Shown: positions 1 through 64,000 of the stretch, one piece after another
Numbering within the stretch: the first letter of the stretch is position 1
Layout of the letters: every line of letters begins with the position of its first letter
Virus record (IMG/VR): IMGVR_UViG_3300037483_000793
Coordinates: 96,001-160,000 of that record
Length of the DNA stretch: 64,000 nt
Reading direction: 5' to 3' (one strand)
DNA from: a virus
The notes under the pieces: model-generated
The model's database searches: none
What the model was told of the DNA's origin: nothing
Seen by the model: only the letters and a program-made list of their open reading frames with translations
Made by a program: the position numbers and the translations under genes

Positions 1-28
1 GTCGACTACGCTGCACAACGACCCGAAC

Positions 29-265
29 ATGGTCGCCATCGATGAGCGTGGCCGTGTTCTGACCGCGCCGAGCCTGATGCGCGTGATGGTCGAGGATCGT
101 CCGGGCATGCCGCAGTTCGGTGTGCTCGTCGGCATGTTGCTCGACGAGCACGGTGACATGCAATCGGTAGTTCGGCTCGATCACTACGGCATGATGCTCA
201 AGACGTTTCATCCGTCGAAGGTCACGCCCGTCACGCCCGAGCAGGAAGAGAACTACAAGCCGTGA
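29..265 (+). CDS. hypothetical protein
   Basis: ORF with typical codon usage; stop overlaps next start (GTGA). Confidence 0.6.
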   Translation: MVAIDERGRVLTAPSLMRVMVEDRPGMPQFGVLVGMLLDEHGDMQSVVRLDHYGMMLKTFHPSKVTPVTPEQEENYKP

Positions 266-513
266 GCCGTTTTCCTGTCGATCACTACTGCCTGGCGCTA
301 CGTGACCGCGAGCGGGTGCCGCCTGGCGGTATGATTCGCGCACTCGCGAAGCGCTGTGTCTGGTTGGAGCAACGTATCGAAATCCACGCTGCACAGGGTA
401 AAGCACACCACTTCTATACGGACGAGCTAGCAGCAATTGTCAGCCTCGTCGAGGCGCAACTGAACGTGCCGTTTTTTCAAGAGCGCTTGATAACGGAACG
501 GAACCGGCCATGA
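262..513 (+). CDS. hypothetical protein
   Basis: Translationally coupled on both sides (GTGA/ATGA overlaps). Confidence 0.65.
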   Translation: MSRFPVDHYCLALRDRERVPPGGMIRALAKRCVWLEQRIEIHAAQGKAHHFYTDELAAIVSLVEAQLNVPFFQERLITERNRP

Positions 514-1037
514 TCTGGCGCGTGCCGATCGACTTGCAGCTCGTACCGACGTCGGACCGCGATCACGTTGTCAAGCCGCACCAGACACACCTACCACTGT
601 CGCCGCATCTTGGCGCCTTCGGCGTCAAGCGCACACACCATACACACGAAGGCGTCGATCTCTACTGCCCGTCGGGTACGTCGGTCTTCGCAGTCGAGTC
701 CGGTACGGTCGTGCTGGTCATGCCGTTCACTGGCTCATGCGCCGATCCACCGTCGCCGTGGTGGCGCGACACCGAGGCGGTGCTCGTTGAGGGCACCAGC
801 GGTGTCGTCGTGTACGGTGAGGTTCGCAGCAGCGTGACCGTCGGAGATCGCATCATACGCGGCGACATGATCGGCTCCGTGGTCCAGGTCTTGACCAAGG
901 ACAAGGGCTATCCGCTATCGATGCTGCATCTCGAACTGCACGCGCACGGTACACGCAGTGCATACGACTGGAACGACGAACGGCCGCCGTCGCTTCTGGA
1001 TCCAACTCCGTTTCTCATGGCGAGCTACCTGGAGTAG
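510..1037 (+). CDS. M23 family peptidase (LytM-like), possibly inactive
   Basis: HEGVD (HxxxD) followed by GTSVFAVESGTV; the HxH motif appears as MLHLE. Confidence 0.85.
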   Translation: MIWRVPIDLQLVPTSDRDHVVKPHQTHLPLSPHLGAFGVKRTHHTHEGVDLYCPSGTSVFAVESGTVVLVMPFTGSCADPPSPWWRDTEAVLVEGTSGVVVYGEVRSSVTVGDRIIRGDMIGSVVQVLTKDKGYPLSMLHLELHAHGTRSAYDWNDERPPSLLDPTPFLMASYLE

Positions 1038-1039
1038 TT

Positions 1040-1417
1040 GTGAGCGACGCACAGAAAATCGCTACGTGGATGCGCAAGACGTTCGGTCACACGATCCGTA
1101 GCGAGGTCTACGACGCGATCGAGCGCGGCGACTGGTGTGAGCCAGAACCAGCGGCGCAGCCGCTCTTGGCCCGCGACCCGAAGGACTTGACGCTGCCGAC
1201 GACGACGAACGAGTTCGCGCAGTGGCTGCGCGACATCGCGACGCAAGTCGATCGCATCCCGGATCGTCCGTTGCAGCTCGATGAAAACGACGTCGAGATT
1301 GGTTTCTACTACGGCAACGTGGTGTTCCCGCGCAAGCCGACGGGTCTGCACTTTGAGGTCAGCTTCGCGACGACCGAGTACGCTGGGCGACGACCACCGA
1401 AAGCGCATGTGAAGTGA
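1040..1417 (+). CDS. hypothetical protein
   Basis: GTG start just after the M23 stop; coupled to next ORF. Confidence 0.6.
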   Translation: MSDAQKIATWMRKTFGHTIRSEVYDAIERGDWCEPEPAAQPLLARDPKDLTLPTTTNEFAQWLRDIATQVDRIPDRPLQLDENDVEIGFYYGNVVFPRKPTGLHFEVSFATTEYAGRRPPKAHVK

Positions 1418-1584
1418 CGAAGGGTAGTGAGGTGCATGACGAGTTGGGTCGGCACGTGAAGGCGTGTCGCGTCTGCTCGAAGGTCGCCGGTCCGATCCGT
1501 GTGGACCCGCAACCGGTCTGGTTGTGCGTGTCCGGGCAGCGCATCTACAATCGCTGGCGCACGTGGTGCCTGTCGAATGACTGA
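1414..1584 (+). CDS. small Cys-containing hypothetical protein (56 aa, not in ORF track)
   Basis: Own translation MTKGSEVHDELGRHVKACRVCSK...WRTWCLSND; GTGA overlap upstream; fills the gap to 1577. Confidence 0.55.
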   Translation: MTKGSEVHDELGRHVKACRVCSKVAGPIRVDPQPVWLCVSGQRIYNRWRTWCLSND

Positions 1585-1798
1585 GATCCACATCTTCCGT
1601 GCTCGTGATCAGCCCGCAACGCGTTACCGGGTTCAGCTCGATCACACGACGTTGACGATCCAGAACCGCCGCCGATCGCAGTTGTGGGCACGGTGCTGCA
1701 AGCGTCGGCGCTACGCGCGGAACCTGTTCGCGCACGTCTACTACGACGGTACGTGGTTCTACTGTCGACCTGGCACGGGTTGCAAGCATGCCCGATGA
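1577..1798 (+). CDS. small hypothetical protein, Cys-rich
   Basis: MTEIHIFRAR... start inside track ORF 1499..1798. Confidence 0.55.
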   Translation: MTEIHIFRARDQPATRYRVQLDHTTLTIQNRRRSQLWARCCKRRRYARNLFAHVYYDGTWFYCRPGTGCKHAR

Positions 1799-1985
1799 TC
1801 TGTCGGGCTGGGGCTACTGCCGGGCGTGTCACACGATTCATGAGCGTGACGTCGACGGTTTCTTGTGCGGCGATACACGACCGCTGCCGATGGCCGTGAT
1901 CGCCGCGTTACCGTCGCGGGTCCAACGGTTCTTGGATTGGATGCGATCCCGGCTGCGACTGCGACGACTGCGACAACGCTCTTGA
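1788..1985 (+). CDS. small hypothetical protein, Zn-ribbon-like
   Basis: CRACH...FLC motif; overlaps upstream gene. Confidence 0.5.
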   Translation: MPDDLSGWGYCRACHTIHERDVDGFLCGDTRPLPMAVIAALPSRVQRFLDWMRSRLRLRRLRQRS

Positions 1986-2010
1986 CTTGTCTGTGCCCGC
2001 ACGGCATCGT
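1978..2010 (+). promoter_or_regulatory. sigma70-type promoter (TTGACT-17-CATCGT)
   Basis: GCTCTTGACTTGTC context shared with 4730 and 57833; 17-nt spacer. Confidence 0.6.
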
Positions 2011-2019
2011 GTGAAAGTT

Positions 2020-2397
2020 ATGTCGAGCACGGACAAGCTCAAGAACGTGAAGTGGCGCAAGATCCACGCGCCCACAACCTGGCGGCCGAGTGATACCGGC
2101 GAGGAGCTGATCGGCTTCTACGCAGGGCGTACCAAACGCGACGGCACCTTCGGTCAGTACGACGTCGTGATCATCGCGGTGCCGTACAAGGGCACGTTCA
2201 TGATCAGTGGTACCAAGCTGATCCAACTGTTCGATTCCGCGATGCTCACACGCGGTGAGGCTGTACGCGTGCGTTTTCTCGGGCGTCAGGACATCTCGAC
2301 CCCGGACGAGAAGCGCGAGATGAAGCTGTTCGAGCTGTTCGTCGGCGAGCTGCCGATCGAGATGGACTTGCCTGTGGAAGAGGCGCAGCCGTCGTAG
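2020..2397 (+). CDS. putative OB-fold single-stranded DNA-binding protein
   Basis: W-R-P-x-x-x-G-E-x-L-x-G...G-x-F-G...beta-rich pattern with acidic C-terminal tail (EMDLPVEEAQPS). Confidence 0.5.
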   Translation: MSSTDKLKNVKWRKIHAPTTWRPSDTGEELIGFYAGRTKRDGTFGQYDVVIIAVPYKGTFMISGTKLIQLFDSAMLTRGEAVRVRFLGRQDISTPDEKREMKLFELFVGELPIEMDLPVEEAQPS

Positions 2398-2401
2398 TGC
2401 G

Positions 2402-2599
2402 ATGCTGGACCTCGACGACAACGCACTGATCGCTCTCGGGTTGCGCGAGCACGCACAGACCTGCGATCACATTGCACAGAAGTACAACTACGGTCACGTG
2501 AACCGTGCGGCATGGACTGCTCGCGCGGTACGGTGTCGCGAGATCGCGGTGCGCTACGAGACAGCGTCGAATGCGAGCAAGCCGAGGAACCTCGCATGA
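2402..2599 (+). CDS. hypothetical protein
   Basis: ORF in co-oriented run, ATGA overlap downstream. Confidence 0.55.
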   Translation: MLDLDDNALIALGLREHAQTCDHIAQKYNYGHVNRAAWTARAVRCREIAVRYETASNASKPRNLA

Positions 2600-2892
2600 A
2601 GCCACAGTGTCCATCCGTCGTCGAGGGCACGTCGCGCTTCGTTCACGAGAACTGTCAAACCGCGGCGTGCCACTGGTGGACGAAGCGCTGTACGGCGGCT
2701 GATACGATTCCAGTCGCCGCGTTGATGCGTGGGCGCCTCCGCAAGAAGCGGTTGGCGTGCGCACTCGCAGAACGCTGTCGATGGATGCTGCAAGCGCCAG
2801 ATGGACTGTGCCCGCCCATGAAGATGGGCGAGATCTGCGAACACCAGGGTGGCACGTACAACACATCGCTGCTCGATGGCTACCCAATGTGA
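2596..2892 (+). CDS. Cys-rich hypothetical protein
   Basis: MKPQCPS... start; about 10 Cys. Confidence 0.55.
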   Translation: MKPQCPSVVEGTSRFVHENCQTAACHWWTKRCTAADTIPVAALMRGRLRKKRLACALAERCRWMLQAPDGLCPPMKMGEICEHQGGTYNTSLLDGYPM

Positions 2893-3092
2893 GAGAGCTG
2901 GGACCGGTGAAGCTCACTGAGAATCAGCGGCAGTGCCTAGAGTACGTCGCACAAGGTGACAACCCATGGTCGTTCCGTACGACGACGAAAGATTCACTCG
3001 CTCGGCACGGTTTGATCGAGCACACGTCGACAGGTTGGCGCATCACGCCAAGCGGCCGGGATTGGCTCGCGGCACACAAGGATGAATTGTGA
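2889..3092 (+). CDS. small winged-helix-like protein
   Basis: LTENQRQCL...SLARHGLIE...WRITPSGR resembles a wHTH wing. Confidence 0.5.
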   Translation: MRELGPVKLTENQRQCLEYVAQGDNPWSFRTTTKDSLARHGLIEHTSTGWRITPSGRDWLAAHKDEL

Positions 3093-3352
3093 CCCGACTG
3101 CAGCACCTGCTCTACGTTCTCGGCGCGTGGCGTTTCAAAGGCTATCGCCGTTGGATCGGTGGCCTGTGGCGCGAGCGGTTCATCGAGGCGACGCCGCACT
3201 CGTCTGAGCGCGACTGCTGGCGATGGGAACCCTGCATGCGATTCGATTCCGGCGGTCCCGCGCGCACGTACGCGTTCGAGTCATGGCCGATCAGGCCGAC
3301 CGAGCTGCCGATCGCCCGCGCGATCGCAACTCGTGATAGGAAAAGCGACTGA
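3089..3352 (+). CDS. hypothetical protein
   Basis: Coupled ORF. Confidence 0.55.
   Translation: MTRLQHLLYVLGAWRFKGYRRWIGGLWRERFIEATPHSSERDCWRWEPCMRFDSGGPARTYAFESWPIRPTELPIARAIATRDRKSD
3310..3325. promoter_or_regulatory. GATCGC-N4-GCGATC palindrome
   Basis: GATCGCCCGCGCGATC, 27 nt upstream of the LuxR gene start (inside 3' end of previous CDS). Confidence 0.7.
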
Positions 3353-3756
3353 TGTTGGACGACAAGACCAACCCACGCGGCTTCGACGACCCCAACGACA
3401 TGGCGTTCATGCACGGCGAACGGTTCTGTGGCGCTTGCCCTGAAGGCGAGGGCAGCTATCCGAACCACTGTTTGCACGGTAGCGGTGAGAACCTTGCATG
3501 CTGCTGGTGCGGCGACATGTTCGTCAGCGATACGCGACACGCGGTCCACGGCGACAACTTCCACCCGCTCACGCCGCGCGAAGTCGATGTCGTGAGGCTG
3601 ATGGCTGACGGACTCTCGAACAAGTTGATCGCGGATCAGCTCGGCATCAGTAATCACACGACGAAGTTCCACATCAGCAACATCGCGCGCAAGCTCAAGA
3701 AGACCACACGCGCGGGTATGGCGGCTGAAGCGGTTCGCCGAGGCATCTCGTCGTGA
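3352..3756 (+). CDS. LuxR-type HTH regulator with Cys/His-rich N-terminal domain
   Basis: LTPREVDVVRLMADGLSNKLIADQLGISNHTTKFHISNIARKL is a textbook LuxR/GerE HTH. Confidence 0.9.
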   Translation: MLDDKTNPRGFDDPNDMAFMHGERFCGACPEGEGSYPNHCLHGSGENLACCWCGDMFVSDTRHAVHGDNFHPLTPREVDVVRLMADGLSNKLIADQLGISNHTTKFHISNIARKLKKTTRAGMAAEAVRRGISS

Positions 3757-3953
3757 GTACGCCGCCTGAGCTTTCCGTGCTCCAAGCGCAACTCCGTGCG
3801 CTCACCGAAAAGTATCCCGGCGAAGCGATGTTCGCGATCATGGAAGTCTTGATCGAGATTGCGTGCGGCGACAATCCCGCGCTGCGCGACATCAAGCGTC
3901 GCTGGCTCTACGTCGGCATTCTCACCAAGCTCAAGGCGAAAGGACTCACGTGA
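3753..3953 (+). CDS. hypothetical protein
   Basis: Coupled ORF. Confidence 0.55.
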   Translation: MSTPPELSVLQAQLRALTEKYPGEAMFAIMEVLIEIACGDNPALRDIKRRWLYVGILTKLKAKGLT

Positions 3954-4696
3954 TCAAGCTCGCAATCGGCCTGCCAGCGTACGGCAGCAAACTCGACGTT
4001 GGTCATGCGGCAATGTGGCTCGGGGTTGGTGCAGCGCTCTGGCAAGCGCACGACAAGATCGAGTTGGCGTGGTTCAGCGAGTACCACGTCAACGGCATTG
4101 ATTTGTGCCGCAACACGATTGTCTACGACGCGATGAAAGCGGGTTGCGACTGGGTACTCATGGTCGATGCCGATACGTTCCACCGCACGACCGGCCAGGA
4201 CGGCGTTTGCGACGCGATCGGTGACGCAGGCGTCGACATCATTCAGATGGTCCGCGACGCGGACCGTGGCCAGTACGCGCACTGGGATGGCGAGAAGCAC
4301 GTGCTGAAGTCCATCGAGATTCCCGGGCCGGAGTATGCCAAGAGCGGTATCGCGTTGATCGGCGCGCCCGTGCGCGGTCGCGGCGTGGGCGACACAGGCG
4401 TCTGCGTGCAGCACAGCGACGGTTCGCAGATTCCGCTCGATCAGCTCGCGGGTAAACTCACTCACGTCTGGCGCATCGGCGGCGCGTGTATCGCCGTGAA
4501 CCTCAAGTGGTTCCGCGAGCATTGGCGCAAGGGACCGTGGTTCGAGATGGAGCACGACTACTCGGAGCGTCCCAAGAACGCGCGCGGTGAGGACTATTCG
4601 ATCTGTGACGGAATCTGGACGCGTCAGGGCGCTGTGATTTGTGATGGCCGCTTCGTGCCCTCGCACGTCGATCGGCGTCGTCTCGTCGGTGAATAG
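3950..4696 (+). CDS. GT-A/GT2-like glycosyltransferase
   Basis: IGLPAY start strand, RNxIV...A...DWVLMVDAD (DxD), C-terminal GEDYSIC. Confidence 0.75.
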   Translation: MIKLAIGLPAYGSKLDVGHAAMWLGVGAALWQAHDKIELAWFSEYHVNGIDLCRNTIVYDAMKAGCDWVLMVDADTFHRTTGQDGVCDAIGDAGVDIIQMVRDADRGQYAHWDGEKHVLKSIEIPGPEYAKSGIALIGAPVRGRGVGDTGVCVQHSDGSQIPLDQLAGKLTHVWRIGGACIAVNLKWFREHWRKGPWFEMEHDYSERPKNARGEDYSICDGIWTRQGAVICDGRFVPSHVDRRRLVGE

Positions 4697-4699
4697 CAC

Positions 4700-4715
4700 G
4701 ATCGCAAGAGCGATC
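4700..4715. promoter_or_regulatory. GATCGC-N4-GCGATC palindrome
   Basis: GATCGCAAGAGCGATC, intergenic, upstream of the recombinase operon promoter. Confidence 0.8.
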
Positions 4716-4729
4716 GCACTTGACAACTA

Positions 4730-4775
4730 GCTCTTGACTTGTCGCAAAGCAAGAGCCATGCTCAATGTCAAGAGC
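4730..4775 (+). promoter_or_regulatory. sigma70-type promoter (TTGACT-17-CATGCT) bracketed by inverted repeat GCTCTTGAC...GTCAAGAGC
   Basis: TTGACT 4734-4739, CATGCT 4757-4762; 9-bp perfect inverted repeat 4730-4738 / 4767-4775. Confidence 0.6.
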
Positions 4776-4833
4776 GGAGAGCCGCCTAGGGACCACATGA
4801 AGACTGTACAGTTGACACCCGGAAACGACTTCT

Positions 4834-5190
4834 ATGTCGGATCCTAAACGCATCCAAAGCATCTTCCAACGGCACGTCGACGCCCTTGCGCGAGAGCTGG
4901 CGCAAGAGCTGACGCAGCCCTTGGCAGATCGCTTTGGAATCTCGCTCACCGAAGCTGTAGCGCCCGTCGTCACAGCGCCGTCCACGGTAGCCACCGCGGT
5001 ACCTCTCACGAACGCGTCGCTGATCTATGATCCGCGTGCGCGCAAGTGGGGGTGTCCGAAGTGTCGCGCGTTCTCGGACCTGCGTCGCAGGGCCGTGACT
5101 ACGCACATGCGGTTCTGCACGAAGACAGCGCTTGTGCCACCGGAGCCACCGCCGAAGGTGCGCCGCAAGCCGAAAAAGACCAAGAAATGA
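4834..5190 (+). CDS. hypothetical protein with C2HC-type zinc finger
   Basis: CPKC...HMRFC; basic C-terminus. Confidence 0.65.
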   Translation: MSDPKRIQSIFQRHVDALARELAQELTQPLADRFGISLTEAVAPVVTAPSTVATAVPLTNASLIYDPRARKWGCPKCRAFSDLRRRAVTTHMRFCTKTALVPPEPPPKVRRKPKKTKK

Positions 5191-6089
5191 CCTCGCTCGA
5201 AAACGCAGTCGATCGCAGCTCCGATCTCCGGCCCCGTACCAAGGAACTTTACCTACAGCATGTTCGCGCGTTCCTCGCCTTCGTCGGTGACACACCTACG
5301 CGTGATGTCACCGAAGAACTGGTGAAGTCATGGTGCGTGAACATGCGGCGCCGTCGGATCAGCCCGCAAAGCGTGAACGTTGCGCTCACGGCGCTTCGTT
5401 ACGCGGCTGTCAACGCCCACCACAAACATCTCGCGGATCACGCACTGAAGCTGCGGCTTCCGGTCGCCGAGAACACAGAAGAGATCGACGAGACTGCGCG
5501 TGCGCTGACGTGGGACGAAGGTCGGCAGCTCGTCGGTGCCTGCAACGGGGTGCGCGGACGCGATCTGCGCGACAATGCACTCATCACACTCGGGCTTCGC
5601 ACCGGCATGCTGCGGTTCTCGATGTGCCAGCTCAAGTTCGACGACATCGATCTTCCGCACCTGACGTTTGTCAAGAAAGGCGGCGTGAAGCACGCGATCC
5701 GCCTCGACACCGTCACGACGCATGCACTGCGCGCGTGGATGCGCTGGCTCAAGGAGCGGGACATCACCAAGGGATGTCTGTTCCGTTCGCTTGGACGGCA
5801 ACGTGTCGGTCCGAGCAGCAACGCCGCAATCGGTGATCAGCTGACGCCGGATGGGCTCTACCGGGCGCTACGCGAGCGGGCACGCAAAGCCGGTCTTGAC
5901 GATCTGCACCCGCACGTGTTCCGCAAGACGTTCCTTGCGTGGGCCAAGGAAGTCGGGGCGCAGCCCAGGCAGGTCGCAGCGGTCACAGGTCACAAATCCG
6001 ACGCGGTCGGTGACGACAGCAACGGCACCGGCATCACAGTTCCGGCCAACATGTTGTTCCCGGCGTGGACGGGAAAGAAGCTCGCCTGA
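5187..6089 (+). CDS. tyrosine recombinase/integrase-fold protein lacking the catalytic Tyr
   Basis: SAM-like N-domain (RTKELY...F), RDNALITLGLRTGMLR, KKGG, HPHVFRKT, TGH; no Tyr after TGH. Confidence 0.85.
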   Translation: MTSLENAVDRSSDLRPRTKELYLQHVRAFLAFVGDTPTRDVTEELVKSWCVNMRRRRISPQSVNVALTALRYAAVNAHHKHLADHALKLRLPVAENTEEIDETARALTWDEGRQLVGACNGVRGRDLRDNALITLGLRTGMLRFSMCQLKFDDIDLPHLTFVKKGGVKHAIRLDTVTTHALRAWMRWLKERDITKGCLFRSLGRQRVGPSSNAAIGDQLTPDGLYRALRERARKAGLDDLHPHVFRKTFLAWAKEVGAQPRQVAAVTGHKSDAVGDDSNGTGITVPANMLFPAWTGKKLA

Positions 6090-6259
6090 TGTGTTGCCCC
6101 GCCTGTGAGTATCGCGCATCTGACAGGTTCGACTACGCCGCGTGGTTACGTGCAGCGGATCGCGCCATCGACAAGGGTCTCAACGCGAACGCGGTGTGGC
6201 GACTGCACGAGAAGTTCACGCGACGCGGCGACGACTGCGAGATCGGTGGTGAAGGATGA
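6089..6259 (+). CDS. small hypothetical protein (CPAC motif)
   Basis: TGATG overlap with upstream stop. Confidence 0.55.
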   Translation: MCCPACEYRASDRFDYAAWLRAADRAIDKGLNANAVWRLHEKFTRRGDDCEIGGEG

Positions 6260-6513
6260 GCTGGGTCGATAACTACTACGCGGCGATCTTCACGTGCGTC
6301 GAGCGCTACCGCACCATGGCAGAAGGGATGCCGGATGTGCTTGCGTTCCTCGACGAGTTCAAGCGCAATGTCCCGATCGTCAAGCTCTCGCGCTGGCTCG
6401 GGTACGTCCAGGGCGTCCTGATCGAACGTGGCAAGACAACGGTCACTGCCGAGCGCGACACGACGCGGTCACTGTTCCGGCCGCTCGACTACCCGCAGTT
6501 AGGCGAAACATGA
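6256..6513 (+). CDS. phage hypothetical protein
   Basis: KLSRWLGYVQGVL...ERDTTR motif that I recall from phage proteins. Confidence 0.65.
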   Translation: MSWVDNYYAAIFTCVERYRTMAEGMPDVLAFLDEFKRNVPIVKLSRWLGYVQGVLIERGKTTVTAERDTTRSLFRPLDYPQLGET

Positions 6514-7097
6514 TGCGTGAGCTAACTAAGCTGCTCGCGAAGATGGCTGAGATCGCGCCGCTGCCGTGGAAGGCTGACATCGACGACGAGAGCATCGAAC
6601 ACGCTGCGATGTGGACCGGCAAGTTCTACACGGCTGCTACGGACGCGCGCTCGACATGGACCAGCTACGACACGCCAGACGAGCGTCTGACACCCATCGC
6701 ACAGTTCATCGAAGCGGCTGTGAACGCAGTGCCGGAACTGATCGGCCGTCTACTGCCAGCGAAGAACGAGAGCCTGCTCGCGATCGAAGCGCAGAAGCTG
6801 GATCGAAGCGCAGAAGCTGATCGACGAGTGGAATCGTGGCGAGTTGAACCGCGCCGAATTCGAGATCATGATGAAAGAGTTGATCAGGGCTGCGTGATGT
6901 CGCGGAAACCGAAACCGCCGAAGACGCTACCGAAGTGGATCAAGTCGTGGTGCTGCCAAGCAGTTGCACTTCGGATGGGTGGCGATCTCCGGTGCCAGTG
7001 CTGCGGCAACATGCTGTTCGACGACTATGCCGAACAGCGGCTGATCATCGACGGTGAACCGTACGACCCCAGCGAAACTATCCCGGACCCGTTCTAG
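6510..7097 (+). CDS. hypothetical protein
   Basis: MMRELTKLL... start with ATGA overlap; C-terminal CQCC. Confidence 0.55.
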   Translation: MMRELTKLLAKMAEIAPLPWKADIDDESIEHAAMWTGKFYTAATDARSTWTSYDTPDERLTPIAQFIEAAVNAVPELIGRLLPAKNESLLAIEAQKLDRSAEADRRVESWRVEPRRIRDHDERVDQGCVMSRKPKPPKTLPKWIKSWCCQAVALRMGGDLRCQCCGNMLFDDYAEQRLIIDGEPYDPSETIPDPF

Positions 7098-7099
7098 AG

Positions 7100-7576
7100 G
7101 TGAAGATGCTGACGATTGAATGTGACGACGACGGTGGCTGTTACCGCTTGCTCGACGATGGTATCGGGCTCTGTGTCAGCAAATCGCGCAACGTGCTCGT
7201 GCGCGTTCGCGATGCACTCAACGCCGTGCGCGAGACGGGACTCGTCGGGTTGACCGTTGCATGTGGCGCGGACACAGGCGTCGTACTCGCGCTATGTAGC
7301 GGGCCGCCACAGCTTGTTGTCCGACGCGCGAACGGACAACTCCATACGTGGCTCGTAGTTGATTGCTGCGTCGTTGAGCCTGCGCGCCCCGACAAGGACA
7401 CGCCGAGCAATGAACCGGGGATTGGCGTCTACGCTGCGTGTGACTTGCTGCATCGTTGGACTGAAGCGTCGACCGGTTACGGTGTCACGCCCGAACGTGT
7501 CGAACGGGTGATGCAGCTCAAGACTGAGACGGCAAACTTCCTCAAGGCGCGTGCCGACGCGGAGCCTGTGCCGTGA
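7100..7576 (+). CDS. hypothetical protein
   Basis: Coupled ORF. Confidence 0.55.
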   Translation: MKMLTIECDDDGGCYRLLDDGIGLCVSKSRNVLVRVRDALNAVRETGLVGLTVACGADTGVVLALCSGPPQLVVRRANGQLHTWLVVDCCVVEPARPDKDTPSNEPGIGVYAACDLLHRWTEASTGYGVTPERVERVMQLKTETANFLKARADAEPVP

Positions 7577-7959
7577 CGTTCGAGAACTTCCTCACGCGCA
7601 TCGTCGACGACGGCATCAAGGCCTGCCAGGAGAATTACAAAGGCGGCGATACGAGACAGCAACAGAAACGGGAAGGTGCGACTGCGGGCTTCGAGTCGTG
7701 TCGTGGCAAGACCGTATTCGAGCTTCGCCAGCAGCTCGACATCGCACGCAAGCTCTCGGATCTGGCGTTCGTCGACAAGCAGAACTACTGGTACCACCGC
7801 TGCTTCTATGCGGAGGTCGAGTGGGTTTGCAACGTCGTCTCGGCGGCGTTAGAGAATCAGAAGCAACCCGGGATCGTCCAGGTGACCGCACGCGGCTTTC
7901 TGAAAGCCGCTGAGATTCTCGGCGTGGCACGTAACATGGAGTTGAAGGAGTTCAACTGA
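7573..7959 (+). CDS. hypothetical protein
   Basis: Strong codon bias, coupled both sides. Confidence 0.65.
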   Translation: MTFENFLTRIVDDGIKACQENYKGGDTRQQQKREGATAGFESCRGKTVFELRQQLDIARKLSDLAFVDKQNYWYHRCFYAEVEWVCNVVSAALENQKQPGIVQVTARGFLKAAEILGVARNMELKEFN

Positions 7960-8174
7960 TGTTGATGTTCGTCATCGCGCTTGTCGTCGTCGGTGTTCTT
8001 GTTTGGGCGTGGACACGTTCGAGCTATCGCGGACACGTCAACGATCTTCGCGAGTCGGTTGCCTACGAGCGGTGTATGCGCCGCCGCGAAGAAGAACGTG
8101 CCGAGGTGTTGAGCGACGCGTTGTTCGGACGCACCAAGACACGGCAACGCAGCGACACGGGGATGCGGAACTGA
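7959..8174 (+). CDS. small membrane protein (N-terminal TM helix)
   Basis: MLMFVIALVVVGVLVWAW. Confidence 0.65.
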   Translation: MLMFVIALVVVGVLVWAWTRSSYRGHVNDLRESVAYERCMRRREEERAEVLSDALFGRTKTRQRSDTGMRN

Positions 8175-8710
8175 TGACACGGAACATCGTCGATGCCCTC
8201 AAGGCCGTCATCGCGGCGCGCAACTGGGATCTCGCTGGCGAGCTGGCAGACAGCAACGACTTCGTCGACTGCCTGCGCTGCTTCAGTGCGCCACGACGAA
8301 TTCTGTACGACAACGAGACGCCGAGCGTCTACATGTGCCTGTTCTGTGCGAGCTGTTGGTACGCGCACGAGAAGCACACAGGCCCGCGTCTGCTAGGAAA
8401 AGATGGTGTGCGCTACCATCGGCGCAAACCACTCTCTGAGTGCGACGTGTGCGACGTCGTCAAGCACCACTCGATGGAAGAGGTCTGTGGCATCCAGGCG
8501 CTACGTCAAGCTGAACGACGCTACTTGGCCGCACATGGTTGGATTCGTCGCGGCGAGTTGTGGGATCCGCCATCGGATCAGCACTTCAAGTACCAGAGCG
8601 GCTACACACATAACCACGCGGTGAACACGCTCAAGAAACGCCAGGGCGAGTCGAGCCAACCGCGGCAACCGCGGAATCCGCGCTGGTCGAAGCCCAACGA
8701 CGATGAGTGA
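8174..8710 (+). CDS. hypothetical protein with CxxC pairs
   Basis: CLRC, CLFCASC, CDVC. Confidence 0.6.
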   Translation: MTRNIVDALKAVIAARNWDLAGELADSNDFVDCLRCFSAPRRILYDNETPSVYMCLFCASCWYAHEKHTGPRLLGKDGVRYHRRKPLSECDVCDVVKHHSMEEVCGIQALRQAERRYLAAHGWIRRGELWDPPSDQHFKYQSGYTHNHAVNTLKKRQGESSQPRQPRNPRWSKPNDDE

Positions 8711-8993
8711 AACTGGCTTCTGCTCGCGCTGCAAGCTCGTTCGTCAAGACGACGAATACGGTTGGCCGGTCACGCCGTGTGCGTGCTTCGTCGAGCACCA
8801 CGCCGACGACTGCCGCTTGCGCGTCGCGATCCGTGCGCCGATCGGCATCCCGTGTGAAGTACACAGCACTGACTCGTGCCCGACATGCTTCTCGTGCACG
8901 TGCGGCGTCGATCCTGCGCGAGCGTTCGTGTGGGCCAAGCACGTGTTCGAGTGGGAAGACAGTGTCGGACTCATGCCAGTGACGAGAATGTGA
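8703..8993 (+). CDS. Cys-rich hypothetical protein
   Basis: 11 Cys in 96 aa; coupled. Confidence 0.6.
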   Translation: MSETGFCSRCKLVRQDDEYGWPVTPCACFVEHHADDCRLRVAIRAPIGIPCEVHSTDSCPTCFSCTCGVDPARAFVWAKHVFEWEDSVGLMPVTRM

Positions 8994-9247
8994 TGCACGA
9001 CGTTCCATCGTTGATCGAGCTACGCTACGGCCGCGCTTGGCCGCGGATCGCTTGTTTGCTCGCGCACAAGACGCGCCCATACGCATTCTATGGCTGTCAC
9101 AAGTCACATGGTCACTACGGCACGTGTGAACACGAACCGCAACGGACGTTGTGTGTGCATCGCGGCGGTTGCTATCCCTGCCTAGGCGTCAACGGAGAGC
9201 ACTGTAACTGCCCACGGCGCGATCAAGATTCCGGTGACGAAACGTGA
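8993..9247 (+). CDS. Cys/His-rich hypothetical protein
   Basis: MHDVPSLIE... start; coupled. Confidence 0.55.
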   Translation: MHDVPSLIELRYGRAWPRIACLLAHKTRPYAFYGCHKSHGHYGTCEHEPQRTLCVHRGGCYPCLGVNGEHCNCPRRDQDSGDET

Positions 9248-9885
9248 GCACAAAGATCTGGGAGGCGTACTGCATCAAGCCTGAACACGACGTCTGGACC
9301 GTCATGTGGGATTTGCGCCGTCGTGCCGAGCAGCGCGTGCGCAAGACACTGACGAAATTTTATCGTGCGCTGATCGAAGACGTGAAGCTACCCGCGAAAG
9401 AACGCGCGTGGCTAATCGGAACTGCAGGCGCTTCGATGGACGCATCGGACTTTACGTACCTGAGCGCGAGTCGGTTTGTTCAGAGCGAGTACAAGCAGAC
9501 CATCGGCCGGTCCGAGCGCAGCATCTGGGACTTGAACGTCAGCGTCGTCGTACGGCGCGCGAGCAGGAAGCGAACGCTGTTGATCCCGTACCCGGGCTCG
9601 GGACTACTCAACGGTTCGCTGGCGTTCATGCGGCGCCACAAGGCACTCGCTGACTACCACTACCAGAATCAGTCCGACCGACCGTCGCACGTGTCAGCCA
9701 GAACGTGGCGCGAACGCGCCCGCACGTGGGATCCGCTACTCGACGACGAGAACTGGCAGGACAAACTCGTGCTCGAAATCGTGTCGATCGACGGTTTCTT
9801 CCGCGTCGACCCGGTGTGGAATCTCATGCGCCGCGAGTTCAGGCGCACCGGCAAACTACCAGAACCACAAGCCGATCGCCCTTGA
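9244..9885 (+). CDS. hypothetical protein
   Basis: 213-aa ORF; LADYHYQNQSDRP...W...W..L motif. Confidence 0.7.
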   Translation: MSTKIWEAYCIKPEHDVWTVMWDLRRRAEQRVRKTLTKFYRALIEDVKLPAKERAWLIGTAGASMDASDFTYLSASRFVQSEYKQTIGRSERSIWDLNVSVVVRRASRKRTLLIPYPGSGLLNGSLAFMRRHKALADYHYQNQSDRPSHVSARTWRERARTWDPLLDDENWQDKLVLEIVSIDGFFRVDPVWNLMRREFRRTGKLPEPQADRP

Positions 9886-9947
9886 TCGCTCTTGCGAGTG
9901 CTTGTAGAGCCGCGTAAGGTCCGCGGTCTTATGTGGACCGGATCACC

Positions 9948-9963
9948 GATCGCACGTGCGATC
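9948..9963. promoter_or_regulatory. GATCGC-N4-GCGATC palindrome
   Basis: GATCGCACGTGCGATC (perfect), intergenic. Confidence 0.75.
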
Positions 9964-10039
9964 GACATCGAAGTGCTAGAGCTGCTCGTCATCGAGATGC
10001 AGCTCAACAGCGCCGAGTCCGTGTATAGTCAAGAGCATC

Positions 10040-10294
10040 ATGATCGCAGCGGTCGAACGAGCAGCAACAAAAACCAAACCGGATCGGTTGTGTGTCGTGC
10101 GTTGGACGGGTCGCGTACGATTGCACGTGGAAGTGTTGACGGTCTGCGGTGAGAGTATCGACGCCGCCGATGGTGTCGTGCAGGTTCCCGAGTTCATCTT
10201 GACCGGCCGCGCAGTGCCGAGCATCAGTAATCTCGGCGGTGAGGGCATCAAGGCTCTGAAAATCTGCGAAGACTGCAAGCGCGCGATCGGCTAG
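10040..10294 (+). CDS. small hypothetical protein
   Basis: VLTVCG...ICEDC. Confidence 0.5.
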   Translation: MIAAVERAATKTKPDRLCVVRWTGRVRLHVEVLTVCGESIDAADGVVQVPEFILTGRAVPSISNLGGEGIKALKICEDCKRAIG

Positions 10295-11055
10295 CGGTGC
10301 TTGATCGCGAACTGCAGTGCTTCGCGGCCGAGCCTGAACGCGAGCGCCTTGCCGCTCGGGCCAAGTCGATACGGGCTCTGCGCAGCCCGCTTGGCGATGC
10401 GTAGCGCGAACCATGAAGCGGCGACGACGCCCACGACACCGAGCGCGCCGAGACCGATCTTGGCGCCCGTTGACATGCCGGTCGAGGCCATCGACGGCTG
10501 GACGCCGAGTGTCGCGAGCGCGGCAGCGATCTGTGGCGCGGCATCGCGTGCACCGTCAGCTGTGAAGTGGATCCCGTCGCCGCTCCGCTGCGCCATCTCG
10601 GTCAGCGGCCGGATGTCGAGCGTGCGGTCGATGCCGTACACGCCTCGGATCGTGTCCAGCATGAGCGGTGCAGCGGTCTCGAACTTGATGGCGTCGTACG
10701 ACGGCGGTCCGAGCGCGACAACTTCGGCGTGCGCGAGCTTGTACGCGTCACGGATTGCTTTCATGGCCGTCGCGGTCCGTGCAAGTTCGGGCGTCGTCAT
10801 GCCGCGATTGATGTCGTTGGTGCCAAGAAAGACGATGACTTTGGTCGGCTTGAACTGCGAGATGTCCGACGCGATTTGCGACAACCCGTTCTCGCCCTGA
10901 ATGAAGCTGATCGCCGAGCGGCCAACGCGCGCATTGATGTGGACGTCCTGTGCGCCAGCACCGTGCAGGAGCTGACCGAGAACGCCGCCCGGCGAGAACG
11001 CGCTCGCCGACAAGCTGTCACCGAGAATCAGAATACGCTCGCCGCGGATGTTCAT
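10291..11055 (-). CDS. SGNH/GDSL hydrolase with C-terminal membrane anchor
   Basis: Blocks GDSLS, NARVGRS, LGTND, DGIHF; TM GLGALGVVGVVAASWFAL followed by basic residues. Confidence 0.9.
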   Translation of the reverse strand: MNIRGERILILGDSLSASAFSPGGVLGQLLHGAGAQDVHINARVGRSAISFIQGENGLSQIASDISQFKPTKVIVFLGTNDINRGMTTPELARTATAMKAIRDAYKLAHAEVVALGPPSYDAIKFETAAPLMLDTIRGVYGIDRTLDIRPLTEMAQRSGDGIHFTADGARDAAPQIAAALATLGVQPSMASTGMSTGAKIGLGALGVVGVVAASWFALRIAKRAAQSPYRLGPSGKALAFRLGREALQFAIKHR

Positions 11056-11993
11056 CGGCGCTTCCGCGTGTAGCCGACGAGTGGGCCGCGCGTCGCCAAG
11101 TTCTTGGCAACGTGGAGCGCGAGCCAACCCGCACCGACCAAGCCGCCAATCGCGGCAATCACCGCGAAGAACCTTTTGACGCTACTGTCAGCGTCGGCGG
11201 ATTCGGATGCCGTCGTCGAGCAGATCGGCATGTTCGGCGACCAGTTCGGAGCTGCTTCATTCGACACGGCCGCGATACCGCGCGCGAGCAGCGTCATGCC
11301 TTGTGGCGACGTCGGCTGCACGCCGTACTGGCGCATGAGAAACGTGCGGCGGTGATCGACACCCGGCAGCGGACCGACCCAGTAGTTGCCGCGCGTCGCA
11401 GTACTCTGCAGTGTCGCGGCCGGGTTGGGGTACGCGTTGCGGTTGAACAGATTAGATTGATCGTCTGCGAGCCGCGCGAAATTGTGGCTGCGGCCTGACG
11501 CGATGAGGTCTCCGAGTAGGAGCGTTAGCACGCTCGGATCGAGACGCGTCGAGGCCCAACGACGATACGGCGCCGTCGTGACACCGGTCGGTCCATGGAT
11601 CGGACCATAGAAGCCGTAGTTCGGATGGCCTACGCCCTGGTTGTAGAGCAGGACGTTGAGCACCGACTTGCCGCGGAGCTTGGCGCGGTTGACGGCCGCT
11701 TCACCGACAGCGACGCGTTCTTCGATCGTGCCGTTGCCGATCTCGGACTGCATGTAGCGGGCAAGCGTGTAGGCTTCGAGTGAGAGCTTGCCACTGAACA
11801 GTCCCGGCGCGAGCTGCTTGAGCCGCGTCTCGGCGTTCGCGCGCATGCTCTCTGGCGAGCACGCGATGTTGCCCTGGTCGTTGAGCGCACAGCCCGAGAA
11901 CACGGTGACCTGCGCGCCCCGCGCGAGCGGCGCAAGCATGGCGTGCCATGGCGGATAGCACGTCGTCGGCGTGTCCAACATCGGAGTCGCCAC
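11052..11993 (-). CDS. SleB/Hydrolase_2-like cell-wall hydrolase with C-terminal membrane anchor
   Basis: YTLARYMQSEIG.G..EE..AVG...VNR motif (catalytic Glu); TM FFAVIAAIGGLVGAGWLAL; tail RKRR. Confidence 0.7.
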   Translation of the reverse strand: MATPMLDTPTTCYPPWHAMLAPLARGAQVTVFSGCALNDQGNIACSPESMRANAETRLKQLAPGLFSGKLSLEAYTLARYMQSEIGNGTIEERVAVGEAAVNRAKLRGKSVLNVLLYNQGVGHPNYGFYGPIHGPTGVTTAPYRRWASTRLDPSVLTLLLGDLIASGRSHNFARLADDQSNLFNRNAYPNPAATLQSTATRGNYWVGPLPGVDHRRTFLMRQYGVQPTSPQGMTLLARGIAAVSNEAAPNWSPNMPICSTTASESADADSSVKRFFAVIAAIGGLVGAGWLALHVAKNLATRGPLVGYTRKRR

Positions 11994-11996
11994 GGG

Positions 11997-12608
11997 CTAC
12001 CTGCTCCGGCGGTTCCGACGGCGATAGGTGCGGCCGAGCCCGTTGCGCTTGGGCTTGCCGAAGCCTTGCGCGAACGCGATGGTCGGCGTGATGACCGGAA
12101 ACACCGCACCCATGACGCCCCACCAGATGCCCCAGCCGAGACTGTCGTTGCGTTTGTAGCCGTGATAAACGCTCGCCGCAAACGAAGCAGTGCTCAGCAC
12201 GCCCCAGATGATCCGGACAGGCATCGACGGCGGTTTCAGGAAATTGGCGCGCCGCTCGAATGCGCGCATGCCCTGCTGTACGAGCAACGGATTGGCGCCA
12301 ATCGCAATCGCGCGAGCCGCGACCTCTTGACGTTCGGCGTCCGTCGAGAGGACTTCGAGAATCGCCTGAACGTCCGCAGCGAACATCGCGCTGCGGATCC
12401 GCTCCGCGAGCTTTTGCAGCTCGGCGTCGGTCAGCGCACCGAGCCCACCGAACACACCACTGTCACCGAAACCGCCCGCACCGATGCGGACGTCGCCATC
12501 GGCGGGCAGATTCCACGGGACGGGCTGGATCCCGCCGCCACCTCCGCGAACGACAAAGGTCTCGTGGCGGTGAATAGGCGAAACGGTCTCGGTACCGAGC
12601 GTCAGCAT
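11997..12608 (-). CDS. membrane protein, putative virion component
   Basis: Two C-terminal hydrophobic segments (IIWGVLSTASFAASVYHG; LGWGIWWGVMGAVFPVI), GGFGD/GGLGA motifs, Arg-rich tail. Confidence 0.75.
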   Translation of the reverse strand: MLTLGTETVSPIHRHETFVVRGGGGGIQPVPWNLPADGDVRIGAGGFGDSGVFGGLGALTDAELQKLAERIRSAMFAADVQAILEVLSTDAERQEVAARAIAIGANPLLVQQGMRAFERRANFLKPPSMPVRIIWGVLSTASFAASVYHGYKRNDSLGWGIWWGVMGAVFPVITPTIAFAQGFGKPKRNGLGRTYRRRNRRSR

Positions 12609-12637
12609 GCATTGATTCTACACCCAAACATTCACTT

Positions 12638-12653
12638 GATCGCGCGAGCGATC
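12638..12653. promoter_or_regulatory. GATCGC-N4-GCGATC palindrome
   Basis: GATCGCGCGAGCGATC between divergent genes, with TAGAAT (minus) and TAGCGT (plus) -10 hexamers on each side. Confidence 0.85.
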
Positions 12654-12673
12654 GCGTTGTAGCGTCCGTCGCG

Positions 12674-12895
12674 ATGCCACGAGGAAAGGCCGTTGACTAC
12701 GCGCAACCGCTCACACCGTACGAGCGTTCCGACGAAGAGTACCGGCAGCTGGCGATCAGTACGAAGTTGCGAACCCTGGCTGACATGTCCGAGCGCGAGA
12801 TCCGCGCGCTGGAGCGGTACTACAAGTGCCCCGTGATCAGACCCGAGGTGCGCAACCGGCGCCGCCGGGCCCCCGGCCACGCCGTAGCAGCCTGA
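12674..12895 (+). CDS. small hypothetical protein
   Basis: ATG 8 nt after TAGCGT. Confidence 0.55.
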   Translation: MPRGKAVDYAQPLTPYERSDEEYRQLAISTKLRTLADMSEREIRALERYYKCPVIRPEVRNRRRRAPGHAVAA

Positions 12896-12919
12896 CCCGG
12901 GGATCGCTCTGGGCGCCTG

Positions 12920-12943
12920 AAATCAGCGAATTCAAGCTGATTT
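12920..12943. repeat. 8-8-8 inverted repeat in an AT-richer intergenic tract
   Basis: AAATCAGC-GAATTCAA-GCTGATTT. Confidence 0.7.
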
Positions 12944-13084
12944 GCGCTGTTTTAGGGTCCTGAAATCGCGTACTTACGAGAAAGTGCGCTTACTCTTGCT
13001 TTGTTTGAATAGCTTGCTGCGTGGGTCGTCTGTAGGGCAGACTCGGTTGTTGCCAAGTCGCTCTCGACAAGGAGACGCCCCCCC

Positions 13085-13522
13085 ATGAAGCTCGCATCCG
13101 GCCCCGACGCACTCAAGTTCGCTCTGGCAGGCAACGCGCGCCTGACGCTTGTGTCCGAGCGCACCGGCACGCGGTTCACGTTCCGCATCAGGGCAAAGGC
13201 CGTCAAGAGCGGCGAGGCTCCGGCACCGCCCTGGTTCGTGTCGGTGCTGACCGGCCGCGAGAACGAGAGCGACTATACGTTCCTCGGCACGATCTTCGAG
13301 GACCGCGTCACCTACCGCCACGGCCGCAAGTCGACCGTGTCGCCCGAGGCGCCGAGCGCCAAGGGCTTCGCGTGGGCCTGGACGTTCATTGCCAAGGGCG
13401 AGCTGCCGCCGGGCTGCGAAGTCTGGCACGAGGGTCGCTGCGGTCGCTGCGGTCGCGCGCTGACCGTGCCTGAGTCGATTGCGTTGGGCATCGGGCCCGA
13501 GTGCGCGAGCGGAGGGTTCTAG
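13085..13522 (+). CDS. DUF6011-like zinc-ribbon protein
   Basis: C-terminal CGRCGRALTVPESIALGIGPEC; AAGGAG RBS. Confidence 0.8.
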   Translation: MKLASGPDALKFALAGNARLTLVSERTGTRFTFRIRAKAVKSGEAPAPPWFVSVLTGRENESDYTFLGTIFEDRVTYRHGRKSTVSPEAPSAKGFAWAWTFIAKGELPPGCEVWHEGRCGRCGRALTVPESIALGIGPECASGGF

Positions 13523-13525
13523 GTC

Positions 13526-13825
13526 ATGTTCGATCTCAATAGTCTCAAGCTCATTCGTCAGCGCTGCGTCGATCCTATGTGCTGCCAGGGCAGCGTTGAT
13601 TGCGAGCGCCCGATTCACGTGTTCACGTACCCCGGTTTCGACGGCTACGTCGAAGCGTGCAGCGAGCACGCCCGCGAGGAACTTGCGACCGCCGTCGATG
13701 AGAACGACTGGCAGATCATCGATGGCAAGCTCGTCGAGCGCACCGACAACCGCTGCCGCGACTGTGGCGTTCTCGGTGAGACGGTCGGACATCAAACCTG
13801 TGCGTACCCGCAGGAGCACCTATGA
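13526..13825 (+). CDS. Cys-rich hypothetical protein
   Basis: CRDC...HQTC. Confidence 0.6.
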   Translation: MFDLNSLKLIRQRCVDPMCCQGSVDCERPIHVFTYPGFDGYVEACSEHAREELATAVDENDWQIIDGKLVERTDNRCRDCGVLGETVGHQTCAYPQEHL

Positions 13826-14727
13826 CGATGTTCTACGTCGAGAAGCCTGAATCCCAGCCGCGTGCATACGAGCTGACGGACACGGTGCCCGCGCCCTCGG
13901 GCCCGTACCGTCGCTACATCACGAAGTTCGAACAGACGCCCGCATTCATCGTGCACAGCAAGATGCACGGCACGCACGAGAAGCCGCAGCCGTATGTCGT
14001 GCGTGGCGTATCCAAGCGCGGAGAGCTGCTCGTGCAGGCGACGGTCGAGACCAAGTACGAGCCGATCGGCCGTTGGCTCGAAGTCGAGTGCGGCGACACG
14101 CAGGAAGGCTACCGGTTCAAGCGCCGCCTGCTCAAGCCGATCGCGACGCTGATCAAGATCGCGGCCGATGCCGCCAAGGCGAACGCGCGTGTGCAGAAGC
14201 AGCAGGCGCATCAGGCGGACCGCGACGAAAAGTGCGGCGAGTGCCCGGCCTGCTTCGGTGACTACGTCGTGGTGCCGACCAATGCAGCGCGGCTCAAGTT
14301 GAGCAACGCGGCGCAGTACAAGATGGTTCATCACGGCTACGAGCGGCCTGGTGACGGCATGATTCACGGTGATTGCTACGGCGTTGGTTACGCGCCGTTC
14401 GAGGTCTCGTGCGAAGGCACCAAGTTCTACCGTGGCATCGTGCAGAACTCACTGCAGATGCGTCAGGACGTACTGACGGCGCTGCCAATGTTGGAGACGG
14501 TCAAGGTCGAGGACGGCTCCAAGTTCGTCGGCGGGCGGTTCTGGCCCGTGTACAAGGAAATCAAGCGTGGCGAGTACGGGTTCGACGCCGAAATCGCGTT
14601 GCGCCGTCGGAAGCTCGAAAGCCAAATCGATTCGGCCAGGCATCACCTCGCCGAGCTGAACAAGAAGATCGCGAACTGGAAGCCGCAGCCGTTTCCACGA
14701 CCGATCAAGAAAGGCAAAACGTCGTGA
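13822..14727 (+). CDS. hypothetical protein with CxxC...HGYxRPG...C motif
   Basis: CPACFG...HHGYERPGDG..HGDCYG, a pattern I recall from phage early proteins. Confidence 0.75.
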   Translation: MTMFYVEKPESQPRAYELTDTVPAPSGPYRRYITKFEQTPAFIVHSKMHGTHEKPQPYVVRGVSKRGELLVQATVETKYEPIGRWLEVECGDTQEGYRFKRRLLKPIATLIKIAADAAKANARVQKQQAHQADRDEKCGECPACFGDYVVVPTNAARLKLSNAAQYKMVHHGYERPGDGMIHGDCYGVGYAPFEVSCEGTKFYRGIVQNSLQMRQDVLTALPMLETVKVEDGSKFVGGRFWPVYKEIKRGEYGFDAEIALRRRKLESQIDSARHHLAELNKKIANWKPQPFPRPIKKGKTS

Positions 14728-15170
14728 CCAAGACCAAGCGTCGTGTTTCCCGTGAACAGCGTCTGCGCGACGACGTTGCGTATGCCGCCTCATGTCTCAA
14801 AGAGGCAGGTGACCCACTTCATCACCTCGGCCCGAGCGGGCAGTACGAGGACGCGTTCCAGCGCTACAGCAAAGCGATGCATGCACTGCTCGCGTTCGAC
14901 TGTCCACTCGGGATCGAGGAGTGGACGTGGGACGGCTATGCCGGGACATTCCACTTCAAGTGGGTGTTCGGTGCGCAGGCGCGCGAGCTGGGATCCGCCA
15001 AGGCGTACGAGACCCGATACATCAACATGACGTCGCACGGGCGCCTCGACGATTCCAAGCTGATCGACGAGGAGCTGGTGCGCCTCCGCGCCGAAGCTGT
15101 GTATCTCGACGAGATGCGCAGGGCCTTGACGCGTTGGTCACACGATCACGTGAAGGGCGCCGCCAAATGA
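14724..15170 (+). CDS. hypothetical protein
   Basis: MTKTKRRVSRE... GTGA overlap. Confidence 0.65.
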   Translation: MTKTKRRVSREQRLRDDVAYAASCLKEAGDPLHHLGPSGQYEDAFQRYSKAMHALLAFDCPLGIEEWTWDGYAGTFHFKWVFGAQARELGSAKAYETRYINMTSHGRLDDSKLIDEELVRLRAEAVYLDEMRRALTRWSHDHVKGAAK

Positions 15171-15700
15171 AGTGGACCAAGGTCCGTGCGGGCCTGTACC
15201 GCAGCGGCAAGTACGAGCTGCGTCAGGCACGGTGGCGCGCGTCCAACGACGGTTGGATGATCACGACCGACGACGAATCGTTCCATGACTCGGCGCGGCT
15301 TCTGGTCAAAGCAAAGCGCCGTTGCGAGACGCACGCTGCAGACGAGATCAAGAAGGAAGAGCAGCGTCTCGGTCCCGATTTCGGGACGCGCCTGTTCAAT
15401 GCGCATGCGAAGGTAGCCGCGACCGCGCCAAAAACAACGGAGCCGGTGATCCCGAAGGTCGATTTGCTCAATGCATCGGCGCAGCTGTTCTGCGAGACGT
15501 TGTTCCTGGCATCGAAGATCGGTGTCACGGACGCGATGCAAAAGGTCACGCGAGACGATCACGCGCTCGCGACATTGCTCTGCAAGCCGAAGTGCTACCG
15601 CTACGAACACGTGCGCATGCTTCACGAAGCATACGAGGCGGGCCAAACGTTCATGGAGCTGCAAGGTCAACCGACGAACATGAAGTGGGACAAGTCATGA
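15167..15700 (+). CDS. hypothetical protein
   Basis: MKWTKVRAG... ATGA overlap. Confidence 0.65.
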   Translation: MKWTKVRAGLYRSGKYELRQARWRASNDGWMITTDDESFHDSARLLVKAKRRCETHAADEIKKEEQRLGPDFGTRLFNAHAKVAATAPKTTEPVIPKVDLLNASAQLFCETLFLASKIGVTDAMQKVTRDDHALATLLCKPKCYRYEHVRMLHEAYEAGQTFMELQGQPTNMKWDKS

Positions 15701-15885
15701 GCGACTCCAGACGCATCACCAACGAGACGAAGTCGATCCGTTCGGTTGAGAAGGGATCGCGCCTCACGCGCGAGTGCCGTTCGCAGCGCTTGTACTGGCG
15801 CGGTGTGCTGTTCTCGTTCGCGACAAAGCACCACGGTCACGACTACTTCATCGCCGAGATCGATTGCCTCGGAAGGATCATGTGA
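15697..15885 (+). CDS. small hypothetical protein
   Basis: MSDSRRITNE... coupled. Confidence 0.55.
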   Translation: MSDSRRITNETKSIRSVEKGSRLTRECRSQRLYWRGVLFSFATKHHGHDYFIAEIDCLGRIM

Positions 15886-16313
15886 TGGGAAAAAACCGCG
15901 TCAACATCAAGGCAATTCTTCGCGACCCTGCACAGTGCCGCGAGCTGATGATCGATACGATCATCGCAACACAAGCACGCGAAGGCATCACGACCACGCG
16001 CAAGCAAGCTGCGGCTGCATGGGACAAGGTGCAGATAGAGAAGGCGCAGTACTCACTCAAGCAGCGCTTGGACGTTTCACCACAGCGGCCGTTGCCCGTT
16101 CCGCCTGGGTATCGTGACATCGCCACCGCGTTCGGCGAAGCCGAGTTGGAAGAGCCTGTGATGCGCGAGATCTTGGAGCGGTACCACTTCACCAAGCGCG
16201 AACGCAGGGCGCTCGTGAAGGCGATTGTCGCGGGCTACCTCGAAGGTTGGGTTCGCGCCAACTGCGAGCGCGATGATCTGGCCAATCCCATCCTGATGAT
16301 CAGCGCGCCATAG
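15885..16313 (+). CDS. hypothetical protein
   Basis: MGKNRVNIKA... coupled. Confidence 0.6.
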   Translation: MGKNRVNIKAILRDPAQCRELMIDTIIATQAREGITTTRKQAAAAWDKVQIEKAQYSLKQRLDVSPQRPLPVPPGYRDIATAFGEAELEEPVMREILERYHFTKRERRALVKAIVAGYLEGWVRANCERDDLANPILMISAP

Positions 16314-16322
16314 GAGCTGACC

Positions 16323-16529
16323 ATGAACGACACCACACGCGAACACCTGATGAATCACCGGCACACGAAGAACGACGGCTCGGAGTGGGCATACGACGCG
16401 CAGGGCATCGAGTTGTGCCGCGTGTGTCCCGAGTGCCGCGACGTCAAGCTGTCGCAGTACCGGCCGGAGATCCTGACCGGTTACGACCAGCACGACGTCA
16501 ACGAACCCATCGAACCCGAACCGGAGTAG
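16323..16529 (+). CDS. small zinc-ribbon-like protein
   Basis: YDAQGIELCRVCPEC..KLSQYRPEIL; GGAG RBS. Confidence 0.7.
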   Translation: MNDTTREHLMNHRHTKNDGSEWAYDAQGIELCRVCPECRDVKLSQYRPEILTGYDQHDVNEPIEPEPE

Positions 16530-16531
16530 CC

Positions 16532-16756
16532 ATGTCACACCAACCGCCGGGATACCCGACCAAGGCCGAGCGTGATGCCGCGCTTCAGGCGCTGAAACAA
16601 ATTCGCGACCACGGCGAGAAGATTTTGATCAACTCGATGCACAGCCAACGTGCACGCAACCTGCTGGTGACACTCTCGACGTGCATCGAGGTTCTGCGAC
16701 GCGATCCGGACATGTACTTCAAGGCGGTGATGGTCGAGATCGAAGGCGAGCCATGA
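16532..16756 (+). CDS. hypothetical protein
   Basis: MSHQPPG... with RBS. Confidence 0.6.
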   Translation: MSHQPPGYPTKAERDAALQALKQIRDHGEKILINSMHSQRARNLLVTLSTCIEVLRRDPDMYFKAVMVEIEGEP

Positions 16757-17187
16757 CACGTAAGCCAGAGCGCGGCAGCGCCAAAGACAAACTCGAAACG
16801 GTCAAGCAGTGCAAGTCATGTCCTTGGCGTGTCGACTGCGTGCCTGAGAAAGACATCCCGAACGGCTACTGCGCGAACATGCACGCTGAGCTGCACGGCA
16901 CGATCAAAAGTGGTCTGGAGTCGTTGCCGCGACCGGGCGGCGTCATCCGTGCGATGGCGTGCCACTACAGCAAACCCGGCGAGGAGTTCGTCTGCGCTGG
17001 TTGGTTGGAGAATCAGCTCGGGCCTGGCAACAACATCGCGGCGCGTCTCAAGGTTATGACAGGCGCGTGGCCGGTGCCCGAGATCGACGGCGAGCAACAC
17101 GAGCGCTTCGAGGACACGCTGCCCAAAACTAGCACTCGGGCGCCCAAGCGAACGCGACGGCCCCGACAGCCGCGCCGGTCGCGGTGA
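16753..17187 (+). CDS. DUF6283-like Cys-rich protein
   Basis: QCKSCPWR...MACH......CAGW. Confidence 0.65.
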   Translation: MTRKPERGSAKDKLETVKQCKSCPWRVDCVPEKDIPNGYCANMHAELHGTIKSGLESLPRPGGVIRAMACHYSKPGEEFVCAGWLENQLGPGNNIAARLKVMTGAWPVPEIDGEQHERFEDTLPKTSTRAPKRTRRPRQPRRSR

Positions 17188-17380
17188 TGCCGACGGCGGT
17201 CGCCAGACCGTCCGAAATCGGTTCGCCGGGCGCCGATCGTGCGAGCCGCCGCAGGGACACGGTCGTGCCCACCACCAGGCCCAAAACGCCACCTACGAGA
17301 CCACCCATGAGCGCCCCAGCTGTGCCGCGGGCGACGCGCGAGCTGCGACTACAGTGCGCGCTGAGCTGACGACGGCGCAT
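17129..17380 (-). CDS. small two-TM membrane protein ending in PEC
   Basis: Gly-rich hydrophobic hairpin; paralogous to the C-terminal half of 17381-17860. Confidence 0.55.
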   Translation of the reverse strand: MRRRQLSAHCSRSSRVARGTAGALMGGLVGGVLGLVVGTTVSLRRLARSAPGEPISDGLATAVGITATGAAVGAVAFAWAPEC

Positions 17381-17860
17381 CTAGCACTCCGGCTTGGCGG
17401 CGCCGATAGCGAGGCCGCTGACAGCGCCCAGGACCGCGATACCGGACCCGATGAGCATCCAGTGCTTGTAGCGGGCGATGCTAGCGATGGGTTCCGTGAT
17501 GTCGGCCTGCGTGGTCGCGACGGCGACAGCTAGGCCGCCGCCAATCATGCTGCCGATCACGCCGCCGATCAGGGCGCCGAGCCCGCCACGAACGACGCGG
17601 GACGTGTTCGAGCAGGAAGAACTGCCCAGATTCTTGCGATTCCGCACACCATCGAAGTGAATCTTCGCGAGCTTCTTGTAGTAGTTTTTGTCTTCGCACA
17701 GGTGATCGAGCGCGATCTGTTGCGCGATCTTGTGATCGGTGGTGTGTTCCAGCTCGACCGCGGTACCTCGATGTAGCTGCGCAGCGTCGAAGTCCTTTGT
17801 GTGGCATCCGTGACGGCGGGCGTAACCGTTAGGTAGACGGACAGATCGTGCGGGCGTCAT
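17381..17860 (-). CDS. DUF5661-like domain fused to a two-TM hairpin
   Basis: GTAVELEHT...AQQIALDHL.ED..YY.KL; C-terminal hydrophobic hairpin ending KPEC. Confidence 0.75.
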   Translation of the reverse strand: MTPARSVRLPNGYARRHGCHTKDFDAAQLHRGTAVELEHTTDHKIAQQIALDHLCEDKNYYKKLAKIHFDGVRNRKNLGSSSCSNTSRVVRGGLGALIGGVIGSMIGGGLAVAVATTQADITEPIASIARYKHWMLIGSGIAVLGAVSGLAIGAAKPEC

Positions 17861-17877
17861 GCGCTCGACGATACCAT

Positions 17878-17893
17878 GATCGCGTGCGCGATC
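17878..17893. promoter_or_regulatory. GATCGC-N4-GCGATC palindrome
   Basis: GATCGCGTGCGCGATC; 4 nt upstream of TATCGT and leaderless ATG of 17860 (minus). Confidence 0.85.
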
Positions 17894-17895
17894 GA

Positions 17896-18126
17896 CTAGA
17901 GGGCGTCGGCGGTCGGCAGGCCGAGACCGCGCCGCATAACGTCACGCGCCGCCGACGAGATGTTGGGCTTGCGCTCGTCGTCCCGGCGGATGCCTTCGAG
18001 CTTGCGCGCGTAGGCTTCGAGGCGGTCGTGCAGTGTATCGTCGACGACAACGTGCAGATGACGAACGTGATCGCTGGCGCGACTGGTGGACCGCTTGGGA
18101 CGTTTTGGCTTCACGCGTGACATCAT
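17896..18126 (-). CDS. ribbon-helix-helix (CopG/Arc-like) DNA-binding protein
   Basis: HLHVVVDDTLHDRLEAYA...NISSAARDVMRRGL; true start may be GTG 18114. Confidence 0.65.
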   Translation of the reverse strand: MMSRVKPKRPKRSTSRASDHVRHLHVVVDDTLHDRLEAYARKLEGIRRDDERKPNISSAARDVMRRGLGLPTADAL

Positions 18127-18147
18127 ACTCGCGCTTTGCGCGCGAGG

Positions 18148-18879
18148 CTAGTGTCGCTTGAGCAGGACCGCTGTGACCAGGCCGAGCACGACTGCGCTGC
18201 CAGTCGCAGCAGCGATCACGATCTTCGTCTTGCGTGACATCGGGGGCTTCGAGACGGCAATCGGCCTTGGCGCAACCGGCGTCACGTCGCCCGACTTGAG
18301 CGCGGTGATCATGTTCTCGATCGCCGCTTTGACGTCGTCGAGTGTCCCGAGCGTCGCGATCGCGATCGTCGGGTCCATCATGCGCGCGTTGTTGATGCGC
18401 GCGGTTACGTCGCTGTTGGGGACCTGTGCCGCGACCGTGCCACCTGCTGCGGCAGTTGCCTGCTGCAGCAGCGCCATCGTCCCGCCGTGGACGACCCACA
18501 ACCGGTTGTTGAAGTCGCTGTACGCGCCGGTCGAAGTGCCGACGTCGAACACGACATCAAAGCTGTGGAACGTGGTCACCATCCCAAGGAAGCGCTCGAA
18601 CACCGCGATCGCATCCTCGGCAGACATGCCTGCAGCACCGAATCCGGGCTGCATGTACATGTTCGGATCGTACATGTAGTGGTACCGCGACGTCTCCGCG
18701 TCGGGGTAGTGCTTGCCGATCACGCCCGAGTAGATGCGGCTCTGATCATAGCGCGCCGCGTGCACGGGAAACTCGGCGGCGTAGAAGTCGGGGAAGCCGT
18801 AGCGGTACGGACCCTTTCCCCACTTCGTGACCAGCTCGTTGGCGCTCTCGCCGAAGGCGCCGTAGTGCGCGATCAGCAC
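18148..18879 (-). CDS. C-terminally membrane-anchored putative virion protein
   Basis: N-terminal MLIAHYGAFG; TM IVIAAATGSAVVLGLVTAVLL + KRH. Confidence 0.75.
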   Translation of the reverse strand: MLIAHYGAFGESANELVTKWGKGPYRYGFPDFYAAEFPVHAARYDQSRIYSGVIGKHYPDAETSRYHYMYDPNMYMQPGFGAAGMSAEDAIAVFERFLGMVTTFHSFDVVFDVGTSTGAYSDFNNRLWVVHGGTMALLQQATAAAGGTVAAQVPNSDVTARINNARMMDPTIAIATLGTLDDVKAAIENMITALKSGDVTPVAPRPIAVSKPPMSRKTKIVIAAATGSAVVLGLVTAVLLKRH

Positions 18880-18882
18880 GGG

Positions 18883-19755
18883 TTACCGGCTCCGCGAACG
18901 GCGCCGACCGAGTGCGGGCGACGTGTAGAGGAAGCCGGGCTTGTGCTTGCCCGCCGCGACCGCACCGACGGTGGTGAGGCCGACCATCGCAGCGGCGCCC
19001 ATGACGATTGGCGCCCACTTGCTGCGCTGTTCGCCTGCCTTGGGCACGACGAACGGAATCGTCGAGACGTCGAGCTGCGTCTGGATCGGAACGTTGCCGC
19101 GCTCGTTGAATTGCGACAACAGCGCCGGGAAGTGATCAGCGACGTCGTTGAGGTAGTCGGCGATCTCCGTCGAATACTTGGCGTAGATGTCCGTGCGTGT
19201 CGGCGACACGAATGCGAGGGCGATGCCCGGGTTCGGGAACTTCTTGAGCATGCCCGCGAGTGTCAGCGCGAGTACCGTGAACTGCATCGTCGAAGCACCG
19301 ACCACACCGTCGTAGCCGCTCTGCGCGCCAACTGGGCTCATGAGGTTCGAGGGCACCGTGAAGATCTGCTCGGATGTCGATCCGTCGCCGGACGGCATCT
19401 GACCTTTCATCTGCCGCCCCGCGAGACCGTTGGTCGGGATGAGGTCGATCACGCGGTCGGCAGCGCGCTGCATGTTGCGAATCGGTGCCTTGCCGCTCTC
19501 GCCAGCCTTGTTGAGCACACACTGCGGACGGTTCGCGTTGTCCTTGGTGCAGTACACGAGCCCGTCATCGGACTTGTACGTGGTGCCCGCACCAGCTGCC
19601 TGGAACACGGAAAAGTCCGATACTGCTGCGCCAAAACCGTAGCCGGTGTTGACCCCGCCGCGCATGCGGGCACGGTCCTGCGCGACCTGGATAAGAACAA
19701 GCGCGGAGGGCGCTTGCGACTGCCCAAATCCGTTGCCGTAGGAGCTGACGATCAT
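18883..19755 (-). CDS. C-terminally anchored putative virion protein with PG-binding-like motif
   Basis: MIVSSYGNGFG leader; YDGVVGAST; TM; tail LGRRRSRSR. Confidence 0.75.
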   Translation of the reverse strand: MIVSSYGNGFGQSQAPSALVLIQVAQDRARMRGGVNTGYGFGAAVSDFSVFQAAGAGTTYKSDDGLVYCTKDNANRPQCVLNKAGESGKAPIRNMQRAADRVIDLIPTNGLAGRQMKGQMPSGDGSTSEQIFTVPSNLMSPVGAQSGYDGVVGASTMQFTVLALTLAGMLKKFPNPGIALAFVSPTRTDIYAKYSTEIADYLNDVADHFPALLSQFNERGNVPIQTQLDVSTIPFVVPKAGEQRSKWAPIVMGAAAMVGLTTVGAVAAGKHKPGFLYTSPALGRRRSRSR

Positions 19756-19795
19756 GTGGTTAGCCTACCACAGAAGCGATCCCAGCAGCGATCGA

Positions 19796-20500
19796 CTACC
19801 GGCGCCGACGACGGCGCGCGAGGTTCGACTTCGACTTCGCTTTCTTGGGCGCGGGCTCACGCAGCACGGCATAACCGACGGCACCGACGACGACGACACC
19901 GGCAACGCCAGCGGTGACCCAGACCCACGTCGGGACCTTGCCCGATGTCGCGATCGGCATGAGCGACGCCGCGGCTGGGTTTGCGCCCGGCATCATGGTG
20001 GGCTGGATCGCTGCGGTCGTCGTTCCTCGTGGCGCCGTCACCATCAGCGACGGTGAAAGCGAAACCGACGTAGGCGGCGTGACGACGGCAATCGGCGTGC
20101 TGGACGGAACCGGCGTCGGCGTCGAGGTCGCAACAGGGAACTGCGATCGCGGCGCGGTCACACCGCCGAGAAACGCTTGCAGCCCGTCCTGAAGGATCTG
20201 TGCGTTCGATGCGATTGCCTCCTTCGTCGAGCCCGGTGACGCGAGCAGCGCTGCCGCCGCGGCCGCGCGTGCGGCCGTGACTGTCTGCGCCCCGATGAAG
20301 CCGTCGACGGTGAGCTGCCCCGTGTACGCAGACAGCCCGAGCTTGGCGTACTGGTTCAGCGTGCCCTGCAGCTGCTGAAGCAGCGCGTGGTTTGCTGCGC
20401 CGATCGCGTAGCAGATGCTGCTGTTGCAGTTGAAGTCGGTGCCTTGCGAGAGCACGCGAGCGGCGCCAAACGCGCCACTGATCGTTGTCGTGAACAGCAC
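19796..20500 (-). CDS. C-terminally anchored protein with PG_binding_1-like domain
   Basis: LQQLQGTLN...VDGFIGAQTVTA; Pro/Thr stalk; TM; RRRRRR tail. Confidence 0.8.
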   Translation of the reverse strand: MLFTTTISGAFGAARVLSQGTDFNCNSSICYAIGAANHALLQQLQGTLNQYAKLGLSAYTGQLTVDGFIGAQTVTAARAAAAAALLASPGSTKEAIASNAQILQDGLQAFLGGVTAPRSQFPVATSTPTPVPSSTPIAVVTPPTSVSLSPSLMVTAPRGTTTAAIQPTMMPGANPAAASLMPIATSGKVPTWVWVTAGVAGVVVVGAVGYAVLREPAPKKAKSKSNLARRRRRR

Positions 20501-20503
20501 GGG

Positions 20504-21082
20504 CTAACCCCGTGCCTTGCGACGGTAGACGACGTAGCCGACGCCGCCGACACCGAGCACGGCCACGACGCCGCCAAGGATCCACCACAGCGTCTTGGAC
20601 TTGACCTTCGGCAGCGCCGCGGCAGCAGGTGACATGCCCGGGATCTGCACAGGTCCGATCGTGGTCGTCTGGTGCACGACTGGCGGCGGCTGGTACGCGA
20701 CAGCAGTACCGGACGGCGACGGCCGCATGCCTCCAGCCTGTTGTACGACGGCGAGGTTCTGAAGCAGGTCGATCAGCATGCCCGCGTTTGCGGCGACGGC
20801 TTCTTTCGTCGATGGCGCCGTCGCGAGACCCAGCCTCTTGATCGCTTGCAGCGCCGTTACCGTAGCGGCGCCGATGAAGCCATCGACGGTGAGCGGCTTG
20901 AAGCCTGCAGCACCGGAGAAGACGTTCGTCTTCATCTGCAGCTGCTTGAACAACGCGTCGTTCGTCGGGCCGATCGCGTAGCAGATGGCGTTGTTGCAGT
21001 TGAAGTCCTTGCCCTGTGTCAGCCCGGCGGCGCTGAAGCCGTAGCCGAAGCCGTTACCGCCGCTGTGAGCCTGAATAAGCAT
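20504..21082 (-). CDS. C-terminally anchored protein with PG_binding_1-like domain (paralog of 19796-20500)
   Basis: QGKDFNCNNAICYAIG vs QGTDFNCNSSICYAIG; VDGFIGAATVTAL; TM + RRKARG. Confidence 0.8.
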   Translation of the reverse strand: MLIQAHSGGNGFGYGFSAAGLTQGKDFNCNNAICYAIGPTNDALFKQLQMKTNVFSGAAGFKPLTVDGFIGAATVTALQAIKRLGLATAPSTKEAVAANAGMLIDLLQNLAVVQQAGGMRPSPSGTAVAYQPPPVVHQTTTIGPVQIPGMSPAAAALPKVKSKTLWWILGGVVAVLGVGGVGYVVYRRKARG

Positions 21083-21130
21083 GGATTCTCCTGTCCAAAC
21101 ATGTATCACGCGAGGTCCGGGACGGGCAAC

Positions 21131-21146
21131 GATCGCGCACGCGATC
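21131..21146. promoter_or_regulatory. GATCGC-N4-GCGATC palindrome
   Basis: GATCGCGCACGCGATC, divergent intergenic region. Confidence 0.85.
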
Positions 21147-21182
21147 GGCCTGCCAAACGCCTGTCAGGCCCTCCGAAACCTC

Positions 21183-21198
21183 GATCGCGTCGGCGATC
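21183..21198. promoter_or_regulatory. GATCGC-N4-GCGATC palindrome
   Basis: GATCGCGTCGGCGATC just upstream of the thioredoxin gene. Confidence 0.8.
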
Positions 21199-21207
21199 CA
21201 GAGTAGG

Positions 21208-21540
21208 ATGAACGTCAACGTCGTGAACCCCGCCGCCAACGCCCGCACCATCGTCGTGCTGTTCACGATCCCCGGATGTGAAGCGTGCGCGGAGTACAAG
21301 CCGCGCTTTCAGCGCATCGCGCAGCAGTATCAAAACGTCGTGCCCATCTACATGCTCAACGCTAACGACACGCGACCGGACGTCGCGGACCTTGCAAGTC
21401 GTTTGCATGTTGCGAACGTACCTGCGACGTTCGTGTTGCGGCGACCGACCGGCGTGATCCGCGTCGAAGGTGCTATCCCTGATTCTCAAATCGCGTGGCT
21501 GCTTGGTGTCGCTGCGCGCGAAGTGTCGAACCCTTACTAG
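21208..21540 (+). CDS. thioredoxin-like protein
   Basis: VVLFTIPGCEAC (CxxC), downstream VPATFVL (cis-Pro loop). Confidence 0.85.
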   Translation: MNVNVVNPAANARTIVVLFTIPGCEACAEYKPRFQRIAQQYQNVVPIYMLNANDTRPDVADLASRLHVANVPATFVLRRPTGVIRVEGAIPDSQIAWLLGVAAREVSNPY

Positions 21541-21553
21541 GAGAGAAACGAGA

Positions 21554-21898
21554 ATGATGTACGCAAACCTTCGCGACGCCAGTGGCAACATGGTCGGCTC
21601 CGTCGCAGTCGATCCCACGCAGGCAGGTGGCCTGCAAGGCGCTCTCAGCGACGCGATGCAGAAGCTGCAGCACGCGCAAGGCCAAGGCGTGCCGCACCAG
21701 GCACGTCCACTGCCGCCCGGTTACCTACCGCCGGGTGCGGGCCAGTCACAGCCGTACTCGCAGTCGCGGCCGTTTGTCTGCCAGATGCGTTACCAGACGC
21801 GCGCGCCGAACGGCCAGGTCGTGTGGGCGACGCAGTCGATCACGTGCCCGCCGGGGATGCCGCCGGGCATCTACATCCACTCGCCCGGCCACCGCTAG
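21554..21898 (+). CDS. Gln/Pro-rich hypothetical protein
   Basis: AGGAG RBS; low-complexity middle; one Cys pair. Confidence 0.65.
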   Translation: MMYANLRDASGNMVGSVAVDPTQAGGLQGALSDAMQKLQHAQGQGVPHQARPLPPGYLPPGAGQSQPYSQSRPFVCQMRYQTRAPNGQVVWATQSITCPPGMPPGIYIHSPGHR

Positions 21899-22200
21899 TT
21901 CTTGGCGGTGGCGGCGGTTCCGCTGCGCGTGTCGGGGAACTTCTTCGACGCGTAGTGGATCGTGGTGTAAAACGTCGCGCACGTGATGACGTCGATCGCG
22001 ACCATCGTTGCGATCGGCCACGACAGCGGCAACGTGGTGGTCAAGTACACCGGCACGTAGATCGCGCGTGTGATCATCACGCAGATGGCGAGGCTGATCG
22101 GGTTACCGCGCGCACGCCACGAGCGGAAGAACCGTAGCAGAACGGGGATCCAGGCCAGAGCGACGACGAGCGTCGCGATGGGTACAGCTTCCTGGTTCAC
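21895..22200 (-). CDS. small multi-pass membrane protein
   Basis: Three hydrophobic segments. Confidence 0.65.
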   Translation of the reverse strand: MNQEAVPIATLVVALAWIPVLLRFFRSWRARGNPISLAICVMITRAIYVPVYLTTTLPLSWPIATMVAIDVITCATFYTTIHYASKKFPDTRSGTAATAKN

Positions 22201-22206
22201 GTTGGT

Positions 22207-22434
22207 TCACGACTTGACGTGCAGGCCAGCGCCGTTGAGGGTGTGCTTGAGGTCGGTGCTGGCCCGACCGAAGCGTTGTACGTGACGCCGCTGGGCGACT
22301 TCAGCCGCCGCGTGGATCTGTTGATCCACTTCGGCTGCAGCGTGCCTGACGGTGCGCCGTGTGCGCCGCTGCCACAGTCCGAGACCGACGACGAGCACGA
22401 TGAAGATCAGAACCGATGTTACGAAGGACCACAT
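22207..22434 (-). CDS. small single-TM protein
   Basis: N-terminal TM followed by RRTRR. Confidence 0.65.
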   Translation of the reverse strand: MWSFVTSVLIFIVLVVGLGLWQRRTRRTVRHAAAEVDQQIHAAAEVAQRRHVQRFGRASTDLKHTLNGAGLHVKS

Positions 22435-22435
22435 G

Positions 22436-22642
22436 TCATTTTCCTTCTTCAGGAGCTGTGCCAGCAGCGAGCGTCACAGCTTCGGGAACATCGAGTGTCT
22501 TCAAGATCACCGCGTTGACGATGGTGAGCTTTTGGATGAGGAGACGAATTTCTCGCAGCTCACGCGTGACGCTCATCATGAGCCACAGCGCAAAGCCGAC
22601 GGGAAATCCCCACCGCTCGATGATGGTTTGGAAGAGATCCAC
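22436..22642 (-). CDS. YvrJ/BhlA-like small membrane protein (holin-like)
   Basis: IIERWGFPVGFALWLM followed by an amphipathic helix. Confidence 0.55.
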   Translation of the reverse strand: MDLFQTIIERWGFPVGFALWLMMSVTRELREIRLLIQKLTIVNAVILKTLDVPEAVTLAAGTAPEEGK

Positions 22643-22658
22643 GAGTAGTTAGTCGTGG

Positions 22659-22943
22659 TTACATCCGAGCGGCGACGCACTTGCGGAACGCCTTGGCACT
22701 CTTGCCCTTGCAGGCACGTGCAGCGGCGGCGAGCTTGCGCTTGTACGGCGCGAGGTGGCGCGTCGATGGCGCGCGACGCGGCGAGCAGCCCGGCCCGGTC
22801 TTGCCCTTGAACGAGATGACCTTGCCACGCTTGGTCTTGAAACGGACGATGCCGCTCCGGCAGCTGGCGCCGCGCGCGCGGCTCCGCTTCTTGCTGCGCT
22901 TCTTCCGTGCACCGAGGGCCTCGAACGTGTTGATACCGAACAT
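22659..22943 (-). CDS. highly basic putative DNA-condensing core protein
   Basis: Very Lys/Arg-rich, four Cys, CAGGAG RBS. Confidence 0.7.
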   Translation of the reverse strand: MFGINTFEALGARKKRSKKRSRARGASCRSGIVRFKTKRGKVISFKGKTGPGCSPRRAPSTRHLAPYKRKLAAAARACKGKSAKAFRKCVAARM

Positions 22944-22971
22944 GCTGCTCTCCTGAAGGTTGTGCGCTGCC

Positions 22972-23127
22972 TTAGCGCTTGACGAACGGGTTCGGACGCT
23001 GCACCGGACGCTGCACCGGACGCTGCACGGGCCGCGCGGGTTGCGCAGGCATCGTACGAACGCAGCAATCCTTGCCGGACTGCGGAGCTTGCCGAACAGG
23101 AGCTTTGGGGCTACGGCGACCGAACAT
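22972..23127 (-). CDS. 51-aa Pro/Gln/Arg-rich protein with 3x VQRP (not in ORF track)
   Basis: Own translation MFGRRSPKAPVRQAPQSGKDCCVRTMPAQPARPVQRPVQRPVQRPNPFVKR; ATG 7 nt after TAGGAT. Confidence 0.65.
   Translation of the reverse strand: MFGRRSPKAPVRQAPQSGKDCCVRTMPAQPARPVQRPVQRPVQRPNPFVKR
22994..23029. repeat. 3 x 12-bp tandem repeat GGACGCTGCACC
   Basis: Direct reading; encodes the VQRP repeats on the minus strand. Confidence 0.9.
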
Positions 23128-23155
23128 GGCGTTCATCCTACCAGAACATTCGGTC

Positions 23156-23171
23156 GATCGCGCAAGCGATC
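23156..23171. promoter_or_regulatory. GATCGC-N4-GCGATC palindrome
   Basis: GATCGCGCAAGCGATC between divergent genes. Confidence 0.85.
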
Positions 23172-23249
23172 GGGTACGCCAACGTGGGCGATCCCTTCAG
23201 GGACTGTTTGACCCGTACTGGCGCTACCCGTACATTCGAGCCCAGCGCC

Positions 23250-24257
23250 ATGACTCAGATCAATCCCCGTTCGTTCGCGGACGCCAAACAGCTCGGCGAT
23301 TCCACCTATGAACTGATCCTGACGAACTGGGGCAACTTCGGCAGTGCGCGCGATCCGAACAACGCCTCCGAGCAGTATCCGCCGATCAAGAGCACTCCGG
23401 CGCCGACACCGCCGGGACCGCTCGCGTTGCCGAACGGCGCAATTCCGATCGTCGGCGAGTGGCTACTGCCGCCGCTTCCCAGCGTCTTCGCGATCGCGAT
23501 TGCACCGCGCAGCGATCTCGATCGTTGCATCTTGAACTTTCCAGCGCTGCCGCAATTTCCAGCGGTCGACACACCAGAGCCGTACGGGCCACGCGGGCTC
23601 ACCGGCAAGAGCATTACGATCGCTGAAGGTTTCGTAAACTACGGCGGCATCCTGGAGACCGAACAGTTTCTGAGCGTGAATGCGCCGTTGATCGGTCAAA
23701 TCAACGGGCCGATCCTCGTTCGTGCTCACACGTTCGCGTGGTTCAAGGACGGTTACACACCGCTCGATCCAGCTGGGACGCAGCGCTTCGGTACTGCCCT
23801 CAACGAACCGTTCAGTACGTCAGGTGTGATCAGCAATTTTCAGGTGCCCGAGCTGCGCCTCTTGCTGTACTTGACCAGCAAGAGCGGGCTGCCGCCACAG
23901 AAGCGTGCGCCACTCCATCGCACCTTCAACATAACGCCAATCTACCCGGCAGCGGGTATCGTCGGCCCGTGGGTCGTACCGATCATGGGACGGCGTCATG
24001 TCGTGATCTCGGCGCGTAGCACCAGCGCCGGACCCGTCACGGTGAACGCAGGCGGTGTCATGAATAGCGAGTTCACCAACTTCGGAAGCACGGCAGACTT
24101 CTCGATGGATGAAGTGCCGCTCGGAACGGTCACGATCGCTGCAAACGGGGGCGGGGTCATCACCATCGACAACCCGGGTTGTCCGTTCCTGACGGTGCAG
24201 GCATCCGGCGGCGGCCTCTTCGATTTCATGACCGTCAACGTCGACGCATTCGACTAA
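23250..24257 (+). CDS. putative structural protein (beta-rich; vertex/penton candidate)
   Basis: 335 aa, alternating beta-strand pattern, located in the structural region. Confidence 0.65.
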   Translation: MTQINPRSFADAKQLGDSTYELILTNWGNFGSARDPNNASEQYPPIKSTPAPTPPGPLALPNGAIPIVGEWLLPPLPSVFAIAIAPRSDLDRCILNFPALPQFPAVDTPEPYGPRGLTGKSITIAEGFVNYGGILETEQFLSVNAPLIGQINGPILVRAHTFAWFKDGYTPLDPAGTQRFGTALNEPFSTSGVISNFQVPELRLLLYLTSKSGLPPQKRAPLHRTFNITPIYPAAGIVGPWVVPIMGRRHVVISARSTSAGPVTVNAGGVMNSEFTNFGSTADFSMDEVPLGTVTIAANGGGVITIDNPGCPFLTVQASGGGLFDFMTVNVDAFD

Positions 24258-24691
24258 AAGCAAAGCCCGTACGCGTTCCGGCCGGGTGGCGCCGGGCTCA
24301 CCTCGCAGTGGTGGTTAACGCTCGTCGCGCAGTCTGCATCGGTCACGCAGTACGGTTGACACTGTCCGTAAAAGCACATCGTGCCTGCCACGCAGTCGGT
24401 GTTGTTGAGACAAAACGAGTACACCTGACCTGTCCCGGCCGGTTCACAGGACGTGCTGGTGCTGCTGTTCGTGTAGCAGGCCTGCGTCGCGCCGCAGTCC
24501 TGCGCGATTGGGTCACAGCACGTGTCACACGGCGCGTATGAGATCGGCGGGCCGTCGATGCTACCGTCACCGAGTGCGTTGCCGTCGCCGTCGCTGTTAC
24601 CGGCGTCAATGACGTCGTCGTCGTCGCCTGTTCCTGTACTACCGCAACCACACCACGCGACGACTGCCGCGACCCAAATCATGTTTCGCAT
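24254..24691 (-). CDS. myxobacterial-type Cys-rich lipoprotein
   Basis: Short signal peptide ending AWCGC, Asp/Gly linker (DAG, DG repeats), C-terminal CxxDADC-type repeats. Confidence 0.75.
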   Translation of the reverse strand: MRNMIWVAAVVAWCGCGSTGTGDDDDVIDAGNSDGDGNALGDGSIDGPPISYAPCDTCCDPIAQDCGATQACYTNSSTSTSCEPAGTGQVYSFCLNNTDCVAGTMCFYGQCQPYCVTDADCATSVNHHCEVSPAPPGRNAYGLCF

Positions 24692-24774
24692 GTTTCTCTC
24701 GACTTGTTGTACTGCAGAGAGACGCGCGAACCGGCTGAATGTTCACGCAGCAATTTCGCTGCGACTTCAACTTG

Positions 24775-25125
24775 TTACAGGTCCGACGACGACAGGATGT
24801 ACCAGGCGACGCCGTCCGAAACTACGTGCATGACGTCGTACTGGTCGGGTAGTGACTGCGTCGGCGCGCCGTCGATCGTGTCGACGCCTGTCGGGTTGAT
24901 CGTCACGGCGAAGGCAGCACTGATGTTCTTGATCCAGTACGCCTTGCCCTTGTTGTCGGCCGCGAGTGGCAGTGTCACCGTGGCGAGCGCATTGACGAGA
25001 ATGACACTGGCGGGTGCATCGACACCGGCAGCGAACGCAGCGGTCACCGTGATGACGCCGTAGTGCAAGTACGGTGCGTTCATCAGCGGATAGCGGTCGT
25101 CCCAGGTCTCCTGATTTTTGCTCAT
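24775..25125 (-). CDS. fibre/spike-type module protein
   Basis: TVTLPLA...G..YWIKN...VTI.P.G.DTIDG...L..QY....VSDG..W pattern typical of virion fibre domains. Confidence 0.7.
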   Translation of the reverse strand: MSKNQETWDDRYPLMNAPYLHYGVITVTAAFAAGVDAPASVILVNALATVTLPLAADNKGKAYWIKNISAAFAVTINPTGVDTIDGAPTQSLPDQYDVMHVVSDGVAWYILSSSDL

Positions 25126-25136
25126 GGCGGTCTCCT

Positions 25137-25439
25137 TTACGGAACGGGCAGTGCCTCGGAAGCCGAGACGGAAAGTAGACCGCTGACCGCCGCGCCGACG
25201 GCGTAGAGGCCCTGCTTCGGTGCGAGCACGAACGCGTGCTGTTCGCCGGGAAACACACGGTACGACGCGGTTGTCGGCGCAGGGAACAGATCGGTCGTCG
25301 TCAAGCTGACGAAGATCAGCACAGGGCCGACGTTGTTGACGAGAACACGCAACGGCTTGGTGCTGGCCGCTTTCGCGATCGTCGTCGGCTGCGTGCCGAC
25401 GGCTTGGACGGTGTACGTCTCGAAGTTTGTGTTCTGCAT
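25137..25439 (-). CDS. small beta-sandwich (jelly-roll-like) structural protein
   Basis: 100 aa, beta-rich; LAPKQGLYAVG matches MNPKQVLYAKG of 26547-27446. Confidence 0.65.
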   Translation of the reverse strand: MQNTNFETYTVQAVGTQPTTIAKAASTKPLRVLVNNVGPVLIFVSLTTTDLFPAPTTASYRVFPGEQHAFVLAPKQGLYAVGAAVSGLLSVSASEALPVP

Positions 25440-25456
25440 CGCGAACAGCTACCGCG

Positions 25457-25993
25457 TTAGCGGACCTCGCTCGGGGGGCCGATGATGTCGAGGTAACCCT
25501 GGAAGTTGACCTCGATGCGCACGAACTGCACGTCGACGCGCTCGGGCTCGATGTTGGCGTCAAGGATCACGACCGCCGGGTAATCCTGCGTGTCGATCTG
25601 CACCTGGAAGCCCTCGCTGCGGACGATCGTGTAGGGCTCTTCGAGATCCCACGCGCCTGTGTTCTTCTGCAGCAGCTGGCTGACGAGCGTTGCGCTCTTG
25701 GTCAGGTTCTCGTTCTTCGCGAAATCGAGGATGCGCATACGCACCCGCTTCTCCAGCGTGGTCGGTTGCGGTTCGAGCACCGTTGGCGTTGAAAAGCCGT
25801 CGGGCGTGCCCTTGGCCGTCAGGCCGATCCGGACGCGGTGGATCTCGAACGGCTTGTCGACGTTGTGGAGAAACGACGCTTCGGGGAACACGACGCCCGA
25901 CAGGTTCGGACCGACGTCCAGCTCTGCGGCGACGTTGTACGGAATGCGAAACGTGATGTCCTTGCCCGCAAAAGCTACTGGCAGACGGCCCAT
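25457..25993 (-). CDS. putative single jelly-roll capsid protein (minor or second capsid protein)
   Basis: 178 aa, beta-rich, strong codon bias, GAGGAG RBS; ends ...VNFQGYL. Confidence 0.55.
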   Translation of the reverse strand: MGRLPVAFAGKDITFRIPYNVAAELDVGPNLSGVVFPEASFLHNVDKPFEIHRVRIGLTAKGTPDGFSTPTVLEPQPTTLEKRVRMRILDFAKNENLTKSATLVSQLLQKNTGAWDLEEPYTIVRSEGFQVQIDTQDYPAVVILDANIEPERVDVQFVRIEVNFQGYLDIIGPPSEVR

Positions 25994-26114
25994 GGGTGTT
26001 CTCCTCGAAGGTCGATCGCTGCTGCGACTGGTGTAGGGTCACCATCGCGCACGCACTGGATCTCCGCAAGGTTGTTCGCGTTTTTTCAGATACGAGCAGT
26101 GGTAAGTTCTACAA

Positions 26115-26519
26115 GTGCCTCAACGAATCGTGAAGACCGTCCTGCCGGTCGACGGTGTGTTTCGTTTCGAGGCGACGGTACGCGCCGAGGGCAACGCACG
26201 TAGCTTGCGCGTCGCAGTCCCGGCCGCGATCGTGCGCGGGCTCGTGCACGTCGGTTGGACCGGCCGCTGGCTCAGCGTGATGCTCGACGCCGCCCCGTGC
26301 TGCCTGTCCGAAGAACCGCGATTTCGCGTTGCTGTTCGCCCGCATCCGACGAGCGTGATGTTCGCGTTACCGCAGCGTGCCCGTGGCGAGCTACGCGCGG
26401 GTGATCGCGTGGCGTTGACGATCGCGGCTGTCGACGGCCCACGTGCGCCAAGGAGCCGCCGCGTACGCGGCGAGATTCGCCGTGCAAACTCGTCGCTGAC
26501 GCTGCCGTGGCTACGCTGA
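26115..26519 (+). CDS. AbrB-like (swapped hairpin) tandem-domain protein
   Basis: EGNARSLRVAVPAAIVRGL and ...FALPQRARGELRAGDRVALTI. Confidence 0.45.
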   Translation: MPQRIVKTVLPVDGVFRFEATVRAEGNARSLRVAVPAAIVRGLVHVGWTGRWLSVMLDAAPCCLSEEPRFRVAVRPHPTSVMFALPQRARGELRAGDRVALTIAAVDGPRAPRSRRVRGEIRRANSSLTLPWLR

Positions 26520-26546
26520 GGTTGCCGCTCGGGCAGTTCTGTTAGT

Positions 26547-27446
26547 ATGGTGGCTGCGATGGCGCGCGTGCACGGTCGACGGCCACCTCGGCTCGAAGCG
26601 AGAGACCGCGTATGGATTGCGCGGATGCGGCAGCTTGCAGCGGCCGAGGCACGCGCCAACGCCGAAGACGCCGAGTTCGAAGATCGTCCGGTTCGCGCGC
26701 TCGCGCAGCGTGAGCAAGAACTGGCTGCGCCCGCCGTACGCGAGATCATCCGCGAGCGTGCATCGTCATGGATGCCGCTCGCGATTGGCCTGGGCATCGT
26801 TGCCGTGATCGGTGTCGCGGGCGTGGTGATCTACTTGCTCGTGCGGCGCAAGGACGGCCAGACAGCGGTGCTCGGCGAAGTCGATCCGCGCTTCGTGCCG
26901 ACACACATGCAGCAGCAACAGCCGCAGGTCTACCTGATCAACGCAGGCGGCGGTCAAGCGCAGGTCACGCGTGCCGAGCCTGCAAATGCGTCGGCACCCG
27001 CAAACGACGGTGCGATGTTGTCATTGCTCGGCCGCATCGAGGCAGGCATTGGCTCGCTCGTGAATCACAACAAGGTGCCCTACAACCAATCGACGATGCG
27101 AACGTACCGACTGCCGTGGCTTGCCGATGCAGGCAACTCGGCAGTCCGGATCGCGACCGCTGGCAATTCGTCGATGGAAGCTGTCGTGCGCGTCGTTTCG
27201 CCACCGGGCGGTCTTGCAGCATTCTCGTTCTCGCCGAACGAGTTGAATCTCGCGCAGACCGTCGTCGCGCCCGGACTGTCGACGGTACCAGCTGGTGAAA
27301 CGCTCGTGGTGCCCTCGGGGCAGCAACAGCCAATCCATATGAACCCGAAGCAGGTGCTGTACGCCAAGGGCAACCTGTCGAACTCGAACCCGACGGGCGC
27401 CGTCGTCATCTCGATCAGCACCGTTGACAACTACGTCTCGCGATGA
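26547..27446 (+). CDS. membrane-anchored protein with C-terminal beta-sandwich domain
   Basis: TM LAIGLGIVAVIGVAGVVIYLLV-RRK; C-terminal domain related to 25137-25439. Confidence 0.75.
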   Translation: MVAAMARVHGRRPPRLEARDRVWIARMRQLAAAEARANAEDAEFEDRPVRALAQREQELAAPAVREIIRERASSWMPLAIGLGIVAVIGVAGVVIYLLVRRKDGQTAVLGEVDPRFVPTHMQQQQPQVYLINAGGGQAQVTRAEPANASAPANDGAMLSLLGRIEAGIGSLVNHNKVPYNQSTMRTYRLPWLADAGNSAVRIATAGNSSMEAVVRVVSPPGGLAAFSFSPNELNLAQTVVAPGLSTVPAGETLVVPSGQQQPIHMNPKQVLYAKGNLSNSNPTGAVVISISTVDNYVSR

Positions 27447-27475
27447 GCGGACGTAGGCACATGATAGGCTGAGCC

Positions 27476-27886
27476 ATGGACCCGGCTCGGGCGCTCGTCA
27501 CATCGCCCACGATCCGTAACGACACGCCCGCCGCGCCAGACGACTGGGCGATGGTCGTGTTGATCAAAGGCGGTGGTGGTATTCCCATCATCGTCACGGT
27601 CGTCGGGCCGACGACCGGTGTCACGACGACGATTCCTGTCTCGGTGGTTCCGGTCGTTTTTTTAGCCGCGAATCCAGCACGGCTCGGCGCGACGATCGTC
27701 AATGACTCACCGAATCGGTTCCTCTACGTCAAGTTGGGTGCGGGTGTCGGACTCGCAAGTTACTCGGTGCGGATCGGGCCGCACAGTTACTATGAGTTGC
27801 CGTTCCCGGCATATACAGGCGTGATCGAAGGCGTCTGGAACGCTGTGACACCAGGAACATTCGCGACCGTCACCGAGTTGACGTAG
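27476..27886 (+). CDS. small beta-sandwich structural protein
   Basis: ANPARLGATIVND...KLG...PFPAYTGVIEG...TELT; paralog of 29186-29743. Confidence 0.75.
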   Translation: MDPARALVTSPTIRNDTPAAPDDWAMVVLIKGGGGIPIIVTVVGPTTGVTTTIPVSVVPVVFLAANPARLGATIVNDSPNRFLYVKLGAGVGLASYSVRIGPHSYYELPFPAYTGVIEGVWNAVTPGTFATVTELT

Positions 27887-27894
27887 GATGAGGT

Positions 27895-28188
27895 ATGCCC
27901 GTTCAAGCCCTCATCCGTAAGCTGACCCGTGCGCAGATCGACAAGGTCGTCGCTGACTCCAAAGCGAAGCTCACCGTCCAGGATCAGAGCGGCGCAACGC
28001 TCGTCATCGTGACCGCTACGATGGACGGCGAGGGTAAGGATCCCGTCGCCAACCTCGCGCTGCAGAAGATCTGCGACATGGATGCTGCCGTTGTGCAGAA
28101 GGAGCGCGAGGAAGAGGCGGCCAAGATTGCGGCCGAGAAGCGGGCCAAGCTCGCTGCAGAAGCGGCGAAGGCCGCCAACAACGGCTAG
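27895..28188 (+). CDS. hypothetical protein
   Basis: GAGG RBS; Ala/Glu/Lys-rich C-terminal helix. Confidence 0.65.
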   Translation: MPVQALIRKLTRAQIDKVVADSKAKLTVQDQSGATLVIVTATMDGEGKDPVANLALQKICDMDAAVVQKEREEEAAKIAAEKRAKLAAEAAKAANNG

Positions 28189-29102
28189 GCAACACGCCGA
28201 CGCTTCGGCGGTCTGCGCGACTTGGTCTTTTTCGTTTGTACCTTCGCACGCGCTTTCGCTGCTGCCTCGACAAGACTCGGCGGGTTCTCAGGCAACGGTT
28301 CCGGTGGCGGCGCTGGGGGTGCCGTGTTGAACTTCGCGAGCGCGATGATCTGTTGCACCATGACGATCAGTGGCTTGGGTGGATTTTCGGCGTCAAACCA
28401 GCCGACGCTTTCCCACATCGCGTCGATCGGTTGTGGTTCGCCGCCGACGTACTCGCAGGACATCACCAGCGTCAGGAAGTGCTGACCCGCTTTCTCGACA
28501 AACGTCGAGACGTATGGCGCGAACTTCGAGACCGCTATCCGACCGACGTCGAGACCGGTTGTGACCTTCACGGCACGCTGTACCGCGCTCTCGACGGACT
28601 CGCCGACTTCGAGTGCACCTTCGGGCAGCACATAGACGCCGCTCTTCTTGAGCTTGCCCATGAGGACGTTGCCCTCGTGGATCATGAGCGCTGTGACAGC
28701 GACGCGAACGACGGGCCTGTCGGTGGCGTCGATCTCGCCGATTTTGAAATCGGTCGATACCGGACACGCAGGATCGACTGGCCAGCGCCCCAATGCCCAC
28801 TTCTTGGCGTCGTTGCGATCGAAGAACGTCGCTAGCGGTTCCTGTGAATCGGGCGGCGCGAAGACCGCGGACACACGGCGACCGCCGATTGCCAGCTCGG
28901 GCGGTTTCGAGCCGATTGTCAAGTAGACTGGCTTGCCGTCTTTGCCCTGGTCAAGTACGAGCAGTGCCTCGTCACCCAGCTCGGCGCGCCGCGTCGAATA
29001 CGCCTCGGCCAACATCCGAACTGCCAGTGGCGGCAGCTTTTCAGCAGCGATTCGTTCAGGTGAATCGGCAGCGTGCGGACTGATGCGGATGATCGTCTTC
29101 AC
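28185..29102 (-). CDS. Nudix-fold protein with degenerate Nudix box
   Basis: RVAVTALMIHEGNVLMGK...VLPEGALEVGESVESAVQRAVKVTTGL; GTG start 6 nt after TACGGT. Confidence 0.75.
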   Translation of the reverse strand: MKTIIRISPHAADSPERIAAEKLPPLAVRMLAEAYSTRRAELGDEALLVLDQGKDGKPVYLTIGSKPPELAIGGRRVSAVFAPPDSQEPLATFFDRNDAKKWALGRWPVDPACPVSTDFKIGEIDATDRPVVRVAVTALMIHEGNVLMGKLKKSGVYVLPEGALEVGESVESAVQRAVKVTTGLDVGRIAVSKFAPYVSTFVEKAGQHFLTLVMSCEYVGGEPQPIDAMWESVGWFDAENPPKPLIVMVQQIIALAKFNTAPPAPPPEPLPENPPSLVEAAAKARAKVQTKKTKSRRPPKRRRVA

Positions 29103-29155
29103 GGACGGACCGTAACACGACACGAAGATGGCCCTGATCGGGTAGACTAGAGGTC

Positions 29156-29171
29156 GATCGCTGCTGCGATC
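29156..29171. promoter_or_regulatory. GATCGC-N4-GCGATC palindrome
   Basis: GATCGCTGCTGCGATC between TAGACT and the GAGGAG RBS. Confidence 0.85.
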
Positions 29172-29185
29172 GAGGAGCACCCAGG

Positions 29186-29743
29186 ATGTCGTTAACCAAC
29201 GCCTACACCGTTCTCTACGATTCAGCTGACGTCGAGACCGGTACAGCCACGAACCCGCTGCGTATCGACCCGACCGGTACGACAACGCAGCCTGTCAGCG
29301 GCACGGTAACGGCCAATCAGGGTACACCTGCAATCGTCGCGAACGCGTGGCCGATCCTGGTCACCGACGGCGTTGACACAGCCGAAGTCGTGAACGCCGC
29401 ACCGGGTGCAGGTGCGTTCGGTCTCGTGGTTCGCATTGCCGGTACGATTACGACGTCGATCGCGCAGCCCGCGACGTCGACGGTCACAAGTGTGGCCGTC
29501 GACGACACCGTTGATACGATTCTCGCTTCAAACGCGAACCGTCTCGGGGCGATTCTGTGGAACGATGGCCCCAACAACGCGTTCGCCAAGCTCGGTGCAG
29601 CCGCGACCACGGCGAGCTTCACGGTTCGTCTGGCGAACAAGAGTGAGTGGGAAATCCCGTTCCCTGTCTACACAGGAATCATCACGGGCATCTGCGCGGC
29701 GACGCAGACCGCGACCGTGCTCGCAACCGAGCTGACGCCGTAG
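29186..29743 (+). CDS. structural protein (fibre/spike-like N-part plus beta-sandwich)
   Basis: SNANRLGAILWND...KLG...PFPVYTGIITG...TELT. Confidence 0.8.
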   Translation: MSLTNAYTVLYDSADVETGTATNPLRIDPTGTTTQPVSGTVTANQGTPAIVANAWPILVTDGVDTAEVVNAAPGAGAFGLVVRIAGTITTSIAQPATSTVTSVAVDDTVDTILASNANRLGAILWNDGPNNAFAKLGAAATTASFTVRLANKSEWEIPFPVYTGIITGICAATQTATVLATELTP

Positions 29744-29763
29744 TGGTAACGTCGGGCTGAACG

Positions 29764-30138
29764 ATGCCCGTTAACGACCAGACCCCCGACGTAACGCTGG
29801 TTGACCCCAACGGGGGCGAGGTTGGCACCCTCGCCAGCCCGCTGTTCACCCAAGAGGCGACGGTCGGTACGCTTAACGCGGGCGCACAGGTCGCCTTCGG
29901 CGCGGCACAGGGCTCTATCCTCGCCGCGAACGCCAACCGCAAAGCCGTCATCGTTCAGAACATCAGCGCCACTGCGGCGTGTCGCGTCGGCGTGACCGGC
30001 GTGACCAATGCGACTGGCATCCAGGTCGTGGCCGGTGCAACCCTGATCCTTGAGATGCCGTATTGTCCGACCGCGGAGCTGTTCGCGATCCGCGAGGCCG
30101 CGGTCAGCGGCACCGTTCTGGTCACGGAGATCACATGA
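29764..30138 (+). CDS. small beta-sandwich structural protein
   Basis: ANANRKAVIVQN...TEIT; distant paralog of the two above. Confidence 0.75.
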   Translation: MPVNDQTPDVTLVDPNGGEVGTLASPLFTQEATVGTLNAGAQVAFGAAQGSILAANANRKAVIVQNISATAACRVGVTGVTNATGIQVVAGATLILEMPYCPTAELFAIREAAVSGTVLVTEIT

Positions 30139-30326
30139 GCGTACGCATCATCCTTCCGTCTTCGGGCAGCAGCCCCCCATCGGGCCCGCCTTTCCTCAAC
30201 GACCACGTGCTCACGGCAGACACGACCATCACCGCGGGCACCGCCCTCACGGTCAATCGCTACGTTGAAATCGCGGCGGGCGTGACGCTGCGTATCGAAG
30301 CAGATGCCGATCTGGAGATTTCATGA
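30135..30326 (+). CDS. small structural protein
   Basis: MSVRIILP... ATGA overlaps on both sides. Confidence 0.6.
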   Translation: MSVRIILPSSGSSPPSGPPFLNDHVLTADTTITAGTALTVNRYVEIAAGVTLRIEADADLEIS

Positions 30327-31522
30327 GCTACGTGACGCAGATGGAGGGTGCTGCACCTGCAACACCCGCTGCTGGCGAAGGCACCTGGTACATCGACACC
30401 AACGGAGAGCCCAAGTTCATCGACGACAACGGCGTCAATGTTTTCCTCGCGCCCAAGTGGAAGTACAACTGGGTGCGCAACGGCGGGATGTGGTTCGCGC
30501 AGCGGCAAGCGCCCGGCACGCTGACCACGTACAGCAACACGACTGGTCGGTCATGCGGAGCGGATGGGTGGTGCATCACCAACGAGAACGCGAGCGTTCA
30601 ATACCAACGCACTGACACGATCACGGCGCCCGAGACCGGGTTGGTCGCGCGCTATTACGGCAAGTTCACCAAGATCACGTCGGCGGGCAAGCTAGTCGTC
30701 TCGCAAGTTATCGAGGGCCTCGACACCGCGAACCTGCGCGGCAGCACGGTGCGCGTTCAGGTGAAGATGAAGAGCATCGTCAATGACCTGACGGTGCGTC
30801 TGGGGCTCGCGTATCTGACCACCGGCACGCCAGACACCGGCATGCCAGCGGTGTTCGTCACTGCGTTTGGTGCCAACACCGTCGATCCGACACTGGGCAC
30901 AAACCTTTCGTACATCGCGCCCAAGGCCGGTGTGAATGCCGATGGCGGAACCGTCGATGGCAACTGCGTCGACTGCGCACTCACCACAACGACATGGACT
31001 CGCTACGGTGCGGTGTTCGATGTGCCGTCGGGCGCGCGCAACCTCGTGCTCTTGATTTTCTCCGACAGCCAGCTCGCTACCACCAACGGCATCGCGATGT
31101 CCGAGGCCACCTTGACCGATGGCCAAGCGATCCAAGACTGGGCGCCGCAGGCGTATCAACAAGAGCTGGCCCGTGTGCAGCGCTTCTACGCCAAGAGCTT
31201 CGACATCGACACGCTGCCCGCACAGAACGTCGGCATCGCCGGATCGGTTCGTGGACACGTGAACGTCGCGGGTGCGACCGCGGGTCAGGTCATGGGCGCT
31301 CGGTTTCCAGTTGCGATGCGCATCGCACCGACAACAGTTACGTTCTTCAACCCGAGCGCGGCCAACGCCTTTGTTCGCAATACGACAGCGGGAACCGACG
31401 CCACCGCAACCAGCTTCGCAAATGCTGCGGAGCAAGCGATGGACATCACGTTCACCGGCATCGCAGCGTGGGCAGTCGGCGCCGCAACCGCCGTTCATTA
31501 CACGGCCGACGCCGAGATCTAA
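30323..31522 (+). CDS. fibre/receptor-binding protein
   Basis: APATPAAG..WYID linker, NWVRNGGMWFAQR (carbohydrate-binding-like), QQELARVQRFYAKS. Confidence 0.7.
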   Translation: MSYVTQMEGAAPATPAAGEGTWYIDTNGEPKFIDDNGVNVFLAPKWKYNWVRNGGMWFAQRQAPGTLTTYSNTTGRSCGADGWCITNENASVQYQRTDTITAPETGLVARYYGKFTKITSAGKLVVSQVIEGLDTANLRGSTVRVQVKMKSIVNDLTVRLGLAYLTTGTPDTGMPAVFVTAFGANTVDPTLGTNLSYIAPKAGVNADGGTVDGNCVDCALTTTTWTRYGAVFDVPSGARNLVLLIFSDSQLATTNGIAMSEATLTDGQAIQDWAPQAYQQELARVQRFYAKSFDIDTLPAQNVGIAGSVRGHVNVAGATAGQVMGARFPVAMRIAPTTVTFFNPSAANAFVRNTTAGTDATATSFANAAEQAMDITFTGIAAWAVGAATAVHYTADAEI

Positions 31523-31524
31523 AG

Positions 31525-32880
31525 ATGCAGTCGTTCAGGTTCAGGCAGCCGCCCGGAGCGAAGCCTGGGGCGACGCATCGCTACGTCGAGCGTAACCGCG
31601 GGGTGAGTGACCTCGCGACGCTGTCTCAACCGCCAACGCTCTTGCCGTTCGCGCAGGAAGACAGCGGCGCGCGCTACGCGCTGTCACGTGGCAGCTACTA
31701 CAACTACCTCCGCAACTCGGGGTTCTGGTCCACGCAAGTGCGGTCACTCAACAGCACCGCCGGTCTCGGCTTTACGATCCCAGTCAACGAACGCGTGTTG
31801 ACCTACGACGGCTGGTCCATGTGCTCGTCAGATAACGGAGTGAACCAAACCTTCCTCGAAGGGTTAGTGTCACGACAGCCGCTGTACCGATCGCCGTATT
31901 ACTGGGGCGCGTTCGGTATCGACGGCGGTGGTCGCGCGATGGTCTCTCAGGTCATCGAGGCGCAAGACGTGTTCGCATTGCGCGGCAGGATCGTCCGCGC
32001 CCAGGCCGTCGTTGCTTTCTGCGCCCAATCATCAGCAATCACGACGCCGTTCGCGCGGGTACGTATCGCACTGGCGAAGCTGTCTGGTGGGACGACCGAC
32101 GTGATCCCGACGACGTTCATGACCGGCTTCGCAAATTCTGGAACCGTCCCGATCCTCGGCGCGAATCTTTCATTCATACCGCCGTTGACGTATGGCGCAG
32201 ACGGCGGTGTCGCAGAAGTCTCGTCGATTGTCGGAACAGGTTTCGGACCTCGAAACGGTATCTCGACGGCGTCGGCAACGGTAAATTCTCGAACCGGCGT
32301 TTCGTTTTTCCCCGCGTTCCCGCGAGGCCAGCGGCTCGGAGGTCTTTGGCAGATCCCGTCCGATGCGCAAAATCTGATCTTCATGATCTGGAACGATCAG
32401 AACATGAACAGCTCCAGTTTGGCTACGTTCCTCGCGGTGTCCCAGCCGAGCTTGACTGTGGGAGAGGCAATTCAGGAGTGGCGTTGTCTTTCGATGGCCG
32501 CTGAGATCGCGCGCTCACAGCGCTTCCTGAGCAGTAGTTTCAGTCCAACGAGTCCAACAGGTGCCGGTGCTCGTCAGCTCGCTGGACTCGCCGGATCTGT
32601 TAGAGGCTACGTCAATGCCGGTGGCACCGCCTCGGGGCAAATCCTGCCGATTCGGTTTCCCGTTGAGATGCGCGCAGCACCCACGATCACGCTCTACAAT
32701 CCGAGCGCCGCCAACGCCTTTGTTCGCAATACGCAAGAGGCCACAGATGCTACAGCTTCTGCCACTGCAAACATCGGCACAACGGGGGCTGATGTGACGT
32801 TTACGGGTCGTGGTGGCGGTGGGTCGTGGGACATCGGAGATCCCGTCGCTGTTCACTATCTCGCCAACGCTGAGATCTGA
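31525..32880 (+). CDS. fibre/receptor-binding protein, paralog of 30323-31522
   Basis: NYLRNSGFW...DGW...SQVIE..D...LRG...FPVEMRAAPT.TLYNPSAANAFVRNT...HYLANAEI. Confidence 0.75.
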   Translation: MQSFRFRQPPGAKPGATHRYVERNRGVSDLATLSQPPTLLPFAQEDSGARYALSRGSYYNYLRNSGFWSTQVRSLNSTAGLGFTIPVNERVLTYDGWSMCSSDNGVNQTFLEGLVSRQPLYRSPYYWGAFGIDGGGRAMVSQVIEAQDVFALRGRIVRAQAVVAFCAQSSAITTPFARVRIALAKLSGGTTDVIPTTFMTGFANSGTVPILGANLSFIPPLTYGADGGVAEVSSIVGTGFGPRNGISTASATVNSRTGVSFFPAFPRGQRLGGLWQIPSDAQNLIFMIWNDQNMNSSSLATFLAVSQPSLTVGEAIQEWRCLSMAAEIARSQRFLSSSFSPTSPTGAGARQLAGLAGSVRGYVNAGGTASGQILPIRFPVEMRAAPTITLYNPSAANAFVRNTQEATDATASATANIGTTGADVTFTGRGGGGSWDIGDPVAVHYLANAEI

Positions 32881-32927
32881 TCTTGAATTCTGTGCTTTAG
32901 TCGCCGGACACCAACAGGAGAAATCAC

Positions 32928-33746
32928 ATGAAGAAGATTGCACTCAGTTTGCTGCTCTTGCTCTCACTCACGACCGTTGCACACGCCACCGACGTCCCTG
33001 CGTACCGCGCCAGCTGGACGGCAAGTGGCACCAATCCACAGGTCACGTTCACGCCCGCGGTCGGCGACTCGATCTTCGTGTTCGTCGCGGCTGCTGATCT
33101 CGGCACCAACGTCATCCCTGGCGTATCGGACAACGCGAGCGGGACCTACTGGGACCAGTATTGCGTGCCGAGCTGGTACTACACGTCGAACAAGAAAAAC
33201 ATGGGGTTCGCGTTTACGCGCACGCAGCAGATCAGCAGTGCGTCGTCTACTACGATCTCCTTCGACACGAGCGGCAAGCGCGCTGCCGCGATCGTGATCG
33301 CAGTCAGCGGCCTCACCTTGTGGGATGCGGTCCCGAAGATCAACGGGTGCGGTTCGACGGTGAATCCGATGGGTATCACGAACGGCAATGTGCGCCAGGT
33401 GAAGGCGCTGGTCTATTGTATCAGCAGTCCACCGGAGCTTTGCGGCACCAACCCGATCGTAGCGGGTGCTACGCCAGCGGTTCCGCGCTACTTCCAGCAG
33501 CAGACTGCGTTTCTGTCGACGAGCCTCACGCTCGCGGTCGTCATGACCGAAGAGTCATCGCCGGGCATCACAGCGCCGAGTGGTTGGACACAGCGCTCGA
33601 CGGTCAGCACGACGTCACAAGGAAAGACGATCGGGCTCAACCTGTCGACACGGGATAGCGGTTTCTCGGACATCACCGTGACCTGGGGATCGACCTCGCC
33701 GACGGATGGCACTGCCATGGTCATCGAGGTCATTCCGCTCCAGTAG
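32928..33746 (+). CDS. secreted beta-rich protein
   Basis: Sec signal peptide MKKIALSLLLLLSLTTVAHA; AGGAG RBS. Confidence 0.75.
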   Translation: MKKIALSLLLLLSLTTVAHATDVPAYRASWTASGTNPQVTFTPAVGDSIFVFVAAADLGTNVIPGVSDNASGTYWDQYCVPSWYYTSNKKNMGFAFTRTQQISSASSTTISFDTSGKRAAAIVIAVSGLTLWDAVPKINGCGSTVNPMGITNGNVRQVKALVYCISSPPELCGTNPIVAGATPAVPRYFQQQTAFLSTSLTLAVVMTEESSPGITAPSGWTQRSTVSTTSQGKTIGLNLSTRDSGFSDITVTWGSTSPTDGTAMVIEVIPLQ

Positions 33747-33771
33747 CGGCCGAGACGCGCTACTATGTAGC

Positions 33772-34089
33772 GTGAAGTTGATTATCGAACGTGTCACGAG
33801 CGTGACGCTAAAAGCTGTAACGAAAGAGCCCGTCGCGGTTCTCGCTGTCGACCTTCTTCCTGCATTTCCCGGTGATGACTTCTGGGTCATCGCCGACGGC
33901 AAGCGCGAGAGGCACACGATCTTGACGCTTCGTATGGGCGTTGAGAACGGGCAAGTTATCGCGATGATCGAGATCGCAGTGGCCGCGCGCTACCCCGAGA
34001 TCGATCTCGCGATGCTCGTAAAGGCCCGTGGTGACGTCGAGCTACCACCTGATGCTAGCCAGCACGGCGGCGCGCCGCCGCCGAGTTGA
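33772..34089 (+). CDS. hypothetical protein
   Basis: GTG 5 nt after TACTAT. Confidence 0.55.
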   Translation: MKLIIERVTSVTLKAVTKEPVAVLAVDLLPAFPGDDFWVIADGKRERHTILTLRMGVENGQVIAMIEIAVAARYPEIDLAMLVKARGDVELPPDASQHGGAPPPS

Positions 34090-34435
34090 ACTGCTTCGCG
34101 CGAACCTGCGCACGCCAGTCATCGCCGCGTCGCTGTCGCTGCGTCCACGCGCCTTTGTGGACGAGCCTGAGTGCGGCTTCGACAGCGCCACGCCAACCGA
34201 CCGGCTCGCGAGGTGCGGGACCGTTGAGCTTGCGCCGGAATAGCCCGAGCGCGATGGCGACAAGCGCGTCAGTGCCGTTCTCATCGTCGAAGTCACAAGG
34301 CAGGAGGCCCTGACTTGCCGCCTGCAGCGCGACTTCGGTGATCGAGATCTCGCGATTCGTTGCGCAGACTGCTACAGCCAGTAGGTGTCCGACGCGCTTA
34401 TCGCGCATCGTGATCTTGACCGTTGTACTATTCAC
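34055..34435 (-). CDS. hypothetical protein
   Basis: Coupled to the upstream small ORF. Confidence 0.55.
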   Translation of the reverse strand: MNSTTVKITMRDKRVGHLLAVAVCATNREISITEVALQAASQGLLPCDFDDENGTDALVAIALGLFRRKLNGPAPREPVGWRGAVEAALRLVHKGAWTQRQRRGDDWRAQVRAKQFNSAAARRRAG

Positions 34436-34533
34436 CGTCGGCGCTCATCGAGACGCATCTGCCGCCGCCAGAGTACTCCAGCGGTACCGAACCCGAGCAC
34501 GAATCCGATGAAGAGGAATATACCGTCGGACAT
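34432..34533 (-). CDS. 33-aa single-TM peptide
   Basis: MSDGIFLFIGFVLGFGTAGVLWRRQMRLDERRR; TGATG overlap with the vWA gene stop. Confidence 0.55.
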   Translation of the reverse strand: MSDGIFLFIGFVLGFGTAGVLWRRQMRLDERRR

Positions 34534-36866
34534 CAGACCTTGATTTCGACCTCGCGCATCTCGCAGATGCCCGTGACGTCTTGGCCATCGAGCTTCAAGG
34601 TCAGTGTGTTCTCGTCGAGCGACTTGAACTCGGTGAACCACACCTGCCCGACGATGACACTGAACTTGATCTGTGCCGTCTGGTAGATCAGGCCGCGTGT
34701 CTTCGCGATCTGCGCCTGTGTCTGCCCGGTGAGCCACTTCTCGTGGAGGTTCTTCGGGTTCTTCTTGATGAAGTCATCGACCTCGGTGATCGCGTTCGAC
34801 ATGAACGTGTCGCACGGGTTGAGCTTCTTCTTGGCAGTGATCTTCTCGCGCACGGCCTTCACCGAGTCGAGCTTGCTGCAGCCCTTGAGCTTGATCTCCA
34901 GCTCCTTGCCCATGATGAAGTCCTTGCTGTCAGCCTGCGTAGACTTCGGCGAGAAACCGTTGTTTGTCAGGCCCTGGTCCTTCAGCCACACCGCGCCGTC
35001 GGCGGTGTAAAGGTCGATGTAGCCCTTGAGCTTGACGCCCGGGAACAGCTCGTCTTGGTACGCCTTGTAGACCTTCTGCGCGGCGCGAGCCTTGAGCAGC
35101 TCCCACTCCAGCTCGATGATCGTCTTGGCGCTGACGGCCTTGACCATCTTGCGGTTGATGATCGGCAGCGGCTTGACGTTGATGACGGTCGTACCAAAGC
35201 CTGAGATTGGCGGGTTCATTTCGACGCCCGCTTCCTTGAGCTTCTCGTACGTCGCCTCCGTGATGTTGACTGGTAGCTTCTCGACGTTCACGAGACCGTG
35301 GCTGACGATCGCGTAGTTGCGCCAGATGTGCGTCTTGAACGCGGCGGGGATCGTGTACTTCGCGTGGTCGGGCCGCGACACGAGATCGACGATGCCTGTC
35401 TTCTTGACGAGCACACTGATGTTGGGACTGCACTCGTTGTACGTCAGGTTCGCGATCGGATAACCCGTCGGCGCCTCATCAGCCACGAACTTGAGCGCGT
35501 CGCGCTTGCTGGCGAGAATCGTATCGATCTCGACCTGCAGGGCCTTGAGCTTCACGGCGTTCTTCTCACCGGACATCTTCTCGCGGATCACTTCGAGCTG
35601 TTCCTGCTCGTCGGCTGTCAGGTTCTCGTCAGCGTCGAGGCGACCGCGACCGATGCGCGAGTACTTGAACTCGGGATGGCTGAGCATCACCCGTGTGTGC
35701 TCATCGTCAGCCAAGGTGCGTAGCAGATCGAGCACCGTGAACGCGTCGTCGGGCGGGACCTTGTTGGGGTCGTAGCCATCCTGCCAGCGCGACTTCTCAC
35801 TGAATGCGGCGAGCTTCGCCGAATCCATGAACTCGGAGTACTTCTGTTTGCCGAAGCAGGCGCTGAACATGTTGATGAAGCGCACGTCGCCGGTCGCCTT
35901 GAGGATCGGGTAGACGATCTCGGGTTTCATACGGACGGCGTAGAGCGACATCGCGGCGTAGACGGCAGCAGCGGCGGGCGTTGCGTCGTCGCCGAATACA
36001 CCACGACGGCTCTGCGAGCTGACCGGCGGCGCGGCGTCACCCACCTTCGAAGGCGACAGGTACCAGATCTCGGTTGTCTGCTCGGGCACAACAACCTTGC
36101 CGGTAGACGCCTCGAACGTCGTGATCTCGAAGTCGGCAAGCGCGTACGCGAAACCGCCAATTGGATCACCGCCGACAGCGACCTCGATACGCTTGCTCGC
36201 GACTGGATGCTTCTGCAGCGCCGTCTCGAACACGGGATCGAACTTGTCGAACGCGTCGGCGTGGATGTGGACACCGCCTGCCTTCGCGGCCATGGCAGCC
36301 AGAAGCGGCCGGTCGGCGTAGTAGCCGTACTCGACGAACGTCGAGCTGCTGATGCAGGGTGTGCTGTTGGTGCCGCCTGTAACGACACCGACGACGCGAA
36401 GGATGTCTTCACGCGGCCACTGGTTGTCGCAGCCGTCACTCATGAAGAACAGCGCGAACGGATTCTTGTTCTTCTTGCTGACCTCTTGCATGGTCGCTTC
36501 GACCTGCTGCAGCGGCTCCTTGAAGCCGGTGAGGCCGACCGGGCGCAGCCAGCGATCGAGCTGCTTGTTGACGTCGCCGAGATCCTTGAGCGTCGCGATC
36601 GGTTCGCCTTCCAGCAACGCACCGTACTGGCCCTTGCCCGAGAACCAGATAATCGACAGCGTGTCGCCTTCCCGGAGTAGCTTGGGCAGCTTCTTCTTGA
36701 GCTGCTCGCGAATGCGTGGCAGGTCGTAGGCCATGCTGCCGCTGCAGTCGATGACAGCGATGTGGTTGGTCGGTGTCTCGACAGTCTTCGCGGTCGGTGC
36801 GCTGTTGTTGGTGACCTGACGAACCAGGTAGAGGCCCTTCTCGATCTCGTACGATGTCGTGCTCAT
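34533..36866 (-). CDS. large vWA-domain protein
   Basis: MIDAS AVIDCSGSM, GLTGF, FMSDGCDN; about 777 aa; strong codon bias. Confidence 0.85.
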   Translation of the reverse strand: MSTTSYEIEKGLYLVRQVTNNSAPTAKTVETPTNHIAVIDCSGSMAYDLPRIREQLKKKLPKLLREGDTLSIIWFSGKGQYGALLEGEPIATLKDLGDVNKQLDRWLRPVGLTGFKEPLQQVEATMQEVSKKNKNPFALFFMSDGCDNQWPREDILRVVGVVTGGTNSTPCISSSTFVEYGYYADRPLLAAMAAKAGGVHIHADAFDKFDPVFETALQKHPVASKRIEVAVGGDPIGGFAYALADFEITTFEASTGKVVVPEQTTEIWYLSPSKVGDAAPPVSSQSRRGVFGDDATPAAAAVYAAMSLYAVRMKPEIVYPILKATGDVRFINMFSACFGKQKYSEFMDSAKLAAFSEKSRWQDGYDPNKVPPDDAFTVLDLLRTLADDEHTRVMLSHPEFKYSRIGRGRLDADENLTADEQEQLEVIREKMSGEKNAVKLKALQVEIDTILASKRDALKFVADEAPTGYPIANLTYNECSPNISVLVKKTGIVDLVSRPDHAKYTIPAAFKTHIWRNYAIVSHGLVNVEKLPVNITEATYEKLKEAGVEMNPPISGFGTTVINVKPLPIINRKMVKAVSAKTIIELEWELLKARAAQKVYKAYQDELFPGVKLKGYIDLYTADGAVWLKDQGLTNNGFSPKSTQADSKDFIMGKELEIKLKGCSKLDSVKAVREKITAKKKLNPCDTFMSNAITEVDDFIKKNPKNLHEKWLTGQTQAQIAKTRGLIYQTAQIKFSVIVGQVWFTEFKSLDENTLTLKLDGQDVTGICEMREVEIKV

Positions 36867-37010
36867 GTGCTCCGTTCCTTCCCTATTGGGTACGGGGAAC
36901 ATCCTCTCAGAGCACTCTGACAGTCAAGTCACGAGTGACCTCACAACGAAGGAGATCGCATGCTTGGAACGTTTCTGTGCTACTCGGCATCACAAACGTA
37001 GGAGGCCCAC

Positions 37011-37229
37011 ATGTCCAAACGTCTGAAGAGCAACGCCCCGTCCCGTGATGTCACCCAAGTCGGTCCTGGCGATTACGTCAAGATCGGTTCGCAGTGGCAG
37101 AAGATCTCGTCGAACACGGCCCACGGCGCCGACCGCACGCCGCGGTCGTGGTCTGTACGCACCGAAAGCGGTAGCGAGCACGGGATGTTCGGCATCAATC
37201 GTTACGCGAAGGCGGAAGACCTCGAATGA
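37011..37229 (+). CDS. small hypothetical protein
   Basis: GGAGG RBS. Confidence 0.7.
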   Translation: MSKRLKSNAPSRDVTQVGPGDYVKIGSQWQKISSNTAHGADRTPRSWSVRTESGSEHGMFGINRYAKAEDLE

Positions 37230-37243
37230 TCGCGGACGCGATC
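37228..37243. promoter_or_regulatory. GATCGC-N4-GCGATC palindrome
   Basis: GATCGCGGACGCGATC exactly filling the gap between two convergent stop codons. Confidence 0.75.
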
Positions 37244-37889
37244 AGAGCTTCACGAGCGACGCTGCGTGATCGAATACGGCGTCGATTGTTGGATCGGCAC
37301 GGAACGAACGCGCACGGCCGCGCATACTGCGATCCGGGATCGGGCAATGCGGCGCGTCGCCGGGCGTGATCGGCACGCCACGCGGTCGACCGACGAGAAC
37401 CTTGGTGACCTCGCCAACGTTCTTGATCTTGCGCCGGTAGTGCACGCCGTCGTTCGCAAACTCGACGGGCTTGTTCAAGACCTCGGGTGCATACATCGCG
37501 CAGACCACGGGTGCGCCAGCATCGAGCGCCAGCTCTTCCATGCGGTGTGAGACCTCGCCGTAGTGGCCAGGCTCCTTGTACCACTCGGCGGCGTAGCTCT
37601 TGACGGCCGTGCGGCCGAGCTTCGATCCATCGGAGCCGACGAGACCGCCTTTGATGCCGTACACCGTCGTCTTGCCGAGACGAAACGCGCGTAGTTCACC
37701 GTCGACTGCCTGGAAGACGTCCCAGACGTCGTACTCGTCCAGTTCACTCGGATGATCGAGGATGAGGCCGATCTTGGCGTAGGTCGACTGCACCATGTCC
37801 CAGACCGCGGGTCGGATCAGCTCCTCGAAGCTGTTGGACTGCGGCGAGACACGAAGCCATCGGCCGTCGGCGTCAGCGAAACGAATCAC
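37242..37889 (-). CDS. hypothetical protein (GNAT-like fold possible)
   Basis: VWDMVQSTYAKIG...GSDGS...YGEVS...DGVHYRRKI...KVLVGRP, pattern I recall from large-phage proteins. Confidence 0.65.
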   Translation of the reverse strand: MIRFADADGRWLRVSPQSNSFEELIRPAVWDMVQSTYAKIGLILDHPSELDEYDVWDVFQAVDGELRAFRLGKTTVYGIKGGLVGSDGSKLGRTAVKSYAAEWYKEPGHYGEVSHRMEELALDAGAPVVCAMYAPEVLNKPVEFANDGVHYRRKIKNVGEVTKVLVGRPRGVPITPGDAPHCPIPDRSMRGRARSFRADPTIDAVFDHAASLVKL

Positions 37890-37904
37890 GGACGTCGACG
37901 TGCG

Positions 37905-38114
37905 TTACGCGTACTGCGCGGTTGCCGCTGCGAGCACCTCGGCTGTCGTGCCGCGCAGACGCGCGATGCGGCCGAGCGTGTCGTCGGTGATCGTCTCGTG
38001 CTCCAGACACTCCTGATCGAGTCCGATCATCGAGATCGCTGCGGACAGCGACGTGTGCTGGGCCTTGAGATAGGCGCTGAGCGCCTTGGTGGTAACGGGG
38101 CGCTTGGTGGTCAT
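37905..38114 (-). CDS. small hypothetical protein
   Basis: ATG 5 nt after TACCGT. Confidence 0.55.
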   Translation of the reverse strand: MTTKRPVTTKALSAYLKAQHTSLSAAISMIGLDQECLEHETITDDTLGRIARLRGTTAEVLAAATAQYA

Positions 38115-38154
38115 GCCTGACGGTACCACGTGATCGGGTGCGTGATTGCATCCC

Positions 38155-38191
38155 GAAAACAGAAACGGCCTACTCCAAGGAGTTGGCCGTT
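38155..38191 (-). terminator. intrinsic terminator
   Basis: Minus strand: AACGGCCAACTCC-TT-GGAGTAGGCCGTT hairpin then TCTGTTTT. Confidence 0.75.
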
Positions 38192-38210
38192 CGATAGGCA
38201 GTGGGTAGGA

Positions 38211-39113
38211 CTAACCGAGCAGCTTGATCGAGAGGTTCGGTGCCTGTGCATGCGTCAGCGCGCCGTCAGACGGCGTCACGGTCAGTGCCGTGGAGTTGCC
38301 CGCCGGGTTGATGACCGTGACGATGTCGCCTGCGGTCAGCGCAACGAGCACCGTGTTGGTGTTCTGCTGCGTGCCTGCGCCGCTGGTCGTACAGGTGTTG
38401 GCGACAGGCGCGGCGTTGACTGCAAGCTGCAGCTGCGACGCCTCGGAGAACCCAACCTGCCACGACACTTCGTAGACGCCCGTCGCGTCGACGACGAAGT
38501 CGGTGGTCGAGACGCCGCTGCGGATGGCGTGACCGTTCACGGTGGGCCCGTTGCGCGGGAACGGAACCGGTGCACCGACGGCGACAGTCGCCGCATAGTC
38601 GTTGCCCTCGGAGCCGGTGCCCGTCGTCGTGCCGTAGAACATCGCGCCGTTCTGCGGAGTGCCGCCACCTGGGATCGTGACATCGACCTGTCCACCGCCC
38701 GCATCCGTGGCGGTAACACCCGCGCCCGTGAAGTTGAGGATGGAATGTGGGCCGCCCGGGACAACAACGTCCTCGTCCTCGATGGACGTGATCGCACCGC
38801 TGCCACTGCCACCATCACCGCTCGCGATGATGAACGGCGTGAGGCCGATGAACGTCGGCGTGGGCGTCTTCGGGATAACGTCTTCGACCGTGTGCCAGTG
38901 CTCGACGTAGATGTCGACGAGGGCGGCGGCGGACGCCGTACGTGTCACCGTAATGTCGGTCGCGGTCGCGACGATGGTGAAGTTCGGTCCGTTTCCTGCG
39001 ACGAGGTCAGGGAGAACGGGAATGCCGTTGACGTTGAGTCGGTGCGGAAGCACGGCCGGAACGCCGATGGCCAACCCGGTGAAGGACAGAACGTTCTTGA
39101 GAATCGTGCCCAT
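38211..39113 (-). CDS. spike protein with BclA/C1q-like C-terminal domain
   Basis: GVYEVSWQV...QLQLAVN...VLVALTAGDIVTVIN...SIKLLG; start may alternatively be 39152. Confidence 0.7.
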   Translation of the reverse strand: MGTILKNVLSFTGLAIGVPAVLPHRLNVNGIPVLPDLVAGNGPNFTIVATATDITVTRTASAAALVDIYVEHWHTVEDVIPKTPTPTFIGLTPFIIASGDGGSGSGAITSIEDEDVVVPGGPHSILNFTGAGVTATDAGGGQVDVTIPGGGTPQNGAMFYGTTTGTGSEGNDYAATVAVGAPVPFPRNGPTVNGHAIRSGVSTTDFVVDATGVYEVSWQVGFSEASQLQLAVNAAPVANTCTTSGAGTQQNTNTVLVALTAGDIVTVINPAGNSTALTVTPSDGALTHAQAPNLSIKLLG

Positions 39114-39131
39114 GCCCAAAAAGATAACACC

Positions 39132-39147
39132 GATCGCTCGCGCGATC
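39132..39147. promoter_or_regulatory. GATCGC-N4-GCGATC palindrome
   Basis: GATCGCTCGCGCGATC upstream of the spike gene. Confidence 0.8.
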
Positions 39148-39177
39148 ATCAATTTGGCCGCGCCTAGAAACGTCCCC

Positions 39178-39216
39178 GAAAACAGAAACGGCCCGGTCCG
39201 AGAAGACCGAGCCGTT
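39178..39216 (-). terminator. intrinsic terminator after the capsid candidate
   Basis: Minus strand: AACGGCTCGGTC-TTCTCG-GACCGGGCCGTT hairpin then TCTGTTTT. Confidence 0.8.
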
Positions 39217-39254
39217 GCCGTGGTTTTGCCGCTTCGTCGAAGCGACCGTCGTGG

Positions 39255-40004
39255 TTAGACGACGGTGCGCTTGATCAGGCCGTACTTGTACAGCTTGACG
39301 TCGGCGAAGTTGAGCGCGGTCGCGCCGTCGCTCGCCGCCTGCGCGATGCGGATCGGCGCCTCGGGCTGGAACACGCCCTTGTAGCCGAGGTTCTCACGCT
39401 CGTGCACGGGAAGCACGAGAGCGACGCGGTCACGCGGGCTCGGGACGCCGTTCTGCGCCAGCTCGAACGCGGTGTTCGTCGAGAACACGTTGTAGCCGTG
39501 TCCCTGCGGGTAGTCCTGCAGAATGCCCTGCGAGTAGAACTTCGCGTTGTACTCGTACTGGAAGAACGTCACGCGGTCCATCTGGAACAGCGTGGTCAGC
39601 GTCGGCGGATCCGACAGCGCGAACGGGGCAACGCCCGCGCCCGCACCCGGAACTGCCGCGTTGAAGTCGTCCTTCAGCGTCGGCGCGAGCGGCGAGGTGT
39701 CCGGCGCGCGCATGACGCGCGAGACCATGATGCCCCAGCCGTAGACCAGCATCTCCCAGTCCTTCGGCAGACCGGTGTCGCCGTTGCGGGGAACGTTGGT
39801 GTCGACGCGCGTCTGCACGCGCGTGCCGCCGGGGATCGGCTGCGAGCGGCCGGTCGAGAACGCTTCGAGCGGCGTGGTGATGCCGTTCGAGAACTGGACG
39901 GAGCCGTACAGCTTGTCGTCGATCCAGTCCGCGAGGGCGATCGTGCTGCCGTCGGGCAGCGTGAGGGTTGTGGTGGATGGTGCTACGCCAACTGCTCCGG
40001 CCAT
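39255..40004 (-). CDS. putative major capsid protein (jelly-roll-like)
   Basis: 249 aa, extreme GC3 bias, AAGGA RBS, own terminator; DTNxPxxGxxGLPxxWEMLVYGWGI motif; beta-rich; no TM. Confidence 0.6.
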   Translation of the reverse strand: MAGAVGVAPSTTTLTLPDGSTIALADWIDDKLYGSVQFSNGITTPLEAFSTGRSQPIPGGTRVQTRVDTNVPRNGDTGLPKDWEMLVYGWGIMVSRVMRAPDTSPLAPTLKDDFNAAVPGAGAGVAPFALSDPPTLTTLFQMDRVTFFQYEYNAKFYSQGILQDYPQGHGYNVFSTNTAFELAQNGVPSPRDRVALVLPVHERENLGYKGVFQPEAPIRIAQAASDGATALNFADVKLYKYGLIKRTVV

Positions 40005-40169
40005 GGTCTTGTCCTTGTCGCGAGAGAAACGGCTCAACGCCGTCTGTTGTGGGTGCGCCGAAGAATTCGACACGACCCTGATCGCCTGACCAGCGATCGC
40101 TGCTGCGACTCAGCCCGAAGACTCAGTCGCAAGAGCGAGCGCTGGGCGCCTTGCGCCCAACGCGCGTTA

Positions 40170-40988
40170 CTAGTTCGAGCCTCCGAACAGGGTCGCGCCG
40201 AAGTGCGTGCCCATCGCCGAGACGCTCGGACCGCCGAGCAGCTTGGTCTGAGCGGCACCCGGGTTGTCGCCCATGCCGTAGCTACCGGCACCGACGAGCG
40301 TCGGCGGGCCCACCAGCTCGGGGCGATCCGCGCCGAAGCCTGCACCGCCACCGCTGATCGAACCCGGCACCGGGTACGCGGGCTCGATTGCCGCGGCACC
40401 GAAGCCGTTGTTCATCATCGAGGGCAGGTTCGCCGGAACGACGTAGCCCGGCTCGATGGAGTGGATGCCGAACCCGCCCTGGTACGGCTGGATGACCGCC
40501 GTCGGGTCGATCGTCACGCCGCCCCAGCCCGAGCCGACGAGCTTCGCCGCGTCCGCGAACGAAGCCTTCTGGTCCGCCGAAGACGCTGCGGCCGTCACGA
40601 GCGCCTGTGCCTCGGCTGCAGTCGCCTTGGGCATGAACACCGACTGCTCCAGCTGACGGAGACCGTTGGTGACGAGCGCGGTTGCTGCTGCAGCCCAGCC
40701 CATGCGACGCGTGCCCGGGAACGCCATCATGACGCCGCCCGCGATGCCGCCCGCGAGGAGACCCGCCAGCTCGGAGTACTGATGGAACTTCGACGTCGGC
40801 TTCGACATCGCGCGCGCGATGATCGCGGCGCCGGTACCGACGCCACCGCCGATGACCGCGCCCCACATCGAGTCACCGCCAGCGGGCTGGCCGAACTCGT
40901 CGAGACCGAACATGTCGACCTCGCCCATGTTGTCGTTGTCGTACTCGCCGAAGTTGCCAGCGAGCGCGCCGTTGATTTCGTTCTTCAT
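40170..40988 (-). CDS. membrane protein with repeated GFG units, co-expressed with the capsid candidate
   Basis: Hydrophobic Gly-rich segments, then GGFGIHSIEP / NGFGAAAIEP / AGFGADRPE / YGMGD / HFGATLFGG. Confidence 0.8.
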   Translation of the reverse strand: MKNEINGALAGNFGEYDNDNMGEVDMFGLDEFGQPAGGDSMWGAVIGGGVGTGAAIIARAMSKPTSKFHQYSELAGLLAGGIAGGVMMAFPGTRRMGWAAAATALVTNGLRQLEQSVFMPKATAAEAQALVTAAASSADQKASFADAAKLVGSGWGGVTIDPTAVIQPYQGGFGIHSIEPGYVVPANLPSMMNNGFGAAAIEPAYPVPGSISGGGAGFGADRPELVGPPTLVGAGSYGMGDNPGAAQTKLLGGPSVSAMGTHFGATLFGGSN

Positions 40989-41037
40989 TGTCCTTGTCCT
41001 CTCTGTCTAGTGCGGGGAAAAAATGCTGCTGGCGCGC

Positions 41038-41226
41038 TCAGCGCGGGCAGCGGGAAGAGCCTTGCTTGAACTCCCAACCGGTCCGGCTCTTCTTGCCGGA
41101 CTTGGTACGGGAACCGCGACCGACGTAGCAGAGCTGCATCGTGCAGCCCGTACGCGGGTTCTTGACGTCTTTGCAGAAGCCGACAACCGGCGTGTCGCCG
41201 AGCTGCGCGCGCTTCCGCTTCGACAT
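41038..41226 (-). CDS. small basic Cys-containing protein (62 aa)
   Basis: MSKRKRAQLGDTPVVGFCK...RCPR, 3' end of track ORF 41038..42111. Confidence 0.6.
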   Translation of the reverse strand: MSKRKRAQLGDTPVVGFCKDVKNPRTGCTMQLCYVGRGSRTKSGKKSRTGWEFKQGSSRCPR

Positions 41227-41264
41227 CTTCGGTTCGGCACCGGAGATAGTGAATACGCTCGGCA

Positions 41265-42104
41265 CTACCGCTGCTCCTTGCGAACGTTGACGCTCGTGTT
41301 GCCGGGCCACACGGCTTGTGGGTGTGGCCAGCGCCCTTGGACCATCGGTGCGCGCGTCATGAGTGGCGGGCGCGCCTGCGCATGCGCGTAGTTGATCGGC
41401 ACGTTGTTCGCCGCATGCATCTGCATGACCGGATGCGGTGCGAACTTCCCAGCGAGCTTCGCTTGGAAATTGCGACGAGCCCAAACGTTGTCGTTGTAGT
41501 TGAGGTTCCGGTACGCCTGTGCGTAGTCGAAGTACGGGAACGCGGGCACGTGACCGGCGCGGTTCTGCTTGGGCAGTACCGTGGTCGCCATCATCGGCGC
41601 GCCGAACTGCGCGGGCTTCGTCTGCTGTTCGGCGCGAACCGGGATCGATGCTGCGGGTGCGCCACCTGCAGGCGCGACTTGCGGTTCGCCGCCGGGGCCG
41701 CTGTTGCAGACAATCACGCGGCGCGCGCCGATCTGGATCGTGACGGTGCCGCCGCGCGCGAGTTCCTGCGCGGCCTGTGTGATCGTGCCGACGATGCCAC
41801 CACCAGGTGGCGTGTTCGGGCCGACCGTGATCTTCGAGGTGCCCATGCACACGGTGCCGGTCTTGCCGCGCGCGAACAACTGCGCGAGCTTGCCAGCCGC
41901 GTACGCGACGTCTTCGGGCGACGGATACGGCGAGACGGCCGGTCCGGCACCACGAACGCTCGCGATGAACGGGTCGATCGTGTGCCGCGCCATGTCCACC
42001 GGGCTCACCTGGCGGATCCACATCGGCTCGATGACACCCGTGCGCGTGATTGCGTCGGGACGCCAATGCGCCTGCGCGTGCATCTCGCGGGTCATGTGGA
42101 ACAT
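41265..42104 (-). CDS. hypothetical protein, putative virion component
   Basis: ATG 6 nt after TAGCTT; Gly/Pro/Ala-rich. Confidence 0.7.
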   Translation of the reverse strand: MFHMTREMHAQAHWRPDAITRTGVIEPMWIRQVSPVDMARHTIDPFIASVRGAGPAVSPYPSPEDVAYAAGKLAQLFARGKTGTVCMGTSKITVGPNTPPGGGIVGTITQAAQELARGGTVTIQIGARRVIVCNSGPGGEPQVAPAGGAPAASIPVRAEQQTKPAQFGAPMMATTVLPKQNRAGHVPAFPYFDYAQAYRNLNYNDNVWARRNFQAKLAGKFAPHPVMQMHAANNVPINYAHAQARPPLMTRAPMVQGRWPHPQAVWPGNTSVNVRKEQR

Positions 42105-42121
42105 GCATCAAAGCTACTGTC

Positions 42122-42137
42122 GATCGCGCGCGCGATC
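42122..42137. promoter_or_regulatory. GATCGC-N4-GCGATC palindrome
   Basis: GATCGCGCGCGCGATC (perfect), 5 nt upstream of TAGCTT on minus. Confidence 0.85.
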
Positions 42138-42257
42138 AAGTCGAAAGCAGTGTGATTTCGCTGAGTTAGCCTGACTATCGCTGCACACTTCTGATCATCC
42201 ATGATCACGTTGGCGCCTTGATCGCGCCCGCGACTACGCGTACGTTTGGCGAACACG

Positions 42258-42488
42258 ATGGCGAAACGGCGACGTTCACGACCGTCTTTGGGAGACGCGG
42301 CAGCAGTCCCACAGTCTGTTGAACGACCGATCACGCCGCGCGAGCTTGCGACGTGGCTCAAGGTCAGCCCAGCAACCGTTCGGCGCCGCCTCGGTGAGCT
42401 ACCGCACTTCCGTATCGGCAACCGCGTGCGGTTCATGCCGAGCGAAGTGATCGCGCATTACCGTCGCAAGCCTGACAGCGAATCGTAG
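42258..42488 (+). CDS. HTH_17/excisionase-like DNA-binding protein
   Basis: ITPRELATWLKVSPATVRRR..ELPHFRIGNRVRF. Confidence 0.8.
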   Translation: MAKRRRSRPSLGDAAAVPQSVERPITPRELATWLKVSPATVRRRLGELPHFRIGNRVRFMPSEVIAHYRRKPDSES

Positions 42489-42818
42489 CTACGCGATCGC
42501 GTCGATGCGCGCGACGATGCCCTGCAGATCTTCGATCGTCGTCAGCAGATCTAGATAGTCGTCGCCGTCGATGCTGGCACCGCTCTTGTCGGCGACATCG
42601 CGCGCGTGCTGCAGTTCCGCGAGCGCCGCGCGCAGGTTGCGGTACGAGAAGTCTTCGTCGACGAGGCGGTAGCACGGGCTGTTTTGTCCGCCGTGCCAGT
42701 CGGTGCAGACTTCCATCGCTTCTTCGAGATCGCCATCCCACACGCGAACGCTCGCGCCGGTCTCCGTGTTCACGTAGACCAGATAGCCGTTGTCGTCCTC
42801 GTGGTAGCGAATCGCCAC
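42489..42818 (-). CDS. acidic hypothetical protein
   Basis: Good codon bias; start uncertain. Confidence 0.6.
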   Translation of the reverse strand: MAIRYHEDDNGYLVYVNTETGASVRVWDGDLEEAMEVCTDWHGGQNSPCYRLVDEDFSYRNLRAALAELQHARDVADKSGASIDGDDYLDLLTTIEDLQGIVARIDAIA

Positions 42819-42822
42819 GGTG

Positions 42823-43029
42823 TTACCGGCGGCGGCCTGTGAAGGACCGCTTGCTACGTCGCTTGATCTTACCTTCGCAGATCTCGACGGGGCGAATCTT
42901 CCAACGCGTATCACGACGTTCGGCCTGAAACTCGCGCGCGAATTTCTTGTCGCGGAAGATGACACCAGAAGTCGTGGGCTTCTTCGTTTTTACGTCGAAG
43001 AACACCTCGTACATGATCTTGCAGGTCAT
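42823..43029 (-). CDS. small basic protein (paralog of 43447-43659)
   Basis: MTCKIMYEV...VEICEGKIKRR...FTGRRR. Confidence 0.7.
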   Translation of the reverse strand: MTCKIMYEVFFDVKTKKPTTSGVIFRDKKFAREFQAERRDTRWKIRPVEICEGKIKRRSKRSFTGRRR

Positions 43030-43042
43030 TGGGTCTCCGACG

Positions 43043-43444
43043 TTACCGACGACGACGTTTCGTGCGGCGACGGCGCCGCTGATCCAGTGGACTGCGTGAG
43101 ACCTGCGAACACGGTGTGACCTTCGTGGCGCCAGCGTCCTTGAGCGCTTGGCTGGCGCTCAGGCTGCCGCGCCCACCGCCCCACAGCTGGATCAAGTTGC
43201 CTTCGGCGTTGCGCAAAGGCTCACCGTTCGCGCGCGCGGCGAACAGACTCACTTCGGGTTTCTCGCCGTGTTTCACCCATCGTGATGACGCCGAGACGAG
43301 AACGTTCTTGTAGTGCTTCTTGCTGTAGGCCGACATCACGGGGATGCCTTTACCGGTGACGCGGTAGTGTGTCCACGCAAGCTCGGATTCCGCGTGCACA
43401 CGCCGAACGCATGTCGCGGTGAACTGTTCGCGTTGCTTCGCCAT
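43043..43444 (-). CDS. basic protein with poly-Arg tail
   Basis: GAGGAG RBS; ends PLDQRRRRRTKRRRR. Confidence 0.7.
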   Translation of the reverse strand: MAKQREQFTATCVRRVHAESELAWTHYRVTGKGIPVMSAYSKKHYKNVLVSASSRWVKHGEKPEVSLFAARANGEPLRNAEGNLIQLWGGGRGSLSASQALKDAGATKVTPCSQVSRSPLDQRRRRRTKRRRR

Positions 43445-43446
43445 GA

Positions 43447-43659
43447 TCATCTCCTCTTGCGGCGACGGCCCCGGAACACCTGCTTGCCGTGGCGCTTGAT
43501 CTTGCCGTTCTCGCACAGTTCGACGACGCGAAGCTCCGCGCCGGGCCACGCCTTCTGAAATTTGCGTGCGGCGTATTTGGCCGTGAACACGACCGAACGC
43601 TTCGTCTTGACTACGTTCCCAACCGTTGCCGAAACCTCGTAGCCGATCTGACAGCTCAC
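43447..43659 (-). CDS. small basic protein (paralog of 42823-43029)
   Basis: MSCQIGYEV...VELCENGKIKRH...FRGRRRKRR; GTGA overlap with protease stop. Confidence 0.7.
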   Translation of the reverse strand: MSCQIGYEVSATVGNVVKTKRSVVFTAKYAARKFQKAWPGAELRVVELCENGKIKRHGKQVFRGRRRKRR

Positions 43660-44459
43660 GCGACGTAGTCCTTGAACTTGCCGTTGGGTGCCTCGCGGCC
43701 GAACATGTTGCCCGGCAGCGTCGTATCGAGCGCGACCCAGCGCGTTGGGCGCGTCTTCGGCAAACCGGCCATGCCGTAGATGTGCGCCCAGTCGCTGCTC
43801 TTGCTCGGCGCCGTGATCCGGAACTTCGCCGGGATGCCGTTGAGAGCGAGCAGCGTCGTCGTCACGACGGTGTGTCCGTCGCAGTCCTCGCCGCCGAATT
43901 CGACGGTGCGCATCGCGCTCTGGAACAGATCGACGCCTTCGACGTCGCCGCCGGGCATCTTCACCGGAGCAACGTCGCCCGTGTAGCGGATGTTCTGCTT
44001 CGTCCAGTTGTAGATCGACTCGGATTCGCACAGCCCGTCACGCGCTGGACAGTTCGCGCCCTTGACACGGAAGTGCCGTTTACCGACGGTGACATCACGA
44101 ACACCGTTGCCGGTGATCGCAAGTGCCAGCTCGCGCATCTGCGGGTTCTGGACACCCTTCCACACCAGATCCTGCAGGATGCTGACGCGCTGATCGATCG
44201 GCATCTCGGGATCGTAGTGATGGGTCAGCGTCATGCCGCCCTTCTGCACGCGTGCTTGTACGCGACCGAGCGTTGCACGCAGCACGTAGGTGCGCCGCTT
44301 TGCGGCAACACCGTAGGCGATCGCGCCACCGATCACGGCGATTCCGCCCACGATGATCGCGCCGATCGCGACTTTCTCGTGCTTGGTCGTCTTGAGACCT
44401 TCGGTTGCTGCACCGAACGCTCCGTCGGGACGTTTGCGCACAAGCGCATGACTACGCAT
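43656..44459 (-). CDS. transglutaminase-like cysteine protease with N-terminal membrane anchor
   Basis: Triad EDCDGH (Cys), WAHIY (His), ALDTT (Asp); IRYTGD; N-terminal TM. Confidence 0.85.
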   Translation of the reverse strand: MRSHALVRKRPDGAFGAATEGLKTTKHEKVAIGAIIVGGIAVIGGAIAYGVAAKRRTYVLRATLGRVQARVQKGGMTLTHHYDPEMPIDQRVSILQDLVWKGVQNPQMRELALAITGNGVRDVTVGKRHFRVKGANCPARDGLCESESIYNWTKQNIRYTGDVAPVKMPGGDVEGVDLFQSAMRTVEFGGEDCDGHTVVTTTLLALNGIPAKFRITAPSKSSDWAHIYGMAGLPKTRPTRWVALDTTLPGNMFGREAPNGKFKDYVA

Positions 44460-44559
44460 GCCCAAAAGCTAACACGGCTACGGGCTGATGGAATAGATCG
44501 CTCCTGCGATCACCGCGACTTGAACTTCGCGGGGTACACGAGTAGCTTGAAGACGTACC

Positions 44560-44575
44560 GATCGCGCGCGCGATC
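44560..44575. promoter_or_regulatory. GATCGC-N4-GCGATC palindrome
   Basis: GATCGCGCGCGCGATC between the divergent protease and paralog-array genes. Confidence 0.85.
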
Positions 44576-44589
44576 GCCCGGAGCCCACA

Positions 44590-45306
44590 ATGCTTTTCAC
44601 GCAGCACAACGGTCTCGCACACGCCGCCGCGGACCAGTCCGAGATCGAAGTTCTGCAGAACATGGCCTGCTCGATCGGACCGCGAGTCGACGGTATCGCC
44701 GCGAGTCTGACACTACCGCAAGCCATGGGTGCGTTCAGCACGGCGGGTGCCGCGGGTGCCTGCGGCGGTCGTTCACAGCAAGCCGAACAGCACACGCCGA
44801 CGACAATGTCACGCGGGCTCGGTGCGGATACGCCCTGGTACTCGCCAACGATCACCAAGACGCCGACCACGACGACCACGACAACGAAGACCGCGTACGA
44901 GACGTTCATCGCACCGCTTCGCGAGATGAAAATCGCAGCGATGGACGCGAATGCAGCAGCGACCGCACCGGTCTCGCCCGCAGCGACGCCTGCAAATCCG
45001 ATGGCGACGACGTACCCGGCGGGGACGATTACGGCGTTCGACGTGACCACGAACATGTGGCGTGTCGCGGTGCCGTCGATCGCGTCGGGACTCGGCATCT
45101 TCGGTTCGACGGCGCCGTTCACCGAGATCGCGCCGCTGCCTGCACCTGCACCGGGTGCGACACAGGTGAGTGTGACGCAGCTGCAGAAGCAGACCGGTCA
45201 GCTGCCGATCTACAAGAAGTGGCAGTTCTGGGCGGCGGCAGGCGGCGGCGCCCTCGTGCTGGGCACCGTCACCGCGCTGTTGTTCCGGCGCAAGCGCGCG
45301 GCGTAA
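44590..45306 (+). CDS. tail-anchored virion membrane protein, paralog 1
   Basis: YPAGTITAF...QKQTGQLPIYKKWQFW + TM + RRKRAA. Confidence 0.8.
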   Translation: MLFTQHNGLAHAAADQSEIEVLQNMACSIGPRVDGIAASLTLPQAMGAFSTAGAAGACGGRSQQAEQHTPTTMSRGLGADTPWYSPTITKTPTTTTTTTKTAYETFIAPLREMKIAAMDANAAATAPVSPAATPANPMATTYPAGTITAFDVTTNMWRVAVPSIASGLGIFGSTAPFTEIAPLPAPAPGATQVSVTQLQKQTGQLPIYKKWQFWAAAGGGALVLGTVTALLFRRKRAA

Positions 45307-45316
45307 GTACCGCGCC

Positions 45317-47209
45317 ATGGGTCACCTCACGCAGCTCCACGGCCAGAGTCTGCTCGGCGGGGCAACGACCGCCGTCGGCGGCTACGTTGGCGTGAAGCAG
45401 CTGCAGGAACAGCTACGTCGGATCGCGTACGAGTTCGGCAAGCCAAGCGCCGACCCAGCACAGTATGACGGGACGTTGACGCTCGGAACGGTCATCGCGC
45501 TCGCAAACGCGGCACCGATCGTCGGCGACAAGATTCACGCAGGTGTCGGACAAGCGCTCGATGTCGTGAAGCTGATCAAGGCGCCGATCAGCAAGCTGCC
45601 GTACGGCTCGACGATCATCAACTTCATCTTGTCACCGTGGATTGTCGACAAGGCATTCAGTGCCGTGCTCGGGATCATTCGATTGATTCCTGGTGGCGGT
45701 GGCGTTGCGACGACGATCGACAACGCTATGAAGGCCGTGAAGGCAACGCTCGCGAGTGCAGCCGCACCGATTGCGGCGTCATTGCTCGTCGTCAAGAAGT
45801 CATCGGCGGCGGGGCTCGGCGAAGAAACGCGCGCGGGATTCTGCTGGATCCCGCAATACGTTCGAACCACCGACGGTGTGACCGTGCCAGGTCACTGGGA
45901 GCGTGCGCGCAGCGGTGTTCCGTGTGCGTCACCGCTACCGCCGGGCGTAGTGGCACCAACACCGACGGTCCTGAGGGTCTGTTCAGCGACCGATCAGAGT
46001 GGCTGTCCTGGTGGTGTGTTTGTCTCGAACGCTGCAACTGGCGCAATCGTACCGACGCGCGTCGCACCGCCACCACCGGCAGGAACCGTCTCGACGAGCG
46101 GCGCCGTCGTCCGCGATCACCGTACATGGCCCGCCGGTAAACTGATCGTCCCGACGGATTGGAGCCGCACGCGTACGTACAGCGGCACGGTACCGTTCGC
46201 GAGTCTTGCACCGGCCGATCAACAAGCCTGGAACGCACACAAGAACGACGGACCGTTCGGGCTGAGTACGAGCCTGATCCCGGGCAGCAGCTCGGCGTTC
46301 GGTGATCTCACCGTTCGTCGTGGTGCCATCGCGTTCAAGACGTTTCGCGGTTTCGATAACGCACGCATGGGTGCGTTCTGGGATGAGCGCAATCAAACGC
46401 TCAAGATCATCGTTGTCCCCGAGCCGTCGTCGTCGAAGTACCCATGGGACTACGCGGCAGATGCTGTGAAAGCAGCTGCTGGTGTCATTGGAGATGCCGC
46501 CAGTGCGGTTGGTGGCGCGATTGCGGACATTGCGACGTCGACGTGGAACTGGATCGCCGAGAACGCTGATGACGTGTACGAGGCCGTCAAGAAGTACGGC
46601 TGCGCGCTCGTCAACAACGACATCGTCGTCGGGTTGACAGCGGCAGGTGCAGGTATCGTCGCGTCACCGGCTGCTAGTGCCACGGTCGTGTCTGCGGCGG
46701 GTGCAGGCAAGGCTGCGTGCGCAGCTATGGAAGTCGCCGAGGTGCTCTACGCGATCTACCAGTTGATGACGATGGAGGTGCCCAAGCCGCCTCCACTCAC
46801 GACACCGACACCACCGACGACGACGGTCACGACCGCGGGTGTGCGTCTTCTGCTGCCGACGACCAAGCCGGTGGTTCCGCTCGCCAAGCCACGTTACCCG
46901 GCGGGTGCAATCACGTCGTGGGACGCCAAGCTGCGGCGCTACCGCATCGCAATCCCCGTCGGTACGCAGCTCAATGTCACCGGGTTCGGTGAAGCGCTCG
47001 GCGCCGCGGCATCGCACTTCGAAGTTGAAACGGCCGAGGTTGCGCCGCCAATCGTTTCGACGGTGCCGCTGACCGTGTTTCAGAAGCAAACGGGCACGTT
47101 GCCGCTCTACAAGAACCCGATGTTCTGGATCGCCCTCGGAACGGGCGCAGCGGCAGTCGGTGGCGGTAGTTACGTGCTGTACCGACGTCGACGTGGTTTG
47201 ACAAGGTAG
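45317..47209 (+). CDS. tail-anchored virion membrane protein, paralog 2 (630 aa)
   Basis: PG-binding-like N-domain, VPGHWER, amphipathic helices, YPAGAITSW...QKQTGTLPLYKNPMFW + TM + RRRR. Confidence 0.85.
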   Translation: MGHLTQLHGQSLLGGATTAVGGYVGVKQLQEQLRRIAYEFGKPSADPAQYDGTLTLGTVIALANAAPIVGDKIHAGVGQALDVVKLIKAPISKLPYGSTIINFILSPWIVDKAFSAVLGIIRLIPGGGGVATTIDNAMKAVKATLASAAAPIAASLLVVKKSSAAGLGEETRAGFCWIPQYVRTTDGVTVPGHWERARSGVPCASPLPPGVVAPTPTVLRVCSATDQSGCPGGVFVSNAATGAIVPTRVAPPPPAGTVSTSGAVVRDHRTWPAGKLIVPTDWSRTRTYSGTVPFASLAPADQQAWNAHKNDGPFGLSTSLIPGSSSAFGDLTVRRGAIAFKTFRGFDNARMGAFWDERNQTLKIIVVPEPSSSKYPWDYAADAVKAAAGVIGDAASAVGGAIADIATSTWNWIAENADDVYEAVKKYGCALVNNDIVVGLTAAGAGIVASPAASATVVSAAGAGKAACAAMEVAEVLYAIYQLMTMEVPKPPPLTTPTPPTTTVTTAGVRLLLPTTKPVVPLAKPRYPAGAITSWDAKLRRYRIAIPVGTQLNVTGFGEALGAAASHFEVETAEVAPPIVSTVPLTVFQKQTGTLPLYKNPMFWIALGTGAAAVGGGSYVLYRRRRGLTR

Positions 47210-47227
47210 CAACAGACCGCGTAGCTT
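47198..47227 (+). promoter_or_regulatory. sigma70-type promoter TTGACA-18-TAGCTT
   Basis: Direct reading; palindrome follows 10 nt downstream. Confidence 0.55.
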
Positions 47228-47237
47228 GAAGGAGTTG

Positions 47238-47253
47238 GATCGCGCACGCGATC
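47238..47253. promoter_or_regulatory. GATCGC-N4-GCGATC palindrome
   Basis: GATCGCGCACGCGATC between promoter and AAGGAG RBS. Confidence 0.85.
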
Positions 47254-47276
47254 GCCCTTCCAAGGAGCCCACGCAG

Positions 47277-48197
47277 ATGTTGCAAACCCAGTACTACGGC
47301 AACGGATTTGGCGGGTTCGGCGCGCTGACGTCCAGCGCCGCGACCGCCGATCTCCAACGCTACCTCGTCAGCATCGGCAAGCTCGGTTCGTCCAACGTGA
47401 CGGGCGTGATGAACGACGCGACGATGGGTGTCATCTACAACTTGCTCGTCGCGAGCGCATCGACGGTTTCGAAGATCCCGTTGCTGCCCAGCGACGTTCG
47501 TAGTGGCATCAGCAGCGTGGTCAGCGCGTTGCAGTCTGCAGACAGCAAGATCAAGAGTGTCTCATTCGGGATGGCGACCTTGTCGTCGGTGCTCAGCAAC
47601 TGGGCCACGATCAATGCGGCGGTCCGCGCGGTGAGTAGCTCGGCAGCAAACTCGTTGGCAGCGGCACGTGAGGCCGTCTACAACGCCGTCGGCGGCTACG
47701 CGAGCTACATCCTGAGGGCCGTCAAGATCTTCTTTCCGCCGACGACGCCGACCTCGACGGCGATCCAACCCGCGATTCCGGTACTCACGTCGTCGCTGAC
47801 ATCGCTCTTGAAGACGAACTCGGCCGTGACAGCAACGGCGACGTCCTCGGCCGCGTCGCAATCGTACCCGGCCGGAACGATCTACGCGTTCAGTCAGAAA
47901 CTCGGGCGCTATCGCATCGCGATTCCGAACCCGGGCGGTGTTGCGGGTCTCGGCGTGCAGACTGCCGTCGGTAACTGCATCTTCGGTGACTGCGGTTTCG
48001 GCGCTGCGTATACCGAAGTTGCTCCGTCGACGACAGCTCCGGCCAACGGTGTCCCGACGACGGAAACCGAACTGGAGAAGCGGGCGGGTGCGTTGCCGCT
48101 CTACAAGAAGTGGCAGTTCTGGACCGCGATCGGCGGCGGTGTTGCAGTCGTGGGTACGGGTGCAGCACTTCTCATCCGGCGTAAGCGGAGCGCGTAA
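47277..48197 (+). CDS. tail-anchored virion membrane protein, paralog 3
   Basis: MLQTQYYGNGFGGFGA leader; YPAGTIYAF...LPLYKKWQFW + TM + RRKRSA. Confidence 0.85.
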   Translation: MLQTQYYGNGFGGFGALTSSAATADLQRYLVSIGKLGSSNVTGVMNDATMGVIYNLLVASASTVSKIPLLPSDVRSGISSVVSALQSADSKIKSVSFGMATLSSVLSNWATINAAVRAVSSSAANSLAAAREAVYNAVGGYASYILRAVKIFFPPTTPTSTAIQPAIPVLTSSLTSLLKTNSAVTATATSSAASQSYPAGTIYAFSQKLGRYRIAIPNPGGVAGLGVQTAVGNCIFGDCGFGAAYTEVAPSTTAPANGVPTTETELEKRAGALPLYKKWQFWTAIGGGVAVVGTGAALLIRRKRSA

Positions 48198-49375
48198 TGC
48201 TGCACGCGACCCTCTCGCCGTTGACGACAACTCGGACAACGGAACCTGCGCCGACGACAACGACGACGTCGTACAAGACGGCAACGACGGCGTTGTACCC
48301 GTCGCGTACGACCGAGACCAAAACGGTCGCGCCTGCATTCACATGCGTCAGCAACATCTGTACGGCAGCCGGACAAGTCGGTTTCACGTTCCAGACGCTG
48401 CAGCTGCTGATCAACAACGCGAACGCCAAGATCGGCAGCGGCGCGACACCAATCGCAGTTGATGGTCGTATCGATGCGCGAACCGTCAACGCATTCATGC
48501 CGGTGTCACGCGCCGTTGGCGGAACGCTCGCGATCTTCGATCAGGCTGCGACGCCGCAGCTGCTCGCGACCAACGCGAACGCATACGCGTTGGGCATCGC
48601 GAAGTACCTCGGCATGACGTGGGTCGAAGCGACTGCGACCGTGCCAGGTCACTGGGAGCGGATGCGCGTCGGTCAGACGACACCCAATCTACCGACCCTG
48701 CCCACGGGCACGACGATGCCCGCGCCGACGACAACGACGGCGCCCCCACCACCGTCTGCGCCGATCGCGCCGGGCGTCGTGCCGACACGAACGGAGACTG
48801 CGACGCCGACGCCGATGTACGCGTGTCCCGACGGCTCGCGCGTGACGGATCCGGCGATGTGTCCCAAGCCTGCGCCGCAGCCGACGGCACCGGCACCGGC
48901 ACCGGCACCGGCACCCGCGCCACAACCGGCGCAGCCCGCACCGACGCCGTCTACGCAGCCGACGACACCTGCATCGACGGCGATCGTCTCGACGGCGGCC
49001 GTCGAAACCGAAGGTCGTTTCCAGGGCTGCCTCGCGCGCTACAACAGGACGCGCAAGATCTACTCGATCTACTGCCCGGTCGGTTCGCAAGGTGCGGCGC
49101 CGGGCCTCGGCTACTACGACGGCGAGTACTTCCGTTGTCTGCACGACAACTGTACAGGGCTCGGTGCCGACGCGGTGACGCCGCCGCCGCCCGACGGTTT
49201 CGTCAAGGCCGCTGAGGTCACGACGCTGCCGCGCGCAGGCGAGACACCGGCAGGTGAAGAGCGCGACAAGTTCTTCCGCCTCGACAACCCGCTCATGTGG
49301 GCAGCGTTCGCGGGCGCTGTAGCGGTCGTCGGCGGTGGTGGCTACGTGCTTTACCGACGGAAGCGCGCTGCGTAA
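48197..49375 (+). CDS. tail-anchored virion membrane protein, paralog 4
   Basis: CVSNIC, VDGRIDART, VPGHWER, Pro/Thr stalk, TM + RRKRAA. Confidence 0.85.
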   Translation: MLHATLSPLTTTRTTEPAPTTTTTSYKTATTALYPSRTTETKTVAPAFTCVSNICTAAGQVGFTFQTLQLLINNANAKIGSGATPIAVDGRIDARTVNAFMPVSRAVGGTLAIFDQAATPQLLATNANAYALGIAKYLGMTWVEATATVPGHWERMRVGQTTPNLPTLPTGTTMPAPTTTTAPPPPSAPIAPGVVPTRTETATPTPMYACPDGSRVTDPAMCPKPAPQPTAPAPAPAPAPAPQPAQPAPTPSTQPTTPASTAIVSTAAVETEGRFQGCLARYNRTRKIYSIYCPVGSQGAAPGLGYYDGEYFRCLHDNCTGLGADAVTPPPPDGFVKAAEVTTLPRAGETPAGEERDKFFRLDNPLMWAAFAGAVAVVGGGGYVLYRRKRAA

Positions 49376-49587
49376 TGCGCGATCCTGTCACGGGGCATTG
49401 TGTTGCAGGGTTTCATGAAACCTCGTGGGGCTGCGCGAAAAATAGACGTACCGGATTCGGCGCCGACGACAGCGGCAACCGCAAGGCCGTGTGGCTCGGC
49501 GCCGTCGGTCTCGGTATCTCAGCCGCGATCATGATCGCGATGGGCTTTCACAAGCCGCCACCGCCAGTTCGCCGTCGGCGTACGTAA
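49375..49587 (+). CDS. small single-TM protein with basic tail
   Basis: MRDPVTGHC...TGFGAD...TM...RRRRT. Confidence 0.65.
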   Translation: MRDPVTGHCVAGFHETSWGCAKNRRTGFGADDSGNRKAVWLGAVGLGISAAIMIAMGFHKPPPPVRRRRT

Positions 49588-49589
49588 GC

Positions 49590-49605
49590 GATCGCTCGCG
49601 CGATC
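49590..49605. promoter_or_regulatory. GATCGC-N4-GCGATC palindrome
   Basis: GATCGCTCGCGCGATC, 5 nt before TAGAGT. Confidence 0.85.
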
Positions 49606-49625
49606 CATGATAGAGTTTGGGTCGC

Positions 49626-50141
49626 ATGCTCATGGCGACCCAAAACTCAGTGCGGTTCGCGCACAACGTTGGTGTGGCGCCAGCCACCACGACGATGCGG
49701 CTCGGCGGACCGTCATTGCCGCCGCTACCGTCTGTGATGCAGTCGGTGCTGCCGGGTCGAACGGCGCCGAACCCTGTTGCTGTGACCCAACCGAGGTATT
49801 TCATGCCCTACGCATCGCTCGAAGATCTCCGCTCTGCGAATGCCGGGTTCGGCATCGTGAACGAGTCGGACGCGTGGCTGACCGGTCGGCCGTATGGCTT
49901 GCCGGGCACGGCGACGATCCAGCTCATGCAGCGGCCGGGCGGCTACAAGAGCCCCAACGGCACGCACTACGACGCGCGGATGTTCGGTGACGCCGACGCA
50001 ACGTTGCAGTTGATCCTCGCGCAGCAGCAGGCGCAGGCAGCTCACCTCAAACGCATCGCGTTTTGGCAGGCGTTCGCAGGCGGTGTCACGATCGCGGGTG
50101 TCGCTGCGGGCATCGCTATCGGGCTCATGCGGGGGCGCTAA
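49626..50141 (+). CDS. tail-anchored membrane protein
   Basis: AGFG and MFGD motifs; C-terminal TM + RGR. Confidence 0.75.
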   Translation: MLMATQNSVRFAHNVGVAPATTTMRLGGPSLPPLPSVMQSVLPGRTAPNPVAVTQPRYFMPYASLEDLRSANAGFGIVNESDAWLTGRPYGLPGTATIQLMQRPGGYKSPNGTHYDARMFGDADATLQLILAQQQAQAAHLKRIAFWQAFAGGVTIAGVAAGIAIGLMRGR

Positions 50142-50143
50142 CC

Positions 50144-50575
50144 ATGTACGTCAACGAGATGCAGCGCACGATCAACGGCTTCGGTCAGGCACCCGGCGGC
50201 AAACCGAACAGCATCATCCCGTATGGCCACTGGCAGCCGTACCGGCCGGGTGCGATCACGCGCGGATTCGGCGATGTTCCGAACGACTTCGAGGCGTCGG
50301 TCGATCTGCAGTACATCCCGGTCCGTCAGGGCTGGTACTACGGTCAGCCCGTCAACGGTGGCAGCTACCCGGATGCGGGACTGCCTCGTCGGGGATTCGG
50401 TGATGCGACATCGGAAGCGGCGCTACAGCAGCTTGCGAAGACGGAGAAGCTGCAAACGATCTTGCAGGTTGTCTCGACGCTCTCGATCGCGACCGTCGCG
50501 ACGCTCGCGATCCTGCGCGCGATCAGATCCCGCCGCGGTGGCGGGGACGCACGGTTCTTCGGCGACGACGACTAG
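50144..50575 (+). CDS. membrane protein with three GFG motifs
   Basis: NGFGQ, RGFGD, RGFGD; TM; RSRR. Confidence 0.75.
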   Translation: MYVNEMQRTINGFGQAPGGKPNSIIPYGHWQPYRPGAITRGFGDVPNDFEASVDLQYIPVRQGWYYGQPVNGGSYPDAGLPRRGFGDATSEAALQQLAKTEKLQTILQVVSTLSIATVATLAILRAIRSRRGGGDARFFGDDD

Positions 50576-50605
50576 CCCACAGGTGGTGTACGCTGCGCGC
50601 TGGGA

Positions 50606-51064
50606 ATGTCGCGCACGCTCCGTAACCCGCCCATCGACGCCAACTTGGTGGCGCCGCGGCTGTACATCGGCTCGCGTCCACCGCCGGGGCGCTACCGCTG
50701 GTTCAACACGGTCGTGCTCTGCGCCAAAGAGTTTCAGCCGCCGAGCTACGCGTACCCCGGGCTCACGGTGATGCGCATCCCACTCGTCGATGACCACGTA
50801 CATCCACTGTCAGATCTCGACGCGGCGCTCGTGACGTCGAACGCACGCTCGATCGCGCGTTACCTACAGGCAGGTTCGTGCGTGCTCGTGACATGCCGCA
50901 TGGGCATCAATCGATCGGCGCTTGTTGCGGCCATCGCAATGCAGGTCGCGTTTGAAATGCCCGCTGACGAAGCCATCGAGCAGATTCGCGACACGCGATC
51001 GCCGCAAGCGTTATCGAATCCGCGCTTCGAGCAATTCGTGCGGCGGTTCGAACGGGCGCACTAG
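50606..51064 (+). CDS. dual-specificity (CX5R) protein phosphatase
   Basis: LYIGS, IPLVDD general-acid loop, VLVTCRMGINRSA P-loop. Confidence 0.9.
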   Translation: MSRTLRNPPIDANLVAPRLYIGSRPPPGRYRWFNTVVLCAKEFQPPSYAYPGLTVMRIPLVDDHVHPLSDLDAALVTSNARSIARYLQAGSCVLVTCRMGINRSALVAAIAMQVAFEMPADEAIEQIRDTRSPQALSNPRFEQFVRRFERAH

Positions 51065-51633
51065 CAGCCGCGTGCGATGCGCAGAATCTTGACGCCGCGG
51101 CTGCTGTCCTGAACAAGCGCCGTTGCTGCTGCTTTGTTGGCGGCCGAAACGCAGAGGCTCGTCTGGCCGGGCAGCTTGCGGTGTCGAACAGTGACGCGAT
51201 AGGTCGCGCCGAGCTTGCCGTTACCGGCGAGGCGATTGCGCCCACGGCCGCGGAGCTTCTTGTACTCGGCGGTACGATGATCGAGTTCGACGACGTCGCC
51301 GGTCTCCGGATCGACGAAGAAGACGGGTTCGCTTTCTTTCGTCGGGCGCTTGTACGGTTTGCGGTGTCCTTGCAGTGACCGCTTGTGACGGCTGGGACGA
51401 CGACGTTCGAAGCCGGTGTACGCGATCAGAAACAGCGACACGAACGTCGAGCTGAGCAGCGCGCCCGTGACGAGGCGCTTGTCACGCACGCCCGCGAGCG
51501 CGAGCCCTGGCATCATGAGTGCCGAGCGCAACATCCAGTGGCCGATGACCTTCGGCACCGCACCCGGCTCGCCGTTGAACATCCCGCATACGGATGCCGA
51601 GGAGGGTGCGGTAGGACAACTGCGGCTCGCCAC
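51061..51633 (-). CDS. membrane protein with basic C-terminal domain
   Basis: Two hydrophobic segments then Arg/Lys-rich region; GTG 6 nt after TACGTT. Confidence 0.65.
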   Translation of the reverse strand: MASRSCPTAPSSASVCGMFNGEPGAVPKVIGHWMLRSALMMPGLALAGVRDKRLVTGALLSSTFVSLFLIAYTGFERRRPSRHKRSLQGHRKPYKRPTKESEPVFFVDPETGDVVELDHRTAEYKKLRGRGRNRLAGNGKLGATYRVTVRHRKLPGQTSLCVSAANKAAATALVQDSSRGVKILRIARGC

Positions 51634-51669
51634 GGTGTGAACGTACCACGCTGTCCTACCGCCGGGCTA

Positions 51670-51685
51670 GATCGCGCGCGCGATC
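51670..51685. promoter_or_regulatory. GATCGC-N4-GCGATC palindrome
   Basis: GATCGCGCGCGCGATC, intergenic. Confidence 0.85.
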
Positions 51686-51688
51686 GAC

Positions 51689-54070
51689 TTACGCCTGCGT
51701 GTCGTCGTCGCGCTCGGGATCGCCGGTATCCTTCTCGATGTCTTCGATCAGGAGGCGTACGCACTCGGCGCGGAACGCGTCCGGCGCCTTCGGCAGCATG
51801 ACGTCGATGAAGTCAGCCCACCGCGCCTGTTCGAACAGTACGAACGCGGGGATGACGAGCTGGTTCGACACGACGAAGTTGACGCCCTGCAGAATCGCAT
51901 CGACGGTCTTGTCCGGCGTGAGCTTGCCGTCGGCGATGCCGCGGCGCAGCCGATGTACGCTCTCCAGTGCCTGACCGAAGACTTCCTCTTCGCTCGGGCC
52001 CGTGCTGTTCGGCGGCGGCGCCGGGGGCGGATACGGATCGATCGCGCCAGTGCTCACCACGGGCTCGGGCGCGGGGGGCAGATCGATCGGGCCGACTTTC
52101 CGCGGTTGCGGTTGCGGCTGCGGCTGCGCGCCGTTCAGACCGCCACCTGCATCGGGCTGCTGCTGCCGCGCCTGCTGTGGCGCCTGCTGCGCAACCGGAG
52201 GCGGCGGGGACCAACCCTGAACGGGCCGACCCTGCTGCACTGCGATGTTCTGCGCGCGGATCGCGACCTCGGCCTGCATGCGCGTCTGATCACGCGCTGC
52301 TTCGGCCTGCTTCACCTTGCCTTCGCTGATCACCTGGTCGCGCTTGACGGCGAGGAACCGCTCGGCGACTTCGCTCGCGCGGCCAATGCCTTCCTGGATC
52401 AGGCGTGCCGCGGGCGGGTCACCGCCGCCACCGGACATGTTCATGATCGTCTCGGCGGCGTTCTTGTAGAGGTTGCCGATCTCGCCGACCGTGCCAACGA
52501 TACTGCGCAGCATGCCGTCGCTGCCAGACGCGTTGTCCTTCATCAGCTGCGCGACCTGAACCGGCGACACCATGAACTGCGCCATCCGATTGGCACCCTC
52601 GTTCTGCATGCGCGCGATCTCACGCTGGTTGTCAGCCTGCATCCGCGCAGACTCCTTCATCATCTCGACGACAGGATCCTGGCGGTTGGTCGCTGCTGCG
52701 GCCTGCATCTGCTCGAAGCGACGCTCGCTCGCTTCGCGAGTCTCCTTCATTTCACGCTGCAGCATCTCATCGCGGCGGATCTGCTCGTAGCGCTCACGTT
52801 CGCGCTCGCGATCGGCACGTTCGGCTTCGAGGCGGCGATCCTGTTCCTGGCGTTGGCGATCGAACTCGCGCGCCTGACGTTCCTGCTCCTCGCGAATGCG
52901 ACGGAACTCGTCGGTTTCACCCTTGGGGGTCTCGGCCATGCGCGCGAGGTCGGCGCGTAGATGTAGCATCGACTGCTCGCTCTGCTGACGGATCGCGAGC
53001 AGCTGCTGTTGCATCAGCTCGCGCTGAGTGTTCTCGTGCTGTGCACGGGCGCGCTCGCGCTCCTGTTCGCGCTCTTCGCGGAGACGCCGCACTTCGTCGT
53101 CTTCGCTCTTGTTGCGGCCCTCGCCGAGGCGACGGATCTCTTCGCGCATCGCGGCCATCGCCTGTTCGTGCGCGGTCGTCTGCCGTTCAAGCTGCTGCTT
53201 GTATTCCAGCTCCTTGCGATCGAGATCAGCCTGCTGGAGCTTGCGCTCCAACTCCTTCTTCTCGTTGTCGTCCTGATCGAAGGGCGAGCGGCCGCGACGC
53301 GAGCGATCCTCGTCGTCGTAGCTGAAACGCGTGCGGCCGTTGTACGGTGGCGGCGGCTGCGTACCCCACGGACCTTGCTGTGGCCCCCACTGGCCGTTCC
53401 AGCCCTGCTGCGGGTACGGCTGCTGCGGGTACGGCTGCTGCCAGCCCCACGGGCCGGGCTGTGGCGCGCCGACGTTGCCGGGCCACTGCTGCGGCGTCGG
53501 GTTCCACATCGGCGGCGCCTGATTCATCTGCGGCTGCGGAGCGGCCTGCTGTTGCGGCTGCGGCAAGCTACCCATGATGGGACCGGTGTGCGGCGGGTTG
53601 TTGTAGCCGAGCTGCGAGCCCGACGGCGGCCAGCCGGACGCCTGCTGCATGCCGAACGGCTGCACGTTGGCGGGCACAGCTTGTGGGCCCGAGATGGGCG
53701 CGACGTTCGTGGCAGCGTTGACGAGCGCAGCTTCCTGCGTGTTCGGTGGGACCTTCTCGGGATACAGGCGCGGATCCCACACACCCTGCCACGTCATGCG
53801 CTCGCCTTTGGCGTCGGTGACGGTGAACTCGTAGTAGCCGCCACCAGCCCACTTCGTGAGGATGAAGTTTTCCAGTCCGAGCACTTCATCGCGCGTCCAG
53901 TTCACGCCGGGCGGCGAGAAACCCTGCTGCTCACTGCCCTTGGCGGGAAGTTCGATTGGTTGGCGCACATTACCGCGCATTTTTTCGACGCGTACGGTCA
54001 GTGGTTCGTGCATCGCTTGCAGCTTCACCTGATCGAAGCGCTGCTCCTTCTCGGACTTGGGCGCGGCCAT
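51689..54070 (-). CDS. large protein with Gln/Pro/Trp low-complexity region and long coiled coil
   Basis: 793 aa; QQPYP/PWG repeats; E/R/Q heptads; GAGGAG RBS. Confidence 0.85.
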   Translation of the reverse strand: MAAPKSEKEQRFDQVKLQAMHEPLTVRVEKMRGNVRQPIELPAKGSEQQGFSPPGVNWTRDEVLGLENFILTKWAGGGYYEFTVTDAKGERMTWQGVWDPRLYPEKVPPNTQEAALVNAATNVAPISGPQAVPANVQPFGMQQASGWPPSGSQLGYNNPPHTGPIMGSLPQPQQQAAPQPQMNQAPPMWNPTPQQWPGNVGAPQPGPWGWQQPYPQQPYPQQGWNGQWGPQQGPWGTQPPPPYNGRTRFSYDDEDRSRRGRSPFDQDDNEKKELERKLQQADLDRKELEYKQQLERQTTAHEQAMAAMREEIRRLGEGRNKSEDDEVRRLREEREQERERARAQHENTQRELMQQQLLAIRQQSEQSMLHLRADLARMAETPKGETDEFRRIREEQERQAREFDRQRQEQDRRLEAERADRERERERYEQIRRDEMLQREMKETREASERRFEQMQAAAATNRQDPVVEMMKESARMQADNQREIARMQNEGANRMAQFMVSPVQVAQLMKDNASGSDGMLRSIVGTVGEIGNLYKNAAETIMNMSGGGGDPPAARLIQEGIGRASEVAERFLAVKRDQVISEGKVKQAEAARDQTRMQAEVAIRAQNIAVQQGRPVQGWSPPPPVAQQAPQQARQQQPDAGGGLNGAQPQPQPQPRKVGPIDLPPAPEPVVSTGAIDPYPPPAPPPNSTGPSEEEVFGQALESVHRLRRGIADGKLTPDKTVDAILQGVNFVVSNQLVIPAFVLFEQARWADFIDVMLPKAPDAFRAECVRLLIEDIEKDTGDPERDDDTQA

Positions 54071-54092
54071 GTAGAGTCTCCTCAGCTGGGTC

Positions 54093-54108
54093 GATCGCTC
54101 GCGCGATC
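54093..54108. promoter_or_regulatory. GATCGC-N4-GCGATC palindrome (plus variant at 54116-54131)
   Basis: GATCGCTCGCGCGATC and GATCGCGGACGCGACT, both downstream of TATAAC on the minus strand. Confidence 0.85.
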
Positions 54109-54274
54109 GATCTTCGATCGCGGACGCGACTGGTTATAGGACGAGGCCACTCTAAGGGTGTGATACATCGTTGTCAACGCAGGTTCACTACGGTATGAGG
54201 ACGAACCTCACCGGTCGAAGTGCAGTTCGTTACCTGCAACAGTCGCATGAGCGATTGACGCCGCGCGATGCGGT

Positions 54275-54736
54275 GTGTACGACAACGAGATGACGCAAAA
54301 CATCAGTGCGCCCGAGCGTACGTTCACGCGCGCGCGCCGCTGCGCGAACTGCACCGCGTTTGAAACCGGTCCGATGTCCCACCAGCAGTGGGCCATCCAC
54401 CGCAAGGCGCGTCAGGATGACTACCTCCGCACGATTCCTGTGTCGCGTCTCGCGGACATGGAAAAGCCGGGTTGGTCACCCGCCGAGAAGAACGACGCGC
54501 GTCTGCAGCAACTGATGCAGATGGATCAGATGATCGCCCACGGTCAAGCGGGCTTGTGCATGAAAGGCGCACGTTCCGCGGCCGACGGCGGACCGTCCGG
54601 GGACTTCGTGCACGCGGAGTTCCTGTGCGATCGCTGGAACGGCAAAGAGGGTGTCGGTGAGATGACACGCGGTCACGAGGACAAACTCGGCGATGAGTTG
54701 CGCGAGATCGCTGACGGTCGCGCGAAGAAGTCGTAG
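54275..54736 (+). CDS. four-Cys protein (HiPIP-like spacing)
   Basis: CANCTAF...GLC...FLCDRW. Confidence 0.65.
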   Translation: MYDNEMTQNISAPERTFTRARRCANCTAFETGPMSHQQWAIHRKARQDDYLRTIPVSRLADMEKPGWSPAEKNDARLQQLMQMDQMIAHGQAGLCMKGARSAADGGPSGDFVHAEFLCDRWNGKEGVGEMTRGHEDKLGDELREIADGRAKKS

Positions 54737-54744
54737 GTTCGCGC

Positions 54745-55113
54745 GTGAGCACGCTCATCCTCTACATGCTCCTGACGACAGCCCAGTTCTACCTGCTGTC
54801 GCGGGCCATGATCACGAAATCGTTGTGGTCACGCTACCCGGCGTGGCTCGACTACTACACCTCGTGCGCGGCCTGCTCGGGCTTCCTCTACGGCGGTGCA
54901 GTCGCACTTGCGATCGGATGGACCCAAGACCTACCGTTTTTGGGGCTATCCGGTCGTTTTTGGGTCACACCCATCATTGTCGGGCTGGGATCTATGGTGT
55001 GGACGCCAATTATGGGTGATTTCCACGTACGTGCCCTGTTACAGCTCGGTGTAGCCGGTCCGCGCAGTGATTCATCGACCGATCAACCCGATCCACCCCC
55101 AGAGAGTGTGTGA
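54745..55113 (+). CDS. membrane protein with CxxC (DUF1360-like)
   Basis: Three hydrophobic segments; TSCAACSGF at the start of a TM helix. Confidence 0.6.
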   Translation: MSTLILYMLLTTAQFYLLSRAMITKSLWSRYPAWLDYYTSCAACSGFLYGGAVALAIGWTQDLPFLGLSGRFWVTPIIVGLGSMVWTPIMGDFHVRALLQLGVAGPRSDSSTDQPDPPPESV

Positions 55114-55595
55114 TGGCCAAACGCCGTGATGAAAATGCCCCGTACTGGCAACAGTTGCGTGTCGCTGAGCGCGGAATCATCGAATTTGCGCTCCAACACG
55201 GAGAAACCATCCGTGGGACGGCTGCGATCCTAGGAGTTAGCCCCAACTTCCTGAGCGAACGTCTGCGCGAACTCGGGATTCCGGCGCCAGATGTTCGTCC
55301 TGGTCCCAAACCGGGTACGCCGAGGCCCCCGCGGCCGCAGCTGCGGGTCGTATCTGGCAACGCACCAGCGATCCCGGACACGCTTGACGAGGACGATCCG
55401 GAGAACGAAGACGACGACGATGTGATCGAAGCCGATCTGGACGATGACGGGGATGACGGGGACGATGACGACGAAGACGAGCGAGACATAGAGGACGAGG
55501 ACGAAGCCGCCCCCGAGGACCCCCACCACGATGCCCCGAACGACGAACCCGACGAAGACGGCGAAGACAGCGAAGCCAGCTCGCAAGGGAACTAG
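55113..55595 (+). CDS. Fis-like HTH protein with long Asp/Glu tail
   Basis: IIEFALQHGETIRGTAAILGVSPNFLSERLRELGI; about 65-aa acidic tail. Confidence 0.8.
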   Translation: MAKRRDENAPYWQQLRVAERGIIEFALQHGETIRGTAAILGVSPNFLSERLRELGIPAPDVRPGPKPGTPRPPRPQLRVVSGNAPAIPDTLDEDDPENEDDDDVIEADLDDDGDDGDDDDEDERDIEDEDEAAPEDPHHDAPNDEPDEDGEDSEASSQGN

Positions 55596-55635
55596 CCAGC
55601 TGTACCGGCGCCGCAAGCGCCCGTGGCGTCGCCCG

Positions 55636-55935
55636 ATGGCGGGGCTGTTACAACCGGGCGAGGCAGTCGTGCTTGTGCTCGAACCTCCACTCGGCCCGAA
55701 CGAGCTGCCGGTCGCGCTTACACCGAACGGGGGTGACATCCTTCTACGTGACGCCGAACACGATCGGGTGACGATCCAGAACCAAACCGATCGCGTGGTC
55801 GCATACATGGTGACGGCGGTTCCGCGTGTGCTCGTGACGGCTGCAACCGTGCCATGGAAGCGGATCGCCAACGACCTCGGGCGCGCCGTGCGCGCGAGCG
55901 GCCTACTCGATCGGTTCGCAGCACTGCTTCGCTGA
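55636..55935 (+). CDS. hypothetical protein
   Basis: MAGLLQPG... start inside track ORF. Confidence 0.55.
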   Translation: MAGLLQPGEAVVLVLEPPLGPNELPVALTPNGGDILLRDAEHDRVTIQNQTDRVVAYMVTAVPRVLVTAATVPWKRIANDLGRAVRASGLLDRFAALLR

Positions 55936-55968
55936 TCGCGGCCGCGATCACTGATCGCGCGCGCGATC
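55934..55968. promoter_or_regulatory. tandem pair of GATCGC-N4-GCGATC palindromes
   Basis: GATCGCGGCCGCGATC (55934-55949) and GATCGCGCGCGCGATC (55953-55968), then GTGG-TAGGCT, upstream of the lysis genes. Confidence 0.9.
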
Positions 55969-55991
55969 GTGGTAGGCTTTCAGGCGTGAAC

Positions 55992-56285
55992 ATGGGTGCC
56001 ATCACGGATTTGTTCAAGAGCGAACGCGGCCTGTACGCGCTCGCGCTGACGGCCGCCTCGACCGTCCTCACTGCGCTCGGTCACATGACGATCGACATGT
56101 GGCAGGAGTTCAACCTCTACATCTTCGGCATCTACGTCCTCGGCAAGACGACGACGGGCACCGCTGCACTGCTCGCGAAAAAGACCGCGCCCGCGGCCGG
56201 TAGCTCGGTGTCGGTGACGATGACCGAGACTGCGACCTCGACCACACCGGCCGCGCCAGCTGAGACCGTGACGGAACCCAAGTAG
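55992..56285 (+). CDS. putative holin
   Basis: Two TM segments, hydrophilic tail, upstream of the endolysin. Confidence 0.6.
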   Translation: MGAITDLFKSERGLYALALTAASTVLTALGHMTIDMWQEFNLYIFGIYVLGKTTTGTAALLAKKTAPAAGSSVSVTMTETATSTTPAAPAETVTEPK

Positions 56286-56293
56286 GAGGCGCG

Positions 56294-56575
56294 ATGCGCG
56301 CGACGAACAAGCGGGCCCGGTCAACGAAGGGATGGCGCCGTCGCGCCCCTAAGACGAAGCGCGAACGCGACGCGCTGTACACGCGCTGTGGTGCGAAGGC
56401 CTTCCTCGATCCGCAGCGCCGCAAGTTCCCCGTCATGGCGAAGTTGGGACCATGCGTACCCGACTGCGAAGGCGTACGTGCTGCGTATGCACGCGCAAAG
56501 CAGTACAAGTACGGCAAAGCAGCGGGTAAGGCGAAGCGGCTCGGCGTGCGCGCGGCGTGCCGGTGGGCACCGTGA
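56294..56575 (+). CDS. small basic Cys protein resembling a family I recall from giant DNA viruses
   Basis: GW...P....R..L...CG.K.FL.P....FP......C...C.G..AAY.RA.QY; AGGAGG RBS. Confidence 0.75.
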   Translation: MRATNKRARSTKGWRRRAPKTKRERDALYTRCGAKAFLDPQRRKFPVMAKLGPCVPDCEGVRAAYARAKQYKYGKAAGKAKRLGVRAACRWAP

Positions 56576-56862
56576 TCGCGGCTCGACGCCGTAAACGTCA
56601 GCGCCGTCGCGGGCTCGGTCGCGAGACACGGACATCGAAGATCGACTGGTTCTACGAGACGCGTCGTCAGATTCGCGAAGCAAGTCTCGCGTTGGACAAG
56701 AAGCGTTGCATGGACGCCGCGATGCACCTGACGGAGGCACGCGACATCATCGACACGAAGGTCCAGCCGGGACGTGAGACGCGTGAGTGGTATGACGACG
56801 AAGTTGACCGGCTGAAGACGACCTGCAAGTTGAATCTCGGCGCGTCGCGGCGCCGTCGTTAG
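56572..56862 (+). CDS. basic protein with Arg-rich termini
   Basis: RRRGLGR... NLGASRRRR. Confidence 0.7.
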   Translation: MIAARRRKRQRRRGLGRETRTSKIDWFYETRRQIREASLALDKKRCMDAAMHLTEARDIIDTKVQPGRETREWYDDEVDRLKTTCKLNLGASRRRR

Positions 56863-56876
56863 CGCGAGGAGACACC

Positions 56877-57770
56877 ATGCCGATCGATCGCACTGCGGCT
56901 GAAGCGTTCAACACCAAGCAGCTCGCCAACAGCAAGCTGACCGCGAAGCACATCACAGCGCTCATCGAGTACTGGCAAGAAGGTCACGGGCTGCGCGTCG
57001 ACGGATTTGCGGGCGATCGCGAGACGATTCCATCGATCGACTGGGAACTGAGCGACGAAGCGCTGCCACCCGAAGTGCCGACGCCGTCACCCGCACACCT
57101 GCCAGCTAAGCCAACAAGGCGCGGCACGGTTGTCCCGCTGACGGATGATCAGATCGTCGCACGCGCGATGTACCTCGCGGGCAAGGCATCGATCGACACG
57201 CTCGACACGTACGTTCGCAAGGACGGCGCGCCGGAAATGTGCCCGACGATCTACTACCTGCTCAAGGGCTACAACGGCGGCAAGGACCCGACGGCAAGTG
57301 ATCCAGCTGACCGTTGGAGCAAGCAGGGCTCGACGTTCATCAACGTTACGTGTGATTGCTCGGGCGGCAATTCATGGATGGGTGGCCACGACCGATTCCT
57401 CGAAGATCTCATGCGGCCGAGCGTCGGCTACGGCGGCTGGTTCAACACCGACAGCAAGATCCTCGACGCGACATTGCCGCTCAAGCCGGGTGAGAAGCGC
57501 TGTTTCGAAGCGGACTCGCTACCGAACCGTGGACGCATCATCGTCTGCAAGTCGGGATCGCCCGGTCACAAGGTCGGCCACGAAGGGCGCATCACCGGCT
57601 ATCGCGGCGACATCACCAAGTTCGATCCGAAGAACCCACTGCACTGGGATCTGATCGACGTCGTCGATGTCTCGTCGCGGGGCGCAGGCAAACGCGCCAA
57701 CAACCTGCGAACCGGCCGTGGTTGGTCCGGGACCGGCGCGTTGTTCCTCAAGTTCGTCGGCAAGCACTGA
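56877..57770 (+). CDS. endolysin: PG-binding domain plus NlpC/P60-like amidase/peptidase
   Basis: WQEGHGLRVDGFAG; CDCSG (Cys) and GHEG (His). Confidence 0.8.
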   Translation: MPIDRTAAEAFNTKQLANSKLTAKHITALIEYWQEGHGLRVDGFAGDRETIPSIDWELSDEALPPEVPTPSPAHLPAKPTRRGTVVPLTDDQIVARAMYLAGKASIDTLDTYVRKDGAPEMCPTIYYLLKGYNGGKDPTASDPADRWSKQGSTFINVTCDCSGGNSWMGGHDRFLEDLMRPSVGYGGWFNTDSKILDATLPLKPGEKRCFEADSLPNRGRIIVCKSGSPGHKVGHEGRITGYRGDITKFDPKNPLHWDLIDVVDVSSRGAGKRANNLRTGRGWSGTGALFLKFVGKH

Positions 57771-57784
57771 TCGCTCACGCGATC
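57769..57784. promoter_or_regulatory. GATCGC-N4-GCGATC palindrome
   Basis: GATCGCTCACGCGATC at the endolysin stop. Confidence 0.8.
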
Positions 57785-57832
57785 GGTGTGAAGGGTTGCG
57801 AATCTCGACGGAGATCGCGTTGCGCACAAGTC

Positions 57833-57866
57833 GCTCTTGACTTGTCGATGGCGTGGCGCTAGAGAT
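57833..57866 (+). promoter_or_regulatory. sigma70-type promoter (TTGACT-17-TAGAGA)
   Basis: Same GCTCTTGACTTGTC context as 1978 and 4730. Confidence 0.55.
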
Positions 57867-57952
57867 GGCATTGCCGCGAGTTTTGTGGATGTTGTGCCAC
57901 ACCGCTCGCAAACGAGGCGCGACGGATACGTGCGCCGTTAGGAGCAGCTGCC

Positions 57953-59896
57953 ATGGTCAACGTTAACCGCGAGAATCTGGGTCCGGCCGAGCGCATCATC
58001 AACTCGGTCCTTACCTACACCGATCACCTCTATCACGGCCGTCCTGGCATCGTTGTCACGGACGCGCGCACCAACGTCGGTGTGCGGTGGGAAGCTGTTA
58101 CGCACAAGATCGAGGACATCAACGGTGTCAAGCGCAAGGTCGTCTACCAGCTCAGCAAGGTCGGCAAGAAGACGATCAAGACGAAGGTCGGCGTGGTCAC
58201 TGAAGCTGTCGCAGCGGGTGGTCGTGTCATTCAACATGTGCGCACGGACGCGAGCCCGAACCATCCGATCCTCGGTGAGTACCGCGAGGCAGGACTGTTC
58301 CCCGAGGTCGCGACGTGGATGTACCGCCAGGTCGCCGAAGTCTGGAAGCTCGACAACGAGTTCGCGGCGAAGTGGGCTTCGTACGCATTTGCTCAGGAGC
58401 ACCGCGACCTCAAGGTCGTGCTCGCAGCGTTCATGCTCGTGCAGTCACGCAAGGGTGATCCCGTACGTGACGGTGGTGCTGTCGCGTTCTACGACGACGA
58501 CTTCCGTGACATCGGTGAGGCAATGACACTGATCCGTCGCAAGGACGACAAGGATCTGAACCCCAAGCTCCTGCTGCGCATCCGTAGCGTACTCGCGCTG
58601 CCGGAGATCGCTGCGATCAACAACGAACTGGGCTTCGGTGTGTCGACGCGCAAGCCAGCGTTCGGCCGTTGGCCCAAGGTCGTCGAGAAGTGGCTGCGTC
58701 ACCGCGAGGAGAACCCCAAGCTCCTCGAAAGCGGTGTGCGCGCAGGTTTCCGCAAGACAATCATCAAGCTCGCGAAGCACGTCGGCTACAAGCCAGAGAC
58801 GGTGAAGTTCTTCGAGACGTTGCGCTGGAAGCAGGCGCAGGCGAACGACGGTCGGCGTCAGCTCATGATCGGTGTCGATCTCGCAAAGGTCGAGTCGTGG
58901 GCTGAGCTAACCGAGATGCAGATCTGCGAGCGCATCGTCAAGGAGAAGCCGGACTGGAAGCGCCTCGTCGGCATGCTGCCCAAGGGCAACATCACACGCG
59001 CCGTCGTCGCTGCTGCTGTCGAAGCAAAGGCGCTGTCGGAGCGCGATCTCATCATCGCGACACCGACACTGGAAGAGCTGGGTCTGCTCGACGTACCTGC
59101 GATCAAGGCGGCGTGGGAGAAGGCAATCCAGAACGCAGACAACTCGCGTGCGGCGAACATTGCAAAGAACGTCAACGCGAAGGCGGTCAAGGACAAGCTC
59201 GTCGAGGCAGCCGACACGGCGATCAAGAAGGCCGTCGAGGAAGTCGTCAAGAACATCCGGGTGTACTTCATGGTCGACATCTCGGGCTCGATGAAGAACG
59301 CGATCGAGGCCGCGAAGGGCCACATCGCGAAGTTCCTGCAGGGCTTTCCGGTCGACAAGACGCACGTGGCCGTGTTCAACACGACGGGTCGCGAGATCAC
59401 GCTCAAGCATGCATCGGCAGTTGGTGTCGAGAACGCGTTTCGCGGCATCACGGCCGGTGGTGGTACGGACTACGGCGCTGGCGTTCGTGCGCTCATGCAT
59501 CACAAGCCGAAGGATGACGAAGACGTCCTGTTCATCTTCGTCGGCGATGAGGAAGCACACGCGTTCGATGGCCAGATCACGGCGTCGGGTCTCAAGCCGT
59601 TGGCGTTCGGCTTCGTCAAGACGGTCCCCGATGGCGGTGCTGCAGGTTATCGGCACGCGCAGTTCGGCGGCGAGAACAACATCGCTGTGCGCGAGACGGC
59701 CAAGCGGCTCGGCGTCCCGTGTTTCATGATCGACGAGAAGACGTTCGACGATGTGTACGCGATCCCGCGGACGATTCGGAACCTGATCGCGGCGACGCCG
59801 GTCGGTCCAGCTGCGCGTGCTGTCGCCGCGCCGCGCATGACGTTCGTTGATCAGATCCTGAAGACAGAGCTGTTGCGCAAGCCTGTGTGGGCCTGA
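57953..59896 (+). CDS. vWA-domain protein with TROVE-like helical N-terminal region
   Basis: C-terminal MIDAS VDISGSM, GGTDY, FVGDEE (clear); helical N-part resembles TROVE/Ro60 architecture (tentative). Confidence 0.75.
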   Translation: MVNVNRENLGPAERIINSVLTYTDHLYHGRPGIVVTDARTNVGVRWEAVTHKIEDINGVKRKVVYQLSKVGKKTIKTKVGVVTEAVAAGGRVIQHVRTDASPNHPILGEYREAGLFPEVATWMYRQVAEVWKLDNEFAAKWASYAFAQEHRDLKVVLAAFMLVQSRKGDPVRDGGAVAFYDDDFRDIGEAMTLIRRKDDKDLNPKLLLRIRSVLALPEIAAINNELGFGVSTRKPAFGRWPKVVEKWLRHREENPKLLESGVRAGFRKTIIKLAKHVGYKPETVKFFETLRWKQAQANDGRRQLMIGVDLAKVESWAELTEMQICERIVKEKPDWKRLVGMLPKGNITRAVVAAAVEAKALSERDLIIATPTLEELGLLDVPAIKAAWEKAIQNADNSRAANIAKNVNAKAVKDKLVEAADTAIKKAVEEVVKNIRVYFMVDISGSMKNAIEAAKGHIAKFLQGFPVDKTHVAVFNTTGREITLKHASAVGVENAFRGITAGGGTDYGAGVRALMHHKPKDDEDVLFIFVGDEEAHAFDGQITASGLKPLAFGFVKTVPDGGAAGYRHAQFGGENNIAVRETAKRLGVPCFMIDEKTFDDVYAIPRTIRNLIAATPVGPAARAVAAPRMTFVDQILKTELLRKPVWA

Positions 59897-59902
59897 TTCG
59901 TT

Positions 59903-60853
59903 ATGTCCTGGCGTGAGCTTCTACAGAACGACAACGAGACAATCACGCTGCCGTGGATCGGCAGTCGTGAGCTGCGCTCGTTCTCGCGTAAGTGGACGAT
60001 CGCTGGAGATCTGCCACACGAACATGGCTGGTACGTGTTCAAGCTGCTCAAGGGCCGTACCGCGGTCGTCGACAGTGGTCCCGTTGAGCCGCTGATCACG
60101 ACGCTCGGGAACGTCTACTTTGGCTATCTCGTCGGTGATCGTTTCGCGACGGGCATCGTCGATCAAGCCGTCGTCACGCAGCCACTTGAAGCTGCGAAGC
60201 GCTTGTCACGTGTGCATTTGATCAACGACGACGTTGACCGCTTTGCGCGTGTCAGCGTTGGCAGTGTCGCGACACGTGGACCGCTGTTCTTTCGACAGGT
60301 CGAGATGCCGCTCGGGCCCGAGGACGATGTCCTGCGTGCATACGAGGACCGTGCTGAGACCATCAACGACATCAAGGGCGTCACGCCTGCACTCGACGCC
60401 GCGTTTCGGATGGCATTGTGGCAGCGTACCGAAGCTGAACGTCGCCGTGCCGAACTGGAACGGTTGCGCGCCGAAGAAGAAGCGCGACTCGTGGCTGAGA
60501 TGAAACGCCAGGAGCTGATCAAGCAGCTCGGTGACGGTGCAGGTCGTCGTGCGATGGCGCAAGTCGACTTCGAGGCTGCTGCACGTGCAGCGCTCGCAAT
60601 CGGTGGTGCCGAGCTGCTCGACTGGAAGGCAGTACGCGGCCGTCCCGAGTACACCGTGCGTTATCGCCTGAATCGTCGGCGGTTCGAGTGCGTCTGCGAT
60701 GCGAACCTGCACATCATCGATGCGGGGGTGTGCTTGCAGGATCACAGGACGGGAATCAAAGGCGACGATCGATTCACGCTTGAATCGTTGCCAGGCGTGA
60801 TTCAACAGGCCGAACGTGAGGACAAGCTCGTCGTGTTCAGGAACGTCGTTTAG
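59903..60853 (+). CDS. conserved hypothetical partner of the vWA protein
   Basis: LPWIG..., central coiled coil, C-terminal ECVCD...DAGVCL...GDDRFTLESLPGVI. Confidence 0.8.
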   Translation: MSWRELLQNDNETITLPWIGSRELRSFSRKWTIAGDLPHEHGWYVFKLLKGRTAVVDSGPVEPLITTLGNVYFGYLVGDRFATGIVDQAVVTQPLEAAKRLSRVHLINDDVDRFARVSVGSVATRGPLFFRQVEMPLGPEDDVLRAYEDRAETINDIKGVTPALDAAFRMALWQRTEAERRRAELERLRAEEEARLVAEMKRQELIKQLGDGAGRRAMAQVDFEAAARAALAIGGAELLDWKAVRGRPEYTVRYRLNRRRFECVCDANLHIIDAGVCLQDHRTGIKGDDRFTLESLPGVIQQAEREDKLVVFRNVV

Positions 60854-60862
60854 GAGTCTACG

Positions 60863-61309
60863 ATGAATGTGAACGGTCTACGTGCCGTGTTGCGACGCTT
60901 CGAGCAGCACCACGACAAAGTCATCTACACCGAAGAACTGCAGTGGTACAACGCGGAGACTGACATCGCGATCACGATCGCGTGTGATCCGCCTGTGCCT
61001 GTGCGTGTCGAAGGAATTTTCGACATTCAAACGATGGACGGTTACACCATCTGCTGTTGGGTGATCCGGATACTCAACGAAGGCAATTTCAACAACGTCG
61101 AGACGCTTTACGTCAAAGGTCTGAGCAGTGACGAAAACCGCCGACCTGAGTGGCGAAGCGCTGCAGACACCGTTGACGAAAAAAACATACCACCGCGTCA
61201 TCGGATCGATACAGATCCACGCATTGCTACCTCCAAGTGGCGTTACTGGACCGATTCTGACGACAGTGGATGGCGTACGGGCATCGCACCTGCGGACGAA
61301 AGCGAATGA
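60863..61309 (+). CDS. hypothetical protein (AT-richer codons)
   Basis: AGGAG RBS. Confidence 0.65.
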   Translation: MNVNGLRAVLRRFEQHHDKVIYTEELQWYNAETDIAITIACDPPVPVRVEGIFDIQTMDGYTICCWVIRILNEGNFNNVETLYVKGLSSDENRRPEWRSAADTVDEKNIPPRHRIDTDPRIATSKWRYWTDSDDSGWRTGIAPADESE

Positions 61310-61310
61310 C

Positions 61311-61646
61311 GTGAACGAAGAAGACAAACGTGCTGCTGTACAGGCGTCGCTGAAAGCGGACGCGGCCAAGGTGCGCGCGAAGATTGCACAGCGCGGTGGG
61401 CCGATTTTGTTCGACGCTCTCAAATCGATCGGCGCGACGATGGATCCGATGTGGGAAGGCGAGTGGGAAGGCCCGGTATTGTTCAACGATCCAAAGGGTG
61501 CCTCGCGGATGATTCTCGTTGCGCCGAACGACCACGACGATTTCCTGGCATGGGCCAAGGCACACCCTAACTTCACCGACGAGGAGTTACAGGATCAGGG
61601 TCGTATGCTTCTCGTGCGCATGTGCGCGAGGCCGATCAGTCCGTGA
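61311..61646 (+). CDS. hypothetical protein
   Basis: GTG start MNEEDKRA... in track ORF 61128..61646. Confidence 0.6.
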   Translation: MNEEDKRAAVQASLKADAAKVRAKIAQRGGPILFDALKSIGATMDPMWEGEWEGPVLFNDPKGASRMILVAPNDHDDFLAWAKAHPNFTDEELQDQGRMLLVRMCARPISP

Positions 61647-62089
61647 GCGTCGAGTGGACCAGTGAACAAGTCGCGGAGCAATTCCGGCTTGAAGTGCGTC
61701 AAGCGTTCGAGCGTGAGAACGCTGCACATCGCACTGAAGAAGAAGCAGACCTCGAACGCGTGAGAGCAGATCCAGAACACGCTGCGCGTATCGCACATAA
61801 TCCACGTTTCGCCGAAGCGCTCGCGGTCCGTGACAGCGTGCTGTGGGAGATCTACAGCGGTGCTGACATTCAAGTCGATTGCAACGCCGTCAAGGTTGTC
61901 CTGCCACGCGGGTTCGCGATCTTCCCGGACCTCATCACGATGTTCGAAGGAACGTCGGTCGGTTGGGGCAACGCGCACGTCGACGCTGAGATTGTCAACG
62001 GCGAACCGCGCGTCGTCGTCGAGCTGATCTTGATCGACTACTGGGACGATGATCGTGCGGCGAAGTGGATCGCGGAGCATACGCCATGA
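61643..62089 (+). CDS. hypothetical protein
   Basis: GTGA/ATGA coupling. Confidence 0.65.
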   Translation: MSVEWTSEQVAEQFRLEVRQAFERENAAHRTEEEADLERVRADPEHAARIAHNPRFAEALAVRDSVLWEIYSGADIQVDCNAVKVVLPRGFAIFPDLITMFEGTSVGWGNAHVDAEIVNGEPRVVVELILIDYWDDDRAAKWIAEHTP

Positions 62090-62295
62090 ACGTCCAGCTC
62101 TATTGCCAGACGTGCGGTGTCGAAGCCAAGCGCGCGTTACTCGACCAGCCGGGATGCCGCGGCGCTCACGAGACCGCGTGCGAACCTGCGTCGTGCCCCA
62201 ACGGTCATGGCTTGATGGCGCGGCGCGACGGTGTCGTGCAGGAATTTCTCGATCATGGCTGGGTTGTGACCGGCCGCCTAACAGAGACACGGTAA
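62086..62295 (+). CDS. small zinc-ribbon-like protein
   Basis: CQTC...CPNGH. Confidence 0.55.
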   Translation: MNVQLYCQTCGVEAKRALLDQPGCRGAHETACEPASCPNGHGLMARRDGVVQEFLDHGWVVTGRLTETR

Positions 62296-62305
62296 AGGGA
62301 TCAAC

Positions 62306-63061
62306 ATGACGGCGCCTCGCTACTATTTCGACACGGAATTTCTTGACGACGGTGACAACCAACGCATCGTGCTGATCTCGATCGCACTTGTCTGCGACGA
62401 TGGCCGCGAGCTGTATCTCGTGAGCAACGAGTTCGACTACGACGAGGTCAAGCGTGACGACTGGATGCGCGAGAACGTGCTCAAGCAGTTGCCGCCAACC
62501 CTCGACATGACCGTCAGCAGTTTTCCGTACCCGCCCTCGCCGCTGTGGCGTACGCGCGAACAGATTCGTGACGCGATCATCGAGTTCGTGAAAGACCCCG
62601 GCAACGACGAGAAGGTCGAGTTCTGGGCGTTCTTCGCGAGCTACGACTGGGTCCTGTTCGCGCAGCTGTTCGGCAAGATGATCAATATGCCAAAACACTT
62701 CCCGTGGCTCGTCAACGATCTCAAGACGTGGGCCAAACACACGGGCTTCACCGGCAAGTTTAAGGAGCTGCTACCCAACACGGGCCATCACGACGCGCTT
62801 TGTGACGCGCGCTGGAACCGCGACGTGCACAAGATCCTACTCGAACGGCAACCACTTGCTGCACTCGCCGATGCACTCGTCGATGCAACCGAAGGCGCGC
62901 ACGAGGCAACACCGCTAGCGACGGTTCTGCATCTTGGATCAGAGCTGATCCGTGACTACGTGTCGACGAAGGGTCAGCTGCGCGACATCGAGCAACGCAA
63001 AGGGAGTGATCCGATCATCGACGAGATCCTGTCACGGACGAAGGAAGTCGAAATCGTATGA
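62306..63061 (+). CDS. DEDDh 3'-5' exoribonuclease (Rv2179c-like)
   Basis: YFDTEF, LISIALV, ASYDWV, HDALCDARW. Confidence 0.9.
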   Translation: MTAPRYYFDTEFLDDGDNQRIVLISIALVCDDGRELYLVSNEFDYDEVKRDDWMRENVLKQLPPTLDMTVSSFPYPPSPLWRTREQIRDAIIEFVKDPGNDEKVEFWAFFASYDWVLFAQLFGKMINMPKHFPWLVNDLKTWAKHTGFTGKFKELLPNTGHHDALCDARWNRDVHKILLERQPLAALADALVDATEGAHEATPLATVLHLGSELIRDYVSTKGQLRDIEQRKGSDPIIDEILSRTKEVEIV

Positions 63062-63447
63062 GTCCATCGAAGTACATCCTGCCGAAGAACATCGTTGCGC
63101 TCGCGCGCGATGCAATCAACGACGAGAATGTCGCGACCCGTCAGCGCGAGTGGCGCGCGTTCGCGCGCGAGAAACACCTCGCCAAGCGCGTGCTCGACGA
63201 CGATAAGGCCAAGCGCAAGCTGCGCGAGCGTGTCCGGGCACTGGAAGAGGGCCTGGTGCGCGCGTGTGACCTCGCGATCGATTCAGCGGACGTGATCGAT
63301 AGCGAGAACATCGCTGACCCTGAAGAGAGCGAGGATTTCCGGTACAGCGTCGGCAAGATTCGCACACTCGTGAAGCGGCCTGAAGCTGCACGTCACGTGA
63401 TGCGCAAACTACAGGAGCAGGAAGCAGCTGCTCAGGTGACGCCGTGA
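63058..63447 (+). CDS. hypothetical coiled-coil protein
   Basis: Coupled ORF. Confidence 0.65.
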   Translation: MSPSKYILPKNIVALARDAINDENVATRQREWRAFAREKHLAKRVLDDDKAKRKLRERVRALEEGLVRACDLAIDSADVIDSENIADPEESEDFRYSVGKIRTLVKRPEAARHVMRKLQEQEAAAQVTP

Positions 63448-63728
63448 ACGCGTACGATCCAAAAAACGCGTACACGATCGGCGCGCTGCTTCGCTACGTA
63501 CAACACAAATACGACTGCGACTGGTTACAGCCGATGTGGCACAAGGGTCCATGCGACTGCGGACTCACGGCGCTGATCCAACAGCTGCCTGAAGATTTGC
63601 TGAAGCTGCTCGTCGAAACGAACGATCACGTGCGTGCAACCGTCGAAGAGATCAAACAACGCGAAGAGCGAGCCGAACGTGAAGCGCGTGAAGCGGTCGC
63701 ACAGCGATTCCAGCAGGAGCCTAAATGA
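63444..63728 (+). CDS. hypothetical protein
   Basis: KYDCDW...CDCGL; coupled. Confidence 0.6.
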   Translation: MNAYDPKNAYTIGALLRYVQHKYDCDWLQPMWHKGPCDCGLTALIQQLPEDLLKLLVETNDHVRATVEEIKQREERAEREAREAVAQRFQQEPK

Positions 63729-64000
63729 TCGAGACCGGCGTCGTCATCAACACCAACGGTGAGCCCATCCACTGGCATGAACCTGCAGGACGCTCGGGCG
63801 GTAACTTGCCCGATAGCCGCTCGCTGTGGGATGTGCTGTGGCAGGCGCAACAGCACGGCTGGCTCGCAGGCTTCGCACATACGCATCCGGGCAGCGGTGT
63901 TCCCGGTCCATCGAGCACGGACATCTCGACGTTCGTCGCGATCGAGAACGCGCTCGGTCGGTCACTCGCGTGGTGGATCGCGAGCGCCGATCGGATGGTG
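63725..64000 (+). CDS. JAB/MPN (Mov34) metallo-isopeptidase-like protein, truncated by window end (not in ORF track)
   Basis: Own translation MIETGVVI...GFAHTHPGSGVPGPSSTDISTF...; HxH-x7-S-x2-D JAMM motif with N-terminal Glu. Confidence 0.8.
   Translation, partial: MIETGVVINTNGEPIHWHEPAGRSGGNLPDSRSLWDVLWQAQQHGWLAGFAHTHPGSGVPGPSSTDISTFVAIENALGRSLAWWIASADRMV

What the first reader, a model, noticed from the sequence alone, without database searches (positions are those of the whole stretch)
3310..57784. Genome-wide 16-bp palindrome GATCGC-N4-GCGATC (20 exact copies) at gene boundaries
Seen: exact copies start at 3310, 4700, 9948, 12638, 17878, 21131, 21183, 23156, 29156, 37228, 39132, 42122, 44560, 47238, 49590, 51670, 54093, 55934, 55953 and 57769. 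One-arm variants (mostly ...GCGACT) occur at 9884, 18069, 19778, 26014, 40095, 42220 and 54116. Nineteen of the 20 lie in or at the edge of the small intergenic fraction. A rough independent-base expectation at about 64% GC is about 0.01 copies per window (ignores CGATCG bias). Some sit 4-6 nt upstream of a TAnnnT hexamer and others just downstream of it; one fills the gap between convergent stops. Inference: a master operator or activator site (late-gene switch) or nucleoid/packaging organising sites. Each arm carries GATC, so Dam-type methylation could gate binding.
Basis: partly seen in the sequence, partly recalled or inferred. Interest (0 to 1): 0.88.

Follow-up and report, generated by a model that had tools for sequence, protein, structure and literature searches.

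The report
Promoter-embedded palindromic operator of a phage
A 16-base palindrome is built into about 45 promoters of an uncultured ~200-kb phage and its close relatives, and it is almost certainly the docking site of one phage regulator that switches many genes together; this kind of control is known in other phages, here in a new sequence and phage group.

Summary
Other spacers give 0-1 copies, and 34 of 44 copies lie in the ~9% non-coding DNA.

Most copies end 3-5 nt before a TGnTAnnnT extended -10 box, which lies 5-9 nt before the start codon. These are leaderless promoters with no -35. A smaller class lies at about +4 to +50, downstream of complete -35/-10 promoters.

Close relatives keep the arms 100% identical at orthologous promoters while flanks drift. 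One relative (G011) lacks both candidate regulators and nearly all sites, yet keeps the core promoters.

Best reading: the site binds a phage-encoded dimeric regulator (~0.85). It is more likely a repressor/operator (~0.5) than a P1-Lpa-like activator or dual-function factor (~0.3). Two candidate binders cannot be separated: a Cys/His-rich LuxR/GerE-type protein (w3352-3756) and a small HTH_17 protein outside the window. A Dam-family methylase is encoded, but methylation gating is untested.

This scan found the same motif before in this genome and in related genomes. It is a new member of a known kind.

The parts
3310..3325 (.). Perfect site, 26 nt before the start of the GerE-type regulator gene and inside the 3' end of the upstream ORF.
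   Evidence: Not present before the G2 ortholog.
3352..3756 (+). Candidate binder: a 134-aa protein with a Cys/His-rich N-domain and a LuxR/GerE-type HTH.
   Evidence: Pfam GerE E=8e-18. Nearest PDB match is the NarL C-terminal domain, 1JE8. Present in G0 and G2, deleted at the syntenic locus in G011, and absent from 8 distant relatives. Contigs encoding homologs all carry the palindrome.
4700..4715 (.). Perfect site 3 nt after an upstream stop codon and just upstream of TTGACA/TCTTGAC -35 elements.
9948..9963 (.). Perfect site in a 240-nt intergenic gap. No clear promoter partner.
12638..12653 (.). Perfect site between divergent leaderless promoters. It is 6 nt from TAGCGT on the + side and 17 nt from TAGAAT on the - side.
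   Evidence: A near-copy is kept in G2, and perfect copies in L172 and L176.
17878..17893 (.). Class A site: site, 4 nt, TATCGT, 7 nt, ATG of gene 17381-17860 (-).
   Evidence: Conserved in G2 with the offset shifted to 7.
18069..18084 (-). AGTCGC-N4-GCGATC variant inside a called CDS.
18202..18217 (+). AGTCGC-N4-GCGATC variant inside a called CDS.
19778..19793 (.). One-mismatch site (GATCCC arm), 10 nt upstream of TGgTAGGCT of leaderless gene 18883-19755 (-).
21131..21146 (.). Perfect site, one of a divergent pair, 48 nt upstream of gene 20504-21082 (-).
21183..21198 (.). Perfect site, the other of the divergent pair, 5 nt before TAGGAT and upstream of gene 21208 (+).
23156..23171 (.). Perfect site 15 nt upstream of TGgTAGGAT on the - side, and upstream of a TTGACC-17-TACATT promoter on the + side.
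   Evidence: Conserved in G1 and G2.
26014..26029 (-). AGTCGC variant in the 5'-UTR position: site, 20 nt with GAGGAG, then ATG of gene 25457-25993 (-).
   Evidence: Identical variant in G1.
29156..29171 (.). Class B site: TAGACT, 7 nt, site, GAGGAG, ATG of gene 29186 (+).
   Evidence: Conserved in G2.
37228..37243 (.). Perfect site overlapping both stop codons of a convergent gene pair.
   Evidence: Not present at the same junction in G1.
39132..39147 (.). Class A site: site, 4-5 nt, TGtTATCTT, 7 nt, ATG of the BclA_C/C1q-domain gene (-).
40095..40110 (-). AGTCGC variant about 90 nt upstream of the high-codon-bias gene 39255-40004 (-).
42122..42137 (.). Class A site: site, 5 nt, TAGCTT, 6 nt, ATG of gene 41265-42104 (-).
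   Evidence: G1 and G2 have the AGTCGC variant here, and G011 has a decayed remnant.
42220..42235 (-). AGTCGC variant further upstream in the same intergenic region.
42246..42488 (+). HTH_17 protein (HTH_17b), a less likely binder.
   Evidence: Pfam E=1e-7. A homolog persists in G011, which lacks the sites.
44496..44511 (.).
   Evidence: The offset is 6 in G1 and 34 in G2.
44560..44575 (.). Class B site: TTGAAC-17-TAGCTT, 11 nt, site, GGAG, ATG of gene 44590 (+).
   Evidence: Conserved in G1 and G2.
47198..47253 (+). Complete promoter TTGACA-18-TAGCTT followed 10 nt later by the perfect site 47238-47253 (class B), then GGAG and ATG at 47277.
   Evidence: Conserved in G1 and G2.
49590..49605 (.). 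Class A site: site, 5 nt, TGaTAGAGT, 9 nt, ATG at 49626 (+).
   Evidence: Conserved in G1.
51670..51685 (.). Perfect site 3 nt after the stop of the 793-aa gene and 23 nt upstream of TGgTACGTT of the next leaderless gene (-).
54093..54177 (-). Promoter of the 793-aa gene: TTGACA-17-TAGAGT, then the AGTCGC variant (54116-54131) and the perfect site (54093-54108) in the 5' UTR, then GAGGAG and ATG at 54070.
   Evidence: The layout is conserved in G1, and the variant arm in G2. The G011 ortholog keeps a -35/-10 pair but has no sites.
54900..54915 (+). AGTCGC-N4-GCGATC variant inside a called CDS.
55934..55968 (.). Tandem perfect sites (55934 and 55953, centres 19 bp apart), then 4 nt, TGgTAGGCT, 7 nt, GTG at 55986 (+).
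   Evidence: Tandem in G1, single in G2.
57769..57784 (.). Perfect site overlapping the stop codon of gene 56877-57770, about 50 nt upstream of a TCTTGAC-type promoter.

Best explanation
GATCGC-N4-GCGATC is the double-stranded DNA binding site of one phage-encoded, two-fold-symmetric (dimeric) transcription regulator. The site is built into about 45-60 promoters of this phage and its close relatives.

At most sites it spans about -32 to -17. This is the position of the missing -35 element and spacer of leaderless, extended -10 promoters. At a minority it lies at about +4 to +50 of complete -35/-10 promoters, or directly after the stop codon of the upstream gene.

The most likely action is repression. 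A bound dimer would occlude host RNA polymerase or block its passage, in the manner of an operator or stoperator. That would hold a large set of non-early genes off until the regulator is inactivated or titrated.

Shown: the statistics, the geometry, the conservation, and loss of the sites together with two regulators in one relative. Inferred: that a protein binds the site, the sign of regulation, and the identity of the binder. The binder is either the Cys/His-rich LuxR/GerE-type protein at w3352-3756 or the 68-aa HTH_17 protein at genome 4241-4447.
For: 1. Chance is excluded and the spacing is exact.

2. Exact copies (44) outnumber one-mismatch copies (36, only 10 of them intergenic). The arms are invariant and the 4-bp centre is variable with no strand bias. 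This fits a symmetric protein reading two half-sites 10 bp apart.

3. TAnnnT lies 3-6 nt after the site at 17 sites against ~1 expected. Across three genomes, 28 of 100 perfect sites have this offset. The leaderless class is real without any prior: 31 genes against ~2 expected.

4. In orthologous promoters of G1 and G2 the arms are 100% identical, while flanks are 40-55% identical. Presence is co-inherited, with p=2e-9 and 1e-10.

5. Points favouring repression:
- Sites lie downstream of complete TTGACA-17/18-TAnnnT promoters, and in G2 one lies inside a -35/-10 spacer.
- Offsets shift between orthologs: 4 to 7, 9 to 4 to 9, and 24 to 6 to 34.
- Promoters with the site are not weaker in -10 or -35 score, and they are richer in the TG extension (32/47 vs 21/82), so they should work unaided.
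- Relative G011 is closer to G0 than G2 is, yet has lost nearly all sites. It keeps the -10 boxes, leaderless starts and -35/-10 pairs, and has no replacement motif.

6. Both candidate regulators are present where the motif is and absent at their syntenic loci in G011. The GerE-type domain matches the NarL C-terminal domain. From memory, that domain binds a 16-bp 7-2-7 palindrome as a dimer.
Against: No binding or expression data exist, and the host is unknown.

The dominant geometry is a palindrome centred near -24 in front of a -10 box with no -35. That is also the architecture of P1 late promoters, whose inverted repeat binds the activator Lpa (PMC10695390; the -22 position is from memory). 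It also recalls T4 MotA-dependent middle promoters.

The GerE-type gene lies in an early-looking gene array, which fits an early-made activator. An early-made repressor would need a separate relief mechanism.

Offsets show weak humps at about 4-5, 12-17 and 23-26 nt. This could reflect helical phasing, as expected for an activator.

G011 is only 59% complete. No sign of lysogeny was found, so an immunity-repressor role is unsupported.
Confidence: 0.5

Rival explanations
1. The site binds an activator and replaces the -35 element. This would work like the P1 Lpa late promoters or T4 MotA middle promoters. An early-made phage factor bound at about -32 to -17 would recruit or re-target host RNA polymerase to extended -10, leaderless promoters. 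At the 5'-UTR sites the same factor could repress, making it dual-function.
For: The dominant fixed geometry, with the site 3-5 nt before TGnTAnnnT and no -35. The P1 precedent. The GerE-type gene sits in an array headed by a TCTTGAC -35 promoter, which looks early. Weak ~10-bp humps in the offset distribution. The statement in PMC10695390 that late genes of well-studied phages are under positive control.
Against: Promoters with the site have core elements as good as or better than those without it. G011 lost the sites and both regulators but kept the same core promoters with no substitute motif. That is hard to reconcile with an essential activator of more than 25 promoters. Offsets drift by non-integral helical turns between orthologs. 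Many sites lie at +4 to +50 of complete promoters, or at gene ends.
Confidence: 0.3
2. The element acts as an RNA hairpin. Possible roles are a 5'-UTR stabiliser, a processing or RNA-binding-protein site, or a terminator or attenuator.
For: The element can form a 6-bp stem of about -7.6 kcal/mol. Class B copies would lie near the 5' end of the mRNA. The AGTCGC variant is oriented so that a G-U pair is kept.
Against: Among ~100 sites in three genomes there are no compensatory changes. The variants (AGTCGC, GATCCC) break pairing on one arm only. The loop is variable while the stem sequence is invariant. Class A copies lie upstream of the predicted transcription start of the gene they precede. 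Only 1 of 44 sites has a nearby T-run. There is no strand bias in the centre bases.
Confidence: 0.05
3. The site binds a host-encoded regulator that the phage has borrowed, or serves a non-transcriptional role such as nucleoid organisation, packaging, or recombination hot spots for module shuffling.
For: The host is unknown, so its regulons cannot be checked. Repeats of this kind can promote recombination, as noted for the Cluster O repeats (PMC4351075).
Against: The motif is confined to one sub-clade. It is lost in a close relative together with two phage regulators. Its tight geometry relative to -10 boxes and start codons is not expected for packaging or nucleoid sites.
Confidence: 0.07

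Closest known systems
Cluster O mycobacteriophage 17-bp dyad repeat TGTTCGG-N3-CCGAACA (PMC4351075)
   Same: There are more than 30 copies per genome. The arms are invariant and the centre variable. Few mismatch copies exist. Many copies lie in short intergenic gaps and some inside genes. Positions are conserved among relatives, and the site is absent from other phages. The authors also inferred a dimeric regulator.
   Different: The sequence and arm/spacer lengths differ (7-N3-7 vs 6-N4-6). In Cluster O most sites are not near predicted promoters, and the authors doubted a transcriptional role. Here most sites have a fixed position relative to a -10 box.
Phage P1 late promoters with the Lpa-binding inverted repeat (PMC10695390)
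   Same: A short inverted repeat is combined with a -10 box in promoters lacking a -35. It is repeated at many transcription units, and one phage factor controls them all.
   Different: Lpa is an essential activator, and P1 has 11 sites at fixed spacing. Here there are 44 sites per genome with variable offsets. Many lie in 5' UTRs of complete promoters. A close relative has lost them all without changing its core promoters. No Lpa homolog was looked for.
Mycobacteriophage L5 gp71 stoperators and phiC31 repressor CIR sites (from memory; these papers are not in the library)
   Same: Dozens of copies of one repressor site are spread through a phage genome. They lie at promoters and in short gaps between genes, so that one protein silences many transcription units and blocks read-through.
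   Different: Stoperators are asymmetric 13-mers that act in an orientation-dependent way. Both systems belong to temperate phages and serve immunity. Here the site is a perfect palindrome and no sign of lysogeny was found.
NarL/GerE-family dimers on 16-bp palindromes (NarL C-terminal domain, PDB 1JE8)
   Same: The candidate binder has a complete GerE-type four-helix domain, whose best PDB match is the NarL C-terminal domain. A 16-bp two-fold site fits the family's usual binding mode.
   Different: There is no receiver domain. Instead the N-terminus is Cys/His-rich with a CCWC motif. The residues of the recognition helix differ. Binding to this site is untested.

Membership tests
Dispersed phage regulator-binding palindrome (Cluster O type) | Tens of copies per genome, with invariant arms and a variable centre. 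| tested here: met
   There are 44, 20 and 36 copies in G0, G1 and G2. Spacing is N4 only. Arms are 100% identical and the centre variable.
Dispersed phage regulator-binding palindrome (Cluster O type) | Positions conserved among related phages, and the site absent elsewhere. | tested here: met
   Presence is co-inherited between orthologs, with p about 1e-9 to 1e-10. There are no copies in 11 distant relatives.
Operator of a phage repressor (stoperator / CIR type) | Sites overlap core promoters or lie just downstream of start sites. | tested here: met
   Class A sites span about -32 to -17. Class B sites lie at about +4 to +50 of TTGACA-17/18-TAnnnT promoters. Start sites are predicted, not mapped.
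Operator of a phage repressor (stoperator / CIR type) | Asymmetric site that acts in one orientation (stoperators). | tested here: not met
   The site is a perfect palindrome with no strand bias in its centre. Only the minor AGTCGC variant is oriented.
Operator of a phage repressor (stoperator / CIR type) | Temperate phage whose immunity repressor binds the sites. | tested here: inconclusive
   Tyrosine-recombinase-family genes are present. No prophage copy of the regulator family exists in ~186,000 bacterial species genomes. No HTH_3 (cI-type) protein was found.
P1 Lpa-type late promoter | Inverted repeat at fixed spacing upstream of a -10 box, with no -35. | tested here: inconclusive
   Of 100 perfect sites, 28 sit 3-6 nt before a leaderless-type -10 box. 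The other sites are at other offsets, in 5' UTRs or at gene ends, and offsets shift between orthologs.
P1 Lpa-type late promoter | Promoters depend on the activator. | not testable with these tools
   Indirect evidence against dependence: core elements are as strong as in site-free promoters, and G011 keeps the promoters without the sites.
Intrinsic terminator / REP-like RNA hairpin | Stem kept by compensatory changes, with a T-run after the stem for terminators. | tested here: not met
   Variants change one arm only. Only 1 of 44 sites has a T-run. The hairpin energy is -7.6 kcal/mol.
LuxR/GerE-type HTH regulator (candidate binder, w3352-3756) | GerE four-helix DNA-binding domain. | tested here: met
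   Pfam PF00196 E=8e-18, covering positions 2-53 of 57. The profile matches the NarL C-terminal domain 1JE8 at E=5e-15, through the last helix.
LuxR/GerE-type HTH regulator (candidate binder, w3352-3756) | Binds this palindrome. | not testable with these tools
   Only co-occurrence is available. HTH_17a shows the same pattern.
Dam-methylation-gated regulatory site | GATC within the site, and a GATC methyltransferase present. | tested here: inconclusive
   Each site has two GATC. A D12-class methyltransferase is encoded at genome 20565-21467 (PF02086, E=1.5e-42). Its specificity is unknown. It persists in G011 without the sites. GATC is at its Markov expectation.

The most novel reading that the evidence does not exclude
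The binder is the Cys/His-rich LuxR-type protein, and its metal- or redox-sensing N-domain sets the state of about 50 promoter-embedded operators at once. The two GATC sites in every operator would make binding depend on methylation by the phage's own Dam-family enzyme. Expression of the non-early genes would then be tied both to host physiology and to the replication or methylation state of the phage DNA. That would be a sensor-coupled, epigenetically gated global switch in a large lytic phage.
Probability: 0.1. Interest if true: 0.7.

Novelty: new member of a known kind. Interest (0 to 1): 0.42.

Why it matters
The motif gives a ready-made map of about 45 transcription units in a ~200-kb phage whose genes are almost all of unknown function. 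It also reveals a clear promoter grammar: leaderless starts, an extended -10 box, and the palindrome in place of a -35. Two testable candidate regulators are identified, and one relative that lost the system serves as a natural knock-out. If the regulator is the Cys/His-rich LuxR-type protein, the system would link a sensor domain to genome-wide phage gene control. Otherwise this is one more example of a familiar phage strategy.

Tried and rejected
- Megablast of 20 kb of the window against GenBank phages found nothing. The conserved 777-aa protein is a vWA-type protein shared with Ackermannviridae at ~34% identity, so there is no close cultured relative.
- Pfam and PHROGs gave no functions for the genes behind the sites.
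- Host search failed. The CRISPR repeat of G011 and the GerE-family alignment both found nothing in bacterial genomes.
- A scan of viral contigs for CGATCGC-N4-GCGATCG was swamped by single chance hits. It only added G015 indirectly.
- An apparent replacement palindrome in G011 (CCCGATC-N7-GATCGGG, 18 copies) is a CRISPR array. An enriched intergenic 7-mer there is a tandem repeat.
- I tried to link recognition-helix variants of the GerE-type protein to a changed palindrome. The contigs were too short and promoter-poor to tell.
- Phyletic patterns could not separate the GerE-type protein from HTH_17a.
- PadR-like and RelB-like hits are weak and absent from G2.
- Rejected readings: terminator, RNA hairpin, and packaging or nucleoid sites (see the rival explanations).

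Full report
OBSERVATION

The pattern GATCGC-N4-GCGATC occurs 21 times in the window. All 20 listed coordinates are right, and the copy at 44496 was missed. One hundred dinucleotide-preserving shuffles give a mean of 0.06 and never more than one copy.

The window is bases 96001-160000 of a 195,792-bp viral record with 62% GC. The record holds 44 copies, and none of the reversed control pattern.

The hexamers themselves are common (355 and 338 copies), and GATC sits at its maximal-order Markov expectation (2064 observed, 1994 expected). Hexamer bias therefore predicts only ~0.5 palindromes per genome. That agrees with the 0-1 copies seen at every other spacer from 0 to 12, against 44 at spacer 4.

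Exact copies (44) outnumber one-mismatch copies (36, of which 10 are intergenic). The sequence is therefore sharply constrained.

With a codon-usage gene call of my own (91% coding), 34 of 44 copies are intergenic.

ANATOMY

I oriented each intergenic copy toward its nearest downstream start codon. Most then read: palindrome, 3-5 nt, TGnTAnnnT, 5-9 nt, ATG or GTG. TAnnnT falls 3-6 nt after the palindrome at 17 sites where about one is expected.

These are leaderless promoters. Even with a gene call that carried no leaderless prior, TAnnnT lies 5-7 nt before the start codon at 31 genes against ~2 expected. This arrangement is almost mutually exclusive with a Shine-Dalgarno motif.

In this class A the palindrome spans roughly -32 to -17. 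That is the place of a -35 element and spacer, and no -35 is present.

A smaller class B has the palindrome downstream of a complete promoter, followed by a Shine-Dalgarno motif and the start codon. Examples:
- TTGACA-18-TAGCTT, 10 nt, then the site at w47238.
- TTGAAC-17-TAGCTT before the site at w44560.
- TTGACA-17-TAGAGT followed by two sites (w54116 and w54093) in the 5' UTR of the 793-aa gene.

Divergent gene pairs carry two copies, one per direction. A few copies sit directly after, or overlap, the stop codon of the upstream gene. One (w37228) lies between convergent stops.

An asymmetric variant, AGTCGC-N4-GCGATC, recurs 9, 9 and 7 times in three genomes. It is conserved at orthologous positions, and its AGTC arm is on the promoter side.

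A second, palindrome-free promoter family, cTCTTGAC(t/a)tGTC, heads the long co-directional arrays of small genes (about 11 copies). The palindrome is nearly absent from those arrays.

RELATIVES

A conserved 777-aa protein retrieved 13 related viral contigs.

The two closest records have the same palindrome, again at N4 only. G001 has 20 copies in 91 kb, with median ortholog identity 71%. G002 has 36 copies in 221 kb, at 56% identity. G015, a 31-kb fragment of a further relative reached through HTH_17a, has four copies. Eleven more distant relatives have none.

At orthologous promoters the arms are 100% identical. Flanks are 40-55% identical and the centre 60-80% (30 pairs). Presence upstream of a gene is co-inherited, with Fisher p=2e-9 and 1e-10.

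The distance to the -10 box shifts between orthologs: 4 to 7, 9 to 4 to 9, and 24 to 6 to 34 nt. In one case the site lies at about +4 in G0 but inside the -35/-10 spacer in G2.

G011 is the most informative relative. It is a 95-kb record with median ortholog identity 65%, so it is closer to G0 than G2 is. It has a single copy. Its orthologous promoters keep their -10 boxes, TG extensions, leaderless starts or -35/-10 pairs, but the palindrome is gone or visibly decayed. It has no substitute dispersed motif. Its one recurrent palindrome is a CRISPR array, and its enriched intergenic 7-mer is a tandem repeat.

WHO BINDS

A Pfam sweep of all proteins up to 420 aa found no sigma factor, no RNA polymerase and no cI/Cro-type HTH. 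It found only a few DNA-binding domains.

Two proteins share the motif's distribution:
- A 134-aa LuxR/GerE-type protein at w3352-3756. It is present in G0 and G2. At the syntenic locus in G011 only 18 nt separate the flanking orthologs. It is absent from eight distant relatives.
- A 68-aa HTH_17 protein at genome 4241-4447. It is present in G0, G1, G2 and G015. It is absent from its syntenic gap in G011 and from the distant relatives.

The HTH_17 protein at w42246 and the Fis-like protein at w55113 persist in G011, so they are less likely binders.

The GerE-type protein has about 37 metagenomic homologs at 57-77% identity. The four independent long contigs that encode one carry 1-6 perfect N4 copies within 10 kb. 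These contigs belong to the same clade, so this is consistency, not independent proof.

The protein's N-domain has ten invariant Cys/His positions, including a CCWC motif. T103 and H107 of the recognition helix are invariant. The best solved match is the NarL C-terminal domain, 1JE8. From memory, that domain binds a 16-bp 7-2-7 palindrome as a dimer. I therefore favour this protein slightly over the HTH_17 protein, but the two cannot be separated with the data in hand.

MECHANISM

Several features point to a symmetric protein dimer reading double-stranded DNA:
- invariant arms 10 bp apart, centre to centre;
- a variable centre with no strand bias;
- one-arm variants and no compensatory changes;
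- position upstream of the predicted transcription start at most promoters.

I put this reading at about 0.85. An RNA hairpin is unlikely. The stem is modest (-7.6 kcal/mol), a T-run follows only 1 of 44 sites, and no covariation is seen.

The sign of regulation is not settled.

Evidence for repression:
- sites downstream of, or inside, complete promoters;
- offsets that drift between orthologs;
- core elements that are no weaker than in site-free leaderless promoters. The -10 and -35 scores are equal, and the TG extension is present in 32/47 against 21/82;
- above all, the natural loss in G011, which is easy for a repressor and hard for an activator needed at more than 25 promoters.

Evidence for activation:
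- The dominant geometry matches P1 late promoters, whose inverted repeat binds the essential activator Lpa (PMC10695390).
- The GerE-type gene lies in an early-looking array.
- The offsets show weak humps at 4-5, 12-17 and 23-26 nt.

My estimates are about 0.5 for repressor/operator, including roadblock action at gene ends, and about 0.3 for activator or dual function.

DAM METHYLATION

Each site holds two GATC, and the phage encodes a D12-class methyltransferase. The enzyme also persists in G011, and GATC shows no genome-wide selection. Methylation gating is possible but untested.

COMPARISON AND NOVELTY

The closest described case is the 17-bp dyad repeat of Cluster O mycobacteriophages. It has the same statistics and the same inference of a dimeric binder. 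There, however, most copies are not near promoters (PMC4351075). P1 Lpa sites, L5 stoperators and phiC31 CIR sites are mechanistic relatives.

This scan had already noted the same palindrome in an overlapping window of this genome and in three related genomes.

The finding is a real and well-defined regulon signal, but of a known kind.

Noticed in passing
window 1980, 4732, 57835, 10034(-); also genome 42894, 47825, 54853, 88800, 160157, 165454, 186389: A second promoter family, cTCTTGAC(t/a)tGTC, with a -35-type element. About 11 copies exist, mostly at the heads of long co-directional arrays of small genes. These are probably early, host-type promoters.
   Followed up: partly
whole genome; e.g. 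window 17861-17877, 42105-42121, 55969-55985: A substantial leaderless gene class. TAnnnT lies 5-7 nt before the start codon at 31 of 341 genes (~2 expected), almost exclusive of Shine-Dalgarno motifs. This is a clue to the host's type of translation and transcription.
   Followed up: partly
window 3352-3756: The LuxR/GerE-type protein has an N-terminal domain with ten invariant Cys/His positions (including CCWC) across 26 homologs. It is probably a metal- or Fe-S-binding sensor. The family is seen only in phage-like metagenomic contigs.
   Followed up: partly
G011 (L050), record bases 93561-94967: A CRISPR-like array at the contig end. It has at least 18 repeats of about 36 nt (GTCGTTACGCTTGCCCGATCAGCCGACGATCGGGAC) with spacers of ~24-37 nt. 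Two spacers recur. No exact repeat match was found in bacterial genomes.
   Followed up: partly
G011 (L047), record bases about 34260-34520: A tandem array of a 10-11-bp unit (GGCTGGCCCC), preceded by repeats of GACGTCGACGGTAGAG.
   Followed up: no
genome 20565-21467 (L039), outside the window: A D12-class (Dam-family) N6-adenine DNA methyltransferase, conserved in G0, G1, G2 and G011.
   Followed up: partly
genome 4448-4990 (L038), outside the window: A 445-nt divergent intergenic region next to HTH_17a, rich in GATCGC half-sites. The perfect palindrome at 4966 is conserved in G1, G2, G015 and G016 although it falls inside the called 5' end of a 542-aa gene. That gene's start may be mis-called.
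   Followed up: partly
window 34533-36866 (-): The 777-aa protein with the highest codon bias is not a capsid protein by homology. It matches a conserved protein (phrog_2426) that some Ackermannviridae records annotate as vWA-domain protein, at ~34% identity.
   Followed up: no

Follow-up and report, generated by a model that had tools for sequence, protein, structure and literature searches.

A widespread phage protein with tyrosine-recombinase fold and disabled active site: a probable pseudo-recombinase

The gene at positions 5187 to 6089 (plus strand) of the analysed DNA codes for a protein of 300 amino acids, P0001, that has the fold of tyrosine recombinases and lacks both the nucleophilic tyrosine and the first catalytic arginine (Arg-I). 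Our analysis indicates that P0001 is probably a pseudo-recombinase, a phage DNA binder that does not cut and has a regulatory or architectural role, probably in concert with a zinc-finger protein. The analysed DNA, hereafter the window, comprises 64,000 nucleotides and corresponds to bases 96001 to 160000 of an IMG/VR virus record (G000; 195,792 bp, about 90 % complete, 62 % GC). For P0001, we infer DNA binding, a regulatory role, early expression and a C-terminal tail that serves as docking element.

Fold and active site

The open reading frame is intact. By homology and by its two-domain fold, a core-binding domain (CB, approximately residues 1-100) followed by a catalytic-fold domain (CAT, approximately residues 105-300), P0001 belongs to the tyrosine recombinase superfamily. 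The Pfam profile PF00589 was matched at 2.3e-16, above the cut-off, over the profile positions 3-159 of 172 only; the match ends before the tyrosine region. Further matches were obtained to N-terminal SAM-like domains (PF13495, PF02899) in Pfam and to integrase families in PHROG, and on the sequence level P0001 resembles an archaeal XerC-like protein (4A8E) and XerA (5HXY) in the PDB. The AlphaFold2 model, calculated from an alignment with 149 homologues, contained both domains (pLDDT 93.9, pTM 0.86) and matched XerA with a Z-score of 19.1 and DNA-bound Cre with 18.4 (rmsd 3.4 Å over 262 residues); other structural matches were IntI, XerH, Tn1549 Int and lambda Int. Profile match, model quality and structural similarity confirm the tyrosine-recombinase fold that the initial annotation had assigned.

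The last recognisable element of the active site is the His-III motif T267-G268-H269 (5985-5993, plus strand). From position 5985 to the stop codon at 6087-6089, neither TAC nor TAT occurs in any frame, and none of the only three tyrosine residues of P0001 (22, 72 and 225) is C-terminal, hence the nucleophile of tyrosine recombinases, located about 9-10 residues after His-III, is absent. The initial annotation had described this absence and had added that it is not a simple frameshift; both statements hold, and a frameshift or read-through that restores the tyrosine was ruled out. The 56-aa ORF downstream (6089-6259) was considered as a source of the residue; it encodes a tyrosine, has no recombinase-like motif and is missing in several relatives. 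By our own estimate, the chance of finding no TAY codon in 105 nt of DNA with 62 % GC is not improbable (P about 0.15), thus the weight of the tyrosine finding rests on its conservation and not on the codon count. The remaining catalytic elements, i.e., the hairpin lysine (K164), the H-x-x-R motif (H243-x-x-R246) and the His/Trp-III position (H269 in TGH), are present in P0001 as annotated before and are partly conserved across its clade.

The arginine in TGMLR had been taken for the catalytic one, in an atypical spacing. A MAFFT alignment of 216 homologues did not bear this out: the Arg-I column is occupied by Leu142 (codon 5610-5612), and Arg143 is its conserved neighbour (both codons 5610-5615, plus strand), the second arginine of the ancestral RTG[LM]-R-R motif. 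The register is fixed by the anchors G140 and C147 and is free of gaps to 4A8E (phmmer) as well as to 136 tyrosine-bearing relatives. Leucine or glutamine occupies the column in 72 of 72 members of the dead clade described below, arginine in 138 tyrosine-bearing relatives. Since Arg-I of the TG-x-R motif is lost in addition to the tyrosine, two of six catalytic residues are missing, not one. Arg-I is a key transition-state residue in Cre, where it contacts the phosphate and the leaving group (PMC2943603).

Origin and conservation of the dead clade

A search of 5.8 billion proteins yielded 88 homologues of P0001, and a full HMMER scan of 1.84 billion representatives revealed 2716 homologues at E-values up to 0.001. 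Down to about 45 % identity to P0001, all homologues lack the tyrosine, and thus all close orthologues, whose state the initial annotation had proposed to check as a possible objection to its reading. Both losses, tyrosine and Arg-I, are common to 72 protein clusters (90 % identity) from uncultured high-GC phages of ~100-230 kb. These 72 dead forms among 207 full-length sequences constitute one clade without any active sequence inside (FastTree, SH support 82), nested among tyrosine-bearing phage integrases and with the tyrosine-bearing P0096 as sister. An IQ-TREE calculation with the C-terminal tail removed gave one change of state and grouped the dead forms with P0096 at 97 % SH-aLRT. According to the trees, tyrosine and Arg-I were lost in a single, ancient event, in the ancestor of a clade of large high-GC phages. 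None of the GTDB species genomes contained a dead-clade member in a scan of their contigs; the only relative was a tyrosine-bearing protein of a Gemmatimonadota MAG (CP070815, 42 % identity), encoded in a prophage-like region.

For the closest pairs, dN/dS was 0.10-0.15 at a dS of 0.64-0.95. P0001 descends from integrases of the same phage group and has been kept under strong purifying selection; with one clade and such dN/dS ratios, the domesticated, catalytically dead recombinase suggested earlier has turned out to be a long-lived one. The probability of a recent pseudogene or an assembly error is next to nil, considering that the reading frame is intact, that a tyrosine codon is absent from all frames, and that the same two substitutions together with a new conserved tail recur in 72 clusters under the dN/dS mentioned. 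Within the clade, the residues of the pocket are relaxed (H243 in 46 of 63 members, R246 in 55 of 63, H269 in 48 of 63), and K164 (60 of 63) and R143 (63 of 63) are near-invariant. The copy in genome G002 decayed further by H243R, R246A and H269Y, so that five of six catalytic residues are gone.

Four sequences outside the dead clade (P0102, P0111, P0113 and P0116) are also devoid of the tyrosine and keep Arg-I; they may represent independent tyrosine losses.

Acidic loop and C-terminal tail

The helix with the tyrosine nucleophile is replaced in P0001 by an acidic, glycine-rich loop at residues 270-285 (5994-6041, plus strand), as seen in the codon scan, the AlphaFold2 model and the clade alignment. 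In the model, residues 270-286 have a pLDDT of about 69 and no helix, and a short helix follows at 287-290. Across the dead clade, the loop has a length of 7-18 aa and a mean net charge of -2, and it is net negative in 89 % of the members. It is followed by PANMLFPAW (residues 286-294; 6042-6068, plus strand), a case of the clade-wide motif P-A-N-[MF]-L-[LI]-P-x-[WF], in which the alanine is present in 70 of 70 and the asparagine in 69 of 70 members. In active relatives, an LP[SP]L tail stands at this place. The C-terminus of homologues from about 45 % identity upwards reads T-G-H-K-S-D, followed by acidic residues and P-P-A-N-M-L-L-P-x-W, and homologues with 37-42 % identity have x-D-x-Y-T-T-D and an LPSL end. 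The acidic loop would occupy the former position of the tyrosine helix, and the PAN-LLP-W tail is probably a docking element which derives from the subunit-contact tail of the active relatives.

Could P0001 have kept an enzymatic activity, as a nickase, nuclease or topoisomerase-like protein, with water, a different residue or a group provided in trans as nucleophile? The retention of K164, H243, R246 and H269 in P0001 and most close orthologues is in accordance with such an activity, and the conserved threonine pair before the PAN motif is a candidate residue. We regard this as highly improbable: Arg-I is lost in every member of the dead clade, a variable acidic loop has replaced the nucleophile helix, the other pocket residues drift in the deeper branches up to the loss of five of six in G002, and no substitution of the tyrosine in Cre supports recombination (PMC2943603).

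Gene neighborhood, partner gene and promoter

The gene of P0001 lies within an extended run of small genes that all point in the same direction. In relatives with 45-72 % identity the order is kept: a GerE/LuxR gene, a 66-aa ORF, a gene for a protein of 249-277 aa, a palindrome, the gene g4834, the dead recombinase and further small genes. The position inside a co-directional array is not the classic divergent position of a repressor gene, which counts against a repressor-like reading. Transposase families were not matched among the neighbours at the level of Pfam and PHROG; these are small phage genes, the GerE regulator and the zinc-finger protein.

The partner gene g4834 (4834-5190, plus strand; 118 aa) was characterized by sequence, synteny and an AlphaFold2 model. 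Its stop codon overlaps the start codon of the dead recombinase in the sequence ATGA (5187-5190), and the arrangement suggests that the dead recombinase is usually translationally coupled to g4834. The protein has a long N-terminal helix (4-34 in the model), a C2HC zinc finger of beta-beta-alpha type (64-94), whose residues C74, C77, H91 and C95 are invariant among homologues, and a basic tail. It is encoded directly upstream of the dead recombinase in 13 of 16 related loci. Its homologues (41 clusters) were present on contigs matched by their lengths to carriers of the dead recombinase and none elsewhere; G002 and the locus L175 lack the gene.

Ahead of the operon of g4834 and the dead recombinase, positions 4731-4762 (plus strand) are predicted to be a host-type, sigma70-like promoter. 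It consists of the extended -35 box CTCTTGACTTGTC with TTGACT at 4734-4739, a spacer of 17 nt and the -10-like CATGCT at 4757-4762. The layout of box, spacer and TAnnnT was observed nine times each in G000 and in a second genome, G001, compared to 0-1 for a reversed control, and upstream of the operon the box was recognized in the window as well as in L021, L174, L175 and L176, hence also in distant relatives. The inverted repeat CTCTTGACTTG-tcg-CAAAGCAAGAG at 4731-4757 was considered as a recombinase core site and rejected: relatives do not conserve its right arm, and CTCTTGACTTG on the left is the -35 box of the promoter class.

These observations fit the following mode of action. The dead recombinase would be transcribed from the sigma70-like promoter, in most lineages together with the small, basic C2HC zinc-finger protein. 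Its core-binding and catalytic-fold domains would wrap specific sites on the phage DNA; of the basic residues, K164 and R143 are retained, R246 in most members. The protein would be a non-catalytic regulator or architectural factor, comparable to MrpR and SroF as repressors of SPbeta-like phages. One candidate DNA target belongs to its own promoter class, the extended box TCTTGACWWGY. A full clamp is not always required, since short forms without the core-binding domain occur among the dead-clade members (L030, L032).

The GATCGC-N4-GCGATC palindromes

The initial annotation considered the dead recombinase a strong candidate for the binding of GATCGC-N4-GCGATC palindromes, one of them ahead of its operon. 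A motif scan located this copy at 4700-4715, ahead of the operon as described and directly after the stop codon of the preceding gene (TAG, 4694-4696), though it lies upstream of a separate sigma70-like promoter, ~20 bp from the -35 box. The palindromes are a real feature of these genomes, with 44 copies in G000, 36 in G001 and none for the reversed control. In G000, 30 of the 44 copies have a called gene start no more than 150 bp downstream, and these start-proximal copies usually precede a TAnnnT hexamer by 4-10 nt and are not accompanied by a -35 element, which suggests a class of factor-dependent promoters or operators. Three genes upstream of the dead recombinase, the window encodes a GerE/LuxR-type helix-turn-helix (HTH) protein of 134 aa (3352-3756, plus strand; PF00196 at 8.4e-18), which also matched PHROG 3282, a 'sigma factor' family, at 8.8e-13.

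A dead recombinase that binds the 44 palindromes throughout the genome would control a regulon including its own operon. Abundance and placement of the palindromes agree with this reading, as does the positional conservation of the copy at 4700 in the closest relatives (L016-L018), and a formal precedent is MrpR on its repeated SPBRE element (PMC10516654). Nevertheless, we consider it very unlikely. The dead recombinase is kept where the palindrome is nearly absent, in G002 with one copy in 95 kb and in L174, L030 and L032 with none in about 20 kb each. Instead, the palindrome co-occurs with the GerE/LuxR gene in every informative case: both are present in G000, G001, L015, L017, L021, L028 and L175, and the gene as well as frequent palindromes are absent in G002 and L174; L026 and L176 were uninformative. 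In L175, the palindrome occurs without the zinc-finger partner. These comparisons comprise few genomes, mostly pieces of 20 kb, and the binding preference of the protein might have shifted within the clade. Among the matches listed in a scan of viral contigs, the palindrome occurred only as single chance matches.

The geometry also speaks against a recombinase site. A dyad of 16-18 bp with half-sites spaced by 10 bp is the classic geometry of HTH dimers. Recombinase core sites have arms of 11-13 bp around a spacer of 6-8 bp, and dimers need scissile sites 6-8 bp apart, flanked by arms of at least 11 bp. The arms of the palindrome measure 6-7 bp, with a distance of 10 bp from centre to centre, and fit neither a recombinase core site nor the 24-26-bp box of SroF. 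On the basis of co-occurrence and geometry, the GerE/LuxR protein is a better candidate for the binder of the palindrome than the dead recombinase, the copy at 4700 is probably not a target of the latter, and the earlier proposal was not sustained. In the search for a repeated motif with the size of a recombinase site (about 24-34 bp) that tracks the dead recombinase, none was found. A CCGATC-N7-GATCGG dyad of G002, considered as a variant operator, was identified as the repeat of a CRISPR array.

An intact recombinase in the same genomes

Three genomes were examined in full: G000, G001 (221 kb, 100 % complete according to CheckV) and G002 (95 kb, 59 % complete). Each contains exactly two PF00589 genes, one with the tyrosine and one dead. 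The active paralogue of G000 is located at genome positions 63275-64216. It is an orthologue of the active gene in G002 (57 % identity), and in both proteins the His-III position is a glutamine and the tail reads I-Y-T-H-V-R ... LPSL. XerC and XerD act as a pair on dif. The presence of an intact recombinase in three of three genomes counts against our main reading insofar as it equally fits a role as partner subunit. In that case P0001 would be a catalytically silent subunit of a heteromeric recombinase, placed on one half-site where it positions or licenses the intact enzyme, with one strand pair exchanged; otherwise it might block or steer integration and excision. The pairing of one tyrosine-bearing and one dead gene in all three genomes agrees with a silent subunit, as do the orthology of the active genes in G000 and G002, with their shared LPSL-type tail, and the retention of the C-terminal tail, K164 and the whole fold in the dead clade. 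The complete genome G001, however, lacks this orthologue and encodes an unrelated XerC-like recombinase instead. Furthermore, dead and active genes lie 38 kb (G000) and 28 kb (G001) apart and belong to different operons, their identity is only 30 %, no common candidate site was found, and the basis is three whole genomes. Overall, a silent subunit or a protein that blocks or steers integration and excision is unlikely.

A more specific form, quite unlikely in our estimation, is an obligate silent partner in a half-dead Xer-like heterotetramer, in which the dead subunits set the directionality or site choice, or in which one strand pair is exchanged; the coupled zinc-finger protein would then be an arm-binding accessory factor. 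If true, such a half-dead heterotetramer would represent an architecture that is new to phage site-specific recombination.

Comparison with known inactive recombinases

The pseudo-recombinase as preferred reading has precedents. The closest in kind are MrpR (YopR) of SPbeta and SroF of phi3T, the master repressors of SPbeta-like Bacillus phages (PMC10516654; bioRxiv 10.1101/2025.11.27.690993; PDB 8A0A, 9RD5). In about ten SPbeta promoters, the repeated element SPBRE is bound by MrpR (PMC10516654), and SroF is a monomeric clamp on its box that is released by a DNA-mimic antirepressor (bioRxiv 10.1101/2025.11.27.690993). P0001 resembles them in being encoded by a large phage, the full CB and CAT fold, the disabled active site, the maintenance of a functional protein and the presence of another, active recombinase. 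The losses differ: SroF is devoid of the tyrosine, MrpR of arginine and histidine residues, and P0001 of tyrosine and Arg-I. Neither a single-sequence nor a profile search of the PDB matched P0001 to MrpR or SroF, and the structural similarity to them (Z 12-14.5 at 10-12 % identity) is below the Z of 18-19 for XerA and Cre. Lower Z-scores, the lack of a sequence match and the tree position among active phage integrases argue for an independent origin. The hosts of the P0001 phages are high-GC uncultured bacteria, not Bacillus, and the family has an acidic loop, a PAN-LLP-W tail and a coupled zinc-finger gene of its own. For MrpR and SroF, the repressor function as well as operator and antirepressor have been demonstrated; P0001 may act in a similar manner.

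TnsF, the target selector of Tn6022-type Tn7-like transposons, also carries an inactivated recombinase domain (PMC10293859). Like P0001, it has an inactivated tyrosine-recombinase domain that evolved from an active relative; in TnsF this domain serves to recognize DNA sites. Both are associated with zinc fingers, which in TnsF are fused to the dead domain and in the case of P0001 are encoded by a separate, translationally coupled gene. TnsF is a transposon fusion protein that targets comM together with TnsABC (PMC10293859); P0001 is encoded by a phage gene and has no transposition genes nearby, Tn7-like TnsABC genes being absent from the locus. A third group are Crypton-derived domesticated genes of eukaryotes, which are reported to keep a tyrosine-recombinase domain after the loss of recombinase function (PMC3212892). 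These are eukaryotic host genes from transposons, unrelated to phages.

True homologues of P0001 are active integrases from its own phage family (the paralogue of G000 at 63275-64216, P0073, P0096 and CP070815) and the Xer proteins (5HXY, 4A8E and XerD, 1A0P). The active homologues share 30-44 % identity with P0001, at E-values of 1e-27 to 1e-63, and have in common with it the CB domain, the RTG-x-x-R region, the KGG-x-x-H hairpin, the FRSL and LTPDGLY blocks and a conserved C-terminal tail. What sets the active homologues apart is the retention of Arg-I, of the x-D-x-Y-T-x helix with the tyrosine and of the LP[SP]L tail, whereas the dead clade has Leu or Gln, the acidic loop and the PAN motif.

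Implications

In light of these comparisons, the dead family appears to be an independently evolved pseudo-recombinase, a concept that has precedent. With 72 clusters at 90 % identity, it represents an independent and widespread case of a phage integrase turned into a non-cutting protein, and because of this independent dead family, MrpR and SroF in Bacillus phages are not an isolated case. Large phage genomes seem to have repeatedly recruited recombinase folds as DNA-binding modules. The clade and its relatives provide a natural series from an active integrase to the loss of two and later five catalytic residues, and the new invariant C-terminal motif and the dedicated zinc-finger partner make it useful for the study of the transition from enzyme to regulator. 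The genes of the dead family are annotated as 'integrase' in metagenomes, and this label alone would wrongly mark such phages as temperate.

Putative promoter and operator sequences

The palindrome GATCGC-N4-GCGATC occurred 44 times in the whole genome of the 195,792-bp virus record, with 21 of the copies located within window positions 3310–57784. Most palindromes were followed by a TAnnnT hexamer 4–10 nt downstream and were situated 20–40 nt from a start codon, with both strands being used. A −35 element was absent at the palindrome sites. The occurrence of the palindrome tracked a gene for a GerE/LuxR-type helix-turn-helix protein (window 3352–3756, three genes upstream of the dead recombinase, i.e., the tyrosine-recombinase-fold protein without catalytic tyrosine), and this gene itself has a palindrome copy at window 3310. 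The palindromes look like a putative class of factor-dependent promoters or operators.

A second promoter class carried the extended −35 box TCTTGAC[TA][TA]G[TC], followed after approximately 15–17 nt by TAGnnT-like hexamers. It was located at window 1980, 4732 and 57835 and at six further genome sites, presenting nine members in this genome; nine were also observed in G001, another phage genome with the dead recombinase. The class was found in loci of dead-recombinase phages and was not seen in the loci of phages with tyrosine-bearing relatives. The box is a candidate operator. A conserved AT-rich motif of 26 nt (about TATTCAAACAAAGCAAGAGTAAGTTG) was present in seven copies, at window 12993 (minus strand) and at genome positions 33904, 34080, 36678, 71040, 74750 and 81856. 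These copies are intergenic, approximately 35 nt from divergent start codons, and the 11-nt core of the motif was present also at 4745. The motif may represent either a third kind of promoter or an RNA element.

Beyond the window, genome 184260–185546 contains nine tandem units, which end in CAAGGGCACTAA and follow runs of GGY-rich pentamers. A minus-strand ORF of 309 aa (genome 62006–62935; L002 190–1119) adjoins the intact, tyrosine-bearing paralogue and may correspond to the module with which phage homing endonucleases bind DNA.

Relatives of the dead recombinase

Two contigs of 231 and 202 kb (L030, 9977–10579, and L032) encoded a 200-aa version consisting of the catalytic-fold domain alone, without the core-binding domain; the leucine at Arg-I and the PAN motif were kept. 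Some relatives have an additional short ORF, bearing a second zinc-finger motif (C-x2-C ... H-x3-H-C), just 5' of the homologue of the C2HC zinc-finger gene g4834 (L028, ~9530–9640; L024, ~870–960).

The dead-recombinase contig G002 (IMGVR_UViG_3300036768_000843, 95 kb, viral) also carried a CRISPR array at 93561–94993 (L040), with at least 18 repeats of ~36 nt including CCGATCAGCCGACGATCGG and a period of 60–74 nt. The array extends to the contig end and could be phage-borne or a host junction.

A tyrosine-bearing relative of 42 % identity was located on a bacterial chromosome, the Gemmatimonadota MAG CP070815 (L053, 1294709–1315506). A 1278-aa phage-like protein adjoins it there. This setting hints that the hosts belong to the Gemmatimonadota, and it suggests true prophage integrases in the case of the active, tyrosine-bearing relatives.

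Follow-up and report, generated by a model that had tools for sequence, protein, structure and literature searches.

A candidate tailless, membrane-containing virus of bacteria with single-jelly-roll capsid proteins and a 196-kb circular genome

In this study, we assign a 64-kb window (the whole stretch of DNA analysed) to virion morphogenesis in a bacterial virus whose dsDNA genome is circular and 196 kb long and whose lineage is new to description. The best explanation of the whole, to which, as to that placement, we give a probability of about 0.68, is a tailless virus with a membrane and a single-jelly-roll (SJR) capsid, packaged without a motor and matured by cleavage at a short motif; it is known from its genes alone. 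At slightly worse than even odds, we further propose a lineage of jumbo tailless membrane viruses of bacteria, ranking between order and phylum, in which circular dsDNA of up to ~220 kb would be packed motor-free by co-assembly of nucleoprotein, membrane and SJR shell, after which a transglutaminase-fold protease would read an adenovirus-like L-x-G-[LF]-G code. Bacterial viruses of large size are taken to have a tail and to package their DNA with a motor, and to our knowledge a tailless, motor-free design with jelly rolls and a membrane has otherwise been met only in viruses of much smaller size. If true, motor-free SJR viruses of 80-220 kb that form a widespread lineage would break both rules, that large bacterial viruses are tailed and motor-packaged and that ATPase-less ones are small.

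Genome and relatives

The window lies wholly within a 195,792-bp record (~196 kb; a 195.6-kb circular genome) that has a 177-bp terminal repeat with three mismatches at its ends and a thymidylate-synthase-like open reading frame running unbroken over the joined ends, which together indicate a complete, circular genome. An earlier note on this DNA had proposed a virus of more than 64 kb with virion-type genes in mixed orientations over 10291-57770. Its genes were found where it had placed them, on both strands (41 plus and 35 minus, with 17 strand switches among 76 genes), and the size is borne out; the span is not wholly of virion type, having inserts at 13085-17187, a NUDIX gene (28185-29015) and a vWA gene (34533-36866), and additional virion-type genes lie outside the window in the same genome. 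Genes of bacterial type (SLT, M23, GDSL, PolA and RF-like) point to a bacterial host, and the genome also carries RNR, helicases, a tyrosine recombinase and numerous small early genes.

Nine relatives of 78-221 kb, six of them with terminal repeats, were compared with the present virus (ten genomes in all). Common to the nine are both capsid genes, the transglutaminase-fold enzyme, a coiled-coil protein and many membrane proteins, with conserved gene order of the core. The coiled-coil protein (51689-54070, minus strand; 10/10 genomes) has 793 aa, with a small N-terminal domain, a Pro/Gln linker and a long coiled coil; it gave no confident family or fold match and is a candidate scaffold, tape measure or ejection protein. 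Divergent to it is a Cys-containing protein (54275-54736, plus strand), likewise found in all ten, and a further core protein lies at genome positions 167799-168326. More distant relatives sit on contigs of ~35 kb; we found no cultured relative and no paper describing the lineage.

Capsid proteins

The jelly-roll capsid candidate of the earlier note (39255-40004, minus strand; 249 aa) proved on fold prediction and fold search to be a single jelly roll, and is our candidate major capsid protein, MCP1. Its AF2 model (pLDDT 72.5) has SPV1 as best Foldseek match (6oj0; E 1.2e-3, prob 1.0, TM 0.32/0.42), with VIA Z of 6.0 to SPV1 (rmsd 3.6, 132 aligned), 5.7 to HCIV-1 and 4.8 to P23-77 VP17. A second single jelly roll was predicted for 25457-25993 (minus strand; 178 aa; pLDDT 90.5), MCP2 or penton, with Z of 7.0 to HCIV-1 6h9c_D, 6.6 to SPV1 and 6.0/5.3 to P23-77 VP17/VP16, nucleoplasmin-type domains tying. 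These Z 5-7 matches show fold and not kinship: cellular folds (nucleoplasmin, PHM) and tailed-phage cement proteins score equally well, MCP1 has no sequence match to SPV1, and Foldseek gave no match at E<=1e-3 for the jelly-roll proteins. The nearest named Atlas clusters, the PM2 P2 and PRD1 P3 capsid families, scored <0.8 and are a lead only.

Both genes occur in 10/10 genomes, MCP2 usually less than ~3 kb downstream of MCP1 in relatives. MCP1 shows 52-93% identity among relatives, holds the top codon-adaptation rank within its genome and has 438 homologues; with this conserved protein as marker, hundreds of metagenomic proteins that are so far unclassified could be recognised. Adjoining MCP2 is a 335-aa beta-rich protein (23250-24257, plus strand; 7/10 genomes), a vertex or minor capsid candidate with neither a family nor a PDB sequence match, and two small proteins with beta-rich sequences lie at 24775-25439 (minus strand), of which the near-core 25137-25439 (9/10 genomes) comes immediately after MCP2. 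By sequence features, fibre or spike candidates accompany TM, small beta-sandwich and carbohydrate-binding-like candidates at 26625-33746 (plus strand, the NUDIX gene opposite), a block that is patchy among relatives, and 38211-39149 (minus strand) encodes a fibre with a BclA_C/C1q head (PF18573, E 2e-11).

Membrane and basic proteins

Hydrophobic segments were found in 27/76 genes of the span vs 24/275 elsewhere. From so TM-rich a module we infer an internal lipid membrane, and this gene content makes a lipid membrane in the virion likely. As the earlier note had counted, ~15 proteins are C-terminally anchored with K/R tails. They include a tail-anchored GDSL esterase (GDSL match at 10291-11055) and a second tail-anchored protein, which share 10291-12608 (minus strand) with a core membrane protein, 11997-12608, whose family occurs in 10/10 genomes and has G[LF]G in 12/16 members. 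By their sequence features, tail-anchored proteins with N-terminal xFG leaders and small TM proteins occupy 17381-22943 (minus strand), together with a 94-aa protein of net charge +29, a DUF5661 protein (17381-17860) and a possible RHH-like DNA-binding protein (17896-18126) suggested by sequence alone. Seven more, with repeated G[LF]G sites, lie at 44590-50575 (plus strand), the family of 50144-50575 being present in 9/10 genomes. Immediately upstream of MCP1, in an order kept in relatives, 40170-43659 (minus strand) encodes a membrane-associated 272-aa protein with three FG sites and small basic proteins that are candidates for the core. The small basic proteins of the earlier note are confirmed, eight having a net charge > +0.1 per residue; they differ between genomes, and no nucleocapsid protein is universal. 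At 55992-57770 (plus strand) follow a small membrane protein (55992-56285; 7/10 genomes) that may be holin-like, a pair of basic proteins and a candidate cell-wall enzyme of 297 aa (56877-57770) with no family match.

The thioredoxin and CX5R phosphatase noted earlier are both present. The thioredoxin (21208-21540, plus strand; PF00085) has a CxxC, as does a membrane protein (54745-55113, plus strand; no Pfam family) in which C41 and C44 are invariant in 8 aligned sequences and which is a candidate membrane redox partner. Each occurs in 9/10 genomes, which fits the proposed disulfide pathway without showing it. The dual-specificity phosphatase (DSPc, PF00782; 50606-51064, plus strand) is accessory, occurring in only 4/10 genomes, and is also encoded close to a distantly related MCP; the virion location that had been supposed is unsupported.

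Maturation enzyme

Where a Cys protease had been claimed, we found an N-terminally membrane-anchored enzyme (43656-44441, minus strand; PF01841) whose C187-H220-D239 triad is invariant across the ten genomes and SSIP-1 gp34, its sole cultured-phage match (E 2e-10), annotated as structural. The Cys-His-Asp enzyme stands, but its fold is transglutaminase-type and cross-linking is an alternative activity; a maturation enzyme is probably present, and this protein is the candidate protease.

G[LF]G occurs 173 times in the module vs 63 in shuffled sequence (182 vs 170 outside it), and [MILF]-x-G-[LF]-G 67 times vs 12 expected (58 vs 7.6 without the present genome and its nearest relative), counts that include orthologues and are not independent events. 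Carriers of the longer motif are the membrane and basic proteins of the module; it was found in 0/11 MCP1 and 0/12 MCP2 sequences. It lies past short N-terminal leaders, directly before basic tails and between the anchor and catalytic domain of the enzyme, which in 7/10 genomes has G[LF]G outside TM segments, mostly in that gap. The motif is a subset of the adenovirus protease consensus (M/I/L)XGX|G (PMC4246237), a fit that points to maturation by proteolysis; the AG|X sites known from poxviruses show no enrichment. Cleavage at [MILF]-x-G-[LF]-G is, on these patterns, modestly favoured.

Alternatively, G[LF]G could be a peptide that binds capsid or scaffold, or could serve as a sorting signal; the enzyme could cross-link or deamidate proteins of the same type of virion. 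PF01841 includes enzymes of either activity, single proteins carry several copies of the motif, and the enzyme resembles the protease LapG only below significance (E 0.42). Nevertheless, the placement of the motif is that expected of processing sites, and the residues preferred at P4 resemble those in the consensus of a known viral protease; we regard this alternative as unlikely, albeit deserving of weight. If cleavage is the true function, adenovirus-type protease maturation arose in a virus of bacteria that uses another enzyme for it. Motif and enzyme are open to in vitro testing without culture.

Packaging and assembly

The earlier note had suggested that a packaging ATPase might lie outside the window, but none is conserved across the ten genomes. 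When all their P-loop proteins were listed, just two recurred (9/10), an AAA_24 protein and a helicase on the primase side, both encoded next to PolA and an exonuclease in the block for replication, and no virion module contained a P-loop protein. A HerA-like gene occurs in 2/10 genomes and in none of the six relatives with terminal repeats, PF01580 stayed below cut-off in all ten, and SSIP-1 gp40 as query matched nothing in them. A virus-encoded packaging motor is thus probably lacking, a divergent or host motor being possible. SPV1 and FLiP also lack a packaging ATPase (PMC8812541). Those DNA viruses that are known to be ATPase-less are of small genome size (PMC5894146), and motor-free packaging of 200 kb would therefore be demanding.

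The same virus might instead pump its DNA into a procapsid with an unrecognised motor (a divergent ATPase, the AAA_24 protein or helicase, or host FtsK/HerA), as a giant of Helvetiavirae type. Its two SJR capsid genes follow the Helvetiavirae pattern, its genome is very large, SSIP-1 combines the same enzyme with a structural ATPase, and HerA is encoded here and in some relatives. Yet the distribution of P-loop and HerA genes and the gp40 result speak against such a motor, which we hold to be improbable.

For motor-free assembly, we propose that the two SJR proteins would build an icosahedral shell, while ~15-25 viral membrane proteins, mostly with a C-terminal helix and Lys/Arg, would reshape the host's membrane to give a vesicle inside that shell. 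The circular genome would be condensed by the small basic proteins together with the basic tails of membrane proteins, and around it membrane and shell would come together, as proposed for ATPase-less SPV1 and FLiP. The enzyme would then cut at the motif, releasing itself from its anchor and stripping leaders and basic tails, which may prime the particle for entry as the adenovirus protease does. More speculatively, thioredoxin and the CxxC membrane protein might form disulfides, and the anchored esterase and hydrolase proteins might breach the host envelope.

Virion type

The absence of terminase, portal, HK97 capsid and tail genes, claimed for the window, holds for the whole genome in profile searches. 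Terminase_6N (PF03237) and Pox_A32 gave zero matches in the 195,792-bp record and Terminase_6C (PF17289) zero in all ten genomes, this record included; PHROG and Pfam searches over the genome found no HK97 capsid, portal or tail gene. PHROG scans of 139 of its proteins (nearly all >=140 aa) returned, among the matches listed (25 of 27 families), none to a family of capsid, terminase, sheath, tube or tape-measure proteins, and tail-class matches at E<=1e-5 were to fibre/collagen families only. The sole 'portal' match falls on the NUDIX part of the profile, in two NUDIX proteins, and the 'terminase' match at genome 11730-13454 is a DUF87/HerA protein missing from most relatives. Neither HK97 capsid, portal, terminase or tail genes on the contig nor an HK97 or non-capsid fold for 39255-40004, the outcomes named beforehand as contradicting the reading, was found. 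A tailless SJR virus is thus very probable, and the proposed large tailless bacterial virus stands in its size, jelly rolls and many membrane proteins, the membrane itself being inferred.

An enveloped, pleomorphic or non-icosahedral budding particle, its jelly rolls forming a surface lattice or a transient scaffold like D13 of poxviruses, would suit the unusually many membrane proteins, the missing motor and a D13-type Orf virus scaffold among the fold matches; however, the succession of two SJR genes, then small beta proteins and then fibres, is that of icosahedral internal-membrane viruses, and putative lysis enzymes are present, making it very unlikely. Least credible is a jumbo phage with a tail, whose HK97, portal and terminase genes went unrecognised and whose jelly rolls are cement proteins, despite KHP40 and Pam1 cement proteins among the fold matches and mostly Uroviricota Atlas taxa (automatic labels, few members), given ten genomes (six with terminal repeats) without terminase matches, a universal gene set without a portal-, terminase- or HK97-type candidate, and the conservation and codon bias of MCP1.

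Comparison with known viruses

SPV1 (Portogloboviridae), archaeal and ~20 kb, with an internal membrane and circular dsDNA, is also among the top matches of MCP2 and shares an SJR capsid and the lack of a packaging ATPase. In contrast, the present virus is bacterial and 196 kb in size, encodes peptidoglycan enzymes, a PolA replisome of its own, an enzyme resembling a protease and dozens of membrane proteins, and shows no sequence similarity to SPV1. An SPV1-like state has been proposed as ancestral to Helvetiavirae (PMC8812541), and, if our reading is true, reaches bacteria and giant genomes. Singelaviria/Helvetiavirae (HCIV-1, SH1, P23-77) resemble our virus in two separate SJR capsid proteins, tailless membrane-type gene content and fold matches (HCIV-1 6h9c_D, P23-77 VP16/VP17) whose Z 5-7 does not imply homology. 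Their FtsK-HerA packaging ATPase is a core gene and their genomes are ~20-30 kb (PMC5332951, PMC8812541), whereas the present lineage lacks a conserved FtsK-HerA ATPase and spans 78-221 kb. SSIP-1, which infects bacteria and contains a membrane, has a circular genome, two types of MCP and, in structural gp34, a clear homologue of the core enzyme with the same triad; it differs in size (43.8 kb), its structural ATPase gp40 and the few G[LF]G sites in its ORFs, and its capsid-region genes match neither MCP profile.

With adenoviruses, poxviruses and NCLDV, the virus shares basic core proteins, a cysteine enzyme and a Gly-rich consensus, as well as thioredoxin and CX5R phosphatase. Unlike them, it has a single and not a double jelly roll (MCP1 is one barrel, also against tectiviruses and corticoviruses), no A32 ATPase and no AG|X enrichment; the folds of adenain and I7 differ from the transglutaminase fold. 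The earlier poxvirus/NCLDV analogy is therefore a loose one, the phosphatase being patchy as well, and the likeness in maturation is best read as convergence. Jumbo Caudoviricetes are similar in genome size, PolA, RNR, helicases, tyrosine recombinase and small early genes, but their HK97 capsid, portal, terminase and tail genes were undetected here.

Host and palindromic sites

The myxobacterial host of the earlier note is plausible but unproven, and is suggested by one Cys-rich, lipoprotein-like protein of myxobacterial type (24254-24682, minus strand; weak matches). Such matches occur in 16/151 genomes of the phylum of a Polyangiales MAG vs 1/151 and 0/151 in two control phyla. MAG matches in three phyla lie on viral-only contigs or behind a 100-N gap, and a search of 400 more genomes from the phylum of the Polyangiales MAG found no MCP.

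GATCGC-N4-GCGATC palindromes lie at gene boundaries, 21 in the window (3310-57784) and 44 in the genome, where 0.6 are expected; 36 are outside gene interiors. They are candidate late-gene control sites, with 36 copies in the nearest relative and 0-2 in the remaining relatives.

Genome, relatives and host

In this study, we find that the stretch belongs to a genuine, complete genome of an undescribed virus lineage. The whole IMG/VR record measures 195,792 bp, the window being its bases 96,001-160,000, and carries a 177-bp direct repeat with 3 mismatches at its ends. Joining these ends gives one unbroken ORF of about 460 aa resembling the thymidylate synthase ThyX; repeat and intact reading frame together indicate a complete, circular genome of about 195.6 kb. 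Gene calling on the whole genome with a self-trained model returned about 350 genes, for a coding density of 92%. Outside the window lie a replication block of bacterial-virus type (PolA with UDG, primase-polymerase, helicases, AAA_24, a PD-(D/E)XK nuclease and tyrosine recombinases), a ribonucleotide reductase, judged from its sequence, and the peptidoglycan enzymes SLT and M23. A literature search covering few subscription journals found no description of the lineage. Newly established here are the genome closure, a P-loop census of ten genomes, lineage-wide motif statistics and the link to gp34 of SSIP-1, a membrane-containing bacterial virus.

MCP1 (39255-40004), one of two candidate capsid proteins, is encoded on 15 IMG/VR contigs, and nine relatives of 78-221 kb were read as whole records, six of them with terminal repeats. 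Shared by all ten genomes are MCP1, the second candidate MCP2 (25457-25993), a membrane-anchored enzyme of transglutaminase fold (43656-44441), a 793-aa coiled-coil protein (51689-54070), the Cys protein 54275-54736, the membrane protein 11997-12608, the gene at genome position 167799 and a tyrosine recombinase; thioredoxin, 25137-25439, 50144-50575, the CxxC membrane protein 54745-55113, PolA, helicases and AAA_24 occur in nine. Gene order is kept among these relatives, with the present genome (G000) an enlarged version carrying inserts. In the MCP tree, G000 falls together with the 221-kb record and proteins of 150-232-kb contigs. More widely, an MCP1 profile search gave 231 clusters at 50% identity, including distant relatives on 14-35-kb contigs, two of which encode the same enzyme. 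Two distant relatives of 70% GC carry, respectively, three MCP1 paralogues in tandem (L094:5355-7512) and a similar three-gene run (L097:10001-12281, on a 34.6-kb contig also encoding a transglutaminase-fold gene), with no clear P-loop within the fetched parts of either. PolA, helicases and AAA_24 are missing from an 81.5-kb relative with terminal repeats (G006, L039-L043), which carries a spaced palindrome of its own, CGCATC-N9-GATGCG, in 19 copies.

Judging from the cell-wall enzymes and gene content, the host is bacterial. The earlier note had named a myxobacterium, for which we see an even chance. The Cys-rich protein 24254-24682 has weak matches in 16 of 151 genomes of the phylum of a Polyangiales MAG, as against 1/151 and 0/151 in the phyla of Gemmatimonadota and Actinomycetes MAGs. 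MCP1 itself occurs in three MAGs from three phyla, each time on a viral-only contig or behind a scaffold gap, and a check of another 400 genomes from the phylum of the Polyangiales MAG did not find it. The Polyangiales and Actinomycetes contigs, viral from end to end, were set aside as host evidence. The Gemmatimonadota 'provirus' (CP070815.1) was not counted either, because its cellular and viral genes lie on either side of a 100-N scaffold gap and the core enzyme is missing from that genome.

Capsid, membrane and packaging

The jelly-roll fold that the earlier note had proposed for a capsid candidate is borne out by structure prediction, MCP1 and MCP2 both being modelled as single jelly rolls and not as HK97 folds (pLDDT 72.5 for MCP1 and 90.5 for MCP2). 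MCP1 has 438 homologues, all without names among the matches listed; searches of Pfam, PHROGs, PDB sequences and cultured phages gave no match, and Foldseek placed the capsid protein of SPV1 first (E 1.2e-3, prob 1.0). VIA-align scores for MCP1 (PBCV-1 6.3, SPV1 6.0, HCIV-1 5.7, P23-77 VP17 4.8) and structural alignment of MCP2 (EhV-201 7.4, HCIV-1 7.0, SPV1 6.6, with nucleoplasmin domains scoring level) establish the fold and not kinship. The capsid role assigned to the two is based on their conservation in all ten genomes, the position of their genes and a top rank in codon bias. They show no mutual profile similarity, and neither resembles SSIP-1 genes by profile. In the 221-kb relative (G001, L072), MCP2 was called as two pieces (record positions about 86671-87536), perhaps reflecting an intron or insertion. 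Possible degenerate jelly-roll paralogues lie among early genes at G000 180905-181708 (HMM E 0.0025 against the MCP profile, which hhalign, at 0.2%, did not confirm) and 188075-188785; P0272, a weak MCP-profile match, has a comparable non-structural setting next to ThyX on a 275-kb contig.

Tailed-phage genes elsewhere on the record would have argued against a tailless virus. Six-frame searches of the genome detected no Terminase_6N, Terminase_6C or Pox_A32, and PHROG and Pfam scans of its larger proteins no HK97 or other capsid, portal, sheath, tube or tape-measure family. The lone PHROG 'portal' match is a NUDIX domain, in two NUDIX proteins, and the 'terminase' match a DUF87/HerA protein (genome 11730-13454). 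A microvirus pilot-protein match on the coiled-coil protein spans just 42 residues in or beside the coiled coil, under the Pfam cut-off.

Hydrophobic segments occur in 27 of 76 genes of the virion-gene module versus 24 of 275 elsewhere in G000, a contrast that most relatives share. Many module membrane proteins are anchored at the C-terminus and end in Lys/Arg runs, and eight proteins are strongly basic. From the excess of membrane proteins and the capsid type we infer an internal membrane; virion shape, lipid and cleavage are all predicted from genes. DUF1360 was discarded as the identity of 54745-55113, for which a Pfam search gave no match.

A packaging ATPase, which the earlier note placed possibly outside the window, is rejected as a core feature. 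When all Walker-A proteins of the ten genomes were listed, only the replication helicase and AAA_24 recurred, and none was situated in a virion module. HerA was detected in 4 of 16 virus records, the six carrying terminal repeats all lacking it; FtsK (PF01580) stayed below cut-off in all ten genomes, and the SSIP-1 ATPase as query found no match. The absence of a conserved ATPase of any of these types is thus a property of the lineage and not an effect of the window's edge. SPV1 and FLiP likewise lack a packaging ATPase (PMC8812541), and ATPase-less viruses have been described as small (PMC5894146). Portogloboviridae are closest in workings, with a single-jelly-roll shell and no motor, and the layout of two candidate capsid genes resembles that of Helvetiavirae, although the lineage falls outside each on a defining test.

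Maturation

Motif counts, which take in orthologues repeatedly, were compared with per-segment shuffles after masking of transmembrane segments. G[LF]G was seen 173 times in modules versus 63 in shuffles (182 versus 170 outside modules) and was in excess in each genome's module (z 1.8-7.6), while [MILF]xG[LF]G reached 67 versus 12 expected, or 58 versus 7.6 without G000 and its nearest relative. Transmembrane and basic proteins carry the motif, and MCP1, MCP2 and thioredoxin are free of it. [MILF]xG[LF]G forms a subset of the consensus recognised by the adenovirus protease, (M/I/L)XGX|G (PMC4246237). In the transglutaminase-fold enzyme the triad C187-H220-D239 is invariant and the motif usually sits between anchor and catalytic domain; among cultured phages, its sole homologue is the SSIP-1 structural protein gp34. 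We infer from these sequence patterns that the enzyme would cut at the motif. It is possible instead that the enzyme cross-links, or that the motif serves binding. In the Polyangiales MAG contig, about 300 in-frame codons interrupt the transglutaminase-fold gene (L100:10851-12464; 562-aa open frame), possibly an intein.

Within the poxvirus/NCLDV pattern seen by the earlier note, a disulfide relay is compatible with two near-core genes, those of thioredoxin and the CxxC membrane protein. The phosphatase, encoded in 4/10 genomes, is placed in the particle by no evidence, and AG|X sites of poxvirus type show no enrichment. The likeness would be functional at best.

Regulation and outlying genes

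Virion-type genes also lie beyond the window (G000 26447-31926, 56886-59080 and 171557-179128). These islands hold small paralogues, SLT, long fibre proteins and further tail-anchored proteins, among them a C39 peptidase (PF03412) that is a second, non-core candidate protease; several of the genes are flanked by the palindrome GATCGC-N4-GCGATC. At G000 ~55890-56562 (L003:17890-18562), a release-factor-like gene (PHROG RF-1 match) is interrupted by a frameshift site of prfB type, CTT TGA C, with GGAGG upstream. Window 57953-64000 and beyond encodes a vWA protein, a JAB-like peptidase (63725 onward) and ThiF/E1 (Pfam match), possibly a ubiquitin-like toolkit. On the minus strand of G000 184254-186400 (L007:8460-10600), a RAMP/Cas7-like gene, without a match in a Pfam search, adjoins an array whose GGYNN pentamer units all end in a conserved GGGCACTAA motif; this arrangement may resemble the VIPR RNA-guided system.

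The palindrome occurs in 44 mostly intergenic copies versus 0.6 expected in the genome, is concentrated in the virion region and outlying islands, and is common to the nearest relative only. Probably it serves as a site for late-gene regulation. An RHH-like 76-aa gene at window 17878-18126, with a copy directly 3', is a candidate for the palindrome-binding regulator.
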